Origin: an uncultured Methanosarcinales archaeon
GTDB lineage: Archaea; Nanobdellota; Nanobdellia; Woesearchaeales; GW2011-AR9
Length of the DNA stretch: 45,303 nt
Reading direction: 5' to 3'
Assembly: GCA_964343575.1 (NCBI GenBank)
Contig: CAYFJV010000001.1
Span: 155,402 to 200,704, forward strand
The notes beneath the pieces were generated by a model. The model was not told where the DNA came from and ran no database searches. It was given only the letters and a program-made list of their open reading frames with translations. This document shows, piece by piece, positions 1 through 45,303 of this stretch. The translations under genes and the position numbers were made by a program. Numbering within the stretch: the stretch's first letter is position 1; each line of letters begins with the position of its first letter.

Positions 1-471
1 GGTTATTTTTTTCCCACCAACTTTCATCTTCTTTCCAAGAATAGCAACGAGCCCAAGTACAATGGTAGTATCAATAATGTTTGCTCCAATAACATCTCCA
101 AGAACAAGATCTCCTTTTCCTGCAAGTGAAGAGAAAAATGCTGTGCTGAGCTCGGGGAGAGAGGTACAAAAGGCAACGATAACAAAACCAAGTAAGTATT
201 CTGAAAGCCCTGTTTTGTGTGCATAATCTGTGATAGAAGAGATAATATAACCTGCAGACTTCATGATTATGAAGAAGCTGATGAGTATAATGATGATAAG
301 TTGAGTGGTTTCTGCCTGAGGAAGAAGTAGGTTGACTTGTATGAGGATGAGAAGAAGAATTGCTGCGATAATCCAGGAAAGATTGTTCTTGATAAAATGG
401 TGATGCTTTCCTAGTTTATCCTTTTCTCTGCCCTTAGTACCCTTGATTTTGCTCTTCTTTTTCTTAGCCAC
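1..471 (-). CDS. Na+/Ca2+ exchanger (CaCA/YrbG family), partial, runs off the left end of the window
   Basis: Not in the ORF track. Manual translation from GTG at 471: MAKKKKSK...GLSEYLLGFVIVAFCTSLPELSTAFFSSLAGKGDLVLGDVIGANIID. This contains the alpha-1 repeat (TSLPE...G.VIG.N) and several hydrophobic helices. Confidence 0.88.
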   Translation of the reverse strand, partial: MAKKKKSKIKGTKGREKDKLGKHHHFIKNNLSWIIAAILLLILIQVNLLLPQAETTQLIIIILISFFIIMKSAGYIISSITDYAHKTGLSEYLLGFVIVAFCTSLPELSTAFFSSLAGKGDLVLGDVIGANIIDTTIVLGLVAILGKKMKVGGKKIT

Positions 472-503
472 AAGCAGAAGAAAGAAATTAAAGTTTAAAT
501 GTC

Positions 504-3245
504 TTACTTCTTCTTGCCTTTGCCTTTTGGATCCTTTTTTCTGTTTCTTAGCTTCCTTATCGTGTAATAGCCCTTGTTAATTAAGTAAAGGAGTAAAGCT
601 GCAGCAACAATTACTGCCCAATCGGCAATCTCAAGAGGAACTGTTCCAAAAACATGTCTGAGAGGACTGTAAACAGAAATGAGTTGCACAGCAAAGGAAG
701 CAACAACCGCCGCTAAGAGCCATTTGTTTGAGAAAAAGCCAAGGTGGTAACGAGAACGGATCATTTGTAGCCGTGCAATCTCAAAGACAACAAAGCTACT
801 AAAAGCAACTGTTTGAGCTTTTGCTAAGCTGCTTTTTTCTAGGTAGAGCCAGAAAAGACCGAGTACGATTACTCCAATAGAAATTCCTACCAGGAAAATG
901 TCGCCTTGTAGCTCTTTAGAGAGAATACTTTCTTTTGCTGGGCGCGGCTTTCTTTTCATGATTTCTTTTTCATGAGGGTCAATGCTTAGAGCAGTTGCTG
1001 GAAGCCCGTCAGTAATGAGATTAATCCAAAGGATTTGAATTGCGGTAAGTGGCAGCGGCATTCCAAAGAGCGCAGCAAAAAAGATTGCTGTAATCTCACC
1101 TAAATTGCTTGAAAGAAGATAATTGACAAACTTCCTGATATTATCAAAGATGCCTCTCCCTTCTTCTACTGCGCCTACAATGGATGTAAAATTATCGTCA
1201 GTTAAGATCATATCTGCAGCTTCTTTAGCAACATCTGTTCCTGTGATCCCCATAGAAACCCCGATGTCTGCTTTTTTAAGAGCAGGAGCATCATTTACTC
1301 CATCTCCGGTCATAGCAACAACATAGCCTTTCTTTTGTAAGGCCTTAACTATGTTGAGTTTGTGTTCTGGCTTTACTCTTGCGCAAATGCCAATTTTATC
1401 TATTTGTTTTTCAAGATCTTTCTCACTGAGTCTCTCAAGCTCTTGTCCGGTGAGAGCCTTCCCAGTAATGCCAAGCTGCTTTGCAATTGCCTGCGCTGTT
1501 GTTAAGTGATCTCCAGTGATCATTACAACTTTAATTCCTGCACTTTGGCACTCTTTCACGGATTGTTTTACTTCTTCCCTTGGAGGATCAATCATTGCTT
1601 GTAAGCCAACGAAAACCATATCTTGTTCTGCACTCGCTTTGCTTCTTTTGTTGAAAGTAGTATTGTAGGCAAAACCAAGAACACGAAGAGCTTGCTTAGC
1701 GTAGACCTCATTTTGAGCAAGAATTGCTTTTCTTGTTTTGTTATCCATACGTTTTACTTTTCCATCAATAAGAATGCGATTACAACGTCGGATAATAATG
1801 TCTGGTGCACCTTTACTATAAGAGACCACTTTATTCCCATCAAGTTTGCTTGCCTTTACTTCATGAAAAGTAGTCATCATCTTTCGCTCAGAACTAAAAG
1901 GGATCTCATTGACTCTTGGCATTTCTTTGCTGAGTTCTTCTACTGAAAAGCCTGCCTTTTCAGCAGAGACGATAAGTGCAGCTTCAGTTGGATCCCCAAA
2001 AAGTTCACGAAGCTTTTTCTTGTTATCTTCATTGCTTTCTTTCTCCCTTTTTCCTTCTTTACTTGAATCTTCTCCGAGTTTAGCATCGTTACAAAGCATC
2101 CCTATCTTGAGAATCTGATAGAGAAGCTTTGGATTTGCAAGCTTCTTTTTGCCAGCTTTCGTCTCCTCAACAAAAGCTCCATGACTACTGTAACCTGCTC
2201 CAGTTACTTCGTAATTTGTTGTGTTGGTCCAAATGTGGGTTACAGTCATTTGGTTATGTGTAAGGGTGCCTGTCTTATCGGTACAAATAACATTGACGCT
2301 TCCTAAAGTTTCAACAGAGGCAAGCTTTCGTACCAGCACGTTTTTTTTGATCATCTTTTGCACGCCGAGGGCAAGGGAGACAGTGATTACAGCGGGGAGT
2401 CCTTCTGGTATTGCAGCTACCGCAAGCGCTATTGCTGTGAGTAGCATGACTGTTGCTGCTTTCCCTGAAATGAGCCCTGCTAAGAAGGTAACTATGGCAA
2501 CGATTATTACTGCGATAGTAAGATAAGTTCCTAATTGTCTGAGTTTCTTTTGTAAAGGAGTATATTTTTCATGAGCTTCTTGAATGAGACTAGCAATTTT
2601 TCCAATCTCACTTTGCATACCTGTTTTTACAATGATTGCAGTGGCTCTTCCTGCTGAAACTACTGTTCCAGCATAAACCATATTTTTTCTTTCAGCAAGT
2701 ACCGTTTTTTTGTCAAGAATTTTACTATGTTTAGTGATTGGTTGAGATTCTCCAGTGAGTGGCCCTTCTTGAGTTTTAAAGTTGTGAGTTTCTATAAGCC
2801 TGGCGTCAGCAGGTATCTTGTCTCCTGTTTCAAGAATAATGATGTCTCCTGGAACAAGATCTCTACTATTGAGCTTCTTTTCTTTCCCTCCCCTGAGTAC
2901 TTTAGCTTGTAGAGAAGCTAGTTTTTGCAGTGCTTCGATGGACTTCTCTGCTCGAAACTCTTGGAAGAACCCTAAGGCAGCGTTGATAATAATGATAAGG
3001 GCTATGACAATAGCGTCTACCTCCTCTTTAAGAAAGATTGAGACAAAGAGTGCGAAGATGAGTATCCAAACAAGGGGGCTGTTGAACTGCTCGAGAAAAA
3101 TTTTTAGGGGACTAACTTTCTTTCCTTGCTCCAATTCGTTGGGCCCATACTTGTCAAACCTTCTCTTTGCCTCAGTATGGCTGAGTCCTTTAGCTGAACT
3201 TTTTAGAATTTTGAGAACTTCTTCTTTCTTTTGATCAAAGTACAT
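504..3245 (-). CDS. P2A-type (Ca2+-translocating) P-type ATPase
   Basis: TGES, PEGLP, DKTGT phosphorylation site, KGAP, TGDGVND and WINLITDG motifs. Start placed at the ATG at 3245 (MYFDQ), which has GAGGTG upstream; the ORF track extends to 3314. Confidence 0.93.
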   Translation of the reverse strand: MYFDQKKEEVLKILKSSAKGLSHTEAKRRFDKYGPNELEQGKKVSPLKIFLEQFNSPLVWILIFALFVSIFLKEEVDAIVIALIIIINAALGFFQEFRAEKSIEALQKLASLQAKVLRGGKEKKLNSRDLVPGDIIILETGDKIPADARLIETHNFKTQEGPLTGESQPITKHSKILDKKTVLAERKNMVYAGTVVSAGRATAIIVKTGMQSEIGKIASLIQEAHEKYTPLQKKLRQLGTYLTIAVIIVAIVTFLAGLISGKAATVMLLTAIALAVAAIPEGLPAVITVSLALGVQKMIKKNVLVRKLASVETLGSVNVICTDKTGTLTHNQMTVTHIWTNTTNYEVTGAGYSSHGAFVEETKAGKKKLANPKLLYQILKIGMLCNDAKLGEDSSKEGKREKESNEDNKKKLRELFGDPTEAALIVSAEKAGFSVEELSKEMPRVNEIPFSSERKMMTTFHEVKASKLDGNKVVSYSKGAPDIIIRRCNRILIDGKVKRMDNKTRKAILAQNEVYAKQALRVLGFAYNTTFNKRSKASAEQDMVFVGLQAMIDPPREEVKQSVKECQSAGIKVVMITGDHLTTAQAIAKQLGITGKALTGQELERLSEKDLEKQIDKIGICARVKPEHKLNIVKALQKKGYVVAMTGDGVNDAPALKKADIGVSMGITGTDVAKEAADMILTDDNFTSIVGAVEEGRGIFDNIRKFVNYLLSSNLGEITAIFFAALFGMPLPLTAIQILWINLITDGLPATALSIDPHEKEIMKRKPRPAKESILSKELQGDIFLVGISIGVIVLGLFWLYLEKSSLAKAQTVAFSSFVVFEIARLQMIRSRYHLGFFSNKWLLAAVVASFAVQLISVYSPLRHVFGTVPLEIADWAVIVAAALLLYLINKGYYTIRKLRNRKKDPKGKGKKK

Positions 3246-3466
3246 TATCCCCCACCTCTTGCTACTCTCAACTGCAGTAAGAGAGAAAGTTATAAATGCT
3301 TTTTGTTTGTTCATAGTGTTTGGTGTTTTTTTTGTGTTTTGAATAGTTGTGACTTCCTTAGTATCTTGTTGCTACCTTATGTTGGGGTTGTTTGCTGTTC
3401 TTGTTCATTCTGGCTGTGTTTTAGAGATAGAAGGTTGGCTATTGGGTTCTTGAATGAAACGTTAGC

Positions 3467-3474
3467 TTTAAATA
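3467..3474 (+). promoter_or_regulatory. TATA box of surface protein 1
   Basis: TTTAAATA ending 28 nt before the ATG at 3502, the same spacing as at 8210 and 12189. Confidence 0.55.
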
Positions 3475-3501
3475 ATGCAATTTCATGATTTTTATCAGAT
3501 A

Positions 3502-6500
3502 ATGCAGTTGTGTAAAAGAGGTGAAGAGGTACTTTTTTTAGCTTTAGCAGCGTTAGTTATCTTGGGTGGTTTTGCCTTGCTCAATTCTGATTTTGGTTTT
3601 ACTGGTGCTGCAGTAGGGACTGGCACCACTTTTGGGGAGGATAGTGAGCTTGGAGCGGAGCCTGAAGCAGGGGATGAAGATGTAGATGCTTCAAAGGAGC
3701 CAGCTGAAAGTGCTGAAGAGTCTGAAGATGATCCTGAAGAAGAGGATTCTGGCTCTGGCGAAGGAGTTGGAGCCAGCGCAGTTGGTTTTGATGAAGGTGA
3801 CGGTTCTGGAGAGGGCGCAGGTGGAGGAATAGGTGCTACTGGCTTGATTGATGTTAATAATGTTGATGGAATTGCGGTTTATGCTCTCCAGGGAAATGTT
3901 GTTGGTTATCGATTGTATGATAATAGCTCTACTAATGTGAGTGCTCAAAACAATATTAGTCAAGATTTTGGAGAAACCATTCAAAATTTGATGATTGCAG
4001 GAAACCATGAACGTGATGAGTTTATTCTTCTTACTCTTGGTGATGAAGATCAAGTGTGTAGCTCTATGATTTATGATGCAGAAGCAGGAACTTGGGGAAA
4101 TTATTACAATCTTACTGATTCTTGTTCTAACACTGGGAATGCTCATTTCTTTGATGTGGCTTTTGAAGATGTTTCGGGGGACGCAATTATTGTTTATGCT
4201 AGCTCTGGCTCTTCGGTCACTACTCTTAATTATACTATCTGGGATGGGAGTTCTTACTCTGCCAGTCAAGAGATCAGTTATTCTACGGCTGGAAGATTAC
4301 GTCAAGCTCGTCTCTATCCAAAAGAAGGAACCGATGAGATGATGTTTATTGGACAAACAGGAAATCAGGATGTTTTTGCTTGGTTTTGGAATGGGAGTAG
4401 TTTTGAAGATTCTGTAGATATTACCTCGGTAGCATCAGATGCGTCTCCAAAAACGTTTTCTTTTTCATGGGAATCTTTGAGTGGTGATGGAGTACTAGCC
4501 TATGGGCAGAACAAAGATGGGCTTTATCTTACTACTTTTAATTCGAGCAATAAATCTTGGGAAGGCATTGTGGTGAACGCTACTGCAACAACTAATGAGC
4601 CGGTGAAAGTACAGAGTTGTGCGGATCCAAACTCAGATTATGTTGCTTTCATTTTTAAGGATTCGGGAAGTGATGTCTATCCAAGAATTTGGAATGGAAC
4701 AGATTTTGAAACCAGCCCAGCACCTCCAACCGAAGAAACTAGTACGGAAGGTTCAGAAGCGGGGGTGATGAATGTTGATTGTGCTTGGAATTCCTCGGGA
4801 GTGGTGACTTTTATGTATGTTGATGGAGCAAATGCAGATGATGAAGAGATTTCTTACTTTACCTATGATAAGAGCTCTTGGTCGGTGGCTGATTTAGATG
4901 ATGCTCCTCTCTCTCCAACCCTCGCTGATGATGGTTATCCAATTAAGTCTATTGAAATAGCAGAAAATCCTGTTAATGATGATCTTATGGTTCACTTCAT
5001 CGATGGGGGAAGTTCGGATGATTTAGGTCTTGGGCTTTATTCGGAAGGGTCTTGGATACCAATTATGGATGGATTGGCTGGAGATGTTTTAGAGTGTGGT
5101 GGGCTTGAAGTTTCTGCTCAATGTGCTTACTTTGCTTGGGACCAGTATGATGTCTCTCCAAACGTGACTTCTCTCTCTTTTGAAAACGAGAGTATTAGAC
5201 CTTTTGAGCAAACAGAAGTGAATGTAACTGTTGTTGATAACATTGGAGTTTCACAAGTCTTCATCAATTTTACCGATCCTGATGGAACTGTTCAGCAAAT
5301 TGAGCTTACAGATAGTGATGGAGATGATGTATACAACGGAACTTATACAGCTACAGAAACGTCTGGCGTGTTTAATGTTACTATTATAGCTAATGACACT
5401 AGTACACATATGAACGTGAATGATTCTGAACTGAGTACTTTTACTGTGAATAATTCTCTTCCGGTGGTGAGTGATCTTGAACTTTTGACAGCTACTGGAG
5501 GTAATGCTACTAATGAGAATGTAAGTGCAAGTTTTACCCTGAGTGATGATAATAATGATTCTGTTCGTAATGTGACTACATGGTATCTAAACAGTAGCTC
5601 GATTATGGTGCTTAACATGCCTTTTGAAGTGTCAGGAGATGAAAATAGAACTAATGCGACAGATTATTCTCCTTATGGGAATAATGGGACTCCTTACAAC
5701 TTAGCATCCACTACAGACGCTGTTTGGAATGCAACGGGGGGTTTTGATGGTGGTGGGGCCTATGAGTTTGATGGTGGCGGCGGTGGTATCCTTGTTGGAA
5801 ATGATCCTTCTTTGCACCCGACTGAAGAAATTACTGTTTGTACTTGGGTCAGTTTGGAAGGAGCAGGGGGCCTTTACAACTACAATGCTATTGTCTCTGT
5901 AGATGATGATGATAAGGGATATGAACTAATGTATTACAAAGATGATGATGTCTTTCAGTTTTGGATTTATGATGGAAATTGGGGAACACCAGCAAAAACA
6001 AATAGTACATTTACTGGTGGTGAGGGCTGGCAGCACCTCTGTGGAACTTACAATAATGGTAGAGATGAACTTTTCTTTTATCTTAATGGGGTACAGCAAA
6101 CAGATGGTGCGCAAACAGGAAGTATTACTTATCAGACAGGAGAAAATACTAATGTTTATATTGGGGATTATAACAAAAGTGGGGCAGCCACAGGATATTT
6201 TAATGGTGCAATTGATGAAGTGATGATCTTTAACAGAACTTTGAGTGTTGATCAAATCCAAGCAATCTATGATAACCAAAGTCAGCTTCTTGTGAGTCAG
6301 GAAACAGATATCGATGATTCTTGGAGTGTTTGTGTTACTGGAAACGATGGTTATGATGATGGGACAGAAGTCTGTAGTAGCGCCATGACTATTTTGGAAG
6401 CGGATTCTAGCGAACCTACTGTTACTGTTGATGATCCAACAGAAGATAGTTCTTTTAATGTTACTGATTCTGTAGTGATTGCTGCTAATGTAAGTGATAC

Positions 6501-8094
6501 TACTGCAGTTGAAACAGTTTTAGCTAATGTGAGTTATCCAAATGGTACTTTGGAGCAGTATACTTTAGAGTTTGATAGCGGCTCTCGTTACAATATAAGT
6601 TTTAGTTCCCCTGCCCTTTTAGGAAGCTTTAATGTAACTTACATTGCTAATGATAGCCTTGGAAATGAAAATAGTTCGGTGACAACAAATTTTACTCTCG
6701 TTGATCAAGCAGCTCCAACTGTAACAAGAGATTCCCCTGAAGAAGATAGTGTTCACAATATTAGTGGGGCGGTGGTGCTGGCTGCTAATGTGAGTGATAG
6801 TATTGCTGTTGATACTGTTTTAGTTAATGTGAGTTATCCTAATGGTACTTTGGAGCAATACACTTTGGAACTTGATAGTGGAGATCGTTATAATGTCACT
6901 TTCACTGCACCTGTGCTCCTTGGAAACTTTAATGTAACTTACATTGCCAATGATAGTTCAGGGAATAGTAATTCCTCGGTTCTAGGGAATTTTACGATAA
7001 CTGACCCTTTTGCCCCAAATGTTACTGGTCTCCTTCCAGAGAATGATTCTAGTTATACTTCTGGAGATATTGTTGAGATCTCAGCTAACCTGAGTGATCA
7101 AACTTTCATTGATACTGTCTTAGCTAATGTCTCTCTTCCGAACGGTTCAATAAGCACTCTTACTCTGAGTAATGGAACGAATCATAGTTTACAGTTCAAT
7201 GCTTCTTTTACCACGGACCAAGTAGGCGTCCATAATGTTACCTTCATTGCTAACGATACCAGCGGAATGGAAAACGATACTGAACGAACAAACTTTACTG
7301 TTACTGCGGCGAGTAGTAGTTCTGAAAGCTCAGGAGATTCAGGAGGATCTTCTGGAGGAAGTGGTAGTGGTGGTGGATCCGTAAGTACTAATAATTCTGG
7401 AAGTGCAGGGGCGGCAAGTAGTGTTACGAGCTCTGTTGAGGGAGATTCTCACAAAGAGATTTGGACCCTTATTTACGAAGGAGAAACTGCAAGTGTTCAA
7501 GTTGATGATCCACTCATTGCAGTGACTGAAATCTCTTTTTTAGCTTATGATACTTTGGATGGAGCTTGGGTTGAGGTTGAAGTAGTTAGTGATTGGGAGA
7601 TAGGGGTTTCTTTCCTTCCAACTGGTTTTCCAGTTTATCAATATCTTCATATTTTTAGAAGCCCTAATTTTTTAGACGAAGATGTGAGTGAATCTTTGGT
7701 AAGCTTTAGGGTTGATCGAGAGTGGTTAGATTCTTCTGGATATCAAGAAGAACAGCTTTCTTTAATTCATTATAATGGAGACACACAGTATTGGTTTGAT
7801 GAAGATGCAAGCCTTACTCTTGTGGATGATGTTTACGCTTATTATGAAGCAGAAGTGGAAGATTTTAGTTATTTTGCAGTGGCGGTAAGCAAAGAAGCAG
7901 ACTCTGGAAGGGAGGATGCTCTTATTGGGGCAGCAGGCTCTTTGCCAAGAGAAGAGCAGGCTTTTGTTCCTGAACTCTGGATTCAAGCAAGGGAGTCTTT
8001 AGGATTATTTTGGCTTTCAGTCTTGGGAATTTGTTTTTTGGTCTTTGTAGCTGTTTTGGTCTTTGTTCTTACTTTGGGAAGGAAAAGAGACTAG
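3502..8094 (+). CDS. Giant acidic cell-surface protein: propeller-like W(D/N)GSS repeats, Ig-like repeats, LamG/ConA domain, PGF-pre-PGF-like domain, C-terminal TM anchor
   Basis: N-terminus KRG + hydrophobic helix + FTGAAVG; LamG signature (WQHLCGTY...FNGAIDEVMIFNRTLS); repeated NVTYIAND Ig units; YYEAEVEDFSYFAV; C-terminal hydrophobic helix; dense NxS/T sequons. The ORF track starts at 3475. Confidence 0.85.
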   Translation: MQLCKRGEEVLFLALAALVILGGFALLNSDFGFTGAAVGTGTTFGEDSELGAEPEAGDEDVDASKEPAESAEESEDDPEEEDSGSGEGVGASAVGFDEGDGSGEGAGGGIGATGLIDVNNVDGIAVYALQGNVVGYRLYDNSSTNVSAQNNISQDFGETIQNLMIAGNHERDEFILLTLGDEDQVCSSMIYDAEAGTWGNYYNLTDSCSNTGNAHFFDVAFEDVSGDAIIVYASSGSSVTTLNYTIWDGSSYSASQEISYSTAGRLRQARLYPKEGTDEMMFIGQTGNQDVFAWFWNGSSFEDSVDITSVASDASPKTFSFSWESLSGDGVLAYGQNKDGLYLTTFNSSNKSWEGIVVNATATTNEPVKVQSCADPNSDYVAFIFKDSGSDVYPRIWNGTDFETSPAPPTEETSTEGSEAGVMNVDCAWNSSGVVTFMYVDGANADDEEISYFTYDKSSWSVADLDDAPLSPTLADDGYPIKSIEIAENPVNDDLMVHFIDGGSSDDLGLGLYSEGSWIPIMDGLAGDVLECGGLEVSAQCAYFAWDQYDVSPNVTSLSFENESIRPFEQTEVNVTVVDNIGVSQVFINFTDPDGTVQQIELTDSDGDDVYNGTYTATETSGVFNVTIIANDTSTHMNVNDSELSTFTVNNSLPVVSDLELLTATGGNATNENVSASFTLSDDNNDSVRNVTTWYLNSSSIMVLNMPFEVSGDENRTNATDYSPYGNNGTPYNLASTTDAVWNATGGFDGGGAYEFDGGGGGILVGNDPSLHPTEEITVCTWVSLEGAGGLYNYNAIVSVDDDDKGYELMYYKDDDVFQFWIYDGNWGTPAKTNSTFTGGEGWQHLCGTYNNGRDELFFYLNGVQQTDGAQTGSITYQTGENTNVYIGDYNKSGAATGYFNGAIDEVMIFNRTLSVDQIQAIYDNQSQLLVSQETDIDDSWSVCVTGNDGYDDGTEVCSSAMTILEADSSEPTVTVDDPTEDSSFNVTDSVVIAANVSDTTAVETVLANVSYPNGTLEQYTLEFDSGSRYNISFSSPALLGSFNVTYIANDSLGNENSSVTTNFTLVDQAAPTVTRDSPEEDSVHNISGAVVLAANVSDSIAVDTVLVNVSYPNGTLEQYTLELDSGDRYNVTFTAPVLLGNFNVTYIANDSSGNSNSSVLGNFTITDPFAPNVTGLLPENDSSYTSGDIVEISANLSDQTFIDTVLANVSLPNGSISTLTLSNGTNHSLQFNASFTTDQVGVHNVTFIANDTSGMENDTERTNFTVTAASSSSESSGDSGGSSGGSGSGGGSVSTNNSGSAGAASSVTSSVEGDSHKEIWTLIYEGETASVQVDDPLIAVTEISFLAYDTLDGAWVEVEVVSDWEIGVSFLPTGFPVYQYLHIFRSPNFLDEDVSESLVSFRVDREWLDSSGYQEEQLSLIHYNGDTQYWFDEDASLTLVDDVYAYYEAEVEDFSYFAVAVSKEADSGREDALIGAAGSLPREEQAFVPELWIQARESLGLFWLSVLGICFLVFVAVLVFVLTLGRKRD
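6466..6990 (+). repeat. Tandem intragenic duplication (about 303-nt period) encoding Ig-like domains
   Basis: gctaatgtgagttatccaaatggtactttggagcagtatactttagag vs gttaatgtgagttatcctaatggtactttggagcaatacactttggaa; the peptide NVSYPNGTLEQYTLE occurs twice. Confidence 0.8.
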
Positions 8095-8209
8095 AATCTA
8101 TGGCTTCTGGGATCTCTTTTGTCTTTTTTTGTTTTTGATTATTTTTTTTGGATTCTTAAAAACTTCATATTCTACAAGGTTGCTTGCACAAAGTTGTCTC
8201 TTCGCTAGC

Positions 8210-8217
8210 TTTATATA
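8210..8217 (+). promoter_or_regulatory. TATA box of surface protein 2
   Basis: TTTATATA ending 27 nt before the ATG at 8244. Confidence 0.6.
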
Positions 8218-8243
8218 CTTAGATTTGCTCTATTCTCTTGTTT

Positions 8244-11200
8244 ATGTACTATAAGAAAAGAGGTGACCTTCACATAGCTCTAGCGTTAGCTCTCTTCATG
8301 TTTTCTTTGGTTGCAACTCTCCTTATTTTTCAAGGAAGTATTGGTGAAAAGGCTTCTCTTAGTGGTGAACTTACTGCTGCTGCGGTCACGGTTCCTGGGT
8401 TGGTTGTTGATAATGAAAGTTTGGAGGATCTTTTTGAGCAAGGAGAAGGTGTTGTTGGTGGAGAAGAGGAAGAACAAGTTGCTTCTGATCAAGAAAGTGA
8501 AGGAATTGGAGTTTCTGCGGTGGAAATGATTGATGGGGAAGGCTCTGGTTTTGGAGTACAAGCAGAGACAAGCTCCTGCGGAACCATCAGTACAGATACA
8601 AATCTTACTGCTAACATTATTTCAAATGGAACTTGCTTTACTATTGGGGCGGCAGGGATTGTTATTGATGGTCAAGGGTTTACTATCACTGGAGATGGGA
8701 GTGGGAGAGGGATTGATAATAGTGGTGGACATGATGGAGTTACTGTGAGAAACTTTGGAGGAATTAATAATTTTACAAATGCAGTATATTTTGATGGAGT
8801 TGCAACATCAAGTGTTACAAATAATAGCATCAATAGTTCTAATGAAGATGATGCAATTAGCATTCGTATTTTAGATGTTTCAAACTCTAATTCAATAACT
8901 GGTAACATTATTGTTTCTCAGGGAAAAAAAGGTTATGGAGTTTATGTGGATAACTCTGATTCAAACACCATCGAGAATAATGAAATCGTTACAGATGATT
9001 CTTATGGAGTGTTTATTGATACTGGTGCAGAATATAATATTATTGATTGGAATAACATCACTGTTACTGAAGAGGAATCTACCAGTGCAAATGATGAGGC
9101 AATTCAGCTTTGGGATGATTGGAATAAAATTAGAAATAATATTATTAGGACCTTGGAGAGCAATAAACAAGGAGTAAACTCTCAAGGATCTTACAATATT
9201 TTTAAACATAATATTTTCATCACCAATGGGAGCAGTTCTCCTGCGATTGCCATGGGAACTTTTAGCGATAATAACAATATTACCAATAATACCATTGATA
9301 CTTTTGGGGCTTTGTCAAATGGAATCTCTCTCTCGCTTTCCTCTGATCACTATGTTGATTCTAACACCATTACTCTTCATAATGATTCTGCTGCAGGAAT
9401 TTATTTCGATAGAACAGATGATTCTACTATCATTCATAATTGGATTAATGCTAGTCGCTCTTATGGTATTGACCTTGCAGCGGGGGCGAATGGTAATGTA
9501 ATAGATAACAACACTATTTACGTGAATGGTAGTGTAGTTGGTATTAGTAATAGTTTTGGGATTCGAATTACAAATTTAGCAGGAACAAGCTATGATAATA
9601 ACTTTAGAAATAACAATATTTATCTTGAGACAGAGGGAGGTATTGCCTTTCATGATATTGATGTGACTGCTGGAGAGTTTAACACTCTTGTTTATAATAA
9701 CAGCTTCGCAAAATTACACTGGGCAGATTGGTCTAGTGGAGGTCTCTTTGAAGATCTTGATATTAATGGCTCCATGGTTCTAGGTGAAACAATAATTCTT
9801 TCTAATAATTCTGTCTCACTTAATGCAAGTGATTTTGATAATGGCAAAGGTGGCCAGATAAACACAACTGCCAACATTACATTTAAAGGCTTAGAAAATT
9901 TTAGTAACCCCATTGCTCTTAAAGATGATCTCTTTTGTGATGATTGCTCTGGTGTTTTTGAAGTGGAAACTGGCTTGCGAGTTGTAGTTCAACATTTTAG
10001 TACTTACAGCCTGAGAAATAATAGTCTTCCAGAGATCTCTGAATTTGGACACCTCCCTGAGACGGTTCAGTATACAGATAACATGACTGTGCATGTTCTT
10101 TATGAAGACCAAGATTCTCCAACAGATAATGCTACCCTCTATTTTGAGTGGTATTTAAACGAAAGCTTGCAGTATAGTGATACGCTTACTGTAGTTGAAT
10201 CTGGAGACAATGCTACAATCAGTTTGGATGCAGCAAATTATTCCATCGGGGATATCATTAATGTGAGTGTGTATGCAAATGATAGTATGAATGTGAGTTC
10301 TACTTTGTGGTCAGATACGGTGACTATTACTGGACTGATTGATAATGCCCCTGTGGTTCTAACTCACGATTTTAACTCAACTCTTGAGGGGAATAGCACT
10401 CAGGAAAATTTAGAGTGTTTTGTTTTGCTAGAAGATAATGAAAGTAGTAGTCTGGAAGTGTATTGGGAAGTTTATAACGGTACAGAGAGTTATAACAGTA
10501 GTAGTTTGAACCTTAGCAATAATAGTTATGAAAATGTCGTCAATGTAAGTTCTCTTGTTACTGCTGGAGAAGAGAGCTGGACCTGTGGAATTCTTGTTTC
10601 TGACCATAACCAAAATAGTAGCTGGCAAAATCAAAGTATTACTTTGCTCCCTGAAACTCCTCCTGTTATTGCTAGTACTATTTTTAATGCTAGTACTCAC
10701 AATAATTATAGTTCTGATGATATCAATTGTTTTGGAACATTTTTGGATAACCAGAGTTCGAGCCTTACTGCCTATTGGGAAATTTATAACGGAACTGAGC
10801 TTTATAATTCAAGTTCTCTTTCTGTTTCAAACAACAGTTTGGCTGGTCTTGGGAGTGTTTCTTCTTCTTTCACAGATGTTGGAGAGGACTGGGTCTGTGG
10901 TGCTTTAGTTTCAGATTCAATCACAAACACTAGTTGGCTTAATGAAAGTATCATTGTTCGAACAGTAACTCAAGGAGATGTTTTGAAAAGTAATCTTACT
11001 CTTGATGAAAATGTTACCTGTACTGATGACTGCTTGTTCATAGAAGATGAAAATGTTACTCTTTCTCTTAATGGGAATTGTCTTATTGGAAATGGGAGTG
11101 GGATTGGAATCAATAGCTCTGGGAATAACGGTTTTGATCTGATTGGTCCAGGCTGTATCATGAACTTTAGCACAGGGGTTTATCTCGAATCTGGAACTGA

Positions 11201-12110
11201 GGCAAATGTAAGTTTGATTAATATGAGTTTGAATGGTGTTGGGACTTTTTTTGGAAATCTGAATGATAGTAGTTTTGATTCTAATGCTCTCTTTAACAAT
11301 TCTGTAGGAGTGAACCTTTCTGATTCCTTTGATAATTCTCTTTTGAATGGTTTTTTCAACAATAGTCTTAATGCAGTTGATAATGCTAACAACAGTTGGA
11401 ACACAAGTTACTCTTGTAGTGATACTTTTGTAAACATTATCGGTGGAAATTGTAGTGCTGGAAATTTTTGGAGCGACTATCTTGGGAATGATACTAACGG
11501 AGATGGGGTTGGAGATACTGAGGTCCCTTATAACAGCTCAGAAAATATCTCTGAAGTGGGAGCAGGAGATTTTCTACCTTTAGTTTATCCTTCTGTGGCT
11601 GAAGAGAGCGGGGGGGATGAGGAGAGTTCTTCTGAGGGTTCAAGCTCTGGGGGGAGTAGTGGCTCTGGAGGAAGCAGCTCCTCGGATCCGGGTGTTGAGT
11701 TCGTTAACAATACGACTATTATAGAAGTAATTGAGATCCAAGAGATTGTTAAAAAAGTGGTTGAAGTTATCGAAGAAGTAGTTGAAGAGGTGATTGTCCC
11801 TGCGCCACCTTCAGATCCAGCACTTACTGGGGCAGCAATAGGAGATGTTTTTGATGTTCCTCCTTGGGCGAGCATTCTCTTTTTAATATGCCTCTCTATA
11901 CTCATTGTTGGAGTTGGCTTTTCTAGGATATATGTTGCTGTTGGTGATAAGGCGGAAAATCTTACTGAGCTGGAGAAGTATGTACAACAAGTAGTTGCTA
12001 TGGGCTTTAGCAAAGAGCAGATTTTTACTCGTTTAGAGCAAGAAGGTTGGGAGGAAGCAGAAGTCTTGGCAGCCTTTGATAAATTGCGAGGAAATTCTTG
12101 GCTTATGTAA
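8244..12110 (+). CDS. Giant surface protein with right-handed beta-helix (PbH1/NosD-like) domains and C-terminal TM anchor
   Basis: MYYKKRGD + TM + LTAAAV; Asn-rich N.I.NN.I repeats; GNFWSDYLGNDTNGDGVGD; Ser/Gly linker, TM helix, then a short helical tail (GFSKEQIFTRLEQEGW). Confidence 0.85.
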   Translation: MYYKKRGDLHIALALALFMFSLVATLLIFQGSIGEKASLSGELTAAAVTVPGLVVDNESLEDLFEQGEGVVGGEEEEQVASDQESEGIGVSAVEMIDGEGSGFGVQAETSSCGTISTDTNLTANIISNGTCFTIGAAGIVIDGQGFTITGDGSGRGIDNSGGHDGVTVRNFGGINNFTNAVYFDGVATSSVTNNSINSSNEDDAISIRILDVSNSNSITGNIIVSQGKKGYGVYVDNSDSNTIENNEIVTDDSYGVFIDTGAEYNIIDWNNITVTEEESTSANDEAIQLWDDWNKIRNNIIRTLESNKQGVNSQGSYNIFKHNIFITNGSSSPAIAMGTFSDNNNITNNTIDTFGALSNGISLSLSSDHYVDSNTITLHNDSAAGIYFDRTDDSTIIHNWINASRSYGIDLAAGANGNVIDNNTIYVNGSVVGISNSFGIRITNLAGTSYDNNFRNNNIYLETEGGIAFHDIDVTAGEFNTLVYNNSFAKLHWADWSSGGLFEDLDINGSMVLGETIILSNNSVSLNASDFDNGKGGQINTTANITFKGLENFSNPIALKDDLFCDDCSGVFEVETGLRVVVQHFSTYSLRNNSLPEISEFGHLPETVQYTDNMTVHVLYEDQDSPTDNATLYFEWYLNESLQYSDTLTVVESGDNATISLDAANYSIGDIINVSVYANDSMNVSSTLWSDTVTITGLIDNAPVVLTHDFNSTLEGNSTQENLECFVLLEDNESSSLEVYWEVYNGTESYNSSSLNLSNNSYENVVNVSSLVTAGEESWTCGILVSDHNQNSSWQNQSITLLPETPPVIASTIFNASTHNNYSSDDINCFGTFLDNQSSSLTAYWEIYNGTELYNSSSLSVSNNSLAGLGSVSSSFTDVGEDWVCGALVSDSITNTSWLNESIIVRTVTQGDVLKSNLTLDENVTCTDDCLFIEDENVTLSLNGNCLIGNGSGIGINSSGNNGFDLIGPGCIMNFSTGVYLESGTEANVSLINMSLNGVGTFFGNLNDSSFDSNALFNNSVGVNLSDSFDNSLLNGFFNNSLNAVDNANNSWNTSYSCSDTFVNIIGGNCSAGNFWSDYLGNDTNGDGVGDTEVPYNSSENISEVGAGDFLPLVYPSVAEESGGDEESSSEGSSSGGSSGSGGSSSSDPGVEFVNNTTIIEVIEIQEIVKKVVEVIEEVVEEVIVPAPPSDPALTGAAIGDVFDVPPWASILFLICLSILIVGVGFSRIYVAVGDKAENLTELEKYVQQVVAMGFSKEQIFTRLEQEGWEEAEVLAAFDKLRGNSWLM

Positions 12111-12188
12111 CTTGGGCTTGTGCTTTTTGTTTAGCTGTGAATTTCTTAGAATTTTTTCGTTTTTTTACATCTTTTTATTCCCGCTATC

Positions 12189-12196
12189 TTTATAAA
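12189..12196 (+). promoter_or_regulatory. TATA box of surface protein 3
   Basis: TTTATAAA ending 27 nt before the ATG at 12223. Confidence 0.6.
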
Positions 12197-12222
12197 GGTA
12201 AAAACTTTGCATCTTGCTATCT

Positions 12223-15200
12223 ATGTACCATAGAAAGAGAGGGGATTTGGGTGCTTCGTTAGTTTTGTTCTTGTTCATGCTAGGGGCAGTTTTCTTTTTT
12301 AGCACGCAGCTTTCTCCAAGTGAGGGTCCAGGAATTACCGCTGCCGTAGTTACAGCCCCAGAGATTGGTTCAGATAATGAGAGTTCTGAAGATTTTTTTG
12401 AACAAGGTGCTGGTAGCGAAGGAGGTGCAGATGATGATGAAGGAGCTTTGGATTCTGAAGAGAGTGATGTTGAGAGTTCCTTAGATCCTATTGAAGACCA
12501 AACTGAAGAGGAGAGTACAGAAGAGGGTGTTGATGAAGAACTTGAAGGTTCTGAAGAAGGCTCTGGAGTAGAAGAAGGAGCAGGAATTCTTGGCTTTGGT
12601 GGCGGTGGAGTTGGAGTTCTTGCATCAGCAAGTATTGCAGGAGCTGTTTTTGAAGACGTTAATGGGGATGGTGTTTTTGATGCAGCAGAGAGCGGGATTG
12701 AGAATATTACTGTTCGGGTATGGAATGATACTGATGGAGATGGTGCGATAAACGCTACTGTGGATGTGGTTCTTTCAACAGTTTTGAGCAATGAGACTGG
12801 AAATTATACCTTCGCTTTGAATACAGGAGATAATTATTCTGTAGATATTAGTGCGGACTTTAATCGTGAACTTGTGAACTACAAGAATACTACTTCTAAG
12901 ACTTCTTATCTTTCTGATCTTTCTGGTGACGATCTTGATGTTGATTTTGGTTTAAAGAGTTTGAGTGCCTCTTTGGGTTTGGTTGATTCAAGCCAAAAGT
13001 ACACAACAGATACTAATGGTCTTAACTTGGGTTATACTGTTGCAGAGAATTTTGGTATGGCGGTGGCAAATATAGGTGATCTTGATGGTGACGGTATAAC
13101 TGATTTTGCAGTAAGTGCTAGTGGTGATGAAACAACGGGAAGTAATGAGGGAGTAATTCATATCATGTTTATGAATGTTAACGGAAGTGTTAATCGGAGT
13201 GTGCTTATAGGTAATGAAACGAATGGTTTTTCTGCTCCTACTATTGAAGATAATGATTTTTTTGGGACCTCCATTGTGAGTTTAGGAGATCTTGATGGTG
13301 ATGGGATAGTTGATCTTGCAGTTGGTGCTGAAGCTGATGAAGTGAGTGATTCTAATGATGGGGCTGTCTATATTCTGTTTATGAATGCTAACGGAAGTGT
13401 GAGTAGTAATCAAGTAATTGGAGATAGTTCTAATGGTTTTGCTCCAGACAATTTGACCAACGCAGACGGTTTTGGATATAGTCTTGCGAACTTAGGTGAT
13501 CTTAATGGTGATGGTGTTGTAGATTTAGCAGTGGGAGCAGATTATGAAGAAGCAGATGGTGGAACCAGTAACGAGGGGGGGTTATACATTCTTTTTATGA
13601 ACTCTAATGGAAGTGTCAACAGTACGGAGTTTATTGCAGAGAATCTTAACGGCTTTGTTCCAGATAATTTAGATTCAAATGACTTTTTTGGGTCTTCTGT
13701 GGATAATATTGGTGATCTTGATGGAGATGGTGTTATTGATCTTGCAGTTGGTGCTAGGGGAGATGAAAATGAGAATTCAAGTTCGGGAGCAGTGTACATC
13801 TTGTTTATGGAGACTAATGGGAGTGTGAAAAATAACACAAAAATTGCCAGTGGTCTTAATGGATTTTACCCCGATGGGGGCGCCCTTCTTTCGAGTGATA
13901 ATTTTGGATCGGCGGTTGCAAATCTTGGTGATCTTGATAATGATGGTATCAATGACCTCGTAGTTGGTGCAGATAGGGATGAAAACGAGGATAGTTCGGA
14001 AGGAGCAATCTATATTTTGTTCTTGAATGGAGATGGGAGTGTAAAGAGCAATCAAAAGATAAGTGATGGCTTGGGAGAATTTAATCCGGGACCGGACCTT
14101 TATGGTCTAGAACTGAATGATTTTTTTGGAGTTTCTATTGATAATGCTGGAGATCTTAATGGAGATGGGATTACCGATCTTATAGTTGGAGCTAACCAGG
14201 ATGAAACAGGGGCTGCGACCTTGTCTTCAGGAGGTTTTTATGTGCTCTACTTGGCGCAAGATGTTGCTTGTGGAGATGCTATCTCTAGTAGTGTCAATCT
14301 TACTGAGAATTTGAGCTCAACTGGAGGGGCTTGTTTGACTGTTAATGCTTCAAACGTTGTTATTGATGGTTCTGGTTTTAGTATGACTGGTAATGCTTCT
14401 TCCGATTCTATCGGAATCAATGTTTCTGGCTTTGAGAATGTGACTATTCAAAATTTTGCTGGAATCACTAACTTTAGTATTGGGGTAAACAGTGATAACG
14501 GAACAACTGGTTTGCTTGTTCAAAATAGCAGTATTGAGACAGCAAACCTTAGTGATGCCTACGCTGTTTACTCTGTAATGGATACCAATTTACGAGTAGA
14601 AGGAAATAATATCACTACTTATGGAAATGATTCTTTTGCTGTTTATCTGATAGATAGTAATGGCTCTAATGTTAGTCAAAATGATATTGTTACGGAAGAT
14701 GCTAACGGAGTTTTTGTAGATGGTGAGGCTTATCATAACTTGATAAGTATGAATAATGTTAGTCTCTCAAATGTTACAGCGACTAGTTCTTTGAATAATA
14801 CCGGAGTTTACGTTGATGGTGATGCAAATAATGTTACTTTCAATAGGATTAATAACAGTGGTTCTGCTCAAGAAGGGATAGTCTTTTTTGAGAATAACTC
14901 TTGGATTGAAGGAAATATCTTTGAAGGAGTTGAAGATCAATCAATTGGGATTTATGGATCAAATTTTACTAATGTTACGGTGGAGAATAACAGTATTCTT
15001 ACTAGTGATGCCAAAGGTATTTCTGTCACTGGAGGAAGCAATAGTACGATTAGTAATAACACCATAACCACTGTTGAATCTGGTTCTGCAGGAATCCAGT
15101 TAGTCTCCACTGTTGAGAGTCATTTTTATAATAACCACATTACCGTTGGCGATTCAAATGGGATTAATATTAGAGAGGAAAATACTCTGAATACTTTTGA

Positions 15201-18048
15201 AGAGAACATTATTACTCTTTCTGGAGCAAGTGAAACGAGAGGTGCTTTTCGTTTTGCAGATGAAGCAAGTACAGAGAACAATACTCTTCTTAACAATAAT
15301 ATGACTTCTAATGATTTAGGAATTTATGATTTAGAAGAGAGTTCGGCTAACTATTTTGTGTACAATAACAGTTCTTTTGGACAAATTTTATGGTTTAACT
15401 TTAGTTCTGGCTCTTTTTCAAGAGATATGGACCTGGATCTAAATGGAAATACTTTTGATATGGAGTTTGGGGTTAAGTTGGATAACAATTCAATTAGTGT
15501 TAATGCTTCTTTAATCTCGGTAAACCCTAACTTGAATGAGACAGTAAATGTGAGCATTTATGGGCTTGATGAATTTGAAAACCCTTTGGCTTTGAGAGAT
15601 AGTTATTACTGTAGTGATTGTCTTGATCTCCATAATACTACGATTGACAGTGAATCTTTTGATTACCACTTTCAGGCAGGGTATCCTGGAAATTTTAGTG
15701 TTGTAAACAATAGTGCTGGTCCTGTTATTTTACAGCATGTTCTTAACACTACAACACTTGGAAATTATAGTGCAGATCCTCAGACAAGTTGGTTGAATAT
15801 AAGTGATAATGATAGTCTTTTTGTGGATGTGCATTGGGAAATCTATGAAAACAGTGTCTTTCAAAACTCTGGAATCTTTTATCAAGTTGAAGTTGGGGAG
15901 TTTAAGAATGTTGCAAACAGAAGTGCTCTTCTTTCAGATGTTGGGGATAACGTTACTGTTGGCCTCTTGGTCTCAGATGGAGAATTTAGCTCTGATTGGA
16001 TAAATGATAGTCTTGTGGTGAGAGATTTTACTGCTGGTGATGTTATCACTGAAGACGTTACTTTTACTAATGATGTTGATTGTCATGGAGATTGTCTTTT
16101 TGTAGGTAGAGATGGAATCACTATCAATATGGCTGGTTATGCTTTGATTGGGAATGGAAGTGGCATTGGAATAAACATAAGTGATTATAGTAATGTTAGC
16201 ATCTTGAATGGACATGTGAGTAATTATAGCATTGATATTTATGCAGACCCTAGTGAGGGAATTGTTCTGAATCAAACAAATGTGAGTGCTGCTGATACAG
16301 GAATCCTTTTTGAAGAGATTAATGAAAGTACTATCACTGAAGGATATATTACTAACAACAGTGTGGGAGTAAATCTTAGTGACTCTCATAATAATGATGT
16401 GTATAACAATTATTTTAACAATACTATCAATGCTGTTGATGAAGAAGATGATAATAACTGGAACACAAGTTATTCTTGTTCTACAAAGCATCGTAATATT
16501 GCTTTTGGAAATTGTACAGGTGGGAACTTCTGGAGTGATTATGAAGGAAATGATACTGATGATGATTATGTAGGAAATACAAGCGTGCCCCATAACAGTT
16601 CAGGGAATATTAATGGGAGTGGAGAGGGGGACAATTATCCTCTCTTAGTTTGTATTGAATCCTGGTCTTGTGGAGATTGGTCTGGTTGTCTTGATAATAT
16701 TCAGACGAGAAGTTGTACTGATTTGAATCTTTGTGGATCAACTGCAACTCAGCCAGATCTTTCTCAATCCTGTAGTGGTTCAAGCAGCTCAGATGATGAT
16801 TCAAGTAGCTCTGATTCAAGTACTTTTAGAGATCTAGATCCTGCAACTCAGGAAGCAATTAAAGACCTTATTAGCGATGCGATCGCTGACGGGAAGATTG
16901 CTTCTTTGAAACAATTAAGAAATGCTTTGCGTTCTGGGAAAGTGAGTCTTTCTACGATTGCTAAGAAAGCAAGCGAGGGAGAAGGTAGTGGAGCAGGAGC
17001 AGCAAGTGGTGTTAGTAGTGATCTTGGAGGGCTTGAAGGAAGTTCAGGTAGTGGGGGGGGGACTTCGGGAAAAAAATCTAGAACTTTGTTAGGACTTACT
17101 TTGGTTAACGATCTTGAAGACCTTTCTTTAGAACTGCAACCACGATTAGAACAAAATCTAGAATCGCTTTCTATTGATGCTGATCTTGCAGTGGTTGAAG
17201 GGAAAATTAAAGAAAAGCTTAGTTTTGAGGGAGATCTTTCCGAGGAAAAGGTGGAGGAAGAATTGCGGCGTTTTGCTTTGCTTGATGAACAAAATGTACT
17301 TCCTTTGATTAATCGAAAAAGTTCGACTTTTTTTACTTCCTCAACTGCTGGTGCCAGTGATAGTTTGCTTACTGGGGCTGTGGTTGGTTTAAGTGCAGAG
17401 GAGGAAAGAGAGTTAGAGGAAAGGCTTGCTAAGTCACTCTCAGGGATTGTTGCAACTTCAGAAGTGGTTGAAGGTGCTCTTTTGGAGGTTCACTTAGAAG
17501 ATGAGGAGAGTCTTGTTGTCGAACCAGGAGAGACTTTGAATACTGATCTTGGATTGCTTGGAGGTATCTCCTTGGAAGGGAGGGAGATTACTCTCTCTTT
17601 GGAAACTGAAGGCGAAGCTGTTGCCCAGCAGAAAGTGGTGCTTCCTGCAAGCGATCTTGGAGCAAATTTAGACCTTTATCAAGATGAGCGTTTCTTTGAT
17701 CTTTATGTTGTTCTCCCAGAAGTCAACGCAGAATATTCGCTTGAGCATGAATATTATATTGAAGTTGATGTTCGCCAACAAAGTGATACTTTGCTAGCAC
17801 AATTCTTTCCAATTAAGTATGCTTTTGTGAACTCTGCTCAGCGTTTATTCAAGGGGAATGATCTTCTTTACTTGGAAACTTTTGGACCTTACTCTATAGC
17901 TGAAGATGAACAATATCTCTTAGCTCAGCAATTTGCTTATGATGCTGAACGTTACAGTGAAGGCTTGCAAGAGATTCATGTGCGTGTTTATCAAGATGGG
18001 CTTCTTGTTAATGAAGATATCTTTGTAGAGGATTTTGTGTCTGAGTGA
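12223..18048 (+). CDS. Giant surface protein: SdrD-B-like domain, FG-GAP (integrin-alpha-like) repeats, beta-helix domains, Cys-rich TSP1-like motif
   Basis: MYHRKRGD + TM + ITAAVV; FEDVNGDGVFD; six FG...GDL(D/N)(G/N)DG..D(L/F).V(G/S)A repeats; NosD-like GNFWSDY; CIESWSCGDWSGC...QTRSCTDLNLCG. Confidence 0.87.
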   Translation: MYHRKRGDLGASLVLFLFMLGAVFFFSTQLSPSEGPGITAAVVTAPEIGSDNESSEDFFEQGAGSEGGADDDEGALDSEESDVESSLDPIEDQTEEESTEEGVDEELEGSEEGSGVEEGAGILGFGGGGVGVLASASIAGAVFEDVNGDGVFDAAESGIENITVRVWNDTDGDGAINATVDVVLSTVLSNETGNYTFALNTGDNYSVDISADFNRELVNYKNTTSKTSYLSDLSGDDLDVDFGLKSLSASLGLVDSSQKYTTDTNGLNLGYTVAENFGMAVANIGDLDGDGITDFAVSASGDETTGSNEGVIHIMFMNVNGSVNRSVLIGNETNGFSAPTIEDNDFFGTSIVSLGDLDGDGIVDLAVGAEADEVSDSNDGAVYILFMNANGSVSSNQVIGDSSNGFAPDNLTNADGFGYSLANLGDLNGDGVVDLAVGADYEEADGGTSNEGGLYILFMNSNGSVNSTEFIAENLNGFVPDNLDSNDFFGSSVDNIGDLDGDGVIDLAVGARGDENENSSSGAVYILFMETNGSVKNNTKIASGLNGFYPDGGALLSSDNFGSAVANLGDLDNDGINDLVVGADRDENEDSSEGAIYILFLNGDGSVKSNQKISDGLGEFNPGPDLYGLELNDFFGVSIDNAGDLNGDGITDLIVGANQDETGAATLSSGGFYVLYLAQDVACGDAISSSVNLTENLSSTGGACLTVNASNVVIDGSGFSMTGNASSDSIGINVSGFENVTIQNFAGITNFSIGVNSDNGTTGLLVQNSSIETANLSDAYAVYSVMDTNLRVEGNNITTYGNDSFAVYLIDSNGSNVSQNDIVTEDANGVFVDGEAYHNLISMNNVSLSNVTATSSLNNTGVYVDGDANNVTFNRINNSGSAQEGIVFFENNSWIEGNIFEGVEDQSIGIYGSNFTNVTVENNSILTSDAKGISVTGGSNSTISNNTITTVESGSAGIQLVSTVESHFYNNHITVGDSNGINIREENTLNTFEENIITLSGASETRGAFRFADEASTENNTLLNNNMTSNDLGIYDLEESSANYFVYNNSSFGQILWFNFSSGSFSRDMDLDLNGNTFDMEFGVKLDNNSISVNASLISVNPNLNETVNVSIYGLDEFENPLALRDSYYCSDCLDLHNTTIDSESFDYHFQAGYPGNFSVVNNSAGPVILQHVLNTTTLGNYSADPQTSWLNISDNDSLFVDVHWEIYENSVFQNSGIFYQVEVGEFKNVANRSALLSDVGDNVTVGLLVSDGEFSSDWINDSLVVRDFTAGDVITEDVTFTNDVDCHGDCLFVGRDGITINMAGYALIGNGSGIGINISDYSNVSILNGHVSNYSIDIYADPSEGIVLNQTNVSAADTGILFEEINESTITEGYITNNSVGVNLSDSHNNDVYNNYFNNTINAVDEEDDNNWNTSYSCSTKHRNIAFGNCTGGNFWSDYEGNDTDDDYVGNTSVPHNSSGNINGSGEGDNYPLLVCIESWSCGDWSGCLDNIQTRSCTDLNLCGSTATQPDLSQSCSGSSSSDDDSSSSDSSTFRDLDPATQEAIKDLISDAIADGKIASLKQLRNALRSGKVSLSTIAKKASEGEGSGAGAASGVSSDLGGLEGSSGSGGGTSGKKSRTLLGLTLVNDLEDLSLELQPRLEQNLESLSIDADLAVVEGKIKEKLSFEGDLSEEKVEEELRRFALLDEQNVLPLINRKSSTFFTSSTAGASDSLLTGAVVGLSAEEERELEERLAKSLSGIVATSEVVEGALLEVHLEDEESLVVEPGETLNTDLGLLGGISLEGREITLSLETEGEAVAQQKVVLPASDLGANLDLYQDERFFDLYVVLPEVNAEYSLEHEYYIEVDVRQQSDTLLAQFFPIKYAFVNSAQRLFKGNDLLYLETFGPYSIAEDEQYLLAQQFAYDAERYSEGLQEIHVRVYQDGLLVNEDIFVEDFVSE
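13045..14250 (+). repeat. Six FG-GAP coding repeats
   Basis: Recurring ggtgatcttgatggtga(c/t)gg-like DNA and GDLDGDG-like peptide at about 200-220 nt spacing. Confidence 0.85.
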
Positions 18049-18137
18049 GTTTGTTAATTTTTTTTCTTTGTTTACAAAAATGATTTGGAGGATTTCTAGT
18101 AGGTATTCTTTTAAGGAACTTTTCTTGCCATGTCGTT

Positions 18138-18503
18138 ATGGTAGCTGAGGATGATGTTGGATTTGGCGGGGAGTATGAAGTTAATAGGGATAACACTGCT
18201 GTTTTGGAAAATCTTGCTAAGGAAGGACCTTATGTGACCTTGGCAATTGCTTATAATGATCCTCGCCATGATCCTTCTGTTCAAGGTGCTGGTGTTCCAA
18301 GAGTTTATCAGGCGGTTGGTGCTTATGATCCCTTTGCATCACAAGGAGATGATCTTGTCTTGATTGTTGGAACTTGTTTAATTGCAGGTTTAGATCCTCA
18401 AACAGTTCAGTTCCCTTTTGAAGCTCCAAATGCGGTGAGAATTGAGATTCCTAAAAGAACGGTGGTAGAATATCATAATCTTGCAGACTTTCTTAGGAGA
18501 TGA
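18138..18503 (+). CDS. Hypothetical protein
   Basis: 121-aa ORF with codon style like its neighbours; no motif recognised. Confidence 0.6.
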   Translation: MVAEDDVGFGGEYEVNRDNTAVLENLAKEGPYVTLAIAYNDPRHDPSVQGAGVPRVYQAVGAYDPFASQGDDLVLIVGTCLIAGLDPQTVQFPFEAPNAVRIEIPKRTVVEYHNLADFLRR

Positions 18504-18573
18504 GTTTAATTTTTTCCTTAATGAAAAGATTTATATGCTCCTTTTTCTTAGGTCTTGCTGAGGTTAGATAGTT

Positions 18574-18795
18574 ATGTTGGTCTTTGGTGTGGAAGTTCCC
18601 TTGGTAGAAGTGATCTTTGCTTTAGCTTTGGTCACCTTTGTTATTCTAGTTGAGGTAATTATTATTATCTCTTTGCTTATTAAGCAAACCAACAAGTCAA
18701 AAGAATTGATTGCCCTTACCCAACAACTCTCTAAGACAATCTTACAGGTTAAAAGTGCTGAGCTCACTGAACTTGATAAACTGAAGAGAAAGTGA
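18574..18795 (+). CDS. Small single-TM membrane protein with short coiled-coil tail
   Basis: Hydrophobic N-terminal helix; TTTATAT upstream at about 18530. Confidence 0.7.
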   Translation: MLVFGVEVPLVEVIFALALVTFVILVEVIIIISLLIKQTNKSKELIALTQQLSKTILQVKSAELTELDKLKRK

Positions 18796-18909
18796 GTTTG
18801 CTTGGATTCTATTCTGGTAGTTGAGAGTTTAGTAGGAATAGGATGGATGTTTCTGAGAGAGTATGGGAGAATAAGAAAAAGTTAAGAAAAATAAAAGGGG
18901 AAGTAGGAT

Positions 18910-19620
18910 CTACTTCTTTTTAACTTCAAGCGGCGCCAATTCGTTAATGATGGTCATAGGAATACCAGCTTCCTGCATCTTATTTCGAACTTTCTTCATA
19001 TCCTTTACGCTACTCATCTGCTTTAGGATAGCTTTTGCACTAGCTTCGAACTCAGCACGTTGCTTTTTCATTTCTTCAGCGAGACGAGCCTTTTCCTCTG
19101 CGAGATGTTTTTTCTCTTCTTCAGTAAGCTCAGTTTTCCCGCTTTTGATTTTTTCATCAAATTTTCCTTCAGAGATTGCTTTAAGTGCCTCTTGAGCAGT
19201 CATTCCTTCAATGAGAATACCCATAGATTGGCAAGTTCCAATGATCTCTCGAACCTGGTTCTTTGTATCATTTGCAAGGAGTGCATCTTGTTTCATCTTA
19301 GAAATTTTAATTACTTGCTCCATCATCAGATCAGCTACTTTCTCTGTGAGTGGGTTAGATGCTCCTTTTTGGATTCCTGCTTCCTTTTTGATTAACTGGG
19401 CAGCAGGAGGAGTTCCGATTTCAATCTCATAAGATTTTTCATCCTTGTCTACGATTACCTTTACTGGAACTTTCATTCCTTTAAAATCAGCAGTCTTTTT
19501 GTTAATGTCGCTCACTACTTGACCAATATTTACTCCGGTTGGACCAAGAGCAGGACCTAATGGTGGGGCAGCGGTTGCTTTTCCACCTTCGATTAGTACT
19601 TCTACAGTTTCTTTTGCCAT
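18910..19620 (-). CDS. rpl11: 50S ribosomal protein L11 (uL11), archaeal type, with C-terminal extension
   Basis: GGKATAAPPLGPALGP and IIGTCQSMGI motifs; GGTGA RBS upstream. Confidence 0.96.
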   Translation of the reverse strand: MAKETVEVLIEGGKATAAPPLGPALGPTGVNIGQVVSDINKKTADFKGMKVPVKVIVDKDEKSYEIEIGTPPAAQLIKKEAGIQKGASNPLTEKVADLMMEQVIKISKMKQDALLANDTKNQVREIIGTCQSMGILIEGMTAQEALKAISEGKFDEKIKSGKTELTEEEKKHLAEEKARLAEEMKKQRAEFEASAKAILKQMSSVKDMKKVRNKMQEAGIPMTIINELAPLEVKKK

Positions 19621-19787
19621 ATTTGAAATTCACCTTATAATTTTGAAGCAATTTTAAGGATTTGTGCGTAACTTTTCATGGAAATTGGGCCTGTTTATAA
19701 GGGTTTCGAGAGTGTTTGGTTTTAATAAAGAGGAAAAAGAAAAGTAAGAAAGAAGAAAAAAAAAGAAAAAATGCAACTAAAAAACGA

Positions 19788-20423
19788 CTAACAAACTCCA
19801 TCTGCATCAATGTAAAGGTTTCCTTCATTACTAATGCATAAAGCTCCTGCAGCTCCGCTTCCATCTGGTGCGTCTCCATCAGTGCTTTCTGGTAAGTCTT
19901 GCATGTTAACTTCACCACAAGTTGTAATCTGGTTGTCTGCAGAACTTTCACAGTAGTTTGCTTGACCTTCGGCGTTGATTACAACTGCATGTTCGTGCTG
20001 AGCTTTTGCATTGTAGCCAATTGCTGTAGAGTAATCTCCTGTTGCGCTGGCAAATGCACCTAAAGCTAAAGCGGTGTTTTCAGCTTCACTGTACCAACCT
20101 ACAGCGACAGTACCAGTTCCGTCAGCTTTAGCCATTGATCCAAGTGCCATCCCTCCTGCACTTGCTTCTCCACTTCCAAAGACCATAGAGCCGTGATCTT
20201 CTGCTCTTGCGCCATCACCAAAAGCAAAAGAATCTGTGCCATGTGCTTCTGCAAACCTTCCAGCTGCAAGAGAATATTCACCAAAAGCTCCACCAGCGTA
20301 GACACCATTTGGAGTGAAATCAATTGCTCCGATTGCAGTTCCCTTACCAAGAGCAAATGTAGCCATAGCTAGTATAGCAATCATTGCAATTGACATTACC
20401 AATATTTTTGTTATTTTTTTCAT
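19788..20423 (-). CDS. Secreted protein with YadA/Hia head-like repeats
   Basis: Sec signal peptide; about 14-aa repeats such as AEAHGTDSFAFG and ASATGDYSTAIG, ending YNAKAQHEHAVVI; GGTGATG RBS. Confidence 0.75.
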   Translation of the reverse strand: MKKITKILVMSIAMIAILAMATFALGKGTAIGAIDFTPNGVYAGGAFGEYSLAAGRFAEAHGTDSFAFGDGARAEDHGSMVFGSGEASAGGMALGSMAKADGTGTVAVGWYSEAENTALALGAFASATGDYSTAIGYNAKAQHEHAVVINAEGQANYCESSADNQITTCGEVNMQDLPESTDGDAPDGSGAAGALCISNEGNLYIDADGVC

Positions 20424-20591
20424 TTATTTCATCACCATTTGTGCGGCGAAGCTAGGTTGCTTATATTGTTTATGGAATTTTAAACACTAATCCATTAAAA
20501 ATTCATTTTTCTTTCGCTTTTTCTTCTTTTTTACGGAAAATTTTATAAAAATCTCTTCTTGGGGAGGGATTGGGTTTTGAGGTGATTACGT

Positions 20592-21166
20592 ATGAAGGCA
20601 AAAAAGCCCCTAGTTGATGATTAGTAGAGAAGAAAAAAATGTTGAAAGATTTTTTTGTTTTTAGATATGAACTGGTCACAGAACCGGTTGGAAGTGAAAC
20701 TACAACTGGGTGTTTGGTTCTTCAAAAGAATCTTTCTGGTCCCCGAGTTCTTTATCTTTCCACTGTTCTTGTTGATGATGAAAGAAGAGTTGTAATTCGT
20801 GATCCTGATTTTGAGAACCGAGGAGAGTATTTCTTTTTGAGTAGTCAAGACCCTTCTCTTGTCTCTGAAGGAAGTGTGCTTAGTGTTTATTCTCGGAGAG
20901 GAGCTGAGCTGAGATCTCGTTTAGATGAGCCTTCGTTGGAGCTAGAGATCTCTTCAATTTCTAGAGTCAGTCCAAAAGAATATAATTCTGCTGTTGTTTC
21001 TTATAGAGCTGCAGATCGGAAGCATACTCTCCGGCAGATGAAGGTTACACGGGATGAAAGGGATGGAATTCTAAATGCTAAAACAGCAAGAGACAGGAGA
21101 TACTCTCTTTACTCAAGTCGTCCTCTCCTTGAAGATTTCTTGGAAGCTAGAAAAGAAGAAGACTAA
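20592..21166 (+). CDS. Hypothetical protein, probably frameshifted near 20621 (ORF track: 20639-21166)
   Basis: A TATA box at about 20542 and a GAGGTGA RBS point to the ATG at 20592. One extra T at 20621 would join MKAKKPLVDD to LVEKKKMLKDFF. Confidence 0.5.
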
Positions 21167-21256
21167 GCGCTTGTTGTTTAATCTTCCTGAATGTTTTTAC
21201 TTCCAAGCCAAAACACATATAAGCTTCTTTTTTCTTCCTCTCTTTGGTGAAGATGT

Positions 21257-21988
21257 TTGGTTGTTTCCCCGTTTAGAAAGAAAGTTGCTGAACTTGATAA
21301 GCAAGTTGATTTGCGTAAAAAAAATGCTCGGCGTAAGAAGTGTAAAATCTACTTGTTTCGCCATGCACAGACTTTCTACAATAAAAAGCATATTTTTACA
21401 GGCCACAAAGATAGTAAGCTTACTCCTTTTGGTCGAAAGCAGGCAAGAAAAGTTGCTCGACTTTTGAAGGAGAAGAAGATTGATGTTGCTGTGCATAGTA
21501 GGTTAAGTAGGTCTAAAGATACACTTTCTGCAGTACTTTCTTTTCATCCCGAGTGTTTGTTGAAGGTGGAAGATGATCGCATGATAGAGAGAAGTTATGG
21601 GGTCTTTGAAGGGAAAAGCCATAGGTGGTTTGTAGGCATGGCAAAGGAATTACTTGATGATGCGGCAACTTGGCACTATTTAGAAGGGTATCATCATGAG
21701 CATAAAGTTTTTCACAGTCTTGCTGAAAAAGAGCTTCATTTTTTAAGAAGAAATTATGTTGTTTGTCCTTCTGGTGGAGAATCAGTTAAGGATGTTGAGA
21801 AGAGAGTGAAAAGGTTTATCTCTGATCTTTTATATGTTATGCGAACTTACAAAGTACATGTAGCGATAAGTGCTCACGGCAATTCTATGCGTCCTTTTCG
21901 TCGTTATTTTGAAAAACTTAGTGTTGATCAGATGATGCAGCTAGAAAACCCTTGGGATGATTATTTTGAGTACGAAATAGAAGTTTAA
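21257..21988 (+). CDS. Histidine phosphatase / dPGM-like phosphoglycerate mutase family protein
   Basis: LFRHAQT, SRLSRS, ERSYG, GGES and SAHGNSMR motifs; TTG start after GGTGA. Confidence 0.9.
   Translation: MVVSPFRKKVAELDKQVDLRKKNARRKKCKIYLFRHAQTFYNKKHIFTGHKDSKLTPFGRKQARKVARLLKEKKIDVAVHSRLSRSKDTLSAVLSFHPECLLKVEDDRMIERSYGVFEGKSHRWFVGMAKELLDDAATWHYLEGYHHEHKVFHSLAEKELHFLRRNYVVCPSGGESVKDVEKRVKRFISDLLYVMRTYKVHVAISAHGNSMRPFRRYFEKLSVDQMMQLENPWDDYFEYEIEV
21837..21847 (-). repeat. dif-arm-like motif AGTTCGCATAA (intragenic)
   Basis: Exact TTATGCGAACT on the + strand. Confidence 0.55.
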
Positions 21989-22033
21989 TTTTTTGTTACA
22001 AGAGTTTTAAAATAAGCTTGTTTTTCTCGCTTT

Positions 22034-22804
22034 GTGGCAGAATATGTGTTAGTTCCTCAAGAAACGAGAATGAGCAGAGCGAATTTTCTTGAACTTTGTT
22101 TTGGGAGAATTGGTCATGATTTTTTAGGTCAAACTTTTGCTCTTCGATCAGGTCTTCGTTTACTTTCAACTGGCTTTGATAGGATTGCTGATGAGAGGAA
22201 AAAAAGATTTCTTAGCGAACTTTCTCCTCGAGCAAGACATGTAGATCAAGTGAGCTCTGCTTTGAGAACTTTAGCTCTTGGCTCTGATGATTTATCTTAT
22301 GATGGCTTTTCAGTATGTGGGCTGTTGGAAGATTTAGGGACTTTTGGAAGGAGTAAATGGCCAGGGCTAAATATTACCGTTGATGTACCAGATGACCTTT
22401 CTGTTCAAACTAGTGCAGTTTTGCTTTATACCCAACTTTGGAATTTTGTTTCAAATGCTTATGATGCTTATCCAGAAAGTCAACGAGGACTAATCGAACT
22501 GTCATCTGGTGAGTTAGCTTTGAGTGAGAAGGGCTGTCCCTTTTTAGGGGTTAATGGTGAGAAATATACTGTTGGTGATCCTTTTGTAAGAGTTTCAGTG
22601 AGGGATTATGGTCCAGGCATTGCTTCTGATGATTTAGAAAGAATATTTGAAGCTGGAGTAAGTGGAAGAGGCAGTTCAGGTATTGGCTTAGCTTTGGCTG
22701 AAGAGACTTGTTTGCGACTTCATGGATATTTGAGAGTAGAAAGCGAGCAAGGTTCTGGGAGCACTTTCTCGCTTTATTTTCCTAGAGAAAGGGTTAAAAA
22801 CTAA
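22034..22804 (+). CDS. Soluble histidine kinase-like protein (H-box + HATPase_c), no sensor domain
   Basis: IGHDF H-box-like motif, NFVSNA N-box, DYGPGI G1, IFE F-box, GIGLAL G2, GSTFSL. Confidence 0.85.
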   Translation: MAEYVLVPQETRMSRANFLELCFGRIGHDFLGQTFALRSGLRLLSTGFDRIADERKKRFLSELSPRARHVDQVSSALRTLALGSDDLSYDGFSVCGLLEDLGTFGRSKWPGLNITVDVPDDLSVQTSAVLLYTQLWNFVSNAYDAYPESQRGLIELSSGELALSEKGCPFLGVNGEKYTVGDPFVRVSVRDYGPGIASDDLERIFEAGVSGRGSSGIGLALAEETCLRLHGYLRVESEQGSGSTFSLYFPRERVKN

Positions 22805-22951
22805 AAAATGAAGCAAGGAAGAAGGGCTTCTATTATAATCCATCTGGAATATTCTTTTTAGGGTTGAAACGGTTGTTTGGAACCTAATTAGAGCTTGAAT
22901 TTCCCTTAGTTTACAGAAAAGTATATTAATGGGTAGAACTTCCCCCCTGCC

Positions 22952-23710
22952 ATGAAGAAAATTGCTCTTATCCAATTCCGCTCTGATCCAGTGGTCTTAG
23001 AGCAAGAAATTAAGCACGTTCTTAGTAAAATTAATGTTGAAAGAGAGTCTCTAGAGATCTTTAATGCTTTGAGTTACACGCTTCCTGCGATTGATGTTGA
23101 TCAGTATAGTGCTTTTATCTTTGCAGGTTCTGGTGAAGTTACTCTCTCAGATAGATGCCACAAGGGAAAATTTGTCAAAGCTAATGTGAGTTGGCTTATC
23201 AAAGAAGTAGTGCAAAAGGACAAGTTGAGTCTTTTTATTTGTCTTGGTCTTCATTTACTCTCTGAAGAATTGGGAGTTTCTGTGCAGCGATGCAAGGTTG
23301 CAGCTGAAGTTGGGACAGTTCCTGTTTCTTTGACACAGAATGGTAAAAATGATCCTTTATTTCAGTCAATAGATCATTTTACTCCGGCGCAAGCTGCGCA
23401 CAATGATTCCATTTTTGAGTTGCCTTCAGGAGCGGTTTTACTTGGAACTAATGAGAAGTGCCCTGTGCAAGCTTTTAGACTTAAGCGGAATATTTATGCG
23501 ACTCAGTTCCATCCAGAAATGAATAAGGATGATTTTTTTGCTAGACTTTCTTTTTATCCACACTATGTTGAAGAACACGGACTCACTTTAAAGGAGAGCC
23601 CACAAGTTGCTTTGCTTATGAAAAACTTTATTGACATGGCTTTCTCTCGCTTTGAGAGAGAAGGGGTTGCAGAGCAACTGTTTGAAGCTGAAGCGGTGAG
23701 TTCTAGTTAG
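22952..23710 (+). CDS. Class I glutamine amidotransferase-like protein
   Basis: ICLG nucleophile elbow and QFHPE triad residues. Confidence 0.88.
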   Translation: MKKIALIQFRSDPVVLEQEIKHVLSKINVERESLEIFNALSYTLPAIDVDQYSAFIFAGSGEVTLSDRCHKGKFVKANVSWLIKEVVQKDKLSLFICLGLHLLSEELGVSVQRCKVAAEVGTVPVSLTQNGKNDPLFQSIDHFTPAQAAHNDSIFELPSGAVLLGTNEKCPVQAFRLKRNIYATQFHPEMNKDDFFARLSFYPHYVEEHGLTLKESPQVALLMKNFIDMAFSRFEREGVAEQLFEAEAVSSS

Positions 23711-23805
23711 TTGCTTTCATTCTTTTCTCCAAAACCTTCTTTTCTTAATTGTTTTTATGGAATTGCTGGAAAAATATATAAATAAATCTCAATATTTCAG
23801 TTTTT

Positions 23806-24285
23806 ATGAAAAATAATCTATTGGCACTTGTTGGGGGAGCGTTGGCCTTTGGCTGCACTCCAAGGGATTGTGAAACTTTTGAAGTTCATCCAGATATTCG
23901 AGGAGACGAACCGGCGAAGATTAGAGTTTGTTATCGTCATTTGGATACTGAAAATGAGAGAATAGTCGTAAATGGCGTAGAGCAAGATCTTGCTGGGGAG
24001 TTGTATGTGGAAGTTACCCTCCCTAGGGAAGCTTTTCCAGGAGGTCAATATGAGCCAGGTCTTGTTGTAGCTTCAGATTTTGCAGGTCGTGATTATAGTA
24101 TTTTTAACTACTCTGAAAAGCCGGGAAGGACTTTTGATGGGCAAGCAGACCCAACTACTGTCCATGAATTAGGTCTTCCTATGGGCCAAGGTTTTAGTGT
24201 TCATGTCGATGCAGATAGGTCAGATGAGTTCTCTCCAAAGTACGATCTCTTTGGTATAGATATTTATGATTTGTCTTCTGAATAA
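23806..24285 (+). CDS. Putative lipoprotein, hypothetical
   Basis: MKNNLLALVGGALAFG-C lipobox-like leader; TATA-like sequence upstream. Confidence 0.7.
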   Translation: MKNNLLALVGGALAFGCTPRDCETFEVHPDIRGDEPAKIRVCYRHLDTENERIVVNGVEQDLAGELYVEVTLPREAFPGGQYEPGLVVASDFAGRDYSIFNYSEKPGRTFDGQADPTTVHELGLPMGQGFSVHVDADRSDEFSPKYDLFGIDIYDLSSE

Positions 24286-24324
24286 TCTTCTTCTGAATGC
24301 TTTTTTTCTTTGTTTTTCTTTTCA

Positions 24325-24383
24325 TTATACGAACTCCTTTGGAGATAAAGAAATTAATCTTAGAGAAGAGAGTTATGTGAACA
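24325..24383 (-). repeat. Tandem dif-arm pair, module C
   Basis: Minus strand reads TGTTCACATAA...GGAGTTCGTATAATG, arms 48 nt apart, intergenic. Confidence 0.6.
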
Positions 24384-24442
24384 AATAAAGAATCAAAAGC
24401 TATAAATACTGGTCTTGGCTTGTTCTGCTCGGTGATAGATGT

Positions 24443-25165
24443 ATGAAGTTAGTTCTCTTTAAACAACCTAAAAAAGTGCGTATTGTGGAAGGTTTTCCTG
24501 GTTTTGGTTTAATTGGTACCATCGCAACTGAATTTTTATTAGAACATTTAGAAACAGAAAAAATTGGTGTTGTTGAATTTGAAGAAGCGCCGGCAATGAT
24601 TGCAATCCATCAACATAAAGTAATTGAGCCGATTAGTTTGCATTACAACAAGAAAAATAATATGGTCTTTGTCCATGCGCTTAATATTCCAAAAGGATTA
24701 GAATGGAAAGTAGCTGATGTTCTTGTTGAGCTCAGTCAAAAGTTACAAGCTCGCGAAATTATTTCTTTAGAAGGTGTTGGAAGTCCGAGCGCTGAAGGAT
24801 CACGCATCTTTTATTTCTCAAGTAATGGAAAAGGAGCTACTGCTAAACCTAAAAAGTTAGAAGGAGTTGCTTACCCTTTGATGGAAGGTATCATTGTTGG
24901 CGTGACTGGAGCACTTCTAAGCAAACAAACAAATGTTCCTTTAACGGCTCTTTTTGCAGAGGCTAAAAGTAATTTACCAGATAGTAATGCTGCAGCTGAA
25001 ATTATTAAAGCACTTGATGCTTACACTGGTTTAAAGGTTGATCCCAGGCCTTTAAAGGCGCAGGCTAAGACTTTTGAGCAAAAGTTGAAGGGAATAGTGG
25101 GAAAGAAGCAGAAGATGGCTGGAATGGTTGCAAAACGTGATGAGAAGCTGAGTTATGTGGGGTAG
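24443..25165 (+). CDS. PAC2-family proteasome assembly chaperone
   Basis: EGFPGFGLIGTIATEFL, IVGVTGALL and PDSNAAAEII motifs. Confidence 0.92.
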   Translation: MKLVLFKQPKKVRIVEGFPGFGLIGTIATEFLLEHLETEKIGVVEFEEAPAMIAIHQHKVIEPISLHYNKKNNMVFVHALNIPKGLEWKVADVLVELSQKLQAREIISLEGVGSPSAEGSRIFYFSSNGKGATAKPKKLEGVAYPLMEGIIVGVTGALLSKQTNVPLTALFAEAKSNLPDSNAAAEIIKALDAYTGLKVDPRPLKAQAKTFEQKLKGIVGKKQKMAGMVAKRDEKLSYVG

Positions 25166-25170
25166 TTAGG

Positions 25171-25545
25171 ATGCCATTAACTAGGGATGAAAGGAGAAAA
25201 GCAAATGAGATTATTGCTTTTTTGCAAACTCAACTAGAAGCTGGTGTTGATGGAATTCCTTATTGGAGAGTTGCTCTTGAAGGGAACGGTTGGTTTCGTA
25301 ATAGTTATCGAGTTGGCATATCTGTCTATGCTGCTAAAATTCCTTTGCCTTTACAGTGGACGCCCATTCTAAGAGTGTTTATCCGAGATGATAGAGGAGA
25401 GTATCCTACTCCTTTTACTTGTAAGGTTGTAGATGTGGAGTATAGGGGAAATGCAAGGAACTTCTTCATTGAGAAAGCAATGCGAGGCTCAGAGCATCTT
25501 ATTGCCTTGCTTGAAGCGAAGTTTGATTATGTGGGTTCGGTTTAA
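25171..25545 (+). CDS. Hypothetical protein
   Basis: 124-aa ORF starting 5 nt after the PAC2 gene. Confidence 0.6.
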   Translation: MPLTRDERRKANEIIAFLQTQLEAGVDGIPYWRVALEGNGWFRNSYRVGISVYAAKIPLPLQWTPILRVFIRDDRGEYPTPFTCKVVDVEYRGNARNFFIEKAMRGSEHLIALLEAKFDYVGSV

Positions 25546-25562
25546 TTTTTTAGGTAATTGTT

Positions 25563-26426
25563 ATGAACCTTGTTCATTTGAGGCGTGATGCTGATTCTTT
25601 ATTGGGAGTAATAGAACGTTTTCAAAAAAGAATTGAGCAAGAGAACAAAGCTACGGTAGTTCTTTATAGGAGGCGCGCTCTTGCAGTGCAGCGTTTGAAA
25701 GATAATCCTCGTCTTGAAGTGGTTGAAGAACTTCGTGAGATTTATGCAGAGTTTGAGCGTTATTTGGGAGAGGCTGAGAGTGATTTGGCTAAGCTTGATG
25801 AAGTATTACTTCGTTTTGAAGCTTTGGTTAGTGAAAGGGCTAACTTAAAACATTTTTTTTGGGGGAAGGTTAATGGAGGAGGAAAAAATTCTTCTGCAAG
25901 TCAAATCGTCTTACTTCGCCTAGCTGTTAGAAGGATAAGAAAGTTTCAAACTTCTTTGAAAGCAAGTTTTACTTCTGTGAAAGAGCATATTGAAGAAGAG
26001 CGGAATCTGCTTAAGAAAATGGATGGCTCTTTTTACCATTATGCTATTGAGAGTTTTATTTATGAATATGAGCAAGAGAATGCCCTAACTCGTGCTTTCT
26101 ATGAATCTTCTTCTTTTGAGAATGTTCAAAATGTAAGGAACCGTGTAGAGGCTGAATTTAAAAAATTGAATGCGCAAGATGCTTTCTTGGTAACTGGGAT
26201 TCAGTTAGTTCCTTTTGCAGGGATTGGCGCCTCAGCAGGACTTTGTTTTGGTGTGTATATGGGTTTTATGTTGTGGGTTCTTGGGATTGTTGTCAAGTAC
26301 TTACTTATGGGGCTTGTGGTAGTAAATGCAAGTCGAAGGGGCAATGATGTTAGTAAGGGAAGAAGGGGAACTTTTGCTGTTGTTGATACTGTGGCTAGAT
26401 GGCGCAAGTCTAGAAGAGCAGCATAG
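25563..26426 (+). CDS. Coiled-coil protein with C-terminal Gly-rich TM segments
   Basis: E/R/L-rich helical N-terminal region followed by a hydrophobic GIGASAGLCFG...LVVV stretch. Confidence 0.65.
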   Translation: MNLVHLRRDADSLLGVIERFQKRIEQENKATVVLYRRRALAVQRLKDNPRLEVVEELREIYAEFERYLGEAESDLAKLDEVLLRFEALVSERANLKHFFWGKVNGGGKNSSASQIVLLRLAVRRIRKFQTSLKASFTSVKEHIEEERNLLKKMDGSFYHYAIESFIYEYEQENALTRAFYESSSFENVQNVRNRVEAEFKKLNAQDAFLVTGIQLVPFAGIGASAGLCFGVYMGFMLWVLGIVVKYLLMGLVVVNASRRGNDVSKGRRGTFAVVDTVARWRKSRRAA

Positions 26427-26620
26427 TTCTGTCTTTGCTAGTTACTTTTAGACGAAAAAGATTTTGTTTTTTCTTAGTTCTTTCATTTTAAATTTTAAGA
26501 ATAATCTTTGGATAGATTTTTATTTATTTGAGAAAAGTTTCTCTTTTATTTTCTTAAAAAAAGAAATATTTAAAATCTGGTTGAAAAAACCTTCAAAAAT
26601 AAACTTTTGAGGTATGAAAC

Positions 26621-26869
26621 ATGAAAAAATTACTAAAGTTGTTTGCAGTGTTTGTTTTGATGAGTTTAGTTTTGTCAATGAGTGTGTTTGCTTTTTTACA
26701 GGAGACTTCTGCGCATTCTGGTGATCAGAACGATGGTGTTGAGCAGCCTTCTGCAGAAGAAGAACCTTCAGAACACGATTATTATGGTGGGGGTAACCAA
26801 AAATTTTCTCAAAATGAGAATTACTCTTTTGGAGATGTTAGGAATTTTTTTGGAGATCCAGAAGAATAA
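26621..26869 (+). CDS. Small secreted acidic peptide (paralogous leader 1)
   Basis: GAGGT RBS; signal peptide MKKLLKLFAVFVLMSLVLSMSVFA. Confidence 0.75.
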   Translation: MKKLLKLFAVFVLMSLVLSMSVFAFLQETSAHSGDQNDGVEQPSAEEEPSEHDYYGGGNQKFSQNENYSFGDVRNFFGDPEE

Positions 26870-26914
26870 TCTTTTCTTAATTTTATTTTTTTAAAGATAA
26901 TGGGGTAGAATATA

Positions 26915-27157
26915 ATGAAAAAAATAATGAAATTGTTAAGTGTGTTTGCAGTGATGAGTTTAGTGCTGTCGATGGGGGTTTTTGCATCAGAAGGTTTTTC
27001 GACGAGCAGTTATAGTCATACAACAGTTTTCTTGGCAACTGGAACAAATTCTGGTCAAGGTACTTTTGTCGGGGGTTTAACTTCTTTGGATGTCTGGAAT
27101 CCTCGTCAAGGAGATCATTGGGTTGCGCCAGATTCTCCTTCTGATGTTTTAGAATAA
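26915..27157 (+). CDS. Small secreted peptide (paralogous leader 2)
   Basis: GGGGT RBS; signal peptide MKKIMKLLSVFAVMSLVLSMGVFA. Confidence 0.75.
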   Translation: MKKIMKLLSVFAVMSLVLSMGVFASEGFSTSSYSHTTVFLATGTNSGQGTFVGGLTSLDVWNPRQGDHWVAPDSPSDVLE

Positions 27158-27480
27158 TCTTTTTAATTTTCCTTTTTGTTTTTGATTAAATTTTTCTACT
27201 TTAATTTTTTTAAGTTTTAATTGAAATTTTTCTTCACATTTTTTGTGAAATTCTCTTCTGCTACTTTCTATTTTTGATTAAATCTTTTTGATCAAAATCT
27301 TCTTAGAAATCCTTAAAAGAAAAATCATTGGTTTTGGAGTAATTTTGTTGCCCTACTTTCAAATTTTTTAGAAAACCTTGGCCAAATTTTCTCGGAGAAG
27401 CCGGCCTTTTTGATGCAAATGTGGCTAAGTCTGTTGTTTTACGGTTTTTGAGACAAATATGTCATGAAATGAGCTAAAAA

Positions 27481-27508
27481 ACTCCGCATAATATACATTA
27501 GGCGAACC
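27481..27508. other. dif: dif-like Xer recombination site (11-6-11)
   Basis: ACTCCGCATAA-TATACA-TTAGGCGAACC. The reverse complement GGTTCGCCTAATGTATATTATGCGGAGT matches E. coli dif (as recalled) at 22 of 28 positions, including the TGTATA spacer. Intergenic, 4 kb from xerA. Confidence 0.8.
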
Positions 27509-27541
27509 AGTTGGTGGAAAAGAGAGATTTTGGAAGAAAAA

Positions 27542-28045
27542 TTAGTCAAAGTGACCACTTTCTTGCAAATTTGCCCTTTCTCCGTGGATCTCCCCAACAA
27601 GTTCTCGCTTTTTACGGCGCTCCACTTCACTAAAATACGATGCCCCTCCCAATGCGGGCACCAGTCCTGCAATGCCAGACCAAAGAAATCCAAGCATCGC
27701 ATTCATCCTAGTTGGGTCACGAACAAGTTCATTCCCATATCTATCTAATCCTGTTGAAAAAAAAGGTTCGCCGATGTCTGCACCATGTGCTGCTCCAATA
27801 TAGGTTCCAACCCCCATCATTGCAACATAAGCAAGTAGGCAAGCGTTTGCAGCAGCACCTTCTGGTGCCCCCAATTCACCCAATAGGTTGAGGTATCTGG
27901 TCTTTGGCAACTCAGTCACTTTTGCGGGAGTTGAGTCTACAAGGTCTGTAAGATTGGGCCCTTGAGAAGCTCTTTCTTGCCCTCGTTGCTCTAGAATGTT
28001 AGTGATATCAAGTACCCTTCCATTTTTTGGAGCTTGCTCGTCCAT
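27542..28045 (-). CDS. Hypothetical membrane protein with two Gly-rich TM helices
   Basis: Hydrophobic segments LLAYVAMMGVGTYIGAAHG and LGFLWSGIAGLVPALGGA; TTTAAATA upstream. Confidence 0.65.
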   Translation of the reverse strand: MDEQAPKNGRVLDITNILEQRGQERASQGPNLTDLVDSTPAKVTELPKTRYLNLLGELGAPEGAAANACLLAYVAMMGVGTYIGAAHGADIGEPFFSTGLDRYGNELVRDPTRMNAMLGFLWSGIAGLVPALGGASYFSEVERRKKRELVGEIHGERANLQESGHFD

Positions 28046-28082
28046 GAATTTTTCAGAGGGTGTTTTTTATTTAAAAGTTGTC

Positions 28083-28622
28083 TCAAAAAAGAGACGAATT
28101 TCCTAAAATTTCATCGAGAGATAAGGGAGTAAATCTGGCGGGCACAGTAACTGGATTCTCTAGTGTGACAGAATCTGCAGACCACACATACATTGAAGTC
28201 TCTAAACCTGGAAGAAAGTTTCCATTATCATAAAAACAGTTAGTTGTCCAAGTTCCGACATCTCCATGATTAACTGCAGTCCCTCCTTCAAAAGCATAAT
28301 GTGCAGTAGTAATAATGAACTCATCTGCTTGAGTATAAGAAAAAGTGGGGCAATTTGCCCATCTCCCTTCTGGATGAGTTATGTTGAGAGAAAGTGTTCC
28401 TTGGCCAGTTTCCACCATACCAACAAAAGTGTCTCCTTCTGGGTGATATTGACATACTTCAATGGAAGTATTTTGGTCACTGTAAGCTTCTTGACACCGC
28501 TTTATTGGCCCCCGTGGGGGAACTTCAACAATACCAACTATTGGTCTTTGATATGTGCTTATTTCTCCTTGACAGGCAGATAAGCTAAAAGAAAGAGTAA
28601 GAGATTTGAGAATATTTTTCAT
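28083..28622 (-). CDS. Putative lipoprotein, hypothetical
   Basis: MKNILKSLTLSFSLSA-C lipobox. Confidence 0.7.
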   Translation of the reverse strand: MKNILKSLTLSFSLSACQGEISTYQRPIVGIVEVPPRGPIKRCQEAYSDQNTSIEVCQYHPEGDTFVGMVETGQGTLSLNITHPEGRWANCPTFSYTQADEFIITTAHYAFEGGTAVNHGDVGTWTTNCFYDNGNFLPGLETSMYVWSADSVTLENPVTVPARFTPLSLDEILGNSSLF

Positions 28623-28720
28623 TTCTTTAGGAAAAGAGCAAATTCACTTAAAATTTCCACCTCAATATTGGGGTTTTTTATTGAAAAAAATTTATAAAAA
28701 TAGTAAAAAATGAGGAGAAA

Positions 28721-29065
28721 ATGAGAGAATACCTCCCCACTTTGCTAAGAACAAATGCAGCAAGACTACAAGTACTTCCCTATGTGGCTGCAGGATACCT
28801 TAATGGTAGTATGCAGGAAGAAACAATCCAATGGGTTTTACTAGCTGCAGGCGTTGGTTTAACTGTAATGGCGTTGGACAGCAAGATATATCCTTCAGTA
28901 AGGAACCTTAGAGAAGAAAGAGTAGATTGGAGCACTGGAAGAGTAGAAGGTGCCCGTTATCGCCCCAGTGAAACTCCAACTGCACTTACTTTAGATGAGG
29001 CACTCTGGCCATTTGTGGTGGGCGCAGGAGCAGGTGCTTTTGGATATTTTATGGGAGCATTATGA
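28721..29065 (+). CDS. Hypothetical small membrane protein
   Basis: GAGGAG RBS, TTTATAAA upstream, two hydrophobic Gly-rich segments. Confidence 0.65.
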   Translation: MREYLPTLLRTNAARLQVLPYVAAGYLNGSMQEETIQWVLLAAGVGLTVMALDSKIYPSVRNLREERVDWSTGRVEGARYRPSETPTALTLDEALWPFVVGAGAGAFGYFMGAL

Positions 29066-29175
29066 TGATTAAAGTTATTGTCTTTGATTAAAATTTCCCA
29101 TTCTAAATTTATTTGTTCTTATCAATAAGTTTTATTCTCCTAAAACCATAAAAAGAAAGCTCTTTTTGTAAGCTC

Positions 29176-29778
29176 ATGCAGATAGTTGCTCATTTAGAAA
29201 AACCGTCGTTGAAAGCAGAATTTTTAGCTGCAAAATCAGTACCTCATTTACACATTAAAGATTTTTTAGATGAAAAGAGTGCAGCAGAGCTGTTAAAAGT
29301 TGTAGAAAAGCTAGACTTTGAAGAAAAAGAAAGTGATTTGTTTCACTTTTGGCAGAGCAAAAATTTGAAGATTTTGGATGATGAAAAAAACAATCAACTC
29401 TTAAAATTTTTTGATCTAATAAATTCTAGCAAAGTTAAAAACTTTCTTTCCAGCATTTCTGGCTTGAAAATTACAAATGCTGATTTTCATGCAACTAAAT
29501 ATGTGAAAACAAATTATTTGTTGCCTCATGATGATCAGTTAGAAGGGAGAAAAATTGCTTACATTTATTATCTTAGTAATTTGAAAAAAGAAGAAGGAGG
29601 GGCTTTTGAATTCTTTTCTGTTGATGAAAAAAACAAGCCACTTCTCGTCGAGAAAAGTGTACTTCCTGTTGCAAACTCTTTGTTTCTTTTTGAAGTTTCT
29701 GACAAATCTTTTCATCAGGTAAGTGAAGTGTTAAAAGATGCCCAGCGTTATGCACTTGCGGGGTGGTTTTATGGATAA
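29176..29778 (+). CDS. 2OG-Fe(II) prolyl-hydroxylase-like protein, similar to the OGFOD1/Tpa1 N-terminal catalytic domain
   Basis: HDD...H metal triad and 2OG-binding Arg: LLPHDDQLEGRKIAYIYYL...SFHQVSEV...RYALAGWFYG. Confidence 0.88.
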   Translation: MQIVAHLEKPSLKAEFLAAKSVPHLHIKDFLDEKSAAELLKVVEKLDFEEKESDLFHFWQSKNLKILDDEKNNQLLKFFDLINSSKVKNFLSSISGLKITNADFHATKYVKTNYLLPHDDQLEGRKIAYIYYLSNLKKEEGGAFEFFSVDEKNKPLLVEKSVLPVANSLFLFEVSDKSFHQVSEVLKDAQRYALAGWFYG

Positions 29779-30349
29779 TTTACACCCACTTTACTTACAG
29801 GAAGGAGTGCAAAAACAAGTTAGAGAACAGCTTTTTTCACAGGGATTTGTGCAGTTATCCTCGCTATTTTCAGTCTCAGAACTTAGAAAACTAAATAAAA
29901 TTATGCGAACTTCTGGAAAAATAAAGAGATATAATCCAGATAAATTTTCTTTTACAAAAATTTTGTTTAGCGAGGAAGAAAAGAAACTTCTTTTTGATAA
30001 AATCGGCGATTTGTTGACATGGATTGCTGGAAAAAAAGTTAAGATTTTAGAACTTGAAGGAAGAGAGTTCAAACACCGTGACTACACACTTCTTCACGAC
30101 GAAGAAAGTTTGAAAAATTATGCGAAAAAAGTAGGGAAAAGGCACTTTTTTTGTTTAGAATTAAGTTCTGATTGGCTTGAAGAAAGTGGCGGACAAGATT
30201 ATTTTGTTTTTGATGAAGAAACCTTTATTTTACCAGTTTTAGAAAACAGTTTTTCAGTAGTTCTCGAGGTAGAGAAACATTTTACTAAGTATGTAAATTG
30301 CTTAGCTGATGGTAGAAAAAGAGTTCTTATAATGGGTTTTTTCCATTAA
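29771..30349 (+). CDS. Protein resembling the OGFOD1/Tpa1 C-terminal (Ofd1_CTDD) degenerate oxygenase domain
   Basis: LHPLYL, DYTLLHD, W.EESGG, ENSFSVV and FTKYVN motifs; the ATG at 29771 overlaps the upstream stop (ATGGATAA) and follows GGGTGG. Confidence 0.8.
   Translation: MDNLHPLYLQEGVQKQVREQLFSQGFVQLSSLFSVSELRKLNKIMRTSGKIKRYNPDKFSFTKILFSEEEKKLLFDKIGDLLTWIAGKKVKILELEGREFKHRDYTLLHDEESLKNYAKKVGKRHFFCLELSSDWLEESGGQDYFVFDEETFILPVLENSFSVVLEVEKHFTKYVNCLADGRKRVLIMGFFH
29884..29911. repeat. Intragenic dif-arm copy with TAA-N6-TTA geometry
   Basis: TAGAAAACTAA-ATAAAA-TTATGCGAACT; the right arm is an exact consensus copy and the left arm is degenerate. Confidence 0.45.
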
Positions 30350-30376
30350 ATTTTTCTTCTCGGAGAGTTCGCATAA
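30321..30376 (+). repeat. Tandem dif-arm pair, module A
   Basis: GAGTTCTTATAATGG...TTCTCGGAGAGTTCGCATAA, arms 44 nt apart. Confidence 0.72.
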
Positions 30377-30378
30377 AA

Positions 30379-31320
30379 CTAAGAATAAAGAGGAACAGTG
30401 CCAGTTTCTAATTCTCCAAGAGATCTTCTAAGACCACTGGTACAAAGACCGCCTTCTCTTTTTGGTAAAACAAGAAGCTCAAGATCCTCTAAACCAGCTC
30501 TTACTTCAGAAACTCTTCTTTGATCATTAAGAAAAAAAGCTTTTATTCCTAAATAATGAAGCAGTGCTTGTCCTGCACTTCTCCTATCTAAAAATACTGC
30601 TCTTTCTTTAGATCCTTGAACTTTTCCTGAAACAAGTTCTTGAAAAAATGCTTCCCCTTCTCGACAGGTTTTTGCAAAGCTTGCGAACCTTTCCATTTGA
30701 GCATTAAAATGAGGGTCTTCTTCCAAAGAGACTATGCTATAGATTATTCCCTCTTCAGGGGGACCGGTCTCTCTGACTCTAGCAATCTGATAGCGTAAAC
30801 CAAGGATTCTTGCACCAAATTCAGCAGTATGTGCTTGTCTAAATTCCTGACTAAGATCTGTTCTTCTTCCAAGAAGAACCAAAGCTTCAAGATAAAGTTT
30901 TTCTGCTCTTAAAAGAGCATCAACTATTGAGGAAGATACCCTTGGATCATCAAGCTTCCCATGATCTTTATAGAAACAGAGACATGCGGTTCTAAGCGTC
31001 TGAGCTTGAGCAAGAGGAAGATCAAAATTATCTGGGAAACGTTCCCTGATCATACCCATTGTTCCAGCACTTTCATCTCTCAAGATACTGAGATAATTTT
31101 TAATTGGGAACTTTTCTTCGCGAGGAGAGTATGAAGGATAAGCTCTTCTAACAAATTCACTAAGTGAGATTAGTCCTCTCGTTGTACTCAATGATAACTG
31201 GCCATATTCCAATCTTATTTTCTTGCTGAAGTGAATTCCTTCTTCGTTTATTCTTCTGGCAGTTTCTTCGTCAAAAAGCTGGAAGTTAACTCCTCCTATT
31301 GATTGGCTTGGAATTAGCAT
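30379..31320 (-). CDS. Hypothetical protein (helical), divergent from xerA
   Basis: 313-aa ORF; no family recognised. Confidence 0.7.
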   Translation of the reverse strand: MLIPSQSIGGVNFQLFDEETARRINEEGIHFSKKIRLEYGQLSLSTTRGLISLSEFVRRAYPSYSPREEKFPIKNYLSILRDESAGTMGMIRERFPDNFDLPLAQAQTLRTACLCFYKDHGKLDDPRVSSSIVDALLRAEKLYLEALVLLGRRTDLSQEFRQAHTAEFGARILGLRYQIARVRETGPPEEGIIYSIVSLEEDPHFNAQMERFASFAKTCREGEAFFQELVSGKVQGSKERAVFLDRRSAGQALLHYLGIKAFFLNDQRRVSEVRAGLEDLELLVLPKREGGLCTSGLRRSLGELETGTVPLYS

Positions 31321-31421
31321 TACATTTTTTTGTTTTATCCTTTTTTTAAAATATTCTCTCTTTTCTTTAACAATAATTGACTTTTACCGATTTTTTACCT
31401 TAGAAGTGGGAAGTGATTAGA

Positions 31422-31449
31422 TTTATATAGTCTCAAGATTATCTGAACT
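31422..31449 (+). promoter_or_regulatory. xerA TATA box plus a dif-arm motif at the predicted transcription start
   Basis: TTTATATA (31422-31429), then TTATCTGAACT (31439-31449, reverse complement AGTTCAGATAA) just before the ATG at 31452. Confidence 0.6.
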
Positions 31450-31451
31450 TT

Positions 31452-32285
31452 ATGAGAAGAGGTGGAGCGAGAGATGTTGATCTTTCTGAATTAGAAACCG
31501 AATTAGAACTACGGGGGATGGCTGATAATACCATCAAGTTGTATTTCAAATACAACGCACGTTTTCTCAAATTTGCTGATAAAACTCCAGAGCAAGTCAC
31601 CAAAACTGATGTCAAAAAATTTCTTGCCAGCCTTGTGAAGAAAAAAACAGCGCCAAGAACCATTAACATGGTACGCTCGGCGCTCCTCTTTTATTACAAC
31701 GAAGTTTTGGGTAAGGATTTTGTAGCAGTAAAGATTCCAAAAGTTAAGCGCTCGCTTCCAGTTTTCTTAAGTAAGGAAGAAATAAGTCATTTGATTGTGC
31801 AAGCAGGAACAGCAAAGAGTCAGCTCATCATTAAGTTTCTCTACAGTAGCGGTTTGCGCGTCTCTGAGCTTTGTTCACTTCGCATAGAGGATCTTGAGCT
31901 TAGCGATAGGAAAGGCTTTGTACGTGATGGGAAAGGGGGTAAGGATCGCTTATTTTTCATCTCTGAAGGCTTGTCTACAGAATTGGCTGCTTTTTTGGGA
32001 CAGCTTAAGCAAGGTTATGTCTTTCCAAACCATTATGGTGAGCGTATGACTGAGCGTAATGTGCAAAAGATCATTAGTCGTGCAGGCAAGAAAGCAGGAA
32101 TTATGAAACAAGTAACCCCCCATAAACTTCGTCATTCTTTTGCTACGCATTTACATGATTCTGGAACCTCTATTCGTACTATTCAGGAATTGCTTGGTCA
32201 TGCTAATCTACAAACCACGGAGATTTATACGCATGTTTCGCAGCAGCGGCTTAGAAATGTGAAAAATCCTTTAGAGGATATTTAA
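31452..32285 (+). CDS. xerA: XerA-like tyrosine recombinase
   Basis: SAM-like N-terminal domain; catalytic R (GLRVSE), K (GKGGKDR), HKLRH, LGH and Y (TTEIY); lacks the integron-integrase insertion. Confidence 0.9.
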   Translation: MRRGGARDVDLSELETELELRGMADNTIKLYFKYNARFLKFADKTPEQVTKTDVKKFLASLVKKKTAPRTINMVRSALLFYYNEVLGKDFVAVKIPKVKRSLPVFLSKEEISHLIVQAGTAKSQLIIKFLYSSGLRVSELCSLRIEDLELSDRKGFVRDGKGGKDRLFFISEGLSTELAAFLGQLKQGYVFPNHYGERMTERNVQKIISRAGKKAGIMKQVTPHKLRHSFATHLHDSGTSIRTIQELLGHANLQTTEIYTHVSQQRLRNVKNPLEDI

Positions 32286-32362
32286 ACAAACAGAGTCCAA
32301 ATAAATGGTTTCTCTCCATATAAAAAGACGAATTAGACAAATTTATCTTCAAAGTCAGCCAT

Positions 32363-32845
32363 ATGTTTATAAAGACTGTCCAATCTAGAGACATTGTGGT
32401 ATACCAAAGGTATGAAACGCATTTAGCCAAGCTGTTAGGTATGTTTGTTGATAAGTATAGGGACGATCTTGTAACGGAGCTAGGCGGTGCTTATTACAAT
32501 AGAGTAGTATTTCCCAAGTTGGTTCGTGGAGCACTTGAAGAGGGATTAGCTTATTTAGGATTGGATGAAGAAGAAGAAGACCCCTTAAGAGTATATCTTT
32601 CTAGAAGAATAGTTGAGGCAGGTCATGATAGAGAAGCAGCGCAAGAAGTTGTTGGTGTTTTTTGTGGTACCTTGGAATCATTTTTAAGAGAGTTAGGAGA
32701 TAGTCAACGAAAAGGGATACCAGATGCTGATGAATTAAGAGCAGCTTATTCTACTGAGAGAAATGTTACAAAACTCGCAAAGCAATATGGAGTATCAAGA
32801 CCAACGATATATCGCTGGCTTAGAAGACATAAAATTAGTACTTAA
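32363..32845 (+). CDS. Protein with C-terminal resolvase/Hin-like HTH
   Basis: NVTKLAKQYGVSRPTIYRWLRRH. Confidence 0.75.
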   Translation: MFIKTVQSRDIVVYQRYETHLAKLLGMFVDKYRDDLVTELGGAYYNRVVFPKLVRGALEEGLAYLGLDEEEEDPLRVYLSRRIVEAGHDREAAQEVVGVFCGTLESFLRELGDSQRKGIPDADELRAAYSTERNVTKLAKQYGVSRPTIYRWLRRHKIST

Positions 32846-32848
32846 ATT

Positions 32849-33304
32849 TTAGAAAAAAGTCTCTAAGGTTAAATTAACCACATTCTCTTTTGCTTGTTTT
32901 TCTTTGAAGAGTGGATCAAGTTGCACAAGAATTTGTTTATTCACATAAGAACGGATAATAGGAATTCCTTTTTGAGAAAGAGAAGAGATGTATTCTTTGA
33001 CAAGAGTCAAGGGCACCTTAGCTTTTTCAGAAATTTCTTTGAAAGCCATAGAGAATTCGTTGGTGTACATCACCAAGAAGATTTGTTTCTCAACTTCATT
33101 GAGCGGCACAATGTTGTGATCAATAACACCTTGCTGCAAATGCACTTGGTCCAATCGTGCATTAAGTTTGTCAATCTTTACTTCAATGTCGTGGAGGTAA
33201 TCAAAGAGGCCTTGAATCTCAGAACTATTTTCATTAATTGCCATGAGATGTTCATCAAAATTCTCACGAACTTTGGCTATTTGTTCTCGAAGACTTGACC
33301 TCAT
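32849..33304 (-). CDS. Coiled-coil + winged-helix protein with PIP-box-like C-terminus
   Basis: N-terminal heptads; LNEVEKQIFLVMY...FKEISEKAKVPLTLVKEYISSLSQKGIPI wHTH pattern; ends NLTLETFF; GAGGT RBS. Confidence 0.78.
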   Translation of the reverse strand: MRSSLREQIAKVRENFDEHLMAINENSSEIQGLFDYLHDIEVKIDKLNARLDQVHLQQGVIDHNIVPLNEVEKQIFLVMYTNEFSMAFKEISEKAKVPLTLVKEYISSLSQKGIPIIRSYVNKQILVQLDPLFKEKQAKENVVNLTLETFF

Positions 33305-33497
33305 TTTTTACCTCTTCTTCGAAAGCTCTCGCTAGCTTTCATTACCACACAAAAGAAGTGTAAGAAAAATCTCTTACGCCTCTATCCCACCCCTGAGATG
33401 ACTTGGTGAAACTTTTATCGTTTAAATAACTTTCTCTTGTTGAGACAAGCATCACTTTTCGATGGTAAGAAGTGTTTAAAAGAAGAAGGAAAATTGT

Positions 33498-34112
33498 TTG
33501 TCGCTTAAGGGTTTTCTAGAATACTTATTTGATTATTTGTTTTCTAAGAGTAGAAATTGTTATAACTCTATTAAGTTTGAAGAAAGTGTGGAAGTTGGAA
33601 CTTATAAGAATCGAATTGGCTGGTACTTCCAAGACAGAATCCGAGACATTCTTGGAGTTATGCATAACCCCGGAGAAGGAGCAGACCTTGTCTCTTTTAA
33701 AGACGGTTTTGCACCAACGGCTATAGAAGTTAAATCACGTATGACTAAATACGGTGGCTGGTCAGTAGATAATGATCAAGTAAGAAGATATCCAAAGTTA
33801 CATAGAGAGTTAGAAGACGGTTTGTGGTGGGCTTTTGCAGTTTATGATCTTGCCTGTAGTGTTGGAGAAGTAAGAGATGAAGATGATTTTATGAAACTCA
33901 CTTCAAACAGAAGAGTTTACCTTATGAGAACAGACCTTGTTTTAGGATACAGGGTAGATAGAGGAGGGTGGAGAAACGTTCGTCTAAGAGGAGTTACTGA
34001 GGCAGCAAAAGGTTTTGTTGAAAGAGAGATTTATGGAACAAGGGTGTTTATACCTCCAGAGAGTTCTTTAACTCCAAGGTTAGAAAGACTCCTTATTCCT
34101 GTTCCTTTCTAA
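33498..34112 (+). CDS. Putative PD-(D/E)xK nuclease-fold protein
   Basis: GADLVSF...AIEVKS motif; the start codon is uncertain (TTG). Confidence 0.6.
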   Translation: MSLKGFLEYLFDYLFSKSRNCYNSIKFEESVEVGTYKNRIGWYFQDRIRDILGVMHNPGEGADLVSFKDGFAPTAIEVKSRMTKYGGWSVDNDQVRRYPKLHRELEDGLWWAFAVYDLACSVGEVRDEDDFMKLTSNRRVYLMRTDLVLGYRVDRGGWRNVRLRGVTEAAKGFVEREIYGTRVFIPPESSLTPRLERLLIPVPF

Positions 34113-34145
34113 ACTATTTTAAAGAAAGATTATTTTTTCCTTTCC

Positions 34146-34778
34146 ATGAGTTTTCGTAGTAAAAGAGAATTTGCAGTTTGCTTAAGTAAGTTAGATTCTT
34201 TTGAAACACATTCTGTAAAGTTGGAGCAGTACGCAACACCTTCAGAGATTGCAGCAGATTGGCTTTGGAATATGGCCATGCAAAGTGAGATTAATAGTCG
34301 CGTATTTCTAGATGCAGGTTGTGGTCCTGGAACTCTTGGTTTGGGTTTGTTATTGTTAGGTGCTCGTAAGGTGTATTTTTTAGATAAAGATGCTGCTGTG
34401 CTTGAAGTGTGTAGAAGAAATTTTGAAAAGTTGTCTTCAGAGTATGAGTTAGGAGAAGCAGAGTTTATTGCTTCAGATATTTCTTTGTTTGATGGAGAAG
34501 AGGGAGAGATTGACGGAGTTGTACAAAATCCTCCTTTTGGTACTAAGGAAAAACATCATGATAAAAAGTTCTTAGAAAAAGCTTTTGAGCTTTCTGGGAA
34601 GATTTGGAGTATGCATAAGTGGAGCACAAAAGTTTTTGTTGAAGCAATTGCCAAAGATCATAGTTTTGTCATTAGTTCTGTTTGGCGTTATGAGTTTCCT
34701 GTTAGAGCACAGTTCTCTTTTCATAAAAAACCTGTTCGTAAGGTAGATGTTGGCGTTTGGAAGTTGGAGAAAGCGTAG
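34146..34778 (+). CDS. METTL5-family N6-adenine rRNA methyltransferase
   Basis: LEQYATP, DAGCGPG SAM-binding motif, NPPFG, C-terminal FHKK. Confidence 0.92.
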   Translation: MSFRSKREFAVCLSKLDSFETHSVKLEQYATPSEIAADWLWNMAMQSEINSRVFLDAGCGPGTLGLGLLLLGARKVYFLDKDAAVLEVCRRNFEKLSSEYELGEAEFIASDISLFDGEEGEIDGVVQNPPFGTKEKHHDKKFLEKAFELSGKIWSMHKWSTKVFVEAIAKDHSFVISSVWRYEFPVRAQFSFHKKPVRKVDVGVWKLEKA

Positions 34779-34802
34779 ATTTTGTGTCGTTTGTTGTTTT
34801 TT

Positions 34803-34857
34803 ATGTTCTTATAATGGACTTTGAGCTTATCTCTTTGTTCTCTGAGAGTTCGCATAA
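34803..34857 (+). repeat. Tandem dif-arm pair, module B
   Basis: GTTCTTATAATGG (13/13 identical to module A)...TTCTCTGAGAGTTCGCATAA (19/20 identical to module A), arms 43 nt apart, intergenic. Confidence 0.75.
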
Positions 34858-34911
34858 TGTTCCATTCTTTCAGAGCTTTTTTATAGATTAAGAACATCCT
34901 TCCCTCCTTCG

Positions 34912-35718
34912 ATGGGACGGAGGTTTCTTAGTGGCTTGGTAATGACAGTAGTTACTTCTTTCTCTGCAAGCTGTGATAAAGTTGATTTGAGTGGTACTGC
35001 GCTCGTTGAAATTTCTGGTTGCTTAGATGTACACCTAACTGATATTGATGCGTATTATGATAAAAAAACTAAGGTACAGCACAGAGATGCCATTGTTCGC
35101 ATAGACCCTAGTTGTCTGGATGTTAAAGATTGGCAGCTTCAAGCAGTAAGTATAGATCCCAACAAAGGGTTTGCTCTTTCAAGAACTTATCATGAAACAA
35201 GTGGGGGCTTTGATTTAGATCTTGCACCGATCCCAAGTAACATTGGTTTTTTTCTTCCCGTGCTTCCAAAAAGTGATAAAGAATATGTAAGTGGTCTTTT
35301 CACTATCTACAAAGCAAAAAAATATGGAGAAAATTCTCGAGATTTAACCTACGGCTTTGATAACGCCTGTAGCAGCTCAGAGATTGATGAGCTTCTTGGC
35401 TTTTGTGAAGAGCAGGGACTTCCTTGTTACGTTGCCTCAGGGGCAGGAATCAAGTTTATTTTATTACCAAAAGAAGAAGTAAATGGCTTTAGCCCCGGCG
35501 ATCTGGTACGAGAGATTTGTGATGATGATTTCTTTTATAATACTCTCTTGATTAGAGAGCCACTGGAGAGTGTGAAAGATACTGGTGATACTGGCTTGAG
35601 GGACAGTGCAGATAATAGAGCAGAACTTGTACAGGAGCCTAGTCTTACTATTCCACAACTCCATGAGCTTCTTCAAAGAGATAGAGATGCAATCTATTTT
35701 GGAACTCTTCCAAACTAA
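34912..35718 (+). CDS. Putative lipoprotein, hypothetical
   Basis: MGRRFLSGLVMTVVTSFSAS-C leader; several Cys residues. Confidence 0.65.
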   Translation: MGRRFLSGLVMTVVTSFSASCDKVDLSGTALVEISGCLDVHLTDIDAYYDKKTKVQHRDAIVRIDPSCLDVKDWQLQAVSIDPNKGFALSRTYHETSGGFDLDLAPIPSNIGFFLPVLPKSDKEYVSGLFTIYKAKKYGENSRDLTYGFDNACSSSEIDELLGFCEEQGLPCYVASGAGIKFILLPKEEVNGFSPGDLVREICDDDFFYNTLLIREPLESVKDTGDTGLRDSADNRAELVQEPSLTIPQLHELLQRDRDAIYFGTLPN

Positions 35719-35777
35719 AGATTTATAAGCGGTTGCTTTTCTCGCCTTTCTAAAAATATTGTATGAGGAGTGAAATT

Positions 35778-36014
35778 ATGGCAGGATATGATCCAAGTTT
35801 AGATAAAGAATTATTCAAAAAAAGTATTGAGTTCGAACGCTCAGTGATTGATGTTAAAATTATGTCTTACAACGAAGGTGTTTCAAAAGTGCAGATTGCA
35901 AGGCAATCTCGCAAAGCTGATGGAAGTTTGGGTTTTGCAAAGCTTGGAAGACTTACTAAAGAAGAACTTGAGAAAGTATTGCCTGCATTGCAAGAAGCGC
36001 TTGGGCAGCTTTAG
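35778..36014 (+). CDS. Small conserved-looking protein, possibly PC4/YdbC-like ssDNA-binding fold
   Basis: GAGGAGTGA RBS; SYNEGVSKVQIAR...FAKLGRLTKEEL beta-beta-helix pattern. Confidence 0.6.
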   Translation: MAGYDPSLDKELFKKSIEFERSVIDVKIMSYNEGVSKVQIARQSRKADGSLGFAKLGRLTKEELEKVLPALQEALGQL

Positions 36015-36036
36015 AACTATTGAAAGTTTTTTCAAA

Positions 36037-36657
36037 ATGTCCTTTGCAAACGTTTTACTTTCTTTTCTTTTAGGATTTCTTTTTGCAGAGTTTATTGGCT
36101 ATTTTTTACACATGCTTTTACACAGTAACAAAGTTCGTTTTCTAAGTAGAAACCATATGATTCATCATCTACAAATCTATGGGCCAAAACAAAAACAACT
36201 TGCTAAAGAGTACAAAAACTCTGTTCAAAATCGTTTTGCTTTGATGAACATTGGTACGGAGTGGATCTTTCCTGTCTTTCTAGTTGAGTGTAGCATCTTT
36301 TTAGTTGGTTTTCTTCTTGGAGTTCCAGTTGCTTATATCTCTTTATTTGCTGGGGCAACGCTTCTTTGGGGCTACTTTCTCTTTGCTTACATGCATGCAA
36401 AGTTACATGTTGAAGGCTTCTGGATGGAGGAAAGTTGGTTTTTTAAGAAGTGGTTTTTACGGGCGCGAAAACTTCATCTGATCCATCATCACCGTTTGGA
36501 TAATGTTGGTAGAATGAACACAAATTATGGTATTTGTTTCTTCTTTTTTGATAGCATCTTTGGAAGTCTTAGAAAAGAGTTTGAAGCTTTTAATGAAAAT
36601 GGATTTAAGGCTGCGAAAAAGAGATACGCTTATCTTTTTGATGATAAAAACTTATAA
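36037..36657 (+). CDS. Fatty-acid hydroxylase / sterol desaturase superfamily membrane protein
   Basis: His boxes HMLLH, HMIHH, HAKLH and HLIHHH, plus NYG...FDSIFGS; start taken as the ATG at 36037. Confidence 0.88.
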   Translation: MSFANVLLSFLLGFLFAEFIGYFLHMLLHSNKVRFLSRNHMIHHLQIYGPKQKQLAKEYKNSVQNRFALMNIGTEWIFPVFLVECSIFLVGFLLGVPVAYISLFAGATLLWGYFLFAYMHAKLHVEGFWMEESWFFKKWFLRARKLHLIHHHRLDNVGRMNTNYGICFFFFDSIFGSLRKEFEAFNENGFKAAKKRYAYLFDDKNL

Positions 36658-36680
36658 AACAAGATGATTGAGACCAATCT

Positions 36681-37250
36681 ATGGTTGAAAGAGTAGAGCA
36701 TGTCGCTTTGGAGAATCTGGACTTCTTATCAGGAAAGGATAAGTCTCCACAAGGGCTTGTTGATGGAGATATTGTTGAGCTCTTGCGTTTGTTATATAGT
36801 GCTGGTTATCTTACTACTTCTTCTTGTTCTGGGAGGGTAACTCTGATGAGAGGAGTGAAGAAGGGATCTTCTGAGTGGATCTACAAAGATCACTTTCATG
36901 GTGATTTTGAGAGGATATGGGAGATTGTGAGTGAGCTTAGTGATGGTGAGCATTTGCGTTTCTTGTTTGAGCCTTTTATTATCCATGTCAAATGCGGCAG
37001 TTTAGAAAAAGCTGAAGTGTTGCTGAGCGAGTTGCATGTGCATGGGCTTAAGAAGTCAAGCCTTATCTCTTTTAACGATTTTATTATCGAAATTCTTGAT
37101 ACAGGGAGAATGGAAACTTTGGTTGATTCTAGCCTGAGTCGTGGCTATGTTGAAGGGCTGGTTGCTGAAGCAAATAGACGTCTTGAAAAAACTAAGAAGA
37201 GAATCAGGGAGCTGGAGATTATTCTTTCAAAACAAGGAGAGGTAGCTTAG
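36681..37250 (+). CDS. taw3: Tyw3/Taw3 tRNA wyosine methyltransferase family protein
   Basis: DKSPQGLVD, TTSSCSGR and PFIIHV motifs. Confidence 0.88.
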   Translation: MVERVEHVALENLDFLSGKDKSPQGLVDGDIVELLRLLYSAGYLTTSSCSGRVTLMRGVKKGSSEWIYKDHFHGDFERIWEIVSELSDGEHLRFLFEPFIIHVKCGSLEKAEVLLSELHVHGLKKSSLISFNDFIIEILDTGRMETLVDSSLSRGYVEGLVAEANRRLEKTKKRIRELEIILSKQGEVA

Positions 37251-37251
37251 T

Positions 37252-38004
37252 TTACTTTACACTAAACAATCTATCCAAGTCTTTCTTAGTTAAGGTTCTG
37301 TACCTTCCCAGTTTAAGCGTTCCAAGACCCAAATGACCTACCCTAATTCGTTTTAATTCTCTTACTTTATAATCAACTGCTTGAAGCATTCTTCGGATGA
37401 TTCGATTCTTTCCTTCATGAATTGTTACTTCAAATATTTTTGGCGCAAGCATAGAGATCTTTGCGGGGCGCACTTTTGATCCGTCTTCTAAAGTTACTCC
37501 TGCTTCCAACTTTTTCTTTGCAGGATCGCTCAGTGGACGATCAGTTCTTACAAGATAGGTTTTCTTTATTTCATTTCTGGGGTGCATAATTTGGTTTGCA
37601 AAATCGCCATCGTTTGTAAGAAGAAGTAATCCAGATGAGTTGTAATCGAGCCTTCCCACCGGAAAAACACGCTCTTTGATTTTGATGTAGTCCATCACAG
37701 TTTTATGCTGCAGATCATGAAGTGCTGTAACACAGTATAAAGGTTTGTGAAACATAAGATAGATCCTTCTTTGTGGTTTTACTTCTTTGTTGTTTACCGT
37801 GATTTTATCAGTTTCTCTTGCTTTATCACCAATGGTGATGATTTTACCATTAACCTTCACTTTTCCATCTTCTATGAGCTGCTCTGCTTTTCTTCTTGAG
37901 CAATAACCACGGTTACTGAGAATCTTTTGTACTCTGTGTAGTGGAGAGTTAGAATTTTGTGCTTTTTTAGCTTTAGTTTGCTTCACAGCAGGTTTTTTGG
38001 ACAT
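37252..38004 (-). CDS. RsuA/RluB-family pseudouridine synthase with S4 domain
   Basis: SRRKAEQLI S4 domain, VGRLD catalytic Asp, GLLLLTNDG, EGKNRIIRRM. Confidence 0.93.
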   Translation of the reverse strand: MSKKPAVKQTKAKKAQNSNSPLHRVQKILSNRGYCSRRKAEQLIEDGKVKVNGKIITIGDKARETDKITVNNKEVKPQRRIYLMFHKPLYCVTALHDLQHKTVMDYIKIKERVFPVGRLDYNSSGLLLLTNDGDFANQIMHPRNEIKKTYLVRTDRPLSDPAKKKLEAGVTLEDGSKVRPAKISMLAPKIFEVTIHEGKNRIIRRMLQAVDYKVRELKRIRVGHLGLGTLKLGRYRTLTKKDLDRLFSVK

Positions 38005-38039
38005 AAGTTAGAAAAAATGAAGAGTTGATTTAAATGTTC

Positions 38040-38261
38040 TTATAAAAGAGGTTTGTTCGCAGTGTGATAAGGAAAATCACCAGCAGCCATATACCACTGA
38101 CTTGGATCATCAACTGGAGGAAGTGGTTTGTTTTTTCCTTTATCTAAAGAGTATTCCGAAGCTAAAGCTTGTTTACTTTTTAGATCACCTTGCCCATCCA
38201 AGCGCTCTTCTAAGGGTAGTGCTGACTTTGGAGTTCTATCAGCTTGTGAGTTTCTTGTCAT
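38040..38261 (-). CDS. Small hypothetical protein
   Basis: 73-aa ORF in a run of minus-strand genes; TATA-like sequence upstream. Confidence 0.5.
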   Translation of the reverse strand: MTRNSQADRTPKSALPLEERLDGQGDLKSKQALASEYSLDKGKNKPLPPVDDPSQWYMAAGDFPYHTANKPLL

Positions 38262-38310
38262 AAAAAATGAAATTTAGAAGAAAGATATAAGGTTTGTGTA
38301 AGATAAATAA

Positions 38311-38757
38311 CTACCTAGTGCCGTAACCCCTTGTAAGTTCTTCAGCTAAAGTACCTGCCTTATCTTTTCTTACTATTACTTGAAATTGATCATATCCACC
38401 TACACTCTTACCAGTTGCTACAAGAAAAGCAGATCTTGCTTGAATACAAGGAGCAATATTCCTTGGTAAAGCCACTATTCTATCAAGAGTTGCCTGTTCT
38501 CTCCCTGCTAGATCATCTACAGACCCTTCCTCTGGAAGAAGAGAAGATTCCCCTGCTCGACTTGGATCAAAGGAATGATCTGCCCTAAAACTAAGAAAAG
38601 CACCCGACTCGTAGGCCCTTCCAATACCTGTTTTTGGATCCCTCTGTATGTAAACAGTTTCATTAAGAGCAGTAAACCCATTAGAGAGGTAACTTGGAGA
38701 GCCATCTACTACTAAAGCTGCTAAACTCCCATATGTTTTTCTATCTCTTTGTGCCAT
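38311..38757 (-). CDS. Hypothetical protein
   Basis: 148-aa ORF; TTTTAAAA upstream. Confidence 0.6.
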   Translation of the reverse strand: MAQRDRKTYGSLAALVVDGSPSYLSNGFTALNETVYIQRDPKTGIGRAYESGAFLSFRADHSFDPSRAGESSLLPEEGSVDDLAGREQATLDRIVALPRNIAPCIQARSAFLVATGKSVGGYDQFQVIVRKDKAGTLAEELTRGYGTR

Positions 38758-38825
38758 AAACTTTTTGTCAAGAATTATGGCCCATTTTTAAAATTAATCA
38801 AGAAAAAAACAACATTTATCGGAAA

Positions 38826-39461
38826 TTATTTACTCTTAGGAAGCTTTGCTTTTCTCCTTATTGGTTTTTTTACAGGCTTCTTCATTGCTCTTTTCACAGG
38901 AGCTTTCGTGGTCTTTCTCGGAGCAGGCTTGGCAATTGGCTTTTGTAAAACAACTGGTTTTCGCTTGCTCACAAACTTGCGCTTAGAACCCGTATAAACA
39001 AACCAATCTTCTTTAGTAATTGAGTGAAAATAATCAGCTTCCTCTTTGAGAATTCTTGCAGTTGTCTTCTCCACAGCAGCAATCTCTACTCGTACCCCTT
39101 CTGCTTTAAGATGCGTTACAAGATCAACGTAATCAGAATCACCAGACATAATGATGATGGTATCAACCTTGGATGCTAACTGGGTTGCTTTGATGGAAAG
39201 CGGGATGTCTGCTGACTTATGACAAGGCACCACAGAACCATAATAACGCTCATGTAATCTGTCTGCTAGTTTGCTAGAAATATTCTTCCCTTCTCGAAAA
39301 TAGATGAGCCGGTTGAGTCCTCTTCCATTAAGCAACTTTGGAATAAGTGCGTCAAAATTGATCATTGCGCTTTCTGTTTTTGCTTCATCATGAATGCTTC
39401 GCTCAATATTGTTCCCATCACAAAGAATTGCTACTGTTTGATTAATGATTATTTTATCCAT
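38826..39461 (-). CDS. NYN/LabA (DUF88) PIN-like domain protein with Lys/Pro-rich tail
   Basis: DGNN, K..D, SGDSDY, GVRVE and ADYF motifs. Confidence 0.9.
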   Translation of the reverse strand: MDKIIINQTVAILCDGNNIERSIHDEAKTESAMINFDALIPKLLNGRGLNRLIYFREGKNISSKLADRLHERYYGSVVPCHKSADIPLSIKATQLASKVDTIIIMSGDSDYVDLVTHLKAEGVRVEIAAVEKTTARILKEEADYFHSITKEDWFVYTGSKRKFVSKRKPVVLQKPIAKPAPRKTTKAPVKRAMKKPVKKPIRRKAKLPKSK

Positions 39462-39578
39462 GTTATCACTTCTTTTTGTTCTTGTTAAACACAGTGCTCA
39501 TTTTAGCTTATTTAATTCTTTTTATTCCCCATATAGCAAAACCCAACTTTTAAGTACCCTTTTTCTTTTCTTTATTCC

Positions 39579-40154
39579 ATGTTGAAGAGTAGGAAGGGAG
39601 CAATCAGCTTGGCTATGAGCACCATTGTAATGATTATCATTTCTTTGGTGATTTTAGCAAGTGGTATTATTCTTTTGAACAGTTGGCTCTCTGGTGCTGA
39701 AGAAATTAAAGCGCAACTTGATAGCAGGACCCAGGGAGAATTAGAAAGGTTACTCATCGATCAAGGGAAAAAAATAGCTTTACCCTTGCACACAGCCACA
39801 GTGCAGGGAGGAGATGGTCATGTCTTTGGTTTAGGAGTACTTAACATTGATGATGAAGCTTATGGTGAAAAATTTCAAACAGATATTACTTTGTCAAAGG
39901 TTCTTGACGGGCAAGATGAGGACATTACTCTTAGTGTTGATGAGCTAGAAGTACTCTCTTGGGTCCTTTATGAAAGCACTATTTTTCTTATTGAAGAGAA
40001 CCAACATTATAGTTTGCCAATTCTGGTAGATACCCCAGCAAGCGCCAAGAAGGGAACGTATATCTTTAATGTAAAGGTGACTTTTATTGAGAACCTTGCT
40101 GGTGAAACAGGGCAGTATGATAACACTAAGAAGTTTTATGTGACTGTCCAATAA
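39579..40154 (+). CDS. Class III signal peptide (pilin-like) secreted protein
   Basis: KSRKG/AISLAMSTIVMIIISLVIL leader followed by a beta-rich domain. Confidence 0.75.
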   Translation: MLKSRKGAISLAMSTIVMIIISLVILASGIILLNSWLSGAEEIKAQLDSRTQGELERLLIDQGKKIALPLHTATVQGGDGHVFGLGVLNIDDEAYGEKFQTDITLSKVLDGQDEDITLSVDELEVLSWVLYESTIFLIEENQHYSLPILVDTPASAKKGTYIFNVKVTFIENLAGETGQYDNTKKFYVTVQ

Positions 40155-40811
40155 TTAAAGAAGCATCTCTTCTAGGAATTTTTTTGGATCTCTTGCACTA
40201 ACTACTGCATGTGCGAGTAAGATTCCAGAACAGCCTAAAAGCATTGCTTGACCCAAATCTTCCTTTTGATGAATTCCTGCACCGCAAAGGACTTTTGTTT
40301 TCTTGGTGATTTGTTTTACTGCCTCAACTGCTTTGAGAATAACATCAGGATCAGCTTGAGTTACAGAAATATCTCCCCCAATGAGTTCGGTTGGCTCATA
40401 AGCGATATAACTCGGTTTAAGCGTTGCGACTTTCTTAATCTCAGCAAGTGTTGAAGCGCAAACAATGGTAGTAAAACGTTTTTTATTACAGAAATTGACA
40501 ATTTCTTTGAGTTGGTTAAAAGGGAGTTTTTTCTCTGAATGATTCAGAAGCGTTCCTCCCACACCAATGTCTTTGAGCTCTTCAAGAGTAACATGTCCTG
40601 TATGTTTTCCAAAGCTTGGAAGATCAAGGTGCTGAGAGAAGACTTTAAGGTTCGTCTTTTCTCTTATTTCTTTTGTCGTGAGAAAAGAAGGACAAACCGC
40701 AACATCATAACCATTACGTTTTGCTTTGGCAATGTTTTTTGCAATGGTGAGGGCTTGCTTTCCAGCAGACTTCTTGTAGTTTTTGAAATTAATAACTATT
40801 AATGCTTTCAT
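40155..40811 (-). CDS. tpiA: Triosephosphate isomerase, archaeal short type
   Basis: INFKNY, LNHSE, AYEP and CGAGI motifs. Confidence 0.95.
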   Translation of the reverse strand: MKALIVINFKNYKKSAGKQALTIAKNIAKAKRNGYDVAVCPSFLTTKEIREKTNLKVFSQHLDLPSFGKHTGHVTLEELKDIGVGGTLLNHSEKKLPFNQLKEIVNFCNKKRFTTIVCASTLAEIKKVATLKPSYIAYEPTELIGGDISVTQADPDVILKAVEAVKQITKKTKVLCGAGIHQKEDLGQAMLLGCSGILLAHAVVSARDPKKFLEEMLL

Positions 40812-40864
40812 GTACAACACAACACAGGAATGAATGATTGACTTCCAATTGGGAGAGAAAAGGT

Positions 40865-41101
40865 TTATTTCTCCTCTTTTACTGAAAAGCTAACGTCAAT
40901 CGTGTCCTCATCTTTGCCCTTGCCTTTTTTAAATTTACCGATTAAGGTGAAGAAGTAGGCAAAAAGAAGAAGGAGGAGAATGAGCGGAATGAGAAAGAGA
41001 ATAATGTTAAAGAGGATAAGAAAAATAACAAGACCTAAAATGCTTACAAAGATGGCAGCTAACATCCCAGAAACACTTCTTTTTGATACCTTCACTCTCA
41101 T
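40865..41101 (-). CDS. Small membrane protein
   Basis: Long hydrophobic stretch; ends TIDVSFSVKEEK. Confidence 0.7.
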   Translation of the reverse strand: MRVKVSKRSVSGMLAAIFVSILGLVIFLILFNIILFLIPLILLLLLFAYFFTLIGKFKKGKGKDEDTIDVSFSVKEEK

Positions 41102-41157
41102 TTTCTAGCTCTCTTTTTTTTTAGTTGTTCTTAATTTTTTTTCTGCTTTTTTGGTCC

Positions 41158-41313
41158 TTGTCCTAAGAGGCGAAAGGCACCTGCCAGGCGACGCCTTATA
41201 GGTTCCTGTCCGCCATTCAATTTTCTTCCGCTGGTCGAAAATGGCTCCCAGGAAGATCACTCCTTGTTCTCGTTGTGGTCGCAATTGGGCAGCGGCGCTC
41301 TCTCTTAGGACAA
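41158..41313. ncRNA. Candidate structured RNA of unknown class
   Basis: GC-rich island closed by a perfect 12-bp inverted repeat TTGTCCTAAGAG/CTCTTAGGACAA, with nested stems CTGCC/GGCAG, GCGAC/GTCGC, TTCCTG/CAGGAA and GCCATT/AATGGC. Confidence 0.55.
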
Positions 41314-41910
41314 AGTTGCTTTGTTTGTCTTCTTTTGATTGAAGAAGCCCAGTGCTATAAAAATACTCCCTAAAAGTAGCATAATCACTAAAATCTTTAC
41401 TGCCATCCAAAGGAAAAAGGATTCTGGATAGGTAGAGATAAGAAAAGAATCTAGAGGAAACTGCCAGTTTCCTTGGGGAAATAAAAGGTAGTGGAATGTT
41501 GCAAAACTTTTTTGAAAGCTTATTGCCACAGCTAAGAGCACGAGAAGAGGTAGGGTAATTGTTGTTAAACCTCCCCAGAAAAAGAGTTTACTGAGCATTG
41601 CTGGACTCTTTCTGTAGGAAGTAATGATAAGCGTTGAGAGCAAGAGAGTTGTCCAAAAAAGAATGTTCTGTACCTTAAGAAGTTCATGCACATCATACAT
41701 ATGAGAAATTTCTGCATCACTTGCTCCTGCTTCTTGTAGGGAGGTTTCGAAAGCTTGAGGATTGTTCAAAAAATCAATTCCTAACTGCTGTGTTTCTGTG
41801 AGGGGAGTTATGAGAAGTGCCAACTTGTAAGCTAAGATGATAAAAAGAATAGTTATGAAAACTAAAAAACAAAGACACAAAGGACCTTCTTTGTTCTTGG
41901 GTGTTCTCAT
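41305..41910 (-). CDS. DUF1461 / Lit (lipoprotein intramolecular transacylase)-like membrane protein
   Basis: Four TM helices; SHMYDV and FHYLLFPQGNWQF...LI..YPESFF motifs. Confidence 0.8.
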   Translation of the reverse strand: MRTPKNKEGPLCLCFLVFITILFIILAYKLALLITPLTETQQLGIDFLNNPQAFETSLQEAGASDAEISHMYDVHELLKVQNILFWTTLLLSTLIITSYRKSPAMLSKLFFWGGLTTITLPLLVLLAVAISFQKSFATFHYLLFPQGNWQFPLDSFLISTYPESFFLWMAVKILVIMLLLGSIFIALGFFNQKKTNKATLS

Positions 41911-42222
41911 TCTCAGAAAGACTTATTCTTAGCTTTAAATGGCTTTCTCAAGTGTAAAGAGGCAGAGATTGGCTGGGAAATAGTTAAATTATGGAGAATA
42001 TATTTACAGTATATTCTAAAGTTTTATATATGCCTTTTTGAGATTTTTACTCCTAAAGAGGTGTGCGTGCTTTTTAGCGCGAGTGCTCTTAGGGGTGTGG
42101 CCAGGAAATGAGTTGTGTTTTCTTTCCTGGCTCTTTTTTTCGACTTTTTTCTATAAGAGTATTCTTTTCTTTCTAAAAATATTTAAAATTAGATCTTTTC
42201 CCGATTTTTGTGGCAAGTACTT

Positions 42223-42388
42223 ATGGTGGAAGAAGAAGCACCGCTCAGATCCAAAAGATGGAGAATCTTTAGAGACTATAGGGAAGGACCTTGGTGTTAC
42301 AAGAGAGCGAGTAAGACAAATAGAGTTAAAGGCCATGGGAAAACTGCGCCATCCCTCTAGATCAAGAAGATTAGAACAATTTCGCTGA
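42223..42388 (+). pseudogene. Remnant of a bacterial primary sigma factor (RpoD) region 4.2
   Basis: 42257-42388 encodes [43 protein letters not shown]. The nearby ATG at 42223 is out of frame, and the upstream in-frame ORF looks non-coding. Confidence 0.7.
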
Positions 42389-42422
42389 TTTCTAAAGATT
42401 AGAAGATTAAAAAGAAAAAAAA

Positions 42423-43037
42423 TTAAGCTTTAGTCTTTGCTGCAGAGTAACGTTTGCTTACTTCTTCCCAATTGATTAACTTGAAGAAATTATCAATCCA
42501 CTCTCCACGTCTGTTCTGGTACTTAAGATAATACGCATGTTCCCAAACATCGCAAACCATAATCGGCTTTAGACCTTGTACCCACACTTTCTGATGGTTC
42601 TCAACTGCAAAGACATGCAAAGAACCATGTTCACAAGATGCAAGTACTCCCCAACCAGATCCTTCAACTGCAGCAGTTGCCTTCTTGAACTGCATCTCAA
42701 ACTTTTCCCAAGAGCCAAACCATTGCTCAATCGCAGCAAGAAGCTCACCTTCTGCCTTGTTGTCTTCTTTTCCTGGCCTCATGTTTTCCCAAAACAAAGA
42801 GTGAAGTAAATGACCAGCACCATGGAATGCTTGTTCTCGCTCCCAATGTTTGATTAGAGAAAAGTCACCTGTTTCTCTGGCTTCTGCTAACTTTTTCATA
42901 GCGTTGTTTAATCCCTTTACATAACCTGCATGGTGTTTGTCATGATGAATCTCTACAGTTTGTTTATCATAGTAAGGTTCAAGTGCATCATATGTGTAAG
43001 GTAATTCTGGTAAAGTAAATGCTTTTTTGTCTGTCAT
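42423..43037 (-). CDS. sod: Fe/Mn superoxide dismutase
   Basis: LPELPY, HHDKHH, H..FW, GSGW and DVWEHAYY motifs; GGAGG RBS. Confidence 0.97.
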   Translation of the reverse strand: MTDKKAFTLPELPYTYDALEPYYDKQTVEIHHDKHHAGYVKGLNNAMKKLAEARETGDFSLIKHWEREQAFHGAGHLLHSLFWENMRPGKEDNKAEGELLAAIEQWFGSWEKFEMQFKKATAAVEGSGWGVLASCEHGSLHVFAVENHQKVWVQGLKPIMVCDVWEHAYYLKYQNRRGEWIDNFFKLINWEEVSKRYSAAKTKA

Positions 43038-43049
43038 TTTATTATCCTC

Positions 43050-43628
43050 CTAAATCTTTCCCACCAAGTCCATCCCTGGCCTTAGTGTCTTCTCTCCTGG
43101 TTTCCAATTCATTGGACAGACTTCTCCACCATGCGCTGCAACATACTGCGCTGCTTGCAACTTACGGATAAGTTCAGCGGTACTTCTCCCAATACTGTTG
43201 TCATGCAGCTCGAATGCTTTGAGAACTCCCTCTGGATCGATAACAAAAGTTCCTCGAAGAGAGAGTCCTTCTTCCTCAATATAAGTTCCATAATCTCGAC
43301 AAACTTGTCCAGTTGGATCAGCTAGCATTGGAAACTTAATCTTATTAATGGTTGGAGAGTGGTCCCACCATGCTTTGTGTACAAAAGCAGTATCAGTACT
43401 TACACTGATTACTTCTGCGTTAAGTCCCTTAAGTTGCTCGTAGTGATCTGCAAGATCTCCAAGCTCTGTTGGACAAACAAAAGTGAAGTCTGCGGGATAG
43501 AAGAAAAGGATTACCCATTTCCCTTTGTAGTCTTGAAGTGAGACTTGTTTTGTTTCATTGTTTACAAATGCCTGGGCAGTAAAGCCAGGTGCTGGATCGT
43601 TTATTTTTACCATTCTGTTTTCCTCCAT
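43050..43628 (-). CDS. ahpC: 2-Cys peroxiredoxin AhpC
   Basis: FYPADFTFVCPTE and GEVCP motifs. Confidence 0.96.
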   Translation of the reverse strand: MEENRMVKINDPAPGFTAQAFVNNETKQVSLQDYKGKWVILFFYPADFTFVCPTELGDLADHYEQLKGLNAEVISVSTDTAFVHKAWWDHSPTINKIKFPMLADPTGQVCRDYGTYIEEEGLSLRGTFVIDPEGVLKAFELHDNSIGRSTAELIRKLQAAQYVAAHGGEVCPMNWKPGEKTLRPGMDLVGKI

Positions 43629-43652
43629 TTAATTATTATTTTTAGCTGTTGT

Positions 43653-44120
43653 TTATTGTTCTTTGATAAAGTCAAGTACTTCTTTACTATGTGTTGGCGG
43701 CTTTACCTTCTCATAGACTTTGATTACTTTTTTGTTTTCATCAAGTACAAAGGTCATTCGGGCAATTCCCATATAGCTTCTTCCCATGAATTTTTTCTCT
43801 CCATAGACACCATACTTGCTTGAGACTTTGAAATCAGTATCTGAAAGTAAGGGGAAGCTAAGCCCATGCTTTTCACAAAACTTTGTTTTTGATTTTTCAT
43901 CTCCACCGCTGATGCCAATAATTGTGGTGTCAAGTTTTTTGAAACTTGATAAGTCCCTGTTGAACATATTTGCTTCAACAGTACAACCAGGAGTATTATC
44001 TTTAGGATAAAAATAAATGACTGTGAATTTGCTCGTTATCTCTTTGAGTTTGTGGACTCTTCCATCCTTGTCTGGAAGTGCAAAATCAGGAGCATTCTTT
44101 CCTTCTGTAACTGGATTCAT
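43653..44120 (-). CDS. bcp: BCP/PrxQ peroxiredoxin
   Basis: YFYPKDNTPGCTVEA, FPLLSD and R.TFV motifs. Confidence 0.94.
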   Translation of the reverse strand: MNPVTEGKNAPDFALPDKDGRVHKLKEITSKFTVIYFYPKDNTPGCTVEANMFNRDLSSFKKLDTTIIGISGGDEKSKTKFCEKHGLSFPLLSDTDFKVSSKYGVYGEKKFMGRSYMGIARMTFVLDENKKVIKVYEKVKPPTHSKEVLDFIKEQ

Positions 44121-44162
44121 TTTCTTTGCCTCTTTTTCTTGTTTACTTATCTTCTATATGAA

Positions 44163-44417
44163 TTAAAAGTCAATCTTAATGCTTCCACTTTTCATAGTAC
44201 ATTGACAAGCAAGGCGCTGACTGTCTTCTAAACCAAAATCTTCTTCCTTCTCATTTTTAGCAGATAAGTTTTCCATACCCTCTTGCACTTCAACAATGCA
44301 AGTTCCGCACATCCCATTTTGACAACCAAAAGGGATACCTAAACTCTCTGCAGCTGGTTGCATGGGGCTGTTATCCTCTTGTTCTACTTCATTATCTTCC
44401 AATTTTAACTTAACCAT
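44163..44417 (-). CDS. [2Fe-2S] ferredoxin
   Basis: CQNGMCGTC...RLACQ motif; ATG at 44417 after GGTGA. Confidence 0.92.
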   Translation of the reverse strand: MVKLKLEDNEVEQEDNSPMQPAAESLGIPFGCQNGMCGTCIVEVQEGMENLSAKNEKEEDFGLEDSQRLACQCTMKSGSIKIDF

Positions 44418-44646
44418 AAGATTCACCACTCATTTCCCTATTGTTCTTGTTCCTTCTTGTTTGCTGCAAAGATACAAACTGTACTTTTAGAATTAAGTTC
44501 AATGCAGAGCTTTGTGAGATTGAGGGCCTATATAAGCTTTGTGGAAAGAGACAGAAAAAGGAAGGGAAAGAAGAAATCTTTTCTCTAATAAGCCAACATT
44601 GTCCTGGAAAAGGTTTATATCTTCTAAGATATACTTTCCTTGGATT

Positions 44647-45303
44647 ATGTGCAACAAAAGAACTTTGATCCTTTTCACTTGTCTTTTTGTACTTCTTTTC
44701 TTGCTTACTGCTTGTGGGAGGACTCCAGACCTTGGAGATGTCGATACTCCAGAAGGAGAGGGCGCCGGCGGAGGAAGTATTCCAAGCGTGGAAGTTGAGG
44801 AGGAGAGTTTTCTTGATCCAAGTGATTACACAGATCCTGGTTTTGATCTTGTTTCTGACTTTTCTCTTGGTGATTATAGTCAAAGTGTACAGAGCAGTGG
44901 TGCTACACTTATCTCAGATATTCCTTATGCTTCAGATGATGTTACTGTCTTTGATGTGTTTTACAAAGAAGAATATTTACTTAGTGGGGATGCTCCAATT
45001 GTTTTCTTGGTACATGGTGGGAATGAACTTCCTGGAAAGACTCGCTTACATCATATGCATGATCTGTACACAGACCTTGGTTTTGTTGCAGTGTTCATGA
45101 ATTATCGCTATGATCCAGAAGACTTACATCATGGATTTTCTGAGATTCATGATGTTGCTTGTAGCATTGCTACTTTCAAAGAGATTGCCCATGAGTTTGG
45201 AGCTAATCCTGATGAAGTCTATCTTCACGGTTTTTCTCATGGAGGTTATGTAAGCTCTTTTTTAGCAGTTTCTAATCACATCGACTTGCTTCAACACTGC
45301 CCA
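44647..45303 (+). CDS. Lipoprotein alpha/beta hydrolase (esterase), partial, runs off the right end
   Basis: Not in the ORF track. Manual translation MCNKRTLILFTCLFVLLFLLTA-C...VHGG...NYR...GFSHGG gives a lipobox, an HGG oxyanion motif and GxSxG; TTTATAT 27 nt upstream. Confidence 0.88.
   Translation, partial: MCNKRTLILFTCLFVLLFLLTACGRTPDLGDVDTPEGEGAGGGSIPSVEVEEESFLDPSDYTDPGFDLVSDFSLGDYSQSVQSSGATLISDIPYASDDVTVFDVFYKEEYLLSGDAPIVFLVHGGNELPGKTRLHHMHDLYTDLGFVAVFMNYRYDPEDLHHGFSEIHDVACSIATFKEIAHEFGANPDEVYLHGFSHGGYVSSFLAVSNHIDLLQHCP

What the first reader, a model, noticed from the sequence alone, without database searches (positions are those of the whole stretch)
21837..34857. Constellation of dif-arm motifs around dif and xerA: a possible undescribed XerA terminus-organising system
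Seen: GTTCnnATAA, the consensus arm of the dif site, occurs at 21837(-), 24325(-), 24373(-), 29901(-), 30323(+), 30367(+), 31439(-), 33922(-), 34805(+) and 34848(+). The exact 11-mer AGTTCGCATAA occurs four times. I saw no copies outside this 13 kb by eye, and a rough composition estimate predicts about one chance copy within it. Most copies lack a partner arm, so they are not recombination-competent dif sites. Known: in Bacillus subtilis XerD binds non-dif sites near the terminus and unloads SMC. Inference: XerA has extra binding sites that organise the terminus, load recombinase, or are scars of repeated Xer-mediated cassette integration.
Basis: partly seen in the sequence, partly recalled or inferred. 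Interest (0 to 1): 0.85.

Follow-up and report, generated by a model that had tools for sequence, protein, structure and literature searches.

The report
Satellite dif half-sites around archaeal xerA
A tiny DPANN archaeon and its two closest relatives keep extra single-arm copies of the chromosome-unlinking site dif clustered around the real dif site and the xerA recombinase gene, most likely as docking or control sites for the recombinase and not as scars of past insertions.

Summary
All 10 listed GTTCnnATAA copies exist. The window has 13 copies against about 1.8 expected, and the genome has 54. All 4 genome copies of AGTTCGCATAA lie within 13 kb around a unique 28-bp dif (27481-27508) and a bona fide xerA (31452-32285).

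A matrix built only from full dif arms of five related genomes puts 8 of its 13 best genome hits in this window. The clustering recurs in the two other genomes of the genus (6 of 8 and 3 of 3 hits on the xerA contig). It is absent in five other genera.

The gene block is conserved chromosomal synteny, not an island. One perfect arm was created inside an intact conserved gene by a KK-to-RT codon change. Others sit at orthologous intergenic positions with fixed spacing to TATA boxes. A dif-arm also lies in the xerA core promoter in all 8 orthologs with at least 60% identity.

So these are selected half-sites, not insertion scars. Two listed copies (30323, 34805) look like TATA-box relics instead.

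Best reading (about 0.5): non-recombining XerA docking/operator sites, giving xerA autoregulation plus a local landing array, analogous to Bacillus XDS. Binding is untested. Earlier notes of this scan describe accessory repeats at other DPANN dif-xerA loci.

The parts
27481..27508 (.). Full dif site: ACTCCGCATAA / TATACA / TTAGGCGAACC (11-6-11)
   Evidence: It is the only arm-6-arm candidate of this quality in the window. It is unique in the genome at up to 3 mismatches to the family dif pattern. It is intergenic. Orthologous full dif sites lie 1-4 kb upstream of xerA in G002, G007, G011 and G030.
31452..32285 (+). xerA, archaeal Xer tyrosine recombinase (277 aa)
   Evidence: Pfam Phage_integrase plus SAM-like N domain. 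NCBIfam NF040815 recomb_XerA_Arch scores 251.7 bits against a cut-off of 220. P. abyssi XerA 4A8E matches at E 5e-54, and the aligned R, HxxR, H and Y motif positions are kept.
21837..21847 (-). Satellite half-site AGTTCGCATAA inside the intact histidine-phosphatase gene
   Evidence: 18.2 bits on the dif-arm matrix. It is created by VMKKY to VMRTY (AAAAAG to CGAACT) relative to the G001 and G011 orthologs.
24323..24335 (-). Satellite half-site AGTTCGTATAATG, with the short inverted repeat CTCC-AAA-GGAG on its 5' side; part of module copy C
   Evidence: It lies in the intergenic region between gene 23806-24285 and PAC2.
24373..24382 (-). Weak copy GTTCACATAA (first element of module C), 18 nt upstream of the PAC2 TATA on the other strand
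   Evidence: It scores below 10 bits on the dif-arm matrix.
29901..29911 (-). Satellite half-site AGTTCGCATAA inside the second ORF of the 2OG-oxygenase (Ofd1-like) gene
   Evidence: The codons read KIMRT in a poorly conserved stretch. G001 has an independent minus-strand arm about 8-10 codons away in the same gene.
30322..30376 (+). Module copy A: GTTCTTATAATGG box (last codons of the 2OG gene), 31 nt, short inverted repeat, half-site AGTTCGCATAA (30366-30376)
   Evidence: (family D14). It aligns to the X(-)/site divergent promoter region of G001 and G002. It lies in the 29-nt gap between convergent genes.
31439..31449 (-). Weak half-site AGTTCAGATAA between the xerA TATA box (31423-31430) and its ATG
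   Evidence: 10.8 bits. The same position carries ACTTCGGATAA (15.9 bits) in G001. A dif-arm is the top-scoring element upstream of xerA in all 8 orthologs with at least 60% identity.
34804..34859 (+). Module copy B: GTTCTTATAATGG box, 30 nt, inverted repeat CTC-T-GAG, half-site AGTTCGCATAATG (34847-34859)
   Evidence: The half-site is followed after 19 nt by TTTTTTATA and after another 26 nt by the ATG of gene 34912. The same layout occurs in G001 and G002: 13 of 14 site columns are invariant against 63% mean column identity.
12367..12379 (+). Possible outlying member GGTTCAGATAATG inside the giant surface-protein gene
   Evidence: It is one of only 4 genome matches to RGTTCNNATAATG, and all 4 are in the window. 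G001 has two such copies in its homologous giant gene. It is weak on the matrix.
15340..15350 (+). Possible outlying member AGTTCGGCTAA (14.2 bits) in the giant gene
   Evidence: not followed up.
41808..41818 (-). Possible outlying member ACTTCTCATAA (14.1 bits)
   Evidence: not followed up.
27450..27465 (+). Palindrome GAGAC-N6-GTCAT, 15 nt from the dif arm
   Evidence: GRGAC-N6-GTCAT occurs at the same spacing beside the dif of G001 and G002.
32849..33304 (-). Small TrmB-like winged-helix gene conserved next to xerA
   Evidence: Weak Pfam TrmB hit (E 6e-4). tblastn finds homologs beside xerA in 7 of 8 relatives' loci examined.

Best explanation
The cluster is a set of 'satellite' dif half-sites. 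Each is a single copy of the XerA-binding left arm, AGTTCG(C/T)ATAA, usually followed by TG. Selection keeps them in the roughly 13-30 kb around the unique dif site and xerA in one genus of Woesearchaeota-type DPANN archaea.

Inferred mechanism:
- XerA monomers bind these isolated arms.
- No inverted partner arm is present, so no recombination synapse forms. The sites therefore act as docking or operator sites, not as crossover sites.
- One class sits in promoters. A half-site in the xerA core promoter would give negative autoregulation. Half-sites about 20 nt upstream of TATA boxes, in divergent promoter regions, would couple neighbouring genes to XerA occupancy.
- The remaining copies, including intragenic ones, would hold a pool of XerA, or form protein roadblocks, next to dif. 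This is comparable to the XerD-bound XDS half-sites of Bacillus subtilis.

Shown here: sequence identity to dif arms, clustering, conservation and turnover within the genus, and promoter geometry.

Inferred, not shown: XerA binding, and any regulatory or architectural effect.
For: Enrichment:
- 13 copies against 1.8 expected in the window.
- 4 of 4 genome copies of the 11-mer lie within 13 kb.
- A matrix built from 10 arms of full dif sites of five genomes puts 8 of 13 genome hits at 14 bits or more, and 4 of 4 at 16 bits or more, in this window, which is 3.7% of the genome.

Independent replication in the genus:
- RGTTCNNATAATG gives 6 of 8 genome hits on the 35.7-kb xerA contig of G001.
- GTTCGYATAA gives 3 of 3 on the 6.6-kb xerA contig of G002.
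- Five other genera show only dif itself near xerA.

Not scars:
- The block L11-HisPhos-GATase-PAC2-dif-2OG-xerA-TrmB-like-MTase is conserved synteny.
- The arm at 21837 arose by a five-nucleotide KK-to-RT codon change inside an intact conserved gene.
- G000 and G001 carry independent minus-strand arms about 30 nt apart in the same variable part of the 2OG gene.
- Each of the two genomes has 5 strong satellites, 2 left and 3 right of dif, some at shifted positions. That pattern looks like binding-site turnover under selection.

Purifying selection at an orthologous intergenic site: downstream of the MTase gene, 13 of 14 site columns are invariant in three genomes against 63% mean identity. The spacing is fixed at site, 19-20 nt, TTTTTTATA, 21-26 nt, ATG. 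G002 shows the same 20-nt spacing to the xerA TATA.

xerA promoter: a dif-arm is the best-scoring element in the 110 nt upstream in 8 of 8 orthologs with at least 60% identity. It scores 12 bits or more in 3 of 12 more distant orthologs.

Feasibility:
- The gene is a bona fide XerA.
- P. abyssi XerA binds and cleaves single half-site substrates in vitro (PMC3646895, passages read).
Against: - There is no binding, expression or chromosome-conformation data for this organism. No public run could be listed.
- In T. kodakarensis, XerA ChIP-seq identified dif as the binding site, and the dif-associated boundary did not need XerA or dif (PMC11840125, passages read). An architectural role for XerA therefore has no archaeal precedent.
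- The satellites carry a G-rich left flank and a short inverted repeat that true dif arms lack. This could mean that another factor, or a DNA or RNA structure, is what is recognised.
- Two strong sites, 30366 (between convergent gene ends) and 24325, have no TATA box downstream at the 20-nt spacing. Promoter geometry differs between genomes, so a pure operator model does not cover all copies.
- Several sites coincide with synteny breakpoints between the three genomes.
- The expanded array is confined to one genus of three genomes, which are not independent.
Confidence: 0.5

Rival explanations
1. Recombination junctions. The half-sites would be hybrid sites left by Xer-mediated integration, excision or inversion of gene cassettes (IMEX- or pdif-like), or hot spots where XerA cleavage at single arms drives rearrangements.
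For: - Gene content differs on both sides of two satellites in the three genomes. Between the upstream satellite and xerA there is nothing in G002, a Fic gene in G001 and gene X' in G000.
- The MTase gene next to the downstream satellite is inverted in G002.
- The dif flanks carry genome-specific genes.
- In G000, modules A and B share a 13-mer found nowhere else in the genome and 84% identity over 31 nt. This suggests copying between sites.
- Most satellites keep the first two spacer bases, TG, of dif.
- XerA can cleave half-sites in vitro.
Against: - Only one full dif exists, and no pseudo-dif pairs flank any segment.
- The arms at 21837 and 29901, and G001's arm in the same gene, lie inside intact colinear genes.
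- No arm of 10 bits or more lies between the TrmB-like and MTase genes of G002 where an inversion partner would be expected.
- Neutral scars would not stay perfect while the other arm is unrecognisable, nor stay conserved at orthologous intergenic positions.
- G000-specific inserted genes (32363-32845, 33498-34112, 19788-21166) have no satellites at their borders.
Confidence: 0.17
2. Sites of another factor or structure. The conserved unit would be the roughly 50-nt module (T-rich box, short inverted repeat, GTTCGYATAATG). It would be a duplicated (bi)directional promoter or operator recognised by a different DNA-binding protein, for example the TrmB-like protein encoded beside xerA or the second Xer paralog. 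Alternatively it acts as a small hairpin. On this reading the likeness to the dif arm is secondary.
For: - An inverted repeat of 4 bp or more ends within 3 nt of the arm at 8 of 19 sites, against 14.5% of 9,520 genomic GTTC positions. For 3 bp or more it is 15 of 19 against 41%. The stem sequences vary: CTCC/GGAG, CCCC/GGGG, CCAC/GTGG.
- True dif arms have A-rich outer flanks instead.
- Module left parts align between genomes and contain a TATA box of a divergent gene.
- A TrmB-like gene is conserved next to xerA. TrmBL2 is the dif-boundary factor in T. kodakarensis.
- A second XerA-like gene exists at G000:C2:449115-449903.
Against: - The shared core is an 11-13 nt exact match to the dif left arm of related genomes. 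That is hard to explain unless the same protein reads both.
- Intragenic satellites lack the module.
- Three-to-four-bp repeats are weak statistics, and the control was only roughly matched.
- No consistent palindrome was found near the paralog in 7 loci.
Confidence: 0.2
3. Chance or composition: an AT-rich motif that happens to cluster.
For: - The degenerate 10-mer is common: 41 copies elsewhere in the genome.
- At least four window copies are better read as TATA boxes or conserved coding sequence.
Against: - 0 of 100 shuffles reach the observed counts.
- 4 of 4 genome copies of the 11-mer lie within 13 kb.
- The result is replicated in G001 and G002.
Confidence: 0.02

Closest known systems
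XDS sites of Bacillus subtilis (XerD-binding dif-like half-sites in the terminus that unload Smc-ScpAB)
   Same: Both are isolated dif-like sites, not used for dimer resolution, clustered around dif. This genome also encodes Smc and ScpA. The system is described in passages of PMC11840125, citing its ref. 60. I did not see the primary paper.
   Different: - This case is an archaeon with a single XerA, not XerC/XerD.
- The cluster spans about 13-30 kb.
- Several sites sit at fixed distances from TATA boxes and in the xerA promoter.
- Neither binding nor an SMC effect has been shown.
- In T. kodakarensis the dif boundary is XerA-independent.
dif1 of Thermoplasma acidophilum (a XerA-binding site that is not a recombination substrate)
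   Same: It is an extra XerA-type site in an archaeal chromosome that does not recombine (PMC11840125 passages citing Jo et al. 2017).
   Different: dif1 is a single additional full-length site elsewhere in the genome. Here there are at least five single-arm sites clustered at dif and xerA and conserved in a genus.
dif-xer modules with the site at the recombinase gene's promoter (difSL-xerS of streptococci; dif-like sites upstream of the xerA operon in haloarchaea)
   Same: A recombinase-binding sequence sits in or beside the recombinase gene's promoter. Autoregulation was proposed as speculation for XerS (PMC1914069 discussion). For haloarchaea see the PMC11840125 passages.
   Different: Those promoters carry the full recombination site. 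Here the full dif lies 1-4 kb upstream, and the promoter holds only one arm, between the TATA box and the ATG or abutting the TATA box.
IMEX elements and pdif modules (mobile DNA exploiting Xer, flanked by dif-like sites)
   Same: Both show dif-like sequences at boundaries of variable gene content near dif. pdif modules are mentioned in the PMC11705084 abstract in a search listing only.
   Different: Those elements are bounded by full two-arm sites. Here there are no second full sites, and some satellites are inside intact genes.
Integron attI accessory integrase-binding repeats and attC sites
   Same: A Xer-related tyrosine recombinase has extra single binding sites near its main site. The attI DR1/DR2 feature is recalled, not checked.
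   Different: XerA here lacks the integron-integrase signature: TIGR02249 scores 201.6 bits against a cut-off of 265. There are no attC-type paired inverse cores and no promoterless cassette array.

Membership tests
Archaeal XerA/dif dimer-resolution system | Chromosomal XerA-type tyrosine recombinase with the catalytic residues | tested here: met
   NF040815 scores 251.7 bits against a cut-off of 220. 4A8E matches at E 5e-54 with the R, HxxR, H and Y positions aligned and conserved.
Archaeal XerA/dif dimer-resolution system | One 28-bp imperfect inverted repeat (11-6-11) with TAA-N6-TTA, unique in the chromosome | tested here: met
   Site at 27481-27508, unique at up to 3 mismatches. The TAA(N)6-8TTA criterion comes from the PMC11840125 methods passage.
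Archaeal XerA/dif dimer-resolution system | Location at the replication terminus | tested here: inconclusive
   GC skew drops from about +0.17 to about +0.04 near contig position 185-190 kb, where dif lies. However, skew is positive almost everywhere and shifts at several places, and the contigs are unordered.
XDS-like Xer half-sites (B. subtilis type) | Sequence equals one arm of dif and lacks a partner arm | tested here: met
   AGTTCG(C/T)ATAA equals the left arm of the G002, G007 and G011 dif sites. No inverted partner is present.
XDS-like Xer half-sites (B. subtilis type) | Bound by the Xer recombinase in vivo | not testable with these tools
   No ChIP or EMSA is available. The only related evidence is that P. 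abyssi XerA acts on half-site substrates in vitro.
XDS-like Xer half-sites (B. subtilis type) | Unloads or blocks Smc-ScpAB | not testable with these tools
   Smc (1178-aa frame) and ScpA are encoded. No conformation data exist.
IMEX / pdif-type Xer-exploiting elements | Segment flanked by two full dif-like sites | tested here: not met
   There is a single full site in the window and the genome.
IMEX / pdif-type Xer-exploiting elements | Sites mark insertion boundaries that interrupt synteny | tested here: inconclusive
   This holds for the two satellites flanking xerA. It is false for 21837, 29901 and G001's arm inside the 2OG gene, which lie inside intact genes.
Integron | IntI-type integrase above the family threshold | tested here: not met
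   TIGR02249 scores 201.6 against 265, and NF011946 scores 132.5 against 435.
Integron | attC sites with paired inverse core and core repeats bounding cassettes | tested here: not met
   The paired copies in modules A, B and C are direct repeats, not inverted. No complementary arm was found.

The most novel reading that the evidence does not exclude
An archaeal counterpart of the bacterial XDS system with an added regulatory layer. XerA would be not only the dimer resolvase but also a site-specific DNA-binding protein. It would occupy an array of single dif arms around dif, set its own level through a half-site in its promoter, control neighbouring promoters, and form a recombinase-loaded domain or roadblock for Smc-ScpAB at the terminus. 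In archaea, which lack FtsK, such an array could be the missing device that localises Xer recombination or gives it directionality.
Probability: 0.2. Interest if true: 0.8.

Novelty: new variant of a known kind. Interest (0 to 1): 0.55.

Why it matters
How archaeal XerA is controlled is an open question. Archaea lack FtsK, the bacterial factor that activates Xer at dif (PMC8371274 passage). In T. kodakarensis the conserved chromosomal boundary at dif does not depend on XerA.

A conserved, selected array of single dif arms, one of them in the xerA promoter, gives concrete and cheap targets for testing three things:
- whether XerA binds outside dif;
- whether XerA regulates itself;
- whether it shapes the terminus region.

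The array also warns annotators that dif-like half matches near xerA need not be decayed mobile-element junctions.

Tried and rejected
- Integrated-element reading. The 4.5 kb between the direct repeats at 30366 and 34847, which includes the integrase gene, is not an island: xerA, the TrmB-like gene and the MTase gene are syntenic across the family.
- Coding constraint as the cause of the intragenic arms. The arm positions are not aligned between G000 and G001, and the residues there are not conserved.
- A second, tandem or inverted arm next to the satellites. No matrix hit of 4.5 bits or more lies within -24 to +29 nt of the 12 sites; the single row that showed a hit was my own 1-nt offset. 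No full sites were found.
- Small ORFs starting at the ATG of ATAATG. They are 9-25 codons long and not conserved (read from the sequences).
- A cognate palindrome for the second Xer paralog. Nothing consistent was found in 7 loci. One 9-of-11 palindrome with an 8-nt spacer 3 kb upstream in G000 was not followed up.
- An inversion partner site for the inverted MTase gene of G002. None of 10 bits or more was found.
- More copies of the roughly 50-nt module. nhmmer found only the 3 G000 training copies in the genome, which match by construction.
- Function of gene X' (30379-31320). Pfam, NCBIfam and the Atlas gave nothing usable.
- Public sequencing runs for read-level junctions or expression. 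None was listed.
- Earlier notes of this scan near this place or on look-alike stretches. None was found.
- Literature. Searches with xera/dif/archaea/half-site (285 papers held at least 3 of the 4 terms; one listed), xerd/xds/smc/terminus (5 papers; one listed) and xera/autoregulat/promoter/dif site (31 papers; 10 listed) showed no report of XerA half-site clusters in the listings and passages I read. Subscription papers are not covered. I did not see the primary XDS paper or Jo et al. 2017.

Full report
**Observation.**
Dinucleotide shuffles expect 1.82, and 0 of 100 shuffles reach 13. The 11-mer AGTTCGCATAA occurs four times against 0.01 expected.

The window is G000:C1:155402-200704 of a 1.21-Mb, six-contig genome. 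Genome-wide there are 54 copies of the 10-mer. Thirteen are in the window and 11 lie within 21837-34857. All 4 of 4 copies of the 11-mer are here. Allowing up to 2 mismatches, 19 of 311 genome hits lie in 21.0-35.5 kb. Binomial tails run from 1e-11 to 7e-8, depending on whether the post-hoc 13 kb or the whole window is the unit.

**What surrounds it.**
The genes are archaeal: PAC2, TYW3, a short TIM, and TATA boxes about 22-30 nt upstream of start codons. Earlier notes of this scan call the genome Woesearchaeota-type DPANN; I did not check this.

ORF 31452-32285 is a bona fide XerA. NF040815 scores 251.7 bits against a cut-off of 220. P. abyssi XerA 4A8E matches at E 5e-54 with the catalytic motif positions kept.

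A full 11-6-11 site, ACTCCGCATAA-TATACA-TTAGGCGAACC, lies at 27481-27508 in an intergenic region. It is the only such site in the genome at up to 3 mismatches. Relatives carry AGTTCG(C/T)ATAA-TGTATA-TTATGCGAAGT-type sites 1-4 kb upstream of their xerA orthologs.

The order L11, histidine phosphatase, GATase, PAC2, dif, 2OG oxygenase, xerA, TrmB-like gene, methyltransferase is conserved across the family. The region is chromosomal backbone, not an integrated element.

**Independent tests of clustering.**
I built a matrix from the ten arms of the full dif sites of five genomes; no satellites were used. It gives the following counts in G000.

| Threshold | Genome hits | In the window |
|---|---|---|
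| 14 bits or more | 13 | 8 |
| 16 bits or more | 4 | 4 |
| 12 bits or more | 53 | 10 |

In the two other genomes of the genus the pattern repeats:
- RGTTCNNATAATG gives 6 of 8 genome hits on the 35.7-kb xerA contig of G001, and 4 of 4 in the window for G000.
- GTTCGYATAA gives 3 of 3 on the 6.6-kb xerA contig of G002.

In five other genera (G007, G011, G019, G030, G040) only dif itself lies near xerA. The enlarged constellation is a trait of this genus. The three genomes are kin, so they do not count as three independent events.

**Scars or selected sites?**
Several results argue against decayed junctions.
1. The perfect arm at 21837 lies inside the intact histidine-phosphatase gene. G001 and G011 read VMKKY and VVKKY there, and G000 reads VMRTY. 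The change AAAAAG to CGAACT creates the arm.
2. The arm at 29901 lies in a poorly conserved stretch of the second ORF of the 2OG-oxygenase gene. G001 has its own minus-strand arm about 8-10 codons further on in the same gene, and G002 has none.
3. Downstream of the methyltransferase gene, all three genomes carry the arm. Thirteen of 14 site columns are invariant in an alignment with 63% mean column identity. The layout is arm, 19-20 nt, TTTTTTATA, 21-26 nt, ATG.
4. G000 and G001 each have five strong satellites, two left and three right of dif, with the same strand pattern (-, -, dif, -, +, +). Some are at shifted or non-orthologous positions. This looks like binding-site turnover under stabilising selection.
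5. There is no second full site that could bound an element.

**Promoter association.**
In the 110 nt upstream of xerA, the best matrix hit is a dif arm in 8 of 8 orthologs with at least 60% identity: G000, G001, G002, G007, G011 and three metagenome contigs. It scores 12 bits or more in 3 of 12 more distant orthologs.
- In G000 and G001 the arm lies on the minus strand between the TATA box and the ATG.
- In the G007/G011 clade it abuts the TATA box.
- In G019, G023 and G030 it is plus-strand, between TATA and ATG.
- In G002 it is 20 nt upstream of the TATA box, in a divergent promoter region shared with an unknown gene X.

The intergenic satellites belong to a roughly 50-nt module: a T-rich box, a short inverted repeat, then the arm. 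Its left part aligns between genomes and contains the TATA box of the divergent gene. GTTCTTATAATGG at 30323 and 34805 are the only two copies in the genome. Together with 38036 they are TATA-like boxes on the other strand, not arms. The copy at 24536 is conserved PAC2 coding sequence.

**Mechanism proposed.**
XerA most plausibly binds these single arms. They match its dif arm over 11-13 nt, and P. abyssi XerA binds and cleaves half-site substrates in vitro (PMC3646895, passages). Without a partner arm no synapse forms, so the sites would act as docking or operator sites.
- The arm in the xerA core promoter would give negative feedback.
- Arms 20 nt upstream of TATA boxes could couple neighbours to XerA occupancy.
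- The intragenic and promoter-less copies fit better a local XerA pool or roadblock near dif, like the XDS half-sites where B. subtilis XerD unloads Smc-ScpAB (as summarised in PMC11840125).

Smc and ScpA are encoded here. All of this is inference: nothing here shows binding.

**Evidence against, and rivals.**
- T. kodakarensis ChIP-seq found dif as the XerA site, and the dif boundary persisted without XerA or dif. It needs TrmBL2.
- The satellites have a G-rich flank and a 3-4-bp inverted repeat with varying sequence. A stem of 4 bp or more is seen at 8 of 19 sites against a 14.5% background, with a rough control. True dif arms lack this flank. A second factor or a structure may therefore be involved, and a TrmB-like gene is conserved beside xerA.
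- Gene content changes on both sides of the two satellites that flank xerA. Between the upstream satellite and xerA there is nothing in G002, a Fic gene in G001 and gene X' in G000. The MTase gene is inverted in G002. Modules A and B in G000 look like copies of each other. The sites may therefore also be rearrangement hot spots.
- GC skew changes near dif but is not a clean terminus signal.

**Comparison and novelty.**
The closest known systems are:
- Bacillus XDS;
- the non-recombining dif1 of T. acidophilum;
- dif-xer promoter modules, for which XerS autoregulation was proposed only as speculation (PMC1914069);
- IMEX and pdif elements.

The IMEX and integron membership tests fail on defining features. 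I found no report of clustered XerA half-sites in archaea in three literature searches, within the limits of the library. Earlier notes of this scan describe accessory repeat arrays around dif-xerA in other DPANN genomes. I did not test them, but they suggest a wider theme.

**Verdict.**
This is a real, conserved, probably functional feature. It is a new variant of a known kind, and its function is unproven.

Noticed in passing
window 27450-27465; L029 and L030 beside their dif sites: A palindrome GRGAC-N6-GTCAT sits at a fixed distance (about 15-16 nt) from one dif arm in G000, G001 and G002. It is a candidate accessory protein-binding site of the dif locus.
   Followed up: partly
window 32849-33304 (-): A small coiled-coil plus winged-helix (weak TrmB hit) gene is conserved immediately beside xerA across the family. 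This is notable because TrmBL2 is the dif-boundary factor in T. kodakarensis.
   Followed up: partly
5' flank of satellites, e.g. window 24336-24346, 30356-30365, 34838-34846; L118:253-262: A short inverted repeat with varying sequence (CTCC/GGAG, CTC/GAG, CCCC/GGGG, CCAC/GTGG) lies directly 5' of the half-sites and is absent from true dif arms. It is unexplained.
   Followed up: partly
window 29176-29778 and 29738-30349: The 2OG-Fe(II) oxygenase and its Ofd1-like C-terminal domain are encoded as two overlapping or adjacent ORFs in different frames in all three genomes of the genus. This could be a split gene or a programmed frameshift.
   Followed up: no
G000:C2:449115-449903 (L037:10116-10904): A second XerA-like gene, 40% identical to the window's XerA, scores 211 bits on NF040815 (below the cut-off of 220) with the partial sequence I scanned. 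Most relatives also have two or more such paralogs. Its target site is unknown.
   Followed up: partly
L029:10109-10136 (G001): The dif of G001 has a good left arm and spacer but a strongly degenerate second arm. No full dif was found in that 89%-complete genome at up to 3 mismatches.
   Followed up: partly
L030:5240-5869 (G002) versus window 34146-34778: The methyltransferase gene next to the downstream satellite is inverted in G002 relative to G000, G001 and more distant relatives.
   Followed up: partly
L029:12934-13965 (G001): A Fic/DOC-domain gene lies between the upstream satellite and xerA in G001 only. In G000 an unrelated unknown gene (30379-31320) lies there, and in G002 nothing does.
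   Followed up: partly
window 26621-26869 and 26915-27157: Two tandem paralogous small ORFs have similar hydrophobic N-termini (76% identical over 71 nt). They lie in the genome-specific segment left of dif.
   Followed up: no
window 42038-42388: A small ORF has a Sigma70 region 4 hit (E 1e-9) in an archaeal genome.
   Followed up: no

Follow-up and report, generated by a model that had tools for sequence, protein, structure and literature searches.

Around the dif site of this archaeal genome stand several short elements that each resemble one half of dif, and the locus raises the question of what single half-sites of a recombinase, set apart from any partner arm, might be doing beside the place where the chromosome's strand skew changes. 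An earlier sequence-only reading of the window (the whole stretch of 45,303 nucleotides analysed here) had described three modules of paired, directly repeated arms and had connected them with Xer and dif. Here these modules are considered together with dif, xerA and the corresponding loci of related genomes.

dif, xerA and the lone half-sites

The dif site lies at 27481..27508 and has an 11-6-11 layout, with the spacer TATACA/TGTATA and arms that match 9 of 11 positions of the consensus obtained from relatives, AGTTCGCATAA-TGTATA-TTATGCGAACT. Its inverted 11-bp arms, 6-bp spacer, agreement with the lineage consensus and proximity to xerA are those of an archaeal dif; the same consensus was found in 21 of the 46 xerA loci that were examined, no farther than about 8 kb from the gene, and the strand-skew change point of contig C1 falls at window position 27542, i.e., at dif. 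The xerA gene (31452..32285, plus strand) encodes an intact tyrosine recombinase of 277 aa with Pfam PF00589 and a SAM domain, whose residues R136, K161/K164, H224, R227, H250 and Y259, which we take to be catalytic, are invariant in 14 aligned relatives. The host encodes Smc as well as ScpA and ScpB, and no match to FtsK was found in the genome. At the start of xerA there is a half-site on the minus strand (31439..31449; 11.3 bits, no strong dyad) that is probably autoregulatory and is widespread in relatives, both with and without the array described below (equivalents adjoin xerA in G001, G007, G011, G019, G023, G030, G042, G075, G076, G078, G079 and others).

The three modules, A (30321-30376), B (34803-34857) and C (24325-24383, minus strand), are present as described, with C 3.1 kb to the left of dif and A 2.8-2.9 kb to the right, and their connection with Xer and dif is supported; sequence comparison identified the strong arm of each as a near-perfect half of dif, clustered at dif. 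On the dif-facing side of each strong arm a T-rich tract and a dyad of 3-5 bp are fused to the half-site. The strong arm of A (30358..30376, plus strand; 17.2 bits, stem of 3) consists of the dyad TCT-CGG-AGA and a perfect half-site from 30366, ending 2 nt short of the stop codon of a convergent 313-aa gene, and that of B (34839..34857, plus strand; 17.2 bits) of a dyad and a perfect half-site from 34847 followed by TGT, 3' of a methyltransferase gene (34146-34778), with orthologous sites in G001 and G002. GTTCTTATAATGG is identical in A and B, and a 20-mer matches between them at 19/20, the sole mismatch being the centre of the hairpin loop. The strong arm of C (24325..24344, minus strand; 16.7 bits, stem of 4) carries the dyad CTCC-AAA-GGAG and a half-site from 24335.

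The three modules are not the full set, as two further elements, both on the minus strand and in coding sequence, had been overlooked. Site D (29901..29918; 17.2 bits, stem of 3) comprises a perfect half-site (29901-29911) and a dyad within an Ofd1-like gene; it lies to the right of dif yet faces left, as the innermost left-facing site. Site E (21837..21855; 17.2 bits, stem of 4) comprises a perfect half-site (21837-21847) and the dyad ACTT-TGT-AAGT inside a histidine phosphatase gene, where it encodes MRT versus MKK/VKK in three homologues. In G001 a same-facing site occurs in the same Ofd1-like gene as site D, at a different position. Sites thus arise within genes at positions that are not orthologous, and in one case a conserved KK has undergone two amino-acid substitutions, a pattern indicative of selection at the DNA level.

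The 1.2-Mb genome has five strict copies, none of them more than 7.4 kb from dif, and 10 of 25 motif matches fall inside the window. With a weight matrix built from 40 dif arms of relatives, 20 hits of at least 13 bits were obtained genome-wide, 6 of them within 12 kb of dif versus 0.4 expected, with some residual circularity in these scores because the dif sites used for training had been located by a consensus derived from the window. The lone sites are not themselves dif sites: in none of 27 was an inverted right arm found at the 6-bp spacing, all scoring below 0 bits there on the matrix. TGT directly follows 10 of 23 strict sites. Taken together, these results make it quite probable that the lone half-sites are selected elements, probably non-recombining, that would serve as extra landing spots for XerA, the likely binder. 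Purified P. abyssi XerA has been described as cleaving half-site suicide substrates (PMC3646895, in excerpt).

The weaker upstream arms lie 44 bp (A; 30322..30332, plus strand, no dyad, 13.7 bits), 43 bp (B; 34804..34814, plus strand, no dyad, 11.0 bits) and 48 bp (C; 24373..24383, minus strand, 9.5 bits) from the strong ones, confirming the reported spacings. Genome-wide there are 5 direct arm pairs (each arm at least 9 bits, 30-60 bp apart) versus 1.65 expected, and only in A, B and C do they include a top-scoring arm. The upstream arm is real, but was observed in no genome other than this one: it accompanies 3 of 27 lone sites, all of them here, and none of 20 in G001, G002 and G078, so that the data do not support the paired module as a conserved unit. 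The weak arm of A falls within the final codons, RVLIMG, of the Ofd1-like gene at 29738-30349 and is partly fixed by the protein sequence, and the G001 sequence aligned to the weak arm of B contains no half-site. Nor does a same-face arrangement hold as a rule, 48 bp being about 4.6 turns and placing the arm of C on another face than 43-44 bp would. The weak arms were rejected as TATA boxes: a promoter matrix trained on 152 divergent upstream regions gave scores of 2.3 (A) and -0.7 (B).

Dyads, relatives and polarity

A dyad of at least 3 bp was present in 21 of 27 lone sites versus 10 of 77 hits at control loci and 11 of 80 distant ones. The two sides of the dyad covary, with 79 paired bases observed versus 63 in within-genome swaps and none of 4000 swaps reaching 79; for the five sites of this genome alone the covariation is not significant (p 0.20). 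The stem of 3-5 bp is weak. Folding of whole modules or of long single strands was no better than that of shuffles (z -1.6 to +0.7), and a search for structured RNA returned one Rfam match (E 0.91), far below threshold, with no family above noise.

The same array was found in three relatives (G001, G002 and G078), i.e., in 4 of 114 family genomes including this one (G000), which represent two independent lineages only. All genome-wide copies lie on the xerA contig in G001 (5/5) and G002 (3/3), and all 11 in G078 lie on three contigs placed around dif by synteny and skew, the join of C6 to C7 being deduced with no overlap found. Sites recur among the four genomes alongside turnover; a site 2.7-2.9 kb to the right of dif is present in G000, G001 and G002 despite different gene content. 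In a wider survey, the extended motif occurred in 11 of 401 order genomes versus 6 control matches, and in two copies in G000 and G055 only; G055 was rejected as a carrier, its pair being a duplicated repeat off the xerA contig. No dyad-bearing cluster was found within the stretches examined of G110, G111, G112, G009 and G030. Of the neighbouring genes, two of those taken for orphans have homologues in same-genus genomes. The two HTH proteins proposed as partners are not supported: one gene (32363-32845) has no homologue in 8 other loci compared, while the other (32849-33304) adjoins xerA in array-free loci too and was not seen there in G078.

The direction of the sites is ordered along the chromosome. 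In G000, G001 and G078 every left-facing site lies to the left of every right-facing one, for which the chance is 1/10, 1/10 and 1/210, respectively, in genomes that are kin. Two opposed polar sets, the arrangement expected of a replication fork trap, thus flank a gap, which measures 411 bp here (29911-30322), 1.3 kb in G001 and 0.35 kb in G078. The claim that all modules face away from dif fails on site D; of 22 placed sites 18 do so, and the 4 exceptions all lie within 2.5 kb of dif. Polarity switches within 3 kb of dif in each genome, not at dif itself; since site D lies to the right of dif, the switch here falls between 29911 and 30322, 2.4-2.8 kb from it. The gap and the skew switch coincide in G000, weakly in G001 and not in G078, where skew is unchanged at dif (0.16 left, 0.20 right) despite the largest array; in G007 skew drops at dif though the array is absent. 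The expectation that spacing and polarity would be shared by relatives therefore held for polarity (G001 and G078) and failed for the 43-48 bp spacing. The analogy with Ter sites is supported, and the sites are local and sorted rather than spread genome-wide in random orientation.

Candidate functions of the array

Our first choice, held tentatively, is that the lone sites are one-way barriers, bound by XerA, that trap replication forks beside dif. XerA would bind the lone arms without recombining. A fork arriving from outside would meet the spacer (TGT) side first and pass; once past dif it would meet the opposite set from the T-tract and dyad side, where unwinding may let the hairpin fold against bound XerA and stall the fork. 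The gap between the innermost opposed sites would be the trap and the outer sites back-ups, so that replication would end next to dif in a cell in which no FtsK was found, and the weak arms of A, B and C may be secondary XerA sites gained in this genome only. The identity with dif arms, the clustering, the sorted polarity, the covarying dyad and the recurrence in four genomes support this reading, as does the skew change point at dif in this genome, and the four dif-facing sites are exceptions that a fork trap predicts. Against it stand the flat skew of G078 and the skew drop of array-free G007, the single-genome covariation, the weak stem and the shuffle-like folding of the modules, the restriction to two lineages, the deduced C6-C7 join and the partly circular matrix. 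In addition, termination in Sulfolobus is described as stochastic collision (PMC3020120, in excerpt), and the rule in B. subtilis, where a fork that reaches the strong half first is blocked, would predict the reverse polarity for sites A, B and C (excerpted text of PMC10331603).

It is also possible, though on the unlikely side, that XerA, once bound to these sites, stalls Smc-ScpAB or removes it from the DNA as it comes in along each chromosome arm, and so keeps dif clear, orientation counting as it does for CTCF. The host encodes the whole complex, and the surface-type residue M218 of XerA is present in exactly the 4 array genomes among 114, although it was a post hoc choice backed by two independent lineages. 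In Bacillus subtilis, XerD bound to dif-like XDS sites at the terminus unloads Smc-ScpAB (Karaboja et al., 2021, via excerpts of PMC11840125 and PMC12322038), and here too dif-like sites cluster near dif and the terminus in a host with Smc-ScpAB; ScpA, however, is equally present in array-free G007 and G076, and the covarying dyad would go unexplained. Furthermore, in T. kodakarensis, the one archaeon with XerA ChIP-seq in the literature examined, XerA bound dif, and deletion of xerA or dif left the Smc boundary unchanged (PMC11840125, same excerpt).

Rather unlikely is a role as accessory sites of dimer resolution, in which XerA at mirrored sites would pair flanks or sister termini, or orient a translocase, thereby bringing dif sites together and giving their resolution the correct direction in the absence of FtsK. 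Distances to dif are roughly mirrored (-3.1/+2.9 and -5.6/+7.4 kb here; -5.5/+6.3 kb in G001), the site 2.7-2.9 kb to the right recurs despite differing genes, and the dif arms are poorer than the lone sites in this genome and in one case degenerate in G001; degenerate arms, however, also occur in array-free G079 and G056, the symmetry is loose in G078, and close relatives resolve with dif alone. The accessory sequences of cer and psi lie within about 200 bp of the core, much closer than the sites here.

Integron attC sites are recombined by a tyrosine recombinase and keep their structure while their sequence varies, as a long inverted repeat with two boxes. That XerA likewise inserts DNA next to hairpin-bearing half-sites, on their spacer side, and so builds up a variable region near dif, we consider improbable. 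The hairpin covariation, the TGT after strict sites, the runs in G078 of sites that face the same way at intervals of 0.5-2.1 kb, the several sites that have a core gene on their inner and an accessory gene on their outer side, and the end of site A beside a stop codon fit such capture, and the likeness to attC extends to the recombinase class, the sequence-varying kept structure and the nearby accessory genes. The stem here is only 3-5 bp, however, and sites stand on both sides of the core site, whereas the long inverted repeats of an integron delimit mobile genes to one side of attI. Three sites (two here, one in G001) are inside intact genes, the same genes flank B in G001, A's neighbour gene lies across the site in G002, and several sites face core genes (rpl11, xerA, SOD and PPDK); the earlier idea of cassette boundaries is not supported. 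Both orientations mimic the same dif arm, and the sites are therefore not attL/attR pairs; integration scars at dif were rejected, as they would leave dif-facing arms, the opposite of what is observed. The extended motif had no match in viral contigs.

A XerA regulon, with sites tuning nearby promoters as the xerA-start half-site probably does, is more improbable still: of 12 sites facing a gene start, 5 have BRE-TATA 25-27 nt and ATG 62-66 nt after the site start, but 12 of 24 sites face no gene start, the target genes are unrelated, the spacing equals a 28-bp dif-sized footprint kept off the promoter, and a regulon would neither cluster at dif nor sort by chromosome direction. Across sites, one of the seven upstream windows tried, at 38-50 nt, shows a modest promoter signal, which fits the divergent inner gene in G001 and G002 and is not the explanation of the sites. 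A ribosome-binding site (GGAG...ATG across the half-site) was rejected, as that ATG opens a long frame at just 1 of the 24 sites. It is very improbable, and already largely refuted, that the sites are matches due to chance, or else MITE remnants or operators with no connection to Xer: coding sequence (A) or T-rich DNA (B) partly explains the weak arms, but the excess of hits near dif, the repetition of the array in three relatives and the lack of any Rfam family above noise argue against this.

Relation to known systems and meaning

The array resembles XDS in having extra Xer-type sites near dif, apparently without recombination, in a Smc-ScpAB host, and differs in its single archaeal recombinase, in the confinement of sites to within about 27 kb of dif, and in two features that the excerpts of PMC11840125 and PMC12322038 do not mention for XDS, the strict sorting by direction and the fused dyad, which covaries. 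The Tus-ter trap of E. coli and the RTP-Ter trap of B. subtilis combine sorted geometry with autoregulation (PMC10331603, in part), and share with the array two opposed polar sets at the terminus, outer back-ups and a site at the promoter of the binder's gene; the weak and strong half-site pairs recall the A/B sites of RTP (same source). Here, in contrast, the putative binder is a recombinase, the site a dif arm and the gap 0.35-1.3 kb. Archaeal Xer/dif with ASPS, and bacterial KOPS, likewise involve XerA, an 11-6-11 dif and polar sequences near dif (Cortez et al., 2010; PMC2958812, in excerpt), but the 4-mers of ASPS and the 8-mers of KOPS show skew over whole replichores. The sites here are about 20 bp long, few (5 strict copies genome-wide) and local, with a switch up to 3 kb off dif and no FtsK found to read them, so that the KOPS-like signal proposed earlier was not upheld.

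No archaeal description of outward-facing lone dif half-sites or one-way XerA barriers was found in the literature searched. A fuller form of the fork-trap reading, which we hold with greater reserve, is that this would be the first archaeal fork trap, in which XerA on a lone dif arm acts as a one-way lock once the helicase opens the T-tract and hairpin, so that termination is fixed next to dif with no need for FtsK, Tus or RTP, and that it had at least two origins in one Woesearchaeota family, each with M218. How archaea without FtsK couple replication termination to dimer resolution is described as an open question (PMC8371274 and PMC2958812, in excerpt), as is the control of resolution direction in archaea (PMC8371274), which leaves room for accessory sites. 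XerA half-sites that are sorted by direction and carry a covarying hairpin offer a concrete 20-bp substrate with a predicted blocking face, and the array-free sister genomes are natural controls. If true, any of the three leading mechanisms would give an archaeal Xer protein a new task that involves no recombination.

Half-sites around dif and xerA

The dif site lies at 27481-27508 of the window in an 11-6-11 layout, and the gene for the tyrosine recombinase XerA (PF00589) at 31452-32285. A matching 11-6-11 site, with the consensus AGTTCGCATAA-TGTATA-TTATGCGAACT, was carried by 21 of the 46 scanned xerA loci, many of the remainder being short or containing a paralogue. For contig C1, the best strand-skew change point is at window position 27542, adjoining dif, where the value passes from 0.24 to 0.05 without changing sign. 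Skew in this genome (G000, an assembly of 1.21 Mb in six contigs) is single-signed, being positive across C1 and C2, high before dif and low beyond; these two contigs connect via C4, in the same direction, by 55-bp overlaps. Skew was negative in 20 of the 22 windows of 20 kb sampled from the single-contig genome G052, and G076 was also sampled. G000 has three Orc1/Cdc6 homologues, the best of which (C2:93445) would lie approximately across the chromosome from dif should C2 join up with C1, and a second tyrosine recombinase (C2:449115-449903; 40% to XerA).

According to the sequence-only reading, the region holds three modules of directly repeated arms, namely A (30321-30376, plus strand), B (34803-34857, plus) and C (24325-24383, minus), and all three exist with the identities and spacings claimed. 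Their strong arms equal the dif-arm consensus at 11/11 positions in A and B and at 10/11 in C. Using a weight matrix of 40 dif arms of relatives, from which G000 was excluded, its consensus nevertheless having seeded the search, we found 6 of the 20 matches of at least 13 bits in the G000 genome within 12 kb of dif vs. 0.4 expected. Copies of the strict motif RGTTCG[CTG]ATAA were not scattered genome-wide in random orientation; all five, at 21847(-), 24335(-), 29911(-), 30366(+) and 34847(+), lie within 7.4 kb of dif. Two of these had been overlooked, 21847 (site E, 21837-21855) and 29911 (site D, 29901-29918), and the generalization that all sites point away from dif fails at 29911, a left-facing site on the right-hand side of dif. 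Weaker matches of 11-12 bits, at 33932(-), 33977(+), 38035(+) and 41818(-), are of background strength and were left out of the counts; two of the four point toward dif.

The hairpin-fused unit and its distribution

The element is real, but its unit differs from the module originally reported: dif half-sites, each fused to a hairpin, form an array sorted by direction that is confined to a narrow group of woesearchaea. Each lone site consists of a T-rich tract, a short dyad ending in the arm's first bases, the arm, and often TGT (after the arm in 10 of 23 strict sites), with a second arm at dif spacing found in none of them. Of the 27 lone sites, 21 have stems of at least 3 bp, vs. 10 of 77 control-locus matches and 11 of 80 distant matches in G000, and their sequences vary among sites (CTCC/GGAG, CCAC/GTGG, AACCC/GGGTT, ACTT/AAGT). 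When the 23 strict sites exchanged upstream halves with others of their own genome, paired bases numbered 63 compared with the 79 observed, a value reached in none of 4000 swaps (per genome, p = 0.20 for G000, 0.044 for G001 and 0.002 for G078).

Three of the 27 lone sites, all in G000, have an upstream arm in direct orientation that scores 9 bits or more; since chance accounts for only about 0.001-0.004 per site, these arms are real though local. Those of A, B and C lack a dyad, and the 13-nt identity between A and B is largely the common motif. The weak arm of A falls in codons for RVLIMG, where the homologues' sequence is close, and at that of B the aligned G001 sequence is a T-rich stretch. 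We read these arms as probable secondary sites gained in the G000 lineage; the paired-arm module is real at three G000 sites, but it is absent from the relatives' lone sites and so is not the unit.

Lone half-sites also ring dif in two genomes of the same genus, G001 and G002, and in G078 of another genus. All genome-wide copies are on the xerA contig in G001 (5/5) and G002 (3/3, one being a dif arm), and all 11 in G078 are on three contigs, two of which were positioned from gene order and skew, without overlap. No cluster beyond these four genomes was found across 114 family genomes, and a stricter pattern run over 401 genomes of the order added none. The layout was not seen in G007, G011, G074-G077 or G079, which have dif arms, an xerA-promoter site and scattered matches instead. 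At G055:C4:4651 and 5578, off the xerA contig, a duplicated stretch of ~70 bp ends in a dif-like half-site, the copies being 927 bp apart. In G075 (C17:49789-51278) the dif right arm is degenerate, as also in G001, G079 and G056, and two dyad-less lone arms 0.76 and 1.5 kb on face dif, which is how insertions into dif would be expected to point and contrary to the array.

Direction, turnover and neighboring genes

In G000, G001 and G078, every left-facing site lies left of every right-facing site. The switch falls between 29911 and 30322 in G000 (+2.4 to +2.8 kb relative to dif), at +1.5 to +2.7 kb in G001 and at -1.0 to -0.6 kb in G078. Eighteen of the 22 placed strict sites face away from dif and the other four are all within 2.5 kb of it. 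The relatives share only part of the proposed signature, sorted polarity recurring in G001 and G078 and paired spacing being found only in G000. Site direction is independent of transcription, with a gene start ahead of 12 of the 24 sites and none ahead of the rest. In 5 of the 12 facing a promoter, the BRE-TATA motif begins 25-27 nt downstream, about one dif length, a gap that may correspond to a predicted footprint left free.

The Ofd1-like gene holds a left-facing site in both G000 and G001, at different codons; site E codes for MRT where three homologues have KK; and a gene outside site A in G000 sits inside the site in G002. This turnover, including the sites at different codons of one gene, fits putative selection for a bound site of a given zone and direction better than insertion junctions, and the suggestion that the modules are cassette boundaries is not supported.

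Immediately left of dif, two small paralogous ORFs (26621-26869 and 26915-27157) have signal-peptide-like starts and gave no match in Pfam. Three giant, internally repeated ORFs (1539, 1290 and 1944 aa) occupy 3475-18048, the last with GDLDGDG-type repeats of 210-222 nt, and probably encode surface proteins. Two neighboring genes (29176-30349) encode the halves of an Ofd1/Tpa1-like 2OG-Fe(II) oxygenase and are kept beside dif across the genus, and a winged-helix (TrmB-like) gene (32849-33304) adjoins xerA in six other loci, array present or not. The promoters of G000 look leaderless, the BRE-TATA motif beginning 36 nt upstream of the ATG in a large number of the 152 divergent upstream regions used.

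XerA and possible functions of the array

The sequences show that the lone sites match the dif arm, cluster near dif, are sorted by direction, have covarying dyads and lack a partner arm. XerA quite probably binds them without recombining them; P. abyssi XerA is described in PMC3646895 as active on half-site substrates in vitro. At 12 or more loci, array present or absent, the promoter or start of xerA coincides with a dif half-site (window 31439-31449 here), which suggests that XerA may regulate its own gene. Among 48 distinct aligned XerA-family proteins, M218 is limited to array genomes, an identical protein also occurring at the 1.6-kb locus L031, outside the site scoring; by pattern, M218 is found in 4 of 114 family genomes. 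G078 and the genus have three private columns of this kind in common and nine others have 0-2, M218 having been chosen post hoc and the tree behind the comparison being a quick one, and we consider its possible tie to the array a lead.

Our leading prediction, a tentative one drawn by analogy, is that the array serves as a replication fork trap, its geometry being like that of the ter systems described in PMC10331603. The four dif-facing exceptions would then become the trap's inner edge, and the pairing-conserved dyad would suggest a single-stranded step, e.g., fork passage. Against this, skew in G078 is unchanged at dif, whereas that of the array-free G007 changes there, and PMC3020120 describes termination in Sulfolobus as stochastic. 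It is less likely that the sites form an SMC barrier like XDS, the XerD-bound dif-like sites reported to unload Smc-ScpAB in Bacillus subtilis (PMC11840125, PMC12322038); Smc, ScpA and ScpB are present, but ScpA is found in array-free genomes too, and the T. kodakarensis boundary is described as not needing XerA (PMC11840125). That lone sites help dif pairing in the absence of FtsK, for which G000 gave no match, is likewise unlikely. Gene capture is improbable and a XerA regulon slightly more so.

Polar XerA half-site arrays in archaea were not found in the literature searched, mainly papers outside subscription journals. We regard the array as a variant of accessory Xer sites with a putative function.

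Follow-up and report, generated by a model that had tools for sequence, protein, structure and literature searches.

Two adjacent genes in the window (the whole stretch of 45,303 nucleotides analysed here, from a small DPANN archaeon) raise the question of whether the ribosomal prolyl hydroxylase of the OGFOD1/Tpa1 type has a counterpart in archaea, and in what form. OGFOD1 is a trans-3-prolyl hydroxylase that modifies Pro62 of human uS12 (RPS23) in the decoding centre of the ribosome, and S. cerevisiae Tpa1 and S. pombe Ofd1 are a uS12 prolyl 3,4-dihydroxylase and 3-hydroxylase, respectively (PDB 3KT1, 3MGU, 4NHK, 6E0T). In the eukaryotic single-chain enzyme the second domain lies packed onto the catalytic one, and its presumed role is to bind the substrate or a partner. 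A passage of the 2015 OGFOD1 structure paper describes the subfamily as "found only in eukaryotes" and prokaryotic prolyl hydroxylases as single-domain enzymes (Horita 2015). [quoted passage not shown] Searches of the literature and of the supplements of PMC12872458 returned no paper describing an archaeal OGFOD1; bioRxiv supplements, which lay outside the search, could hold such tables. We consider that the two genes probably encode a two-subunit, O2-dependent uS12 prolyl hydroxylase of the OGFOD1/Tpa1 type, whose activity, heterodimeric form and substrate are predictions. The features of the locus are collected in Table 1.

Table 1. Gene pair, active-site codons and junction, in positions of the window (+, forward strand).
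Feature	Positions	Strand	Description
AT-rich spacer upstream of gene 1	29066-29175	+	110 nt; presumed promoter region of the two-gene operon (ORF map and sequence)
Gene 1	29176-29778	+	200 aa, ends GWFYG-TAA; 2OG/Fe(II) oxygenase fold, similar to OGFOD1 N-terminal domain (human ~61-239)
His118-Asp119-Asp120 codons	29527-29535	+	HxD of the metal triad; aligned with human His155 and Asp157
His180 codon	29713-29715	+	Distal metal-binding His; aligned with human His218
Arg191 codon	29746-29748	+	2OG C-5 carboxylate binding; aligned with human Arg230
Coupling junction	29761-29778	+	SD-like GGGTGG, gene-2 ATG and gene-1 stop TAA (29776-29778)
Gene 2	29771-30349	+	192 aa; second double-stranded beta-helix domain, similar to OGFOD1/Ofd1/Tpa1 C-terminal domain

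Gene 1 is predicted to encode a 2OG/Fe(II) oxygenase that is complete and whose active site is intact. The product matches the Pfam family 2OG-FeII_Oxy_4 (PF13661) over profile positions 2-97 of 98 with 93.3 bits, well above the cut-off of 27. The first-pass annotation had likened it to the OGFOD1 catalytic domain from strings of residues, and these strings proved to be real: in a HMMER search of PDB sequences, gene 1 matches human OGFOD1 (4nhx) with an E-value of 1.7e-28 over query residues 24-200, and the alignment places LLPHDDQLEGRKIAYIYYL against LLCHDDELEGRRIAFILYL. The string SFHQVSEV is the same in both proteins, and GWFYG of gene 1 corresponds to GWFHG of the human protein. All four PDB sequence matches are human OGFOD1 or yeast Tpa1. 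These two proteins also occupy ranks 1-8 (TMq 0.85-0.88) in a Foldseek search with the AlphaFold model of gene 1 (pLDDT 94.4), where they lead the generic prolyl hydroxylases by about six orders of magnitude in E-value. Thus, the best matches are not generic bacterial 2OG oxygenases, an outcome that would have counted against the first-pass annotation. Public annotation pipelines already give Tpa1-like names to relatives of gene 1.

The residues expected in the active site are present (human numbers follow an excerpt of Horita 2015). Every one of 77 distinct related N-terminal proteins keeps the metal triad (His118, Asp120 and His180); Arg191 is kept in 76 of them, and the last has a gap at this position. 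Tyr132 aligns with human Tyr169, which also binds the 2OG C-5 carboxylate, and Ala193 of gene 1 takes the place of Ser in the human RXS motif. Leu115 aligns with OGFOD1 Leu152 and is invariant in the 37-sequence alignment of gene 1; according to an excerpt of the structure paper, this position is typically Leu in prolyl 3-hydroxylases and Tyr in 4-hydroxylases (Horita 2015).

Sequence comparisons indicate that gene 2 is homologous to the non-catalytic C-terminal domain of OGFOD1, Ofd1 and Tpa1 and lacks the metal triad. It covers approximately residues 268-526 of human OGFOD1, minus a human insert at ~368-431. A profile of the gene-2 family matches the OGFOD1 C-terminal domain with an E-value of 3.9e-40, colinearly and in two blocks (~268-367 and 432-526), and also matches Ofd1-CTD (6e0t) and Tpa1. 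The likeness proposed from short motifs is borne out by the profile alignment, in which INxxYL, YTLLHD and FxKYVN of the family stand against INPTYL, YTLIHD and FVKHIN of the human protein, and by the fold search: the nine best Foldseek matches of the predicted gene-2 model (pLDDT 93.8) are OGFOD1, Ofd1-CTD and Tpa1. A direct phmmer search with gene 2 finds the C-terminal halves of eukaryotic OGFOD1 proteins.

The profile check that had been suggested for the two genes came out in part. The match of gene 1 to 2OG-FeII_Oxy_4 stood, but gene 2 itself scores 26.7 bits (E 4.6e-6) on Ofd1_CTDD (PF10637), 0.3 bits under the cut-off of 27, although five of the six stand-alone gene-2 relatives that were scanned clear this cut-off with 39-70 bits. 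Together with the family-profile and fold matches, this marks gene 2 as Ofd1_CTDD-like. The gene-2 reading frame is open from 29738 and the ATG at 29771 gives MDNLHPLYL...; translation from the longer start yields 26.4 bits. In gene 2, His109, Glu111 and a nearby Arg align with the triad His, Asp and the Arg of gene 1. A catalytic gene 2 was considered and rejected: the position of the distal His is Thr172, and the family does not keep any of the aligned triad positions (His in 21/76 relatives, Asp or Glu in 10/76, the distal His in 3/76).

Both ORFs lie where the first-pass annotation had placed them, with the overlap of 8 nt that it gave (ATGGATAA, 29771-29778, comprising the last codons and the stop of gene 1). 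The SD-like GGGTGG (29761-29766) is formed by the codons for Gly196 and Trp197, 4 nt upstream of the gene-2 ATG, which itself lies inside the codons for Tyr199 and Gly200 (29771-29773). A GGNTGG followed after 4-9 nt by ATG is found at 68 of 79 distinct related junctions. Downstream, a convergent gene ends at 30379, 29 nt beyond gene 2. The order of the domains is that of the eukaryotic protein and the linker is absent, also as proposed. The last residue of gene 1 aligns with human Gly239, and gene 2 begins at approximately human residue 268; in an excerpt of the structure paper, the inter-domain linker of OGFOD1 is given as 239-269 (Horita 2015). By these alignments, the split coincides with the edges of the human linker, with the linker-coding sequence missing.

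Human OGFOD1 (PDB 4NHX/4NHY) shares both double-stranded beta-helix domains with the pair, arranged in the same order, and is the best fold match for both genes. However, it is one chain of 542 aa, whereas the archaeal pair comprises two polypeptides with 392 aa in total, which lack the 31-residue linker (239-269) and the insert of the C-terminal domain (~368-431) and have Ala for the Ser of the RXS motif. Tandem domains joined by a linker in one polypeptide, a feature of OGFOD1, Tpa1 and Ofd1, occur in 0 of 70 related pairs. The host of OGFOD1 is eukaryotic and that of the putative enzyme described here is archaeal. Tpa1 and Ofd1 give sequence matches to both archaeal halves (E ~1e-10). In the fold comparisons, gene 1 reaches a TMq of 0.85-0.88 with Tpa1, and gene 2 reaches 0.74 with the isolated C-terminal domain of Ofd1. 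The fungal proteins are fused and larger (chains of 633-647 residues). An excerpt of the structure paper reports that the fungal Tpa1/Ofd1 C-terminal domains bind Ett1/Nro1 (Horita 2015).

The next fold matches are prokaryotic prolyl hydroxylases such as the Pseudomonas PPHD acting on EF-Tu (PDB 4J25, 4IW3), 2OG/Fe(II) enzymes of the same superfamily that act on the translation apparatus. PPHD-type enzymes are much more distant (E ~1e-10 vs 1e-17; 17-18% identity). They are single-domain proteins with no dead paralogous partner, and are 4-hydroxylases with Tyr where the OGFOD1/Tpa1 family has Leu. The bacterial ribosomal oxygenase YcfD/RoxA, which is named in an excerpt of Horita 2015, is a uL16 arginyl hydroxylase and, as a precedent, shows that prokaryotes can use O2 to hydroxylate a ribosomal protein. 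As a member of the JmjC-type subfamily it differs from gene 1 in fold context, residue and target, and it gave no sequence relation to the pair in the searches of this analysis.

The proposed mechanism would be as follows. Gene 1 would provide the Fe(II)- and 2-oxoglutarate-dependent catalytic subunit, and gene 2 would be a catalytically dead paralogue of the same fold. Translation of the two may be coupled through the placement of the gene-2 start and the SD-like GGNTGG within the conserved C-terminal G-W-F-(H/Y)-G codons of gene 1, and this coupling would favour equimolar synthesis. With O2, the predicted heterodimer would hydroxylate the KQPNSA-loop proline in the organism's own uS12, at the decoding centre, with a likewise presumptive effect on decoding. 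The uS12 encoded by this genome reads ...IEAKQPNSAMRK... and contains the target loop KQPNSAMRK; the loop proline is Pro57 of the uS12 ORF in L088. An Fe/Mn superoxide dismutase and two peroxiredoxins are encoded within the window, 12-14 kb downstream of the pair. Thus, the organism seems equipped to meet O2. A link between the pair and superoxide dismutase was also considered and set aside: the enzyme is encoded in 11 of 13 genomes with the pair and 14 of 28 without it, but in 9/11 and 10/13, respectively, inside the window's own family, so there is no real association (the genomes are kin and not independent).

The same two-subunit oxygenase could act on another substrate, such as a different ribosomal protein, a translation factor or a small molecule, or its main task could be to sense O2 by way of the non-catalytic subunit. 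We hold this to be possible but clearly less probable than hydroxylation of uS12. Ofd1 of fission yeast is described as having an O2 sensor role via its non-catalytic domain, and the substrate of bacterial PPHD is EF-Tu; generic prolyl hydroxylases, including the Pseudomonas EF-Tu hydroxylase, are the next fold matches. A weak sub-threshold match in NCBIfam to the peptide-modifying 2OG oxygenase YhhC (50.6 bits vs a cut-off of 150) points in the same direction, and the separation of archaeal and eukaryotic forms into deep clades leaves room for functional divergence. However, in similarity to gene 1 OGFOD1 is far ahead of all other hydroxylases (structural alignment, 33% identity), the Leu of the 3-hydroxylase type is retained, and so is the full two-domain architecture that is specific to uS12 hydroxylases. 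The uS12 loop agrees at 8/9 positions with the eukaryotic loop KQPNSAIRK. The presence of the loop does not discriminate between substrates, because the proline loop is universal. Substrate recognition in the OGFOD1/Tpa1 family is not simple, given that isolated Tpa1 is inactive on uS12 peptides in vitro, as reported in an excerpt of Horita 2015.

Two further explanations concern the split itself. The ORFs overlap in different frames, as a 1-nt indel in a fused gene would produce, and in one same-genus genome gene 1 is damaged (a TAA after the distal His and a 1-nt insertion near the 3' end). Two ORFs could therefore stem from a frameshift introduced in sequencing or assembly, or from a pseudogene in decay, but we regard such an artefact as having almost no likelihood. 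The two genes, with gene 1 first and both on the same strand, were found at 70 of 75 related loci, independent loci of different species from species-representative genomes, with varied overlaps and gaps and no fused form. These loci were gathered with the gene-1 pattern [YFH]LLPHDD[QR]L, and this biases the set towards close relatives. The matched frames in 401 sampled genomes are all at most 297 aa. Gene 1 ends at the end of its domain, gene 2 starts exactly at the conserved start of its own, and both ORFs of the window are intact with all catalytic residues present. The earlier claim of a real two-gene split is thus upheld, and the conserved split in related genomes therefore answers the same question as the read check that had been suggested for the junction. 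Programmed +1 ribosomal frameshifting in the overlap would instead yield a single OGFOD1-like chain from the two genes, and it is very improbable. With gene 1 as the reference, gene 2 is read in the +1 frame in 66/70 pairs; in the overlap of the window's pair, TGG TTT TAT GG, a Phe-tRNA could slip forward by one base, pair anew and go on at the ATG; and the SD-like GGGTGG stands upstream of the Phe codon, an arrangement that presumably resembles the RF2 frameshift site. Yet the slip-capable TTT is not favoured (TTC 31 and TTT 27 in 58 W-F-x-ATG junctions, vs 63% TTT across gene-1 ORFs), the Phe codon has no stop or rare codon directly after it, and the frame relation simply follows from the ATG lying in the conserved (H/Y)-G codons. 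Among the 70 paired loci, 37 overlap by 8 nt and 17 by 11 nt; six different overlap lengths occur, along with several gaps (of 1 to 85 nt, and one of 768 nt), and in three pairs the frame relation differs. Given these gaps and frames, a frameshift cannot be what coupling depends on.

The coupled pair of a catalytic and a non-catalytic subunit bears on the origin of the tandem-domain enzyme. Rooting the trees on the paralogous halves places the split forms of archaea apart from the fused forms of eukaryotes, as separate groups, and both halves give congruent sub-clades. A quick free tree left the prokaryotic sequences unresolved around the eukaryotic clade. Nesting of eukaryotes among archaea was considered and is unsupported, because trees in which the prokaryotic sequences were held together have higher likelihoods (+52 and +37 lnL; p-AU 0.925 and 0.863). 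A bolder reading, which we think unlikely, is that the archaeal pair represents the state before fusion: a tandem duplicate of a prolyl hydroxylase would have lost catalysis and become an obligate partner, OGFOD1 would have arisen by gene fusion, and DPANN archaea would hydroxylate their own uS12 with O2. Were this true, oxygen-tuned decoding accuracy would be older than eukaryotes.

The locus in the window and about 70 like it indicate that archaea possess the two halves of the uS12 hydroxylase, encoded by a coupled gene pair and with a predicted intact active site. This makes O2-dependent hydroxylation of the decoding centre testable outside eukaryotes. The pair would also offer a small, intron-free and naturally two-piece enzyme, whose subunits could be mixed to probe what the puzzling dead domain does.

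The pair has a patchy distribution and is dispensable. Of 401 genomes sampled from the phylum, each with a completeness of at least 90%, 73 were found to have it, as were 13 of 41 close relatives; gene 1 lies directly upstream in 11/11 relatives that have gene 2. A gene-1 search for longer proteins, as a check for fused prokaryotic forms, returned only three, two of them eukaryotic and one without an organism label. Fused proteins without such a label are P0198, P0204, P0211, P0212 and P0253; the nearest named relatives of P0198 (428 aa) are all eukaryotic and nearly all annotated as OGFOD1. Three loci bear bacterial (CPR) labels (L046, L014 and L015). Two of these look archaeal because of their neighbours, which are PCNA and a TFIIS-type zinc ribbon for L046, and a three-domain ATP-dependent DNA ligase and a proteasome-like ORF on the contig of L014.

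The catalytic-domain ORF (gene 1) and the second-domain ORF (gene 2) lie among window genes of archaeal type (PAC2, TYW3, ribosomal protein L11), and the source assembly (1.21 Mb, 6 contigs) is 95% complete; we take the source organism to be a DPANN archaeon. With a 110 nt spacer before gene 1 and the end of a convergent gene 29 nt past gene 2, the two genes form a self-contained unit. The 3' end of gene 1 reads ...GGG TGG TTT TAT GGA TAA, and the gene 2 ATG takes its A and T from the end of the Tyr199 codon and its G from the start of the Gly200 codon (an overlap of 8 nt). The Gly196-Trp197 codons spell a Shine-Dalgarno-like GGGTGG 4 nt 5' of this ATG. We class the pair as a putative uS12 prolyl hydroxylase of archaeal type that consists of two subunits; the human (OGFOD1), S. 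cerevisiae (Tpa1) and S. pombe (Ofd1) enzymes are fused single chains.

Features of the window considered in this section
Feature	Position	Strand	Remarks
Gene 1	29176-29778	+	200 aa ORF
Gene 2	29771 (ATG)-30349	+	192 aa ORF; frame open from 29738
Tyrosine recombinase with phage-integrase domains	31452-32285		1.1 kb downstream of the pair
Fe/Mn superoxide dismutase, two AhpC/TSA peroxiredoxins, fatty-acid-hydroxylase-family protein	42423-44120; 35848-36657	-; +
Three consecutive giant ORFs	3475-18048	+	1539, 1290, 1944 aa
Three genes with bacterial-type domains	19788-20423; 41305-41910; 42038-42388	-; -; +

Judged by sequence and structure model, gene 1 encodes an intact catalytic domain of the OGFOD1 type that is predicted to be active. 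It scores 93.3 bits with Pfam 2OG-FeII_Oxy_4, and in a search of all PDB sequences its residues 24-200 match chain residues 81-259 of human OGFOD1 (E 1.7e-28); the only other matches are three Tpa1 entries (E about 2e-10). The PDB chain is offset by 20 residues (chain His175 corresponds to His155 in Horita et al., 2015, whose human numbering is used for individual residues). Gene 1 His118, Asp120 and His180 align with the human metal triad His155, Asp157 and His218, Arg191 and Tyr132 with the 2OG-binding Arg230 and Tyr169, and Leu115 with Leu152, which a passage on the OGFOD1 structure sets against the Tyr of 4-hydroxylases (Horita et al., 2015). Unlike in human OGFOD1, the RXS motif has an alanine (Ala193) in place of its Ser. 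The triad is kept in all 77 distinct gene 1-related proteins from genomic loci, and the Arg in 76 of them. The eight best PDB matches of the AlphaFold model (pLDDT 94.4) are OGFOD1 and Tpa1 (E 3e-17 to 3e-14, TMq 0.85-0.88), with generic prolyl hydroxylases next, from E 4e-11.

Profile and fold comparisons indicate that gene 2 is a non-catalytic second domain of the OGFOD1 type. By itself, it reaches 26.7 bits with Pfam Ofd1_CTDD, 0.3 under the curated cut-off, and a single-sequence phmmer search of the PDB found no OGFOD1 entry. Comparison with 1.84 billion representative proteins yielded 177 relatives (E ≤ 1e-3); among the best 150 of these, 141 are 99-220 aa long and 9 are 426-595 aa. Among the matches listed, all 9 long relatives carry 2OG-FeII_Oxy_4 followed by Ofd1_CTDD, the stretch scoring highest against gene 2 sits in the C-terminal half of each, and the four named by organism are all eukaryotic (a foraminifer, a nematomorph 'OGFOD1-like' protein, a fungus and a member of the nematomorph cluster). 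Five of the six short relatives scanned pass the Ofd1_CTDD cut-off, at 39-70 bits. A profile built from 37 short relatives matches human OGFOD1 (E 3.9e-40) in two colinear C-terminal-domain blocks (chain residues 288-387 and 452-546) that skip the human insert; the same profile picks up Tpa1 and the Ofd1 C-terminal domain alone (6e0t). The nine best matches of the predicted gene 2 model (pLDDT 93.8) are likewise OGFOD1, the Ofd1 C-terminal domain and Tpa1. The first-pass annotation had likened genes 1 and 2 to the catalytic and C-terminal domains of OGFOD1, and both parallels are borne out, by the PDB search and best folds for gene 1 and by the profile and best folds for gene 2.

By sequence comparison, genes 1 and 2 are themselves distant paralogues (28% identity, E 8e-7). 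The metal triad is not conserved in the gene 2 family, which at these positions has His in 21 of 76 members, Asp/Glu in 10 and the distal His in 3; near-invariant instead are Tyr105, Asp110, Gly141, Tyr174 and Asn176. Many gene 1 relatives open with W-(I/L)-N-x-x-Y-L, the motif also found at the start of gene 2 and of the human C-terminal domain (INPTYL); it is absent from the N-terminus of gene 1 in the window and in same-genus relatives. The opening motif shared by gene 1 relatives and gene 2 fits an origin of both halves by duplication.

The last residue of gene 1 aligns with human Gly239, and the gene 2 family begins at about human residue 268. These edges coincide with the domain borders in the part of Horita et al. 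(2015) that delimits them (N-terminal domain 24-238, linker 239-269, C-terminal domain 270-542); thus, the archaeal genes correspond to exactly the two OGFOD1 domains, without the linker. A gene 1 homologue lies directly upstream of gene 2 in all 11 other loci fetched from close relatives. Scanning one genome per prokaryotic species with a 37-sequence gene 1 alignment gave 75 loci: 70 have gene 1 then gene 2 on one strand, three more stop at a contig end, two (L080 and L086) continue for >2.4 kb downstream of gene 1 without gene 2, and none holds a fused form. The split is real and old. This agrees with the initial proposal of a true split, not a frameshift artefact, in the domain order of the eukaryotic fusion and lacking its linker.

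In 37 loci the two ORFs overlap by 8 nt, and in 17 by 11 nt; the remainder have overlaps of 1, 4, 14, 20, 35, 38 or 47 nt, or gaps of 1-85 nt and one of 768 nt. Of 79 distinct junctions, 68 have GGNTGG and then, 4-9 nt later, an ATG, so the conserved C-terminal G-W-F-(H/Y)-G of gene 1 appears to double as the ribosome-binding site and start codon of gene 2. From this pattern we read the pair as translationally coupled, as had been suggested from the 8 nt overlap, itself confirmed, and its ribosome-binding site. A programmed +1 frameshift joining the two ORFs is unlikely because TTT at the Phe codon, although capable of slippage, is not enriched there (27 TTT versus 31 TTC; TTT 63% overall).

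Of all genes examined in the window, the pair is lowest in G+C (31.9%, versus 39.4 ± 2.4% (SD) for 29 other window ORFs), and a recombinase is encoded nearby. Despite this, recent insertion in the window seems unlikely, given that same-genus loci L002 and L003 have ORFs of like size, orientation and position 3' of gene 2 (their likeness to window ORF 30379-31320 was judged by eye, without alignment). Trees of both halves included 41 prokaryotic pairs (5 fixed choices and every second of the remaining 72, from 77 distinct pairs) and 19 fused proteins (9 from named eukaryotes, 10 unnamed), a thin eukaryotic sampling of animals, fungi, two rhizarians and unnamed sequences. The quick search splits N-terminal from C-terminal halves (SH-aLRT 100) and groups all fused proteins into one clade per half (SH-aLRT 99 and 100). 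Thus, duplication and loss of catalysis in the second copy predate the point at which split and fused forms diverged. In the unconstrained quick search, the prokaryotic rows were left without resolution; trees holding them together had a higher likelihood, and prokaryotic monophyly is not rejected (p-AU 0.925 for N halves, 0.863 for C halves). With the halves rooting each other, the best trees found place the archaeal split forms as sister to the eukaryotic fused forms, which argues against recent transfer from any sampled eukaryote and is silent on the order of fusion and fission.

The pair most likely encodes a heterodimeric uS12 prolyl hydroxylase, whose heterodimeric state, activity and target we infer. 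The two products would associate and hydroxylate the decoding-center proline of uS12, a reaction that would require O2, Fe(II) and 2OG, and gene 2 would act as has been proposed for the C-terminal domain in eukaryotes. The eukaryotic uS12 target loop is KQPNSAIRK; uS12 of the source genome (L088 1495-1914, minus strand) reads ...VQIEAKQPNSAMRKCARV..., with 8 of 9 loop positions alike. The superoxide dismutase, peroxiredoxins and fatty-acid-hydroxylase-family protein of the window suggest a small archaeon equipped for O2 exposure. A search of 41 genomes (that of the window and 40 relatives) found superoxide dismutase in 25, and within the window's family its presence does not track that of the pair.

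The pair is dispensable; a gene 2 homologue is found in 13 of these 41 genomes and missing in 28. In an even sample of the phylum (401 genomes, all at least 90% complete; calls at E up to 1e-15), the second-domain gene occurs in 73 genomes and 58 of 281 genera. All 73 carriers share family, order or class with the window's organism, and every matched open frame is ≤297 aa. In a same-genus genome (G001; L002 902-1504), a TAA at 1448 replaces the Gln181 codon of gene 1 directly after the distal His, and a 1 nt insertion (extra T) near the 3' end changes ...GGWFYE* to ...GGLVL*; gene 2 is undamaged. The catalytic subunit there is probably decaying, unless these are MAG errors.

Named records among the scanned loci are Woesearchaeota, Nanoarchaeia or 'archaeon'. 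Many TPA carrier records bear the label 'uncultured Methanosarcinales', which is not reliable, as the five genomes so labelled that were checked are 0.9-1.4 Mb and McrA was absent from all five. Three carrier records have bacterial labels, two of them with archaeal-type neighbors: PCNA and a TFIIS-type zinc ribbon in L046 3626-5207 ('bacterium'), and a three-domain ATP-dependent DNA ligase and a proteasome-like ORF in L089 (G416:C33) 1819-8116 ('Buchananbacteria'). The apparent bacterial and methanogen carriers are probably DPANN contigs.

Horita et al. (2015) describe the OGFOD1 subfamily as restricted to eukaryotes and prokaryotic prolyl hydroxylases as single-domain enzymes. According to a passage in a 2015 JBC review, many prokaryotes as well as eukaryotes have protein modifications made by 2OG oxygenases, 'but not archaea'. 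Full-text literature searches and one paper's supplement yielded no description of an archaeal OGFOD1. Database names on gene 1 relatives include 'Rps23 Pro-64 3,4-dihydroxylase Tpa1-like' and 'prolyl 3-hydroxylase / prolyl 3,4-dihydroxylase'.

Elsewhere in the window, Laminin_G_3, bacterial Ig, NosD/beta-helix and FG-GAP domains occur in the giant ORFs, whose products presumably sit on the surface of an episymbiont or serve its adhesion. The bacterial-type domains in this archaeal window comprise YadA head repeats, a homologue of the Lit lipoprotein intramolecular transacylase and a small sigma-70 region 4 helix-turn-helix protein.
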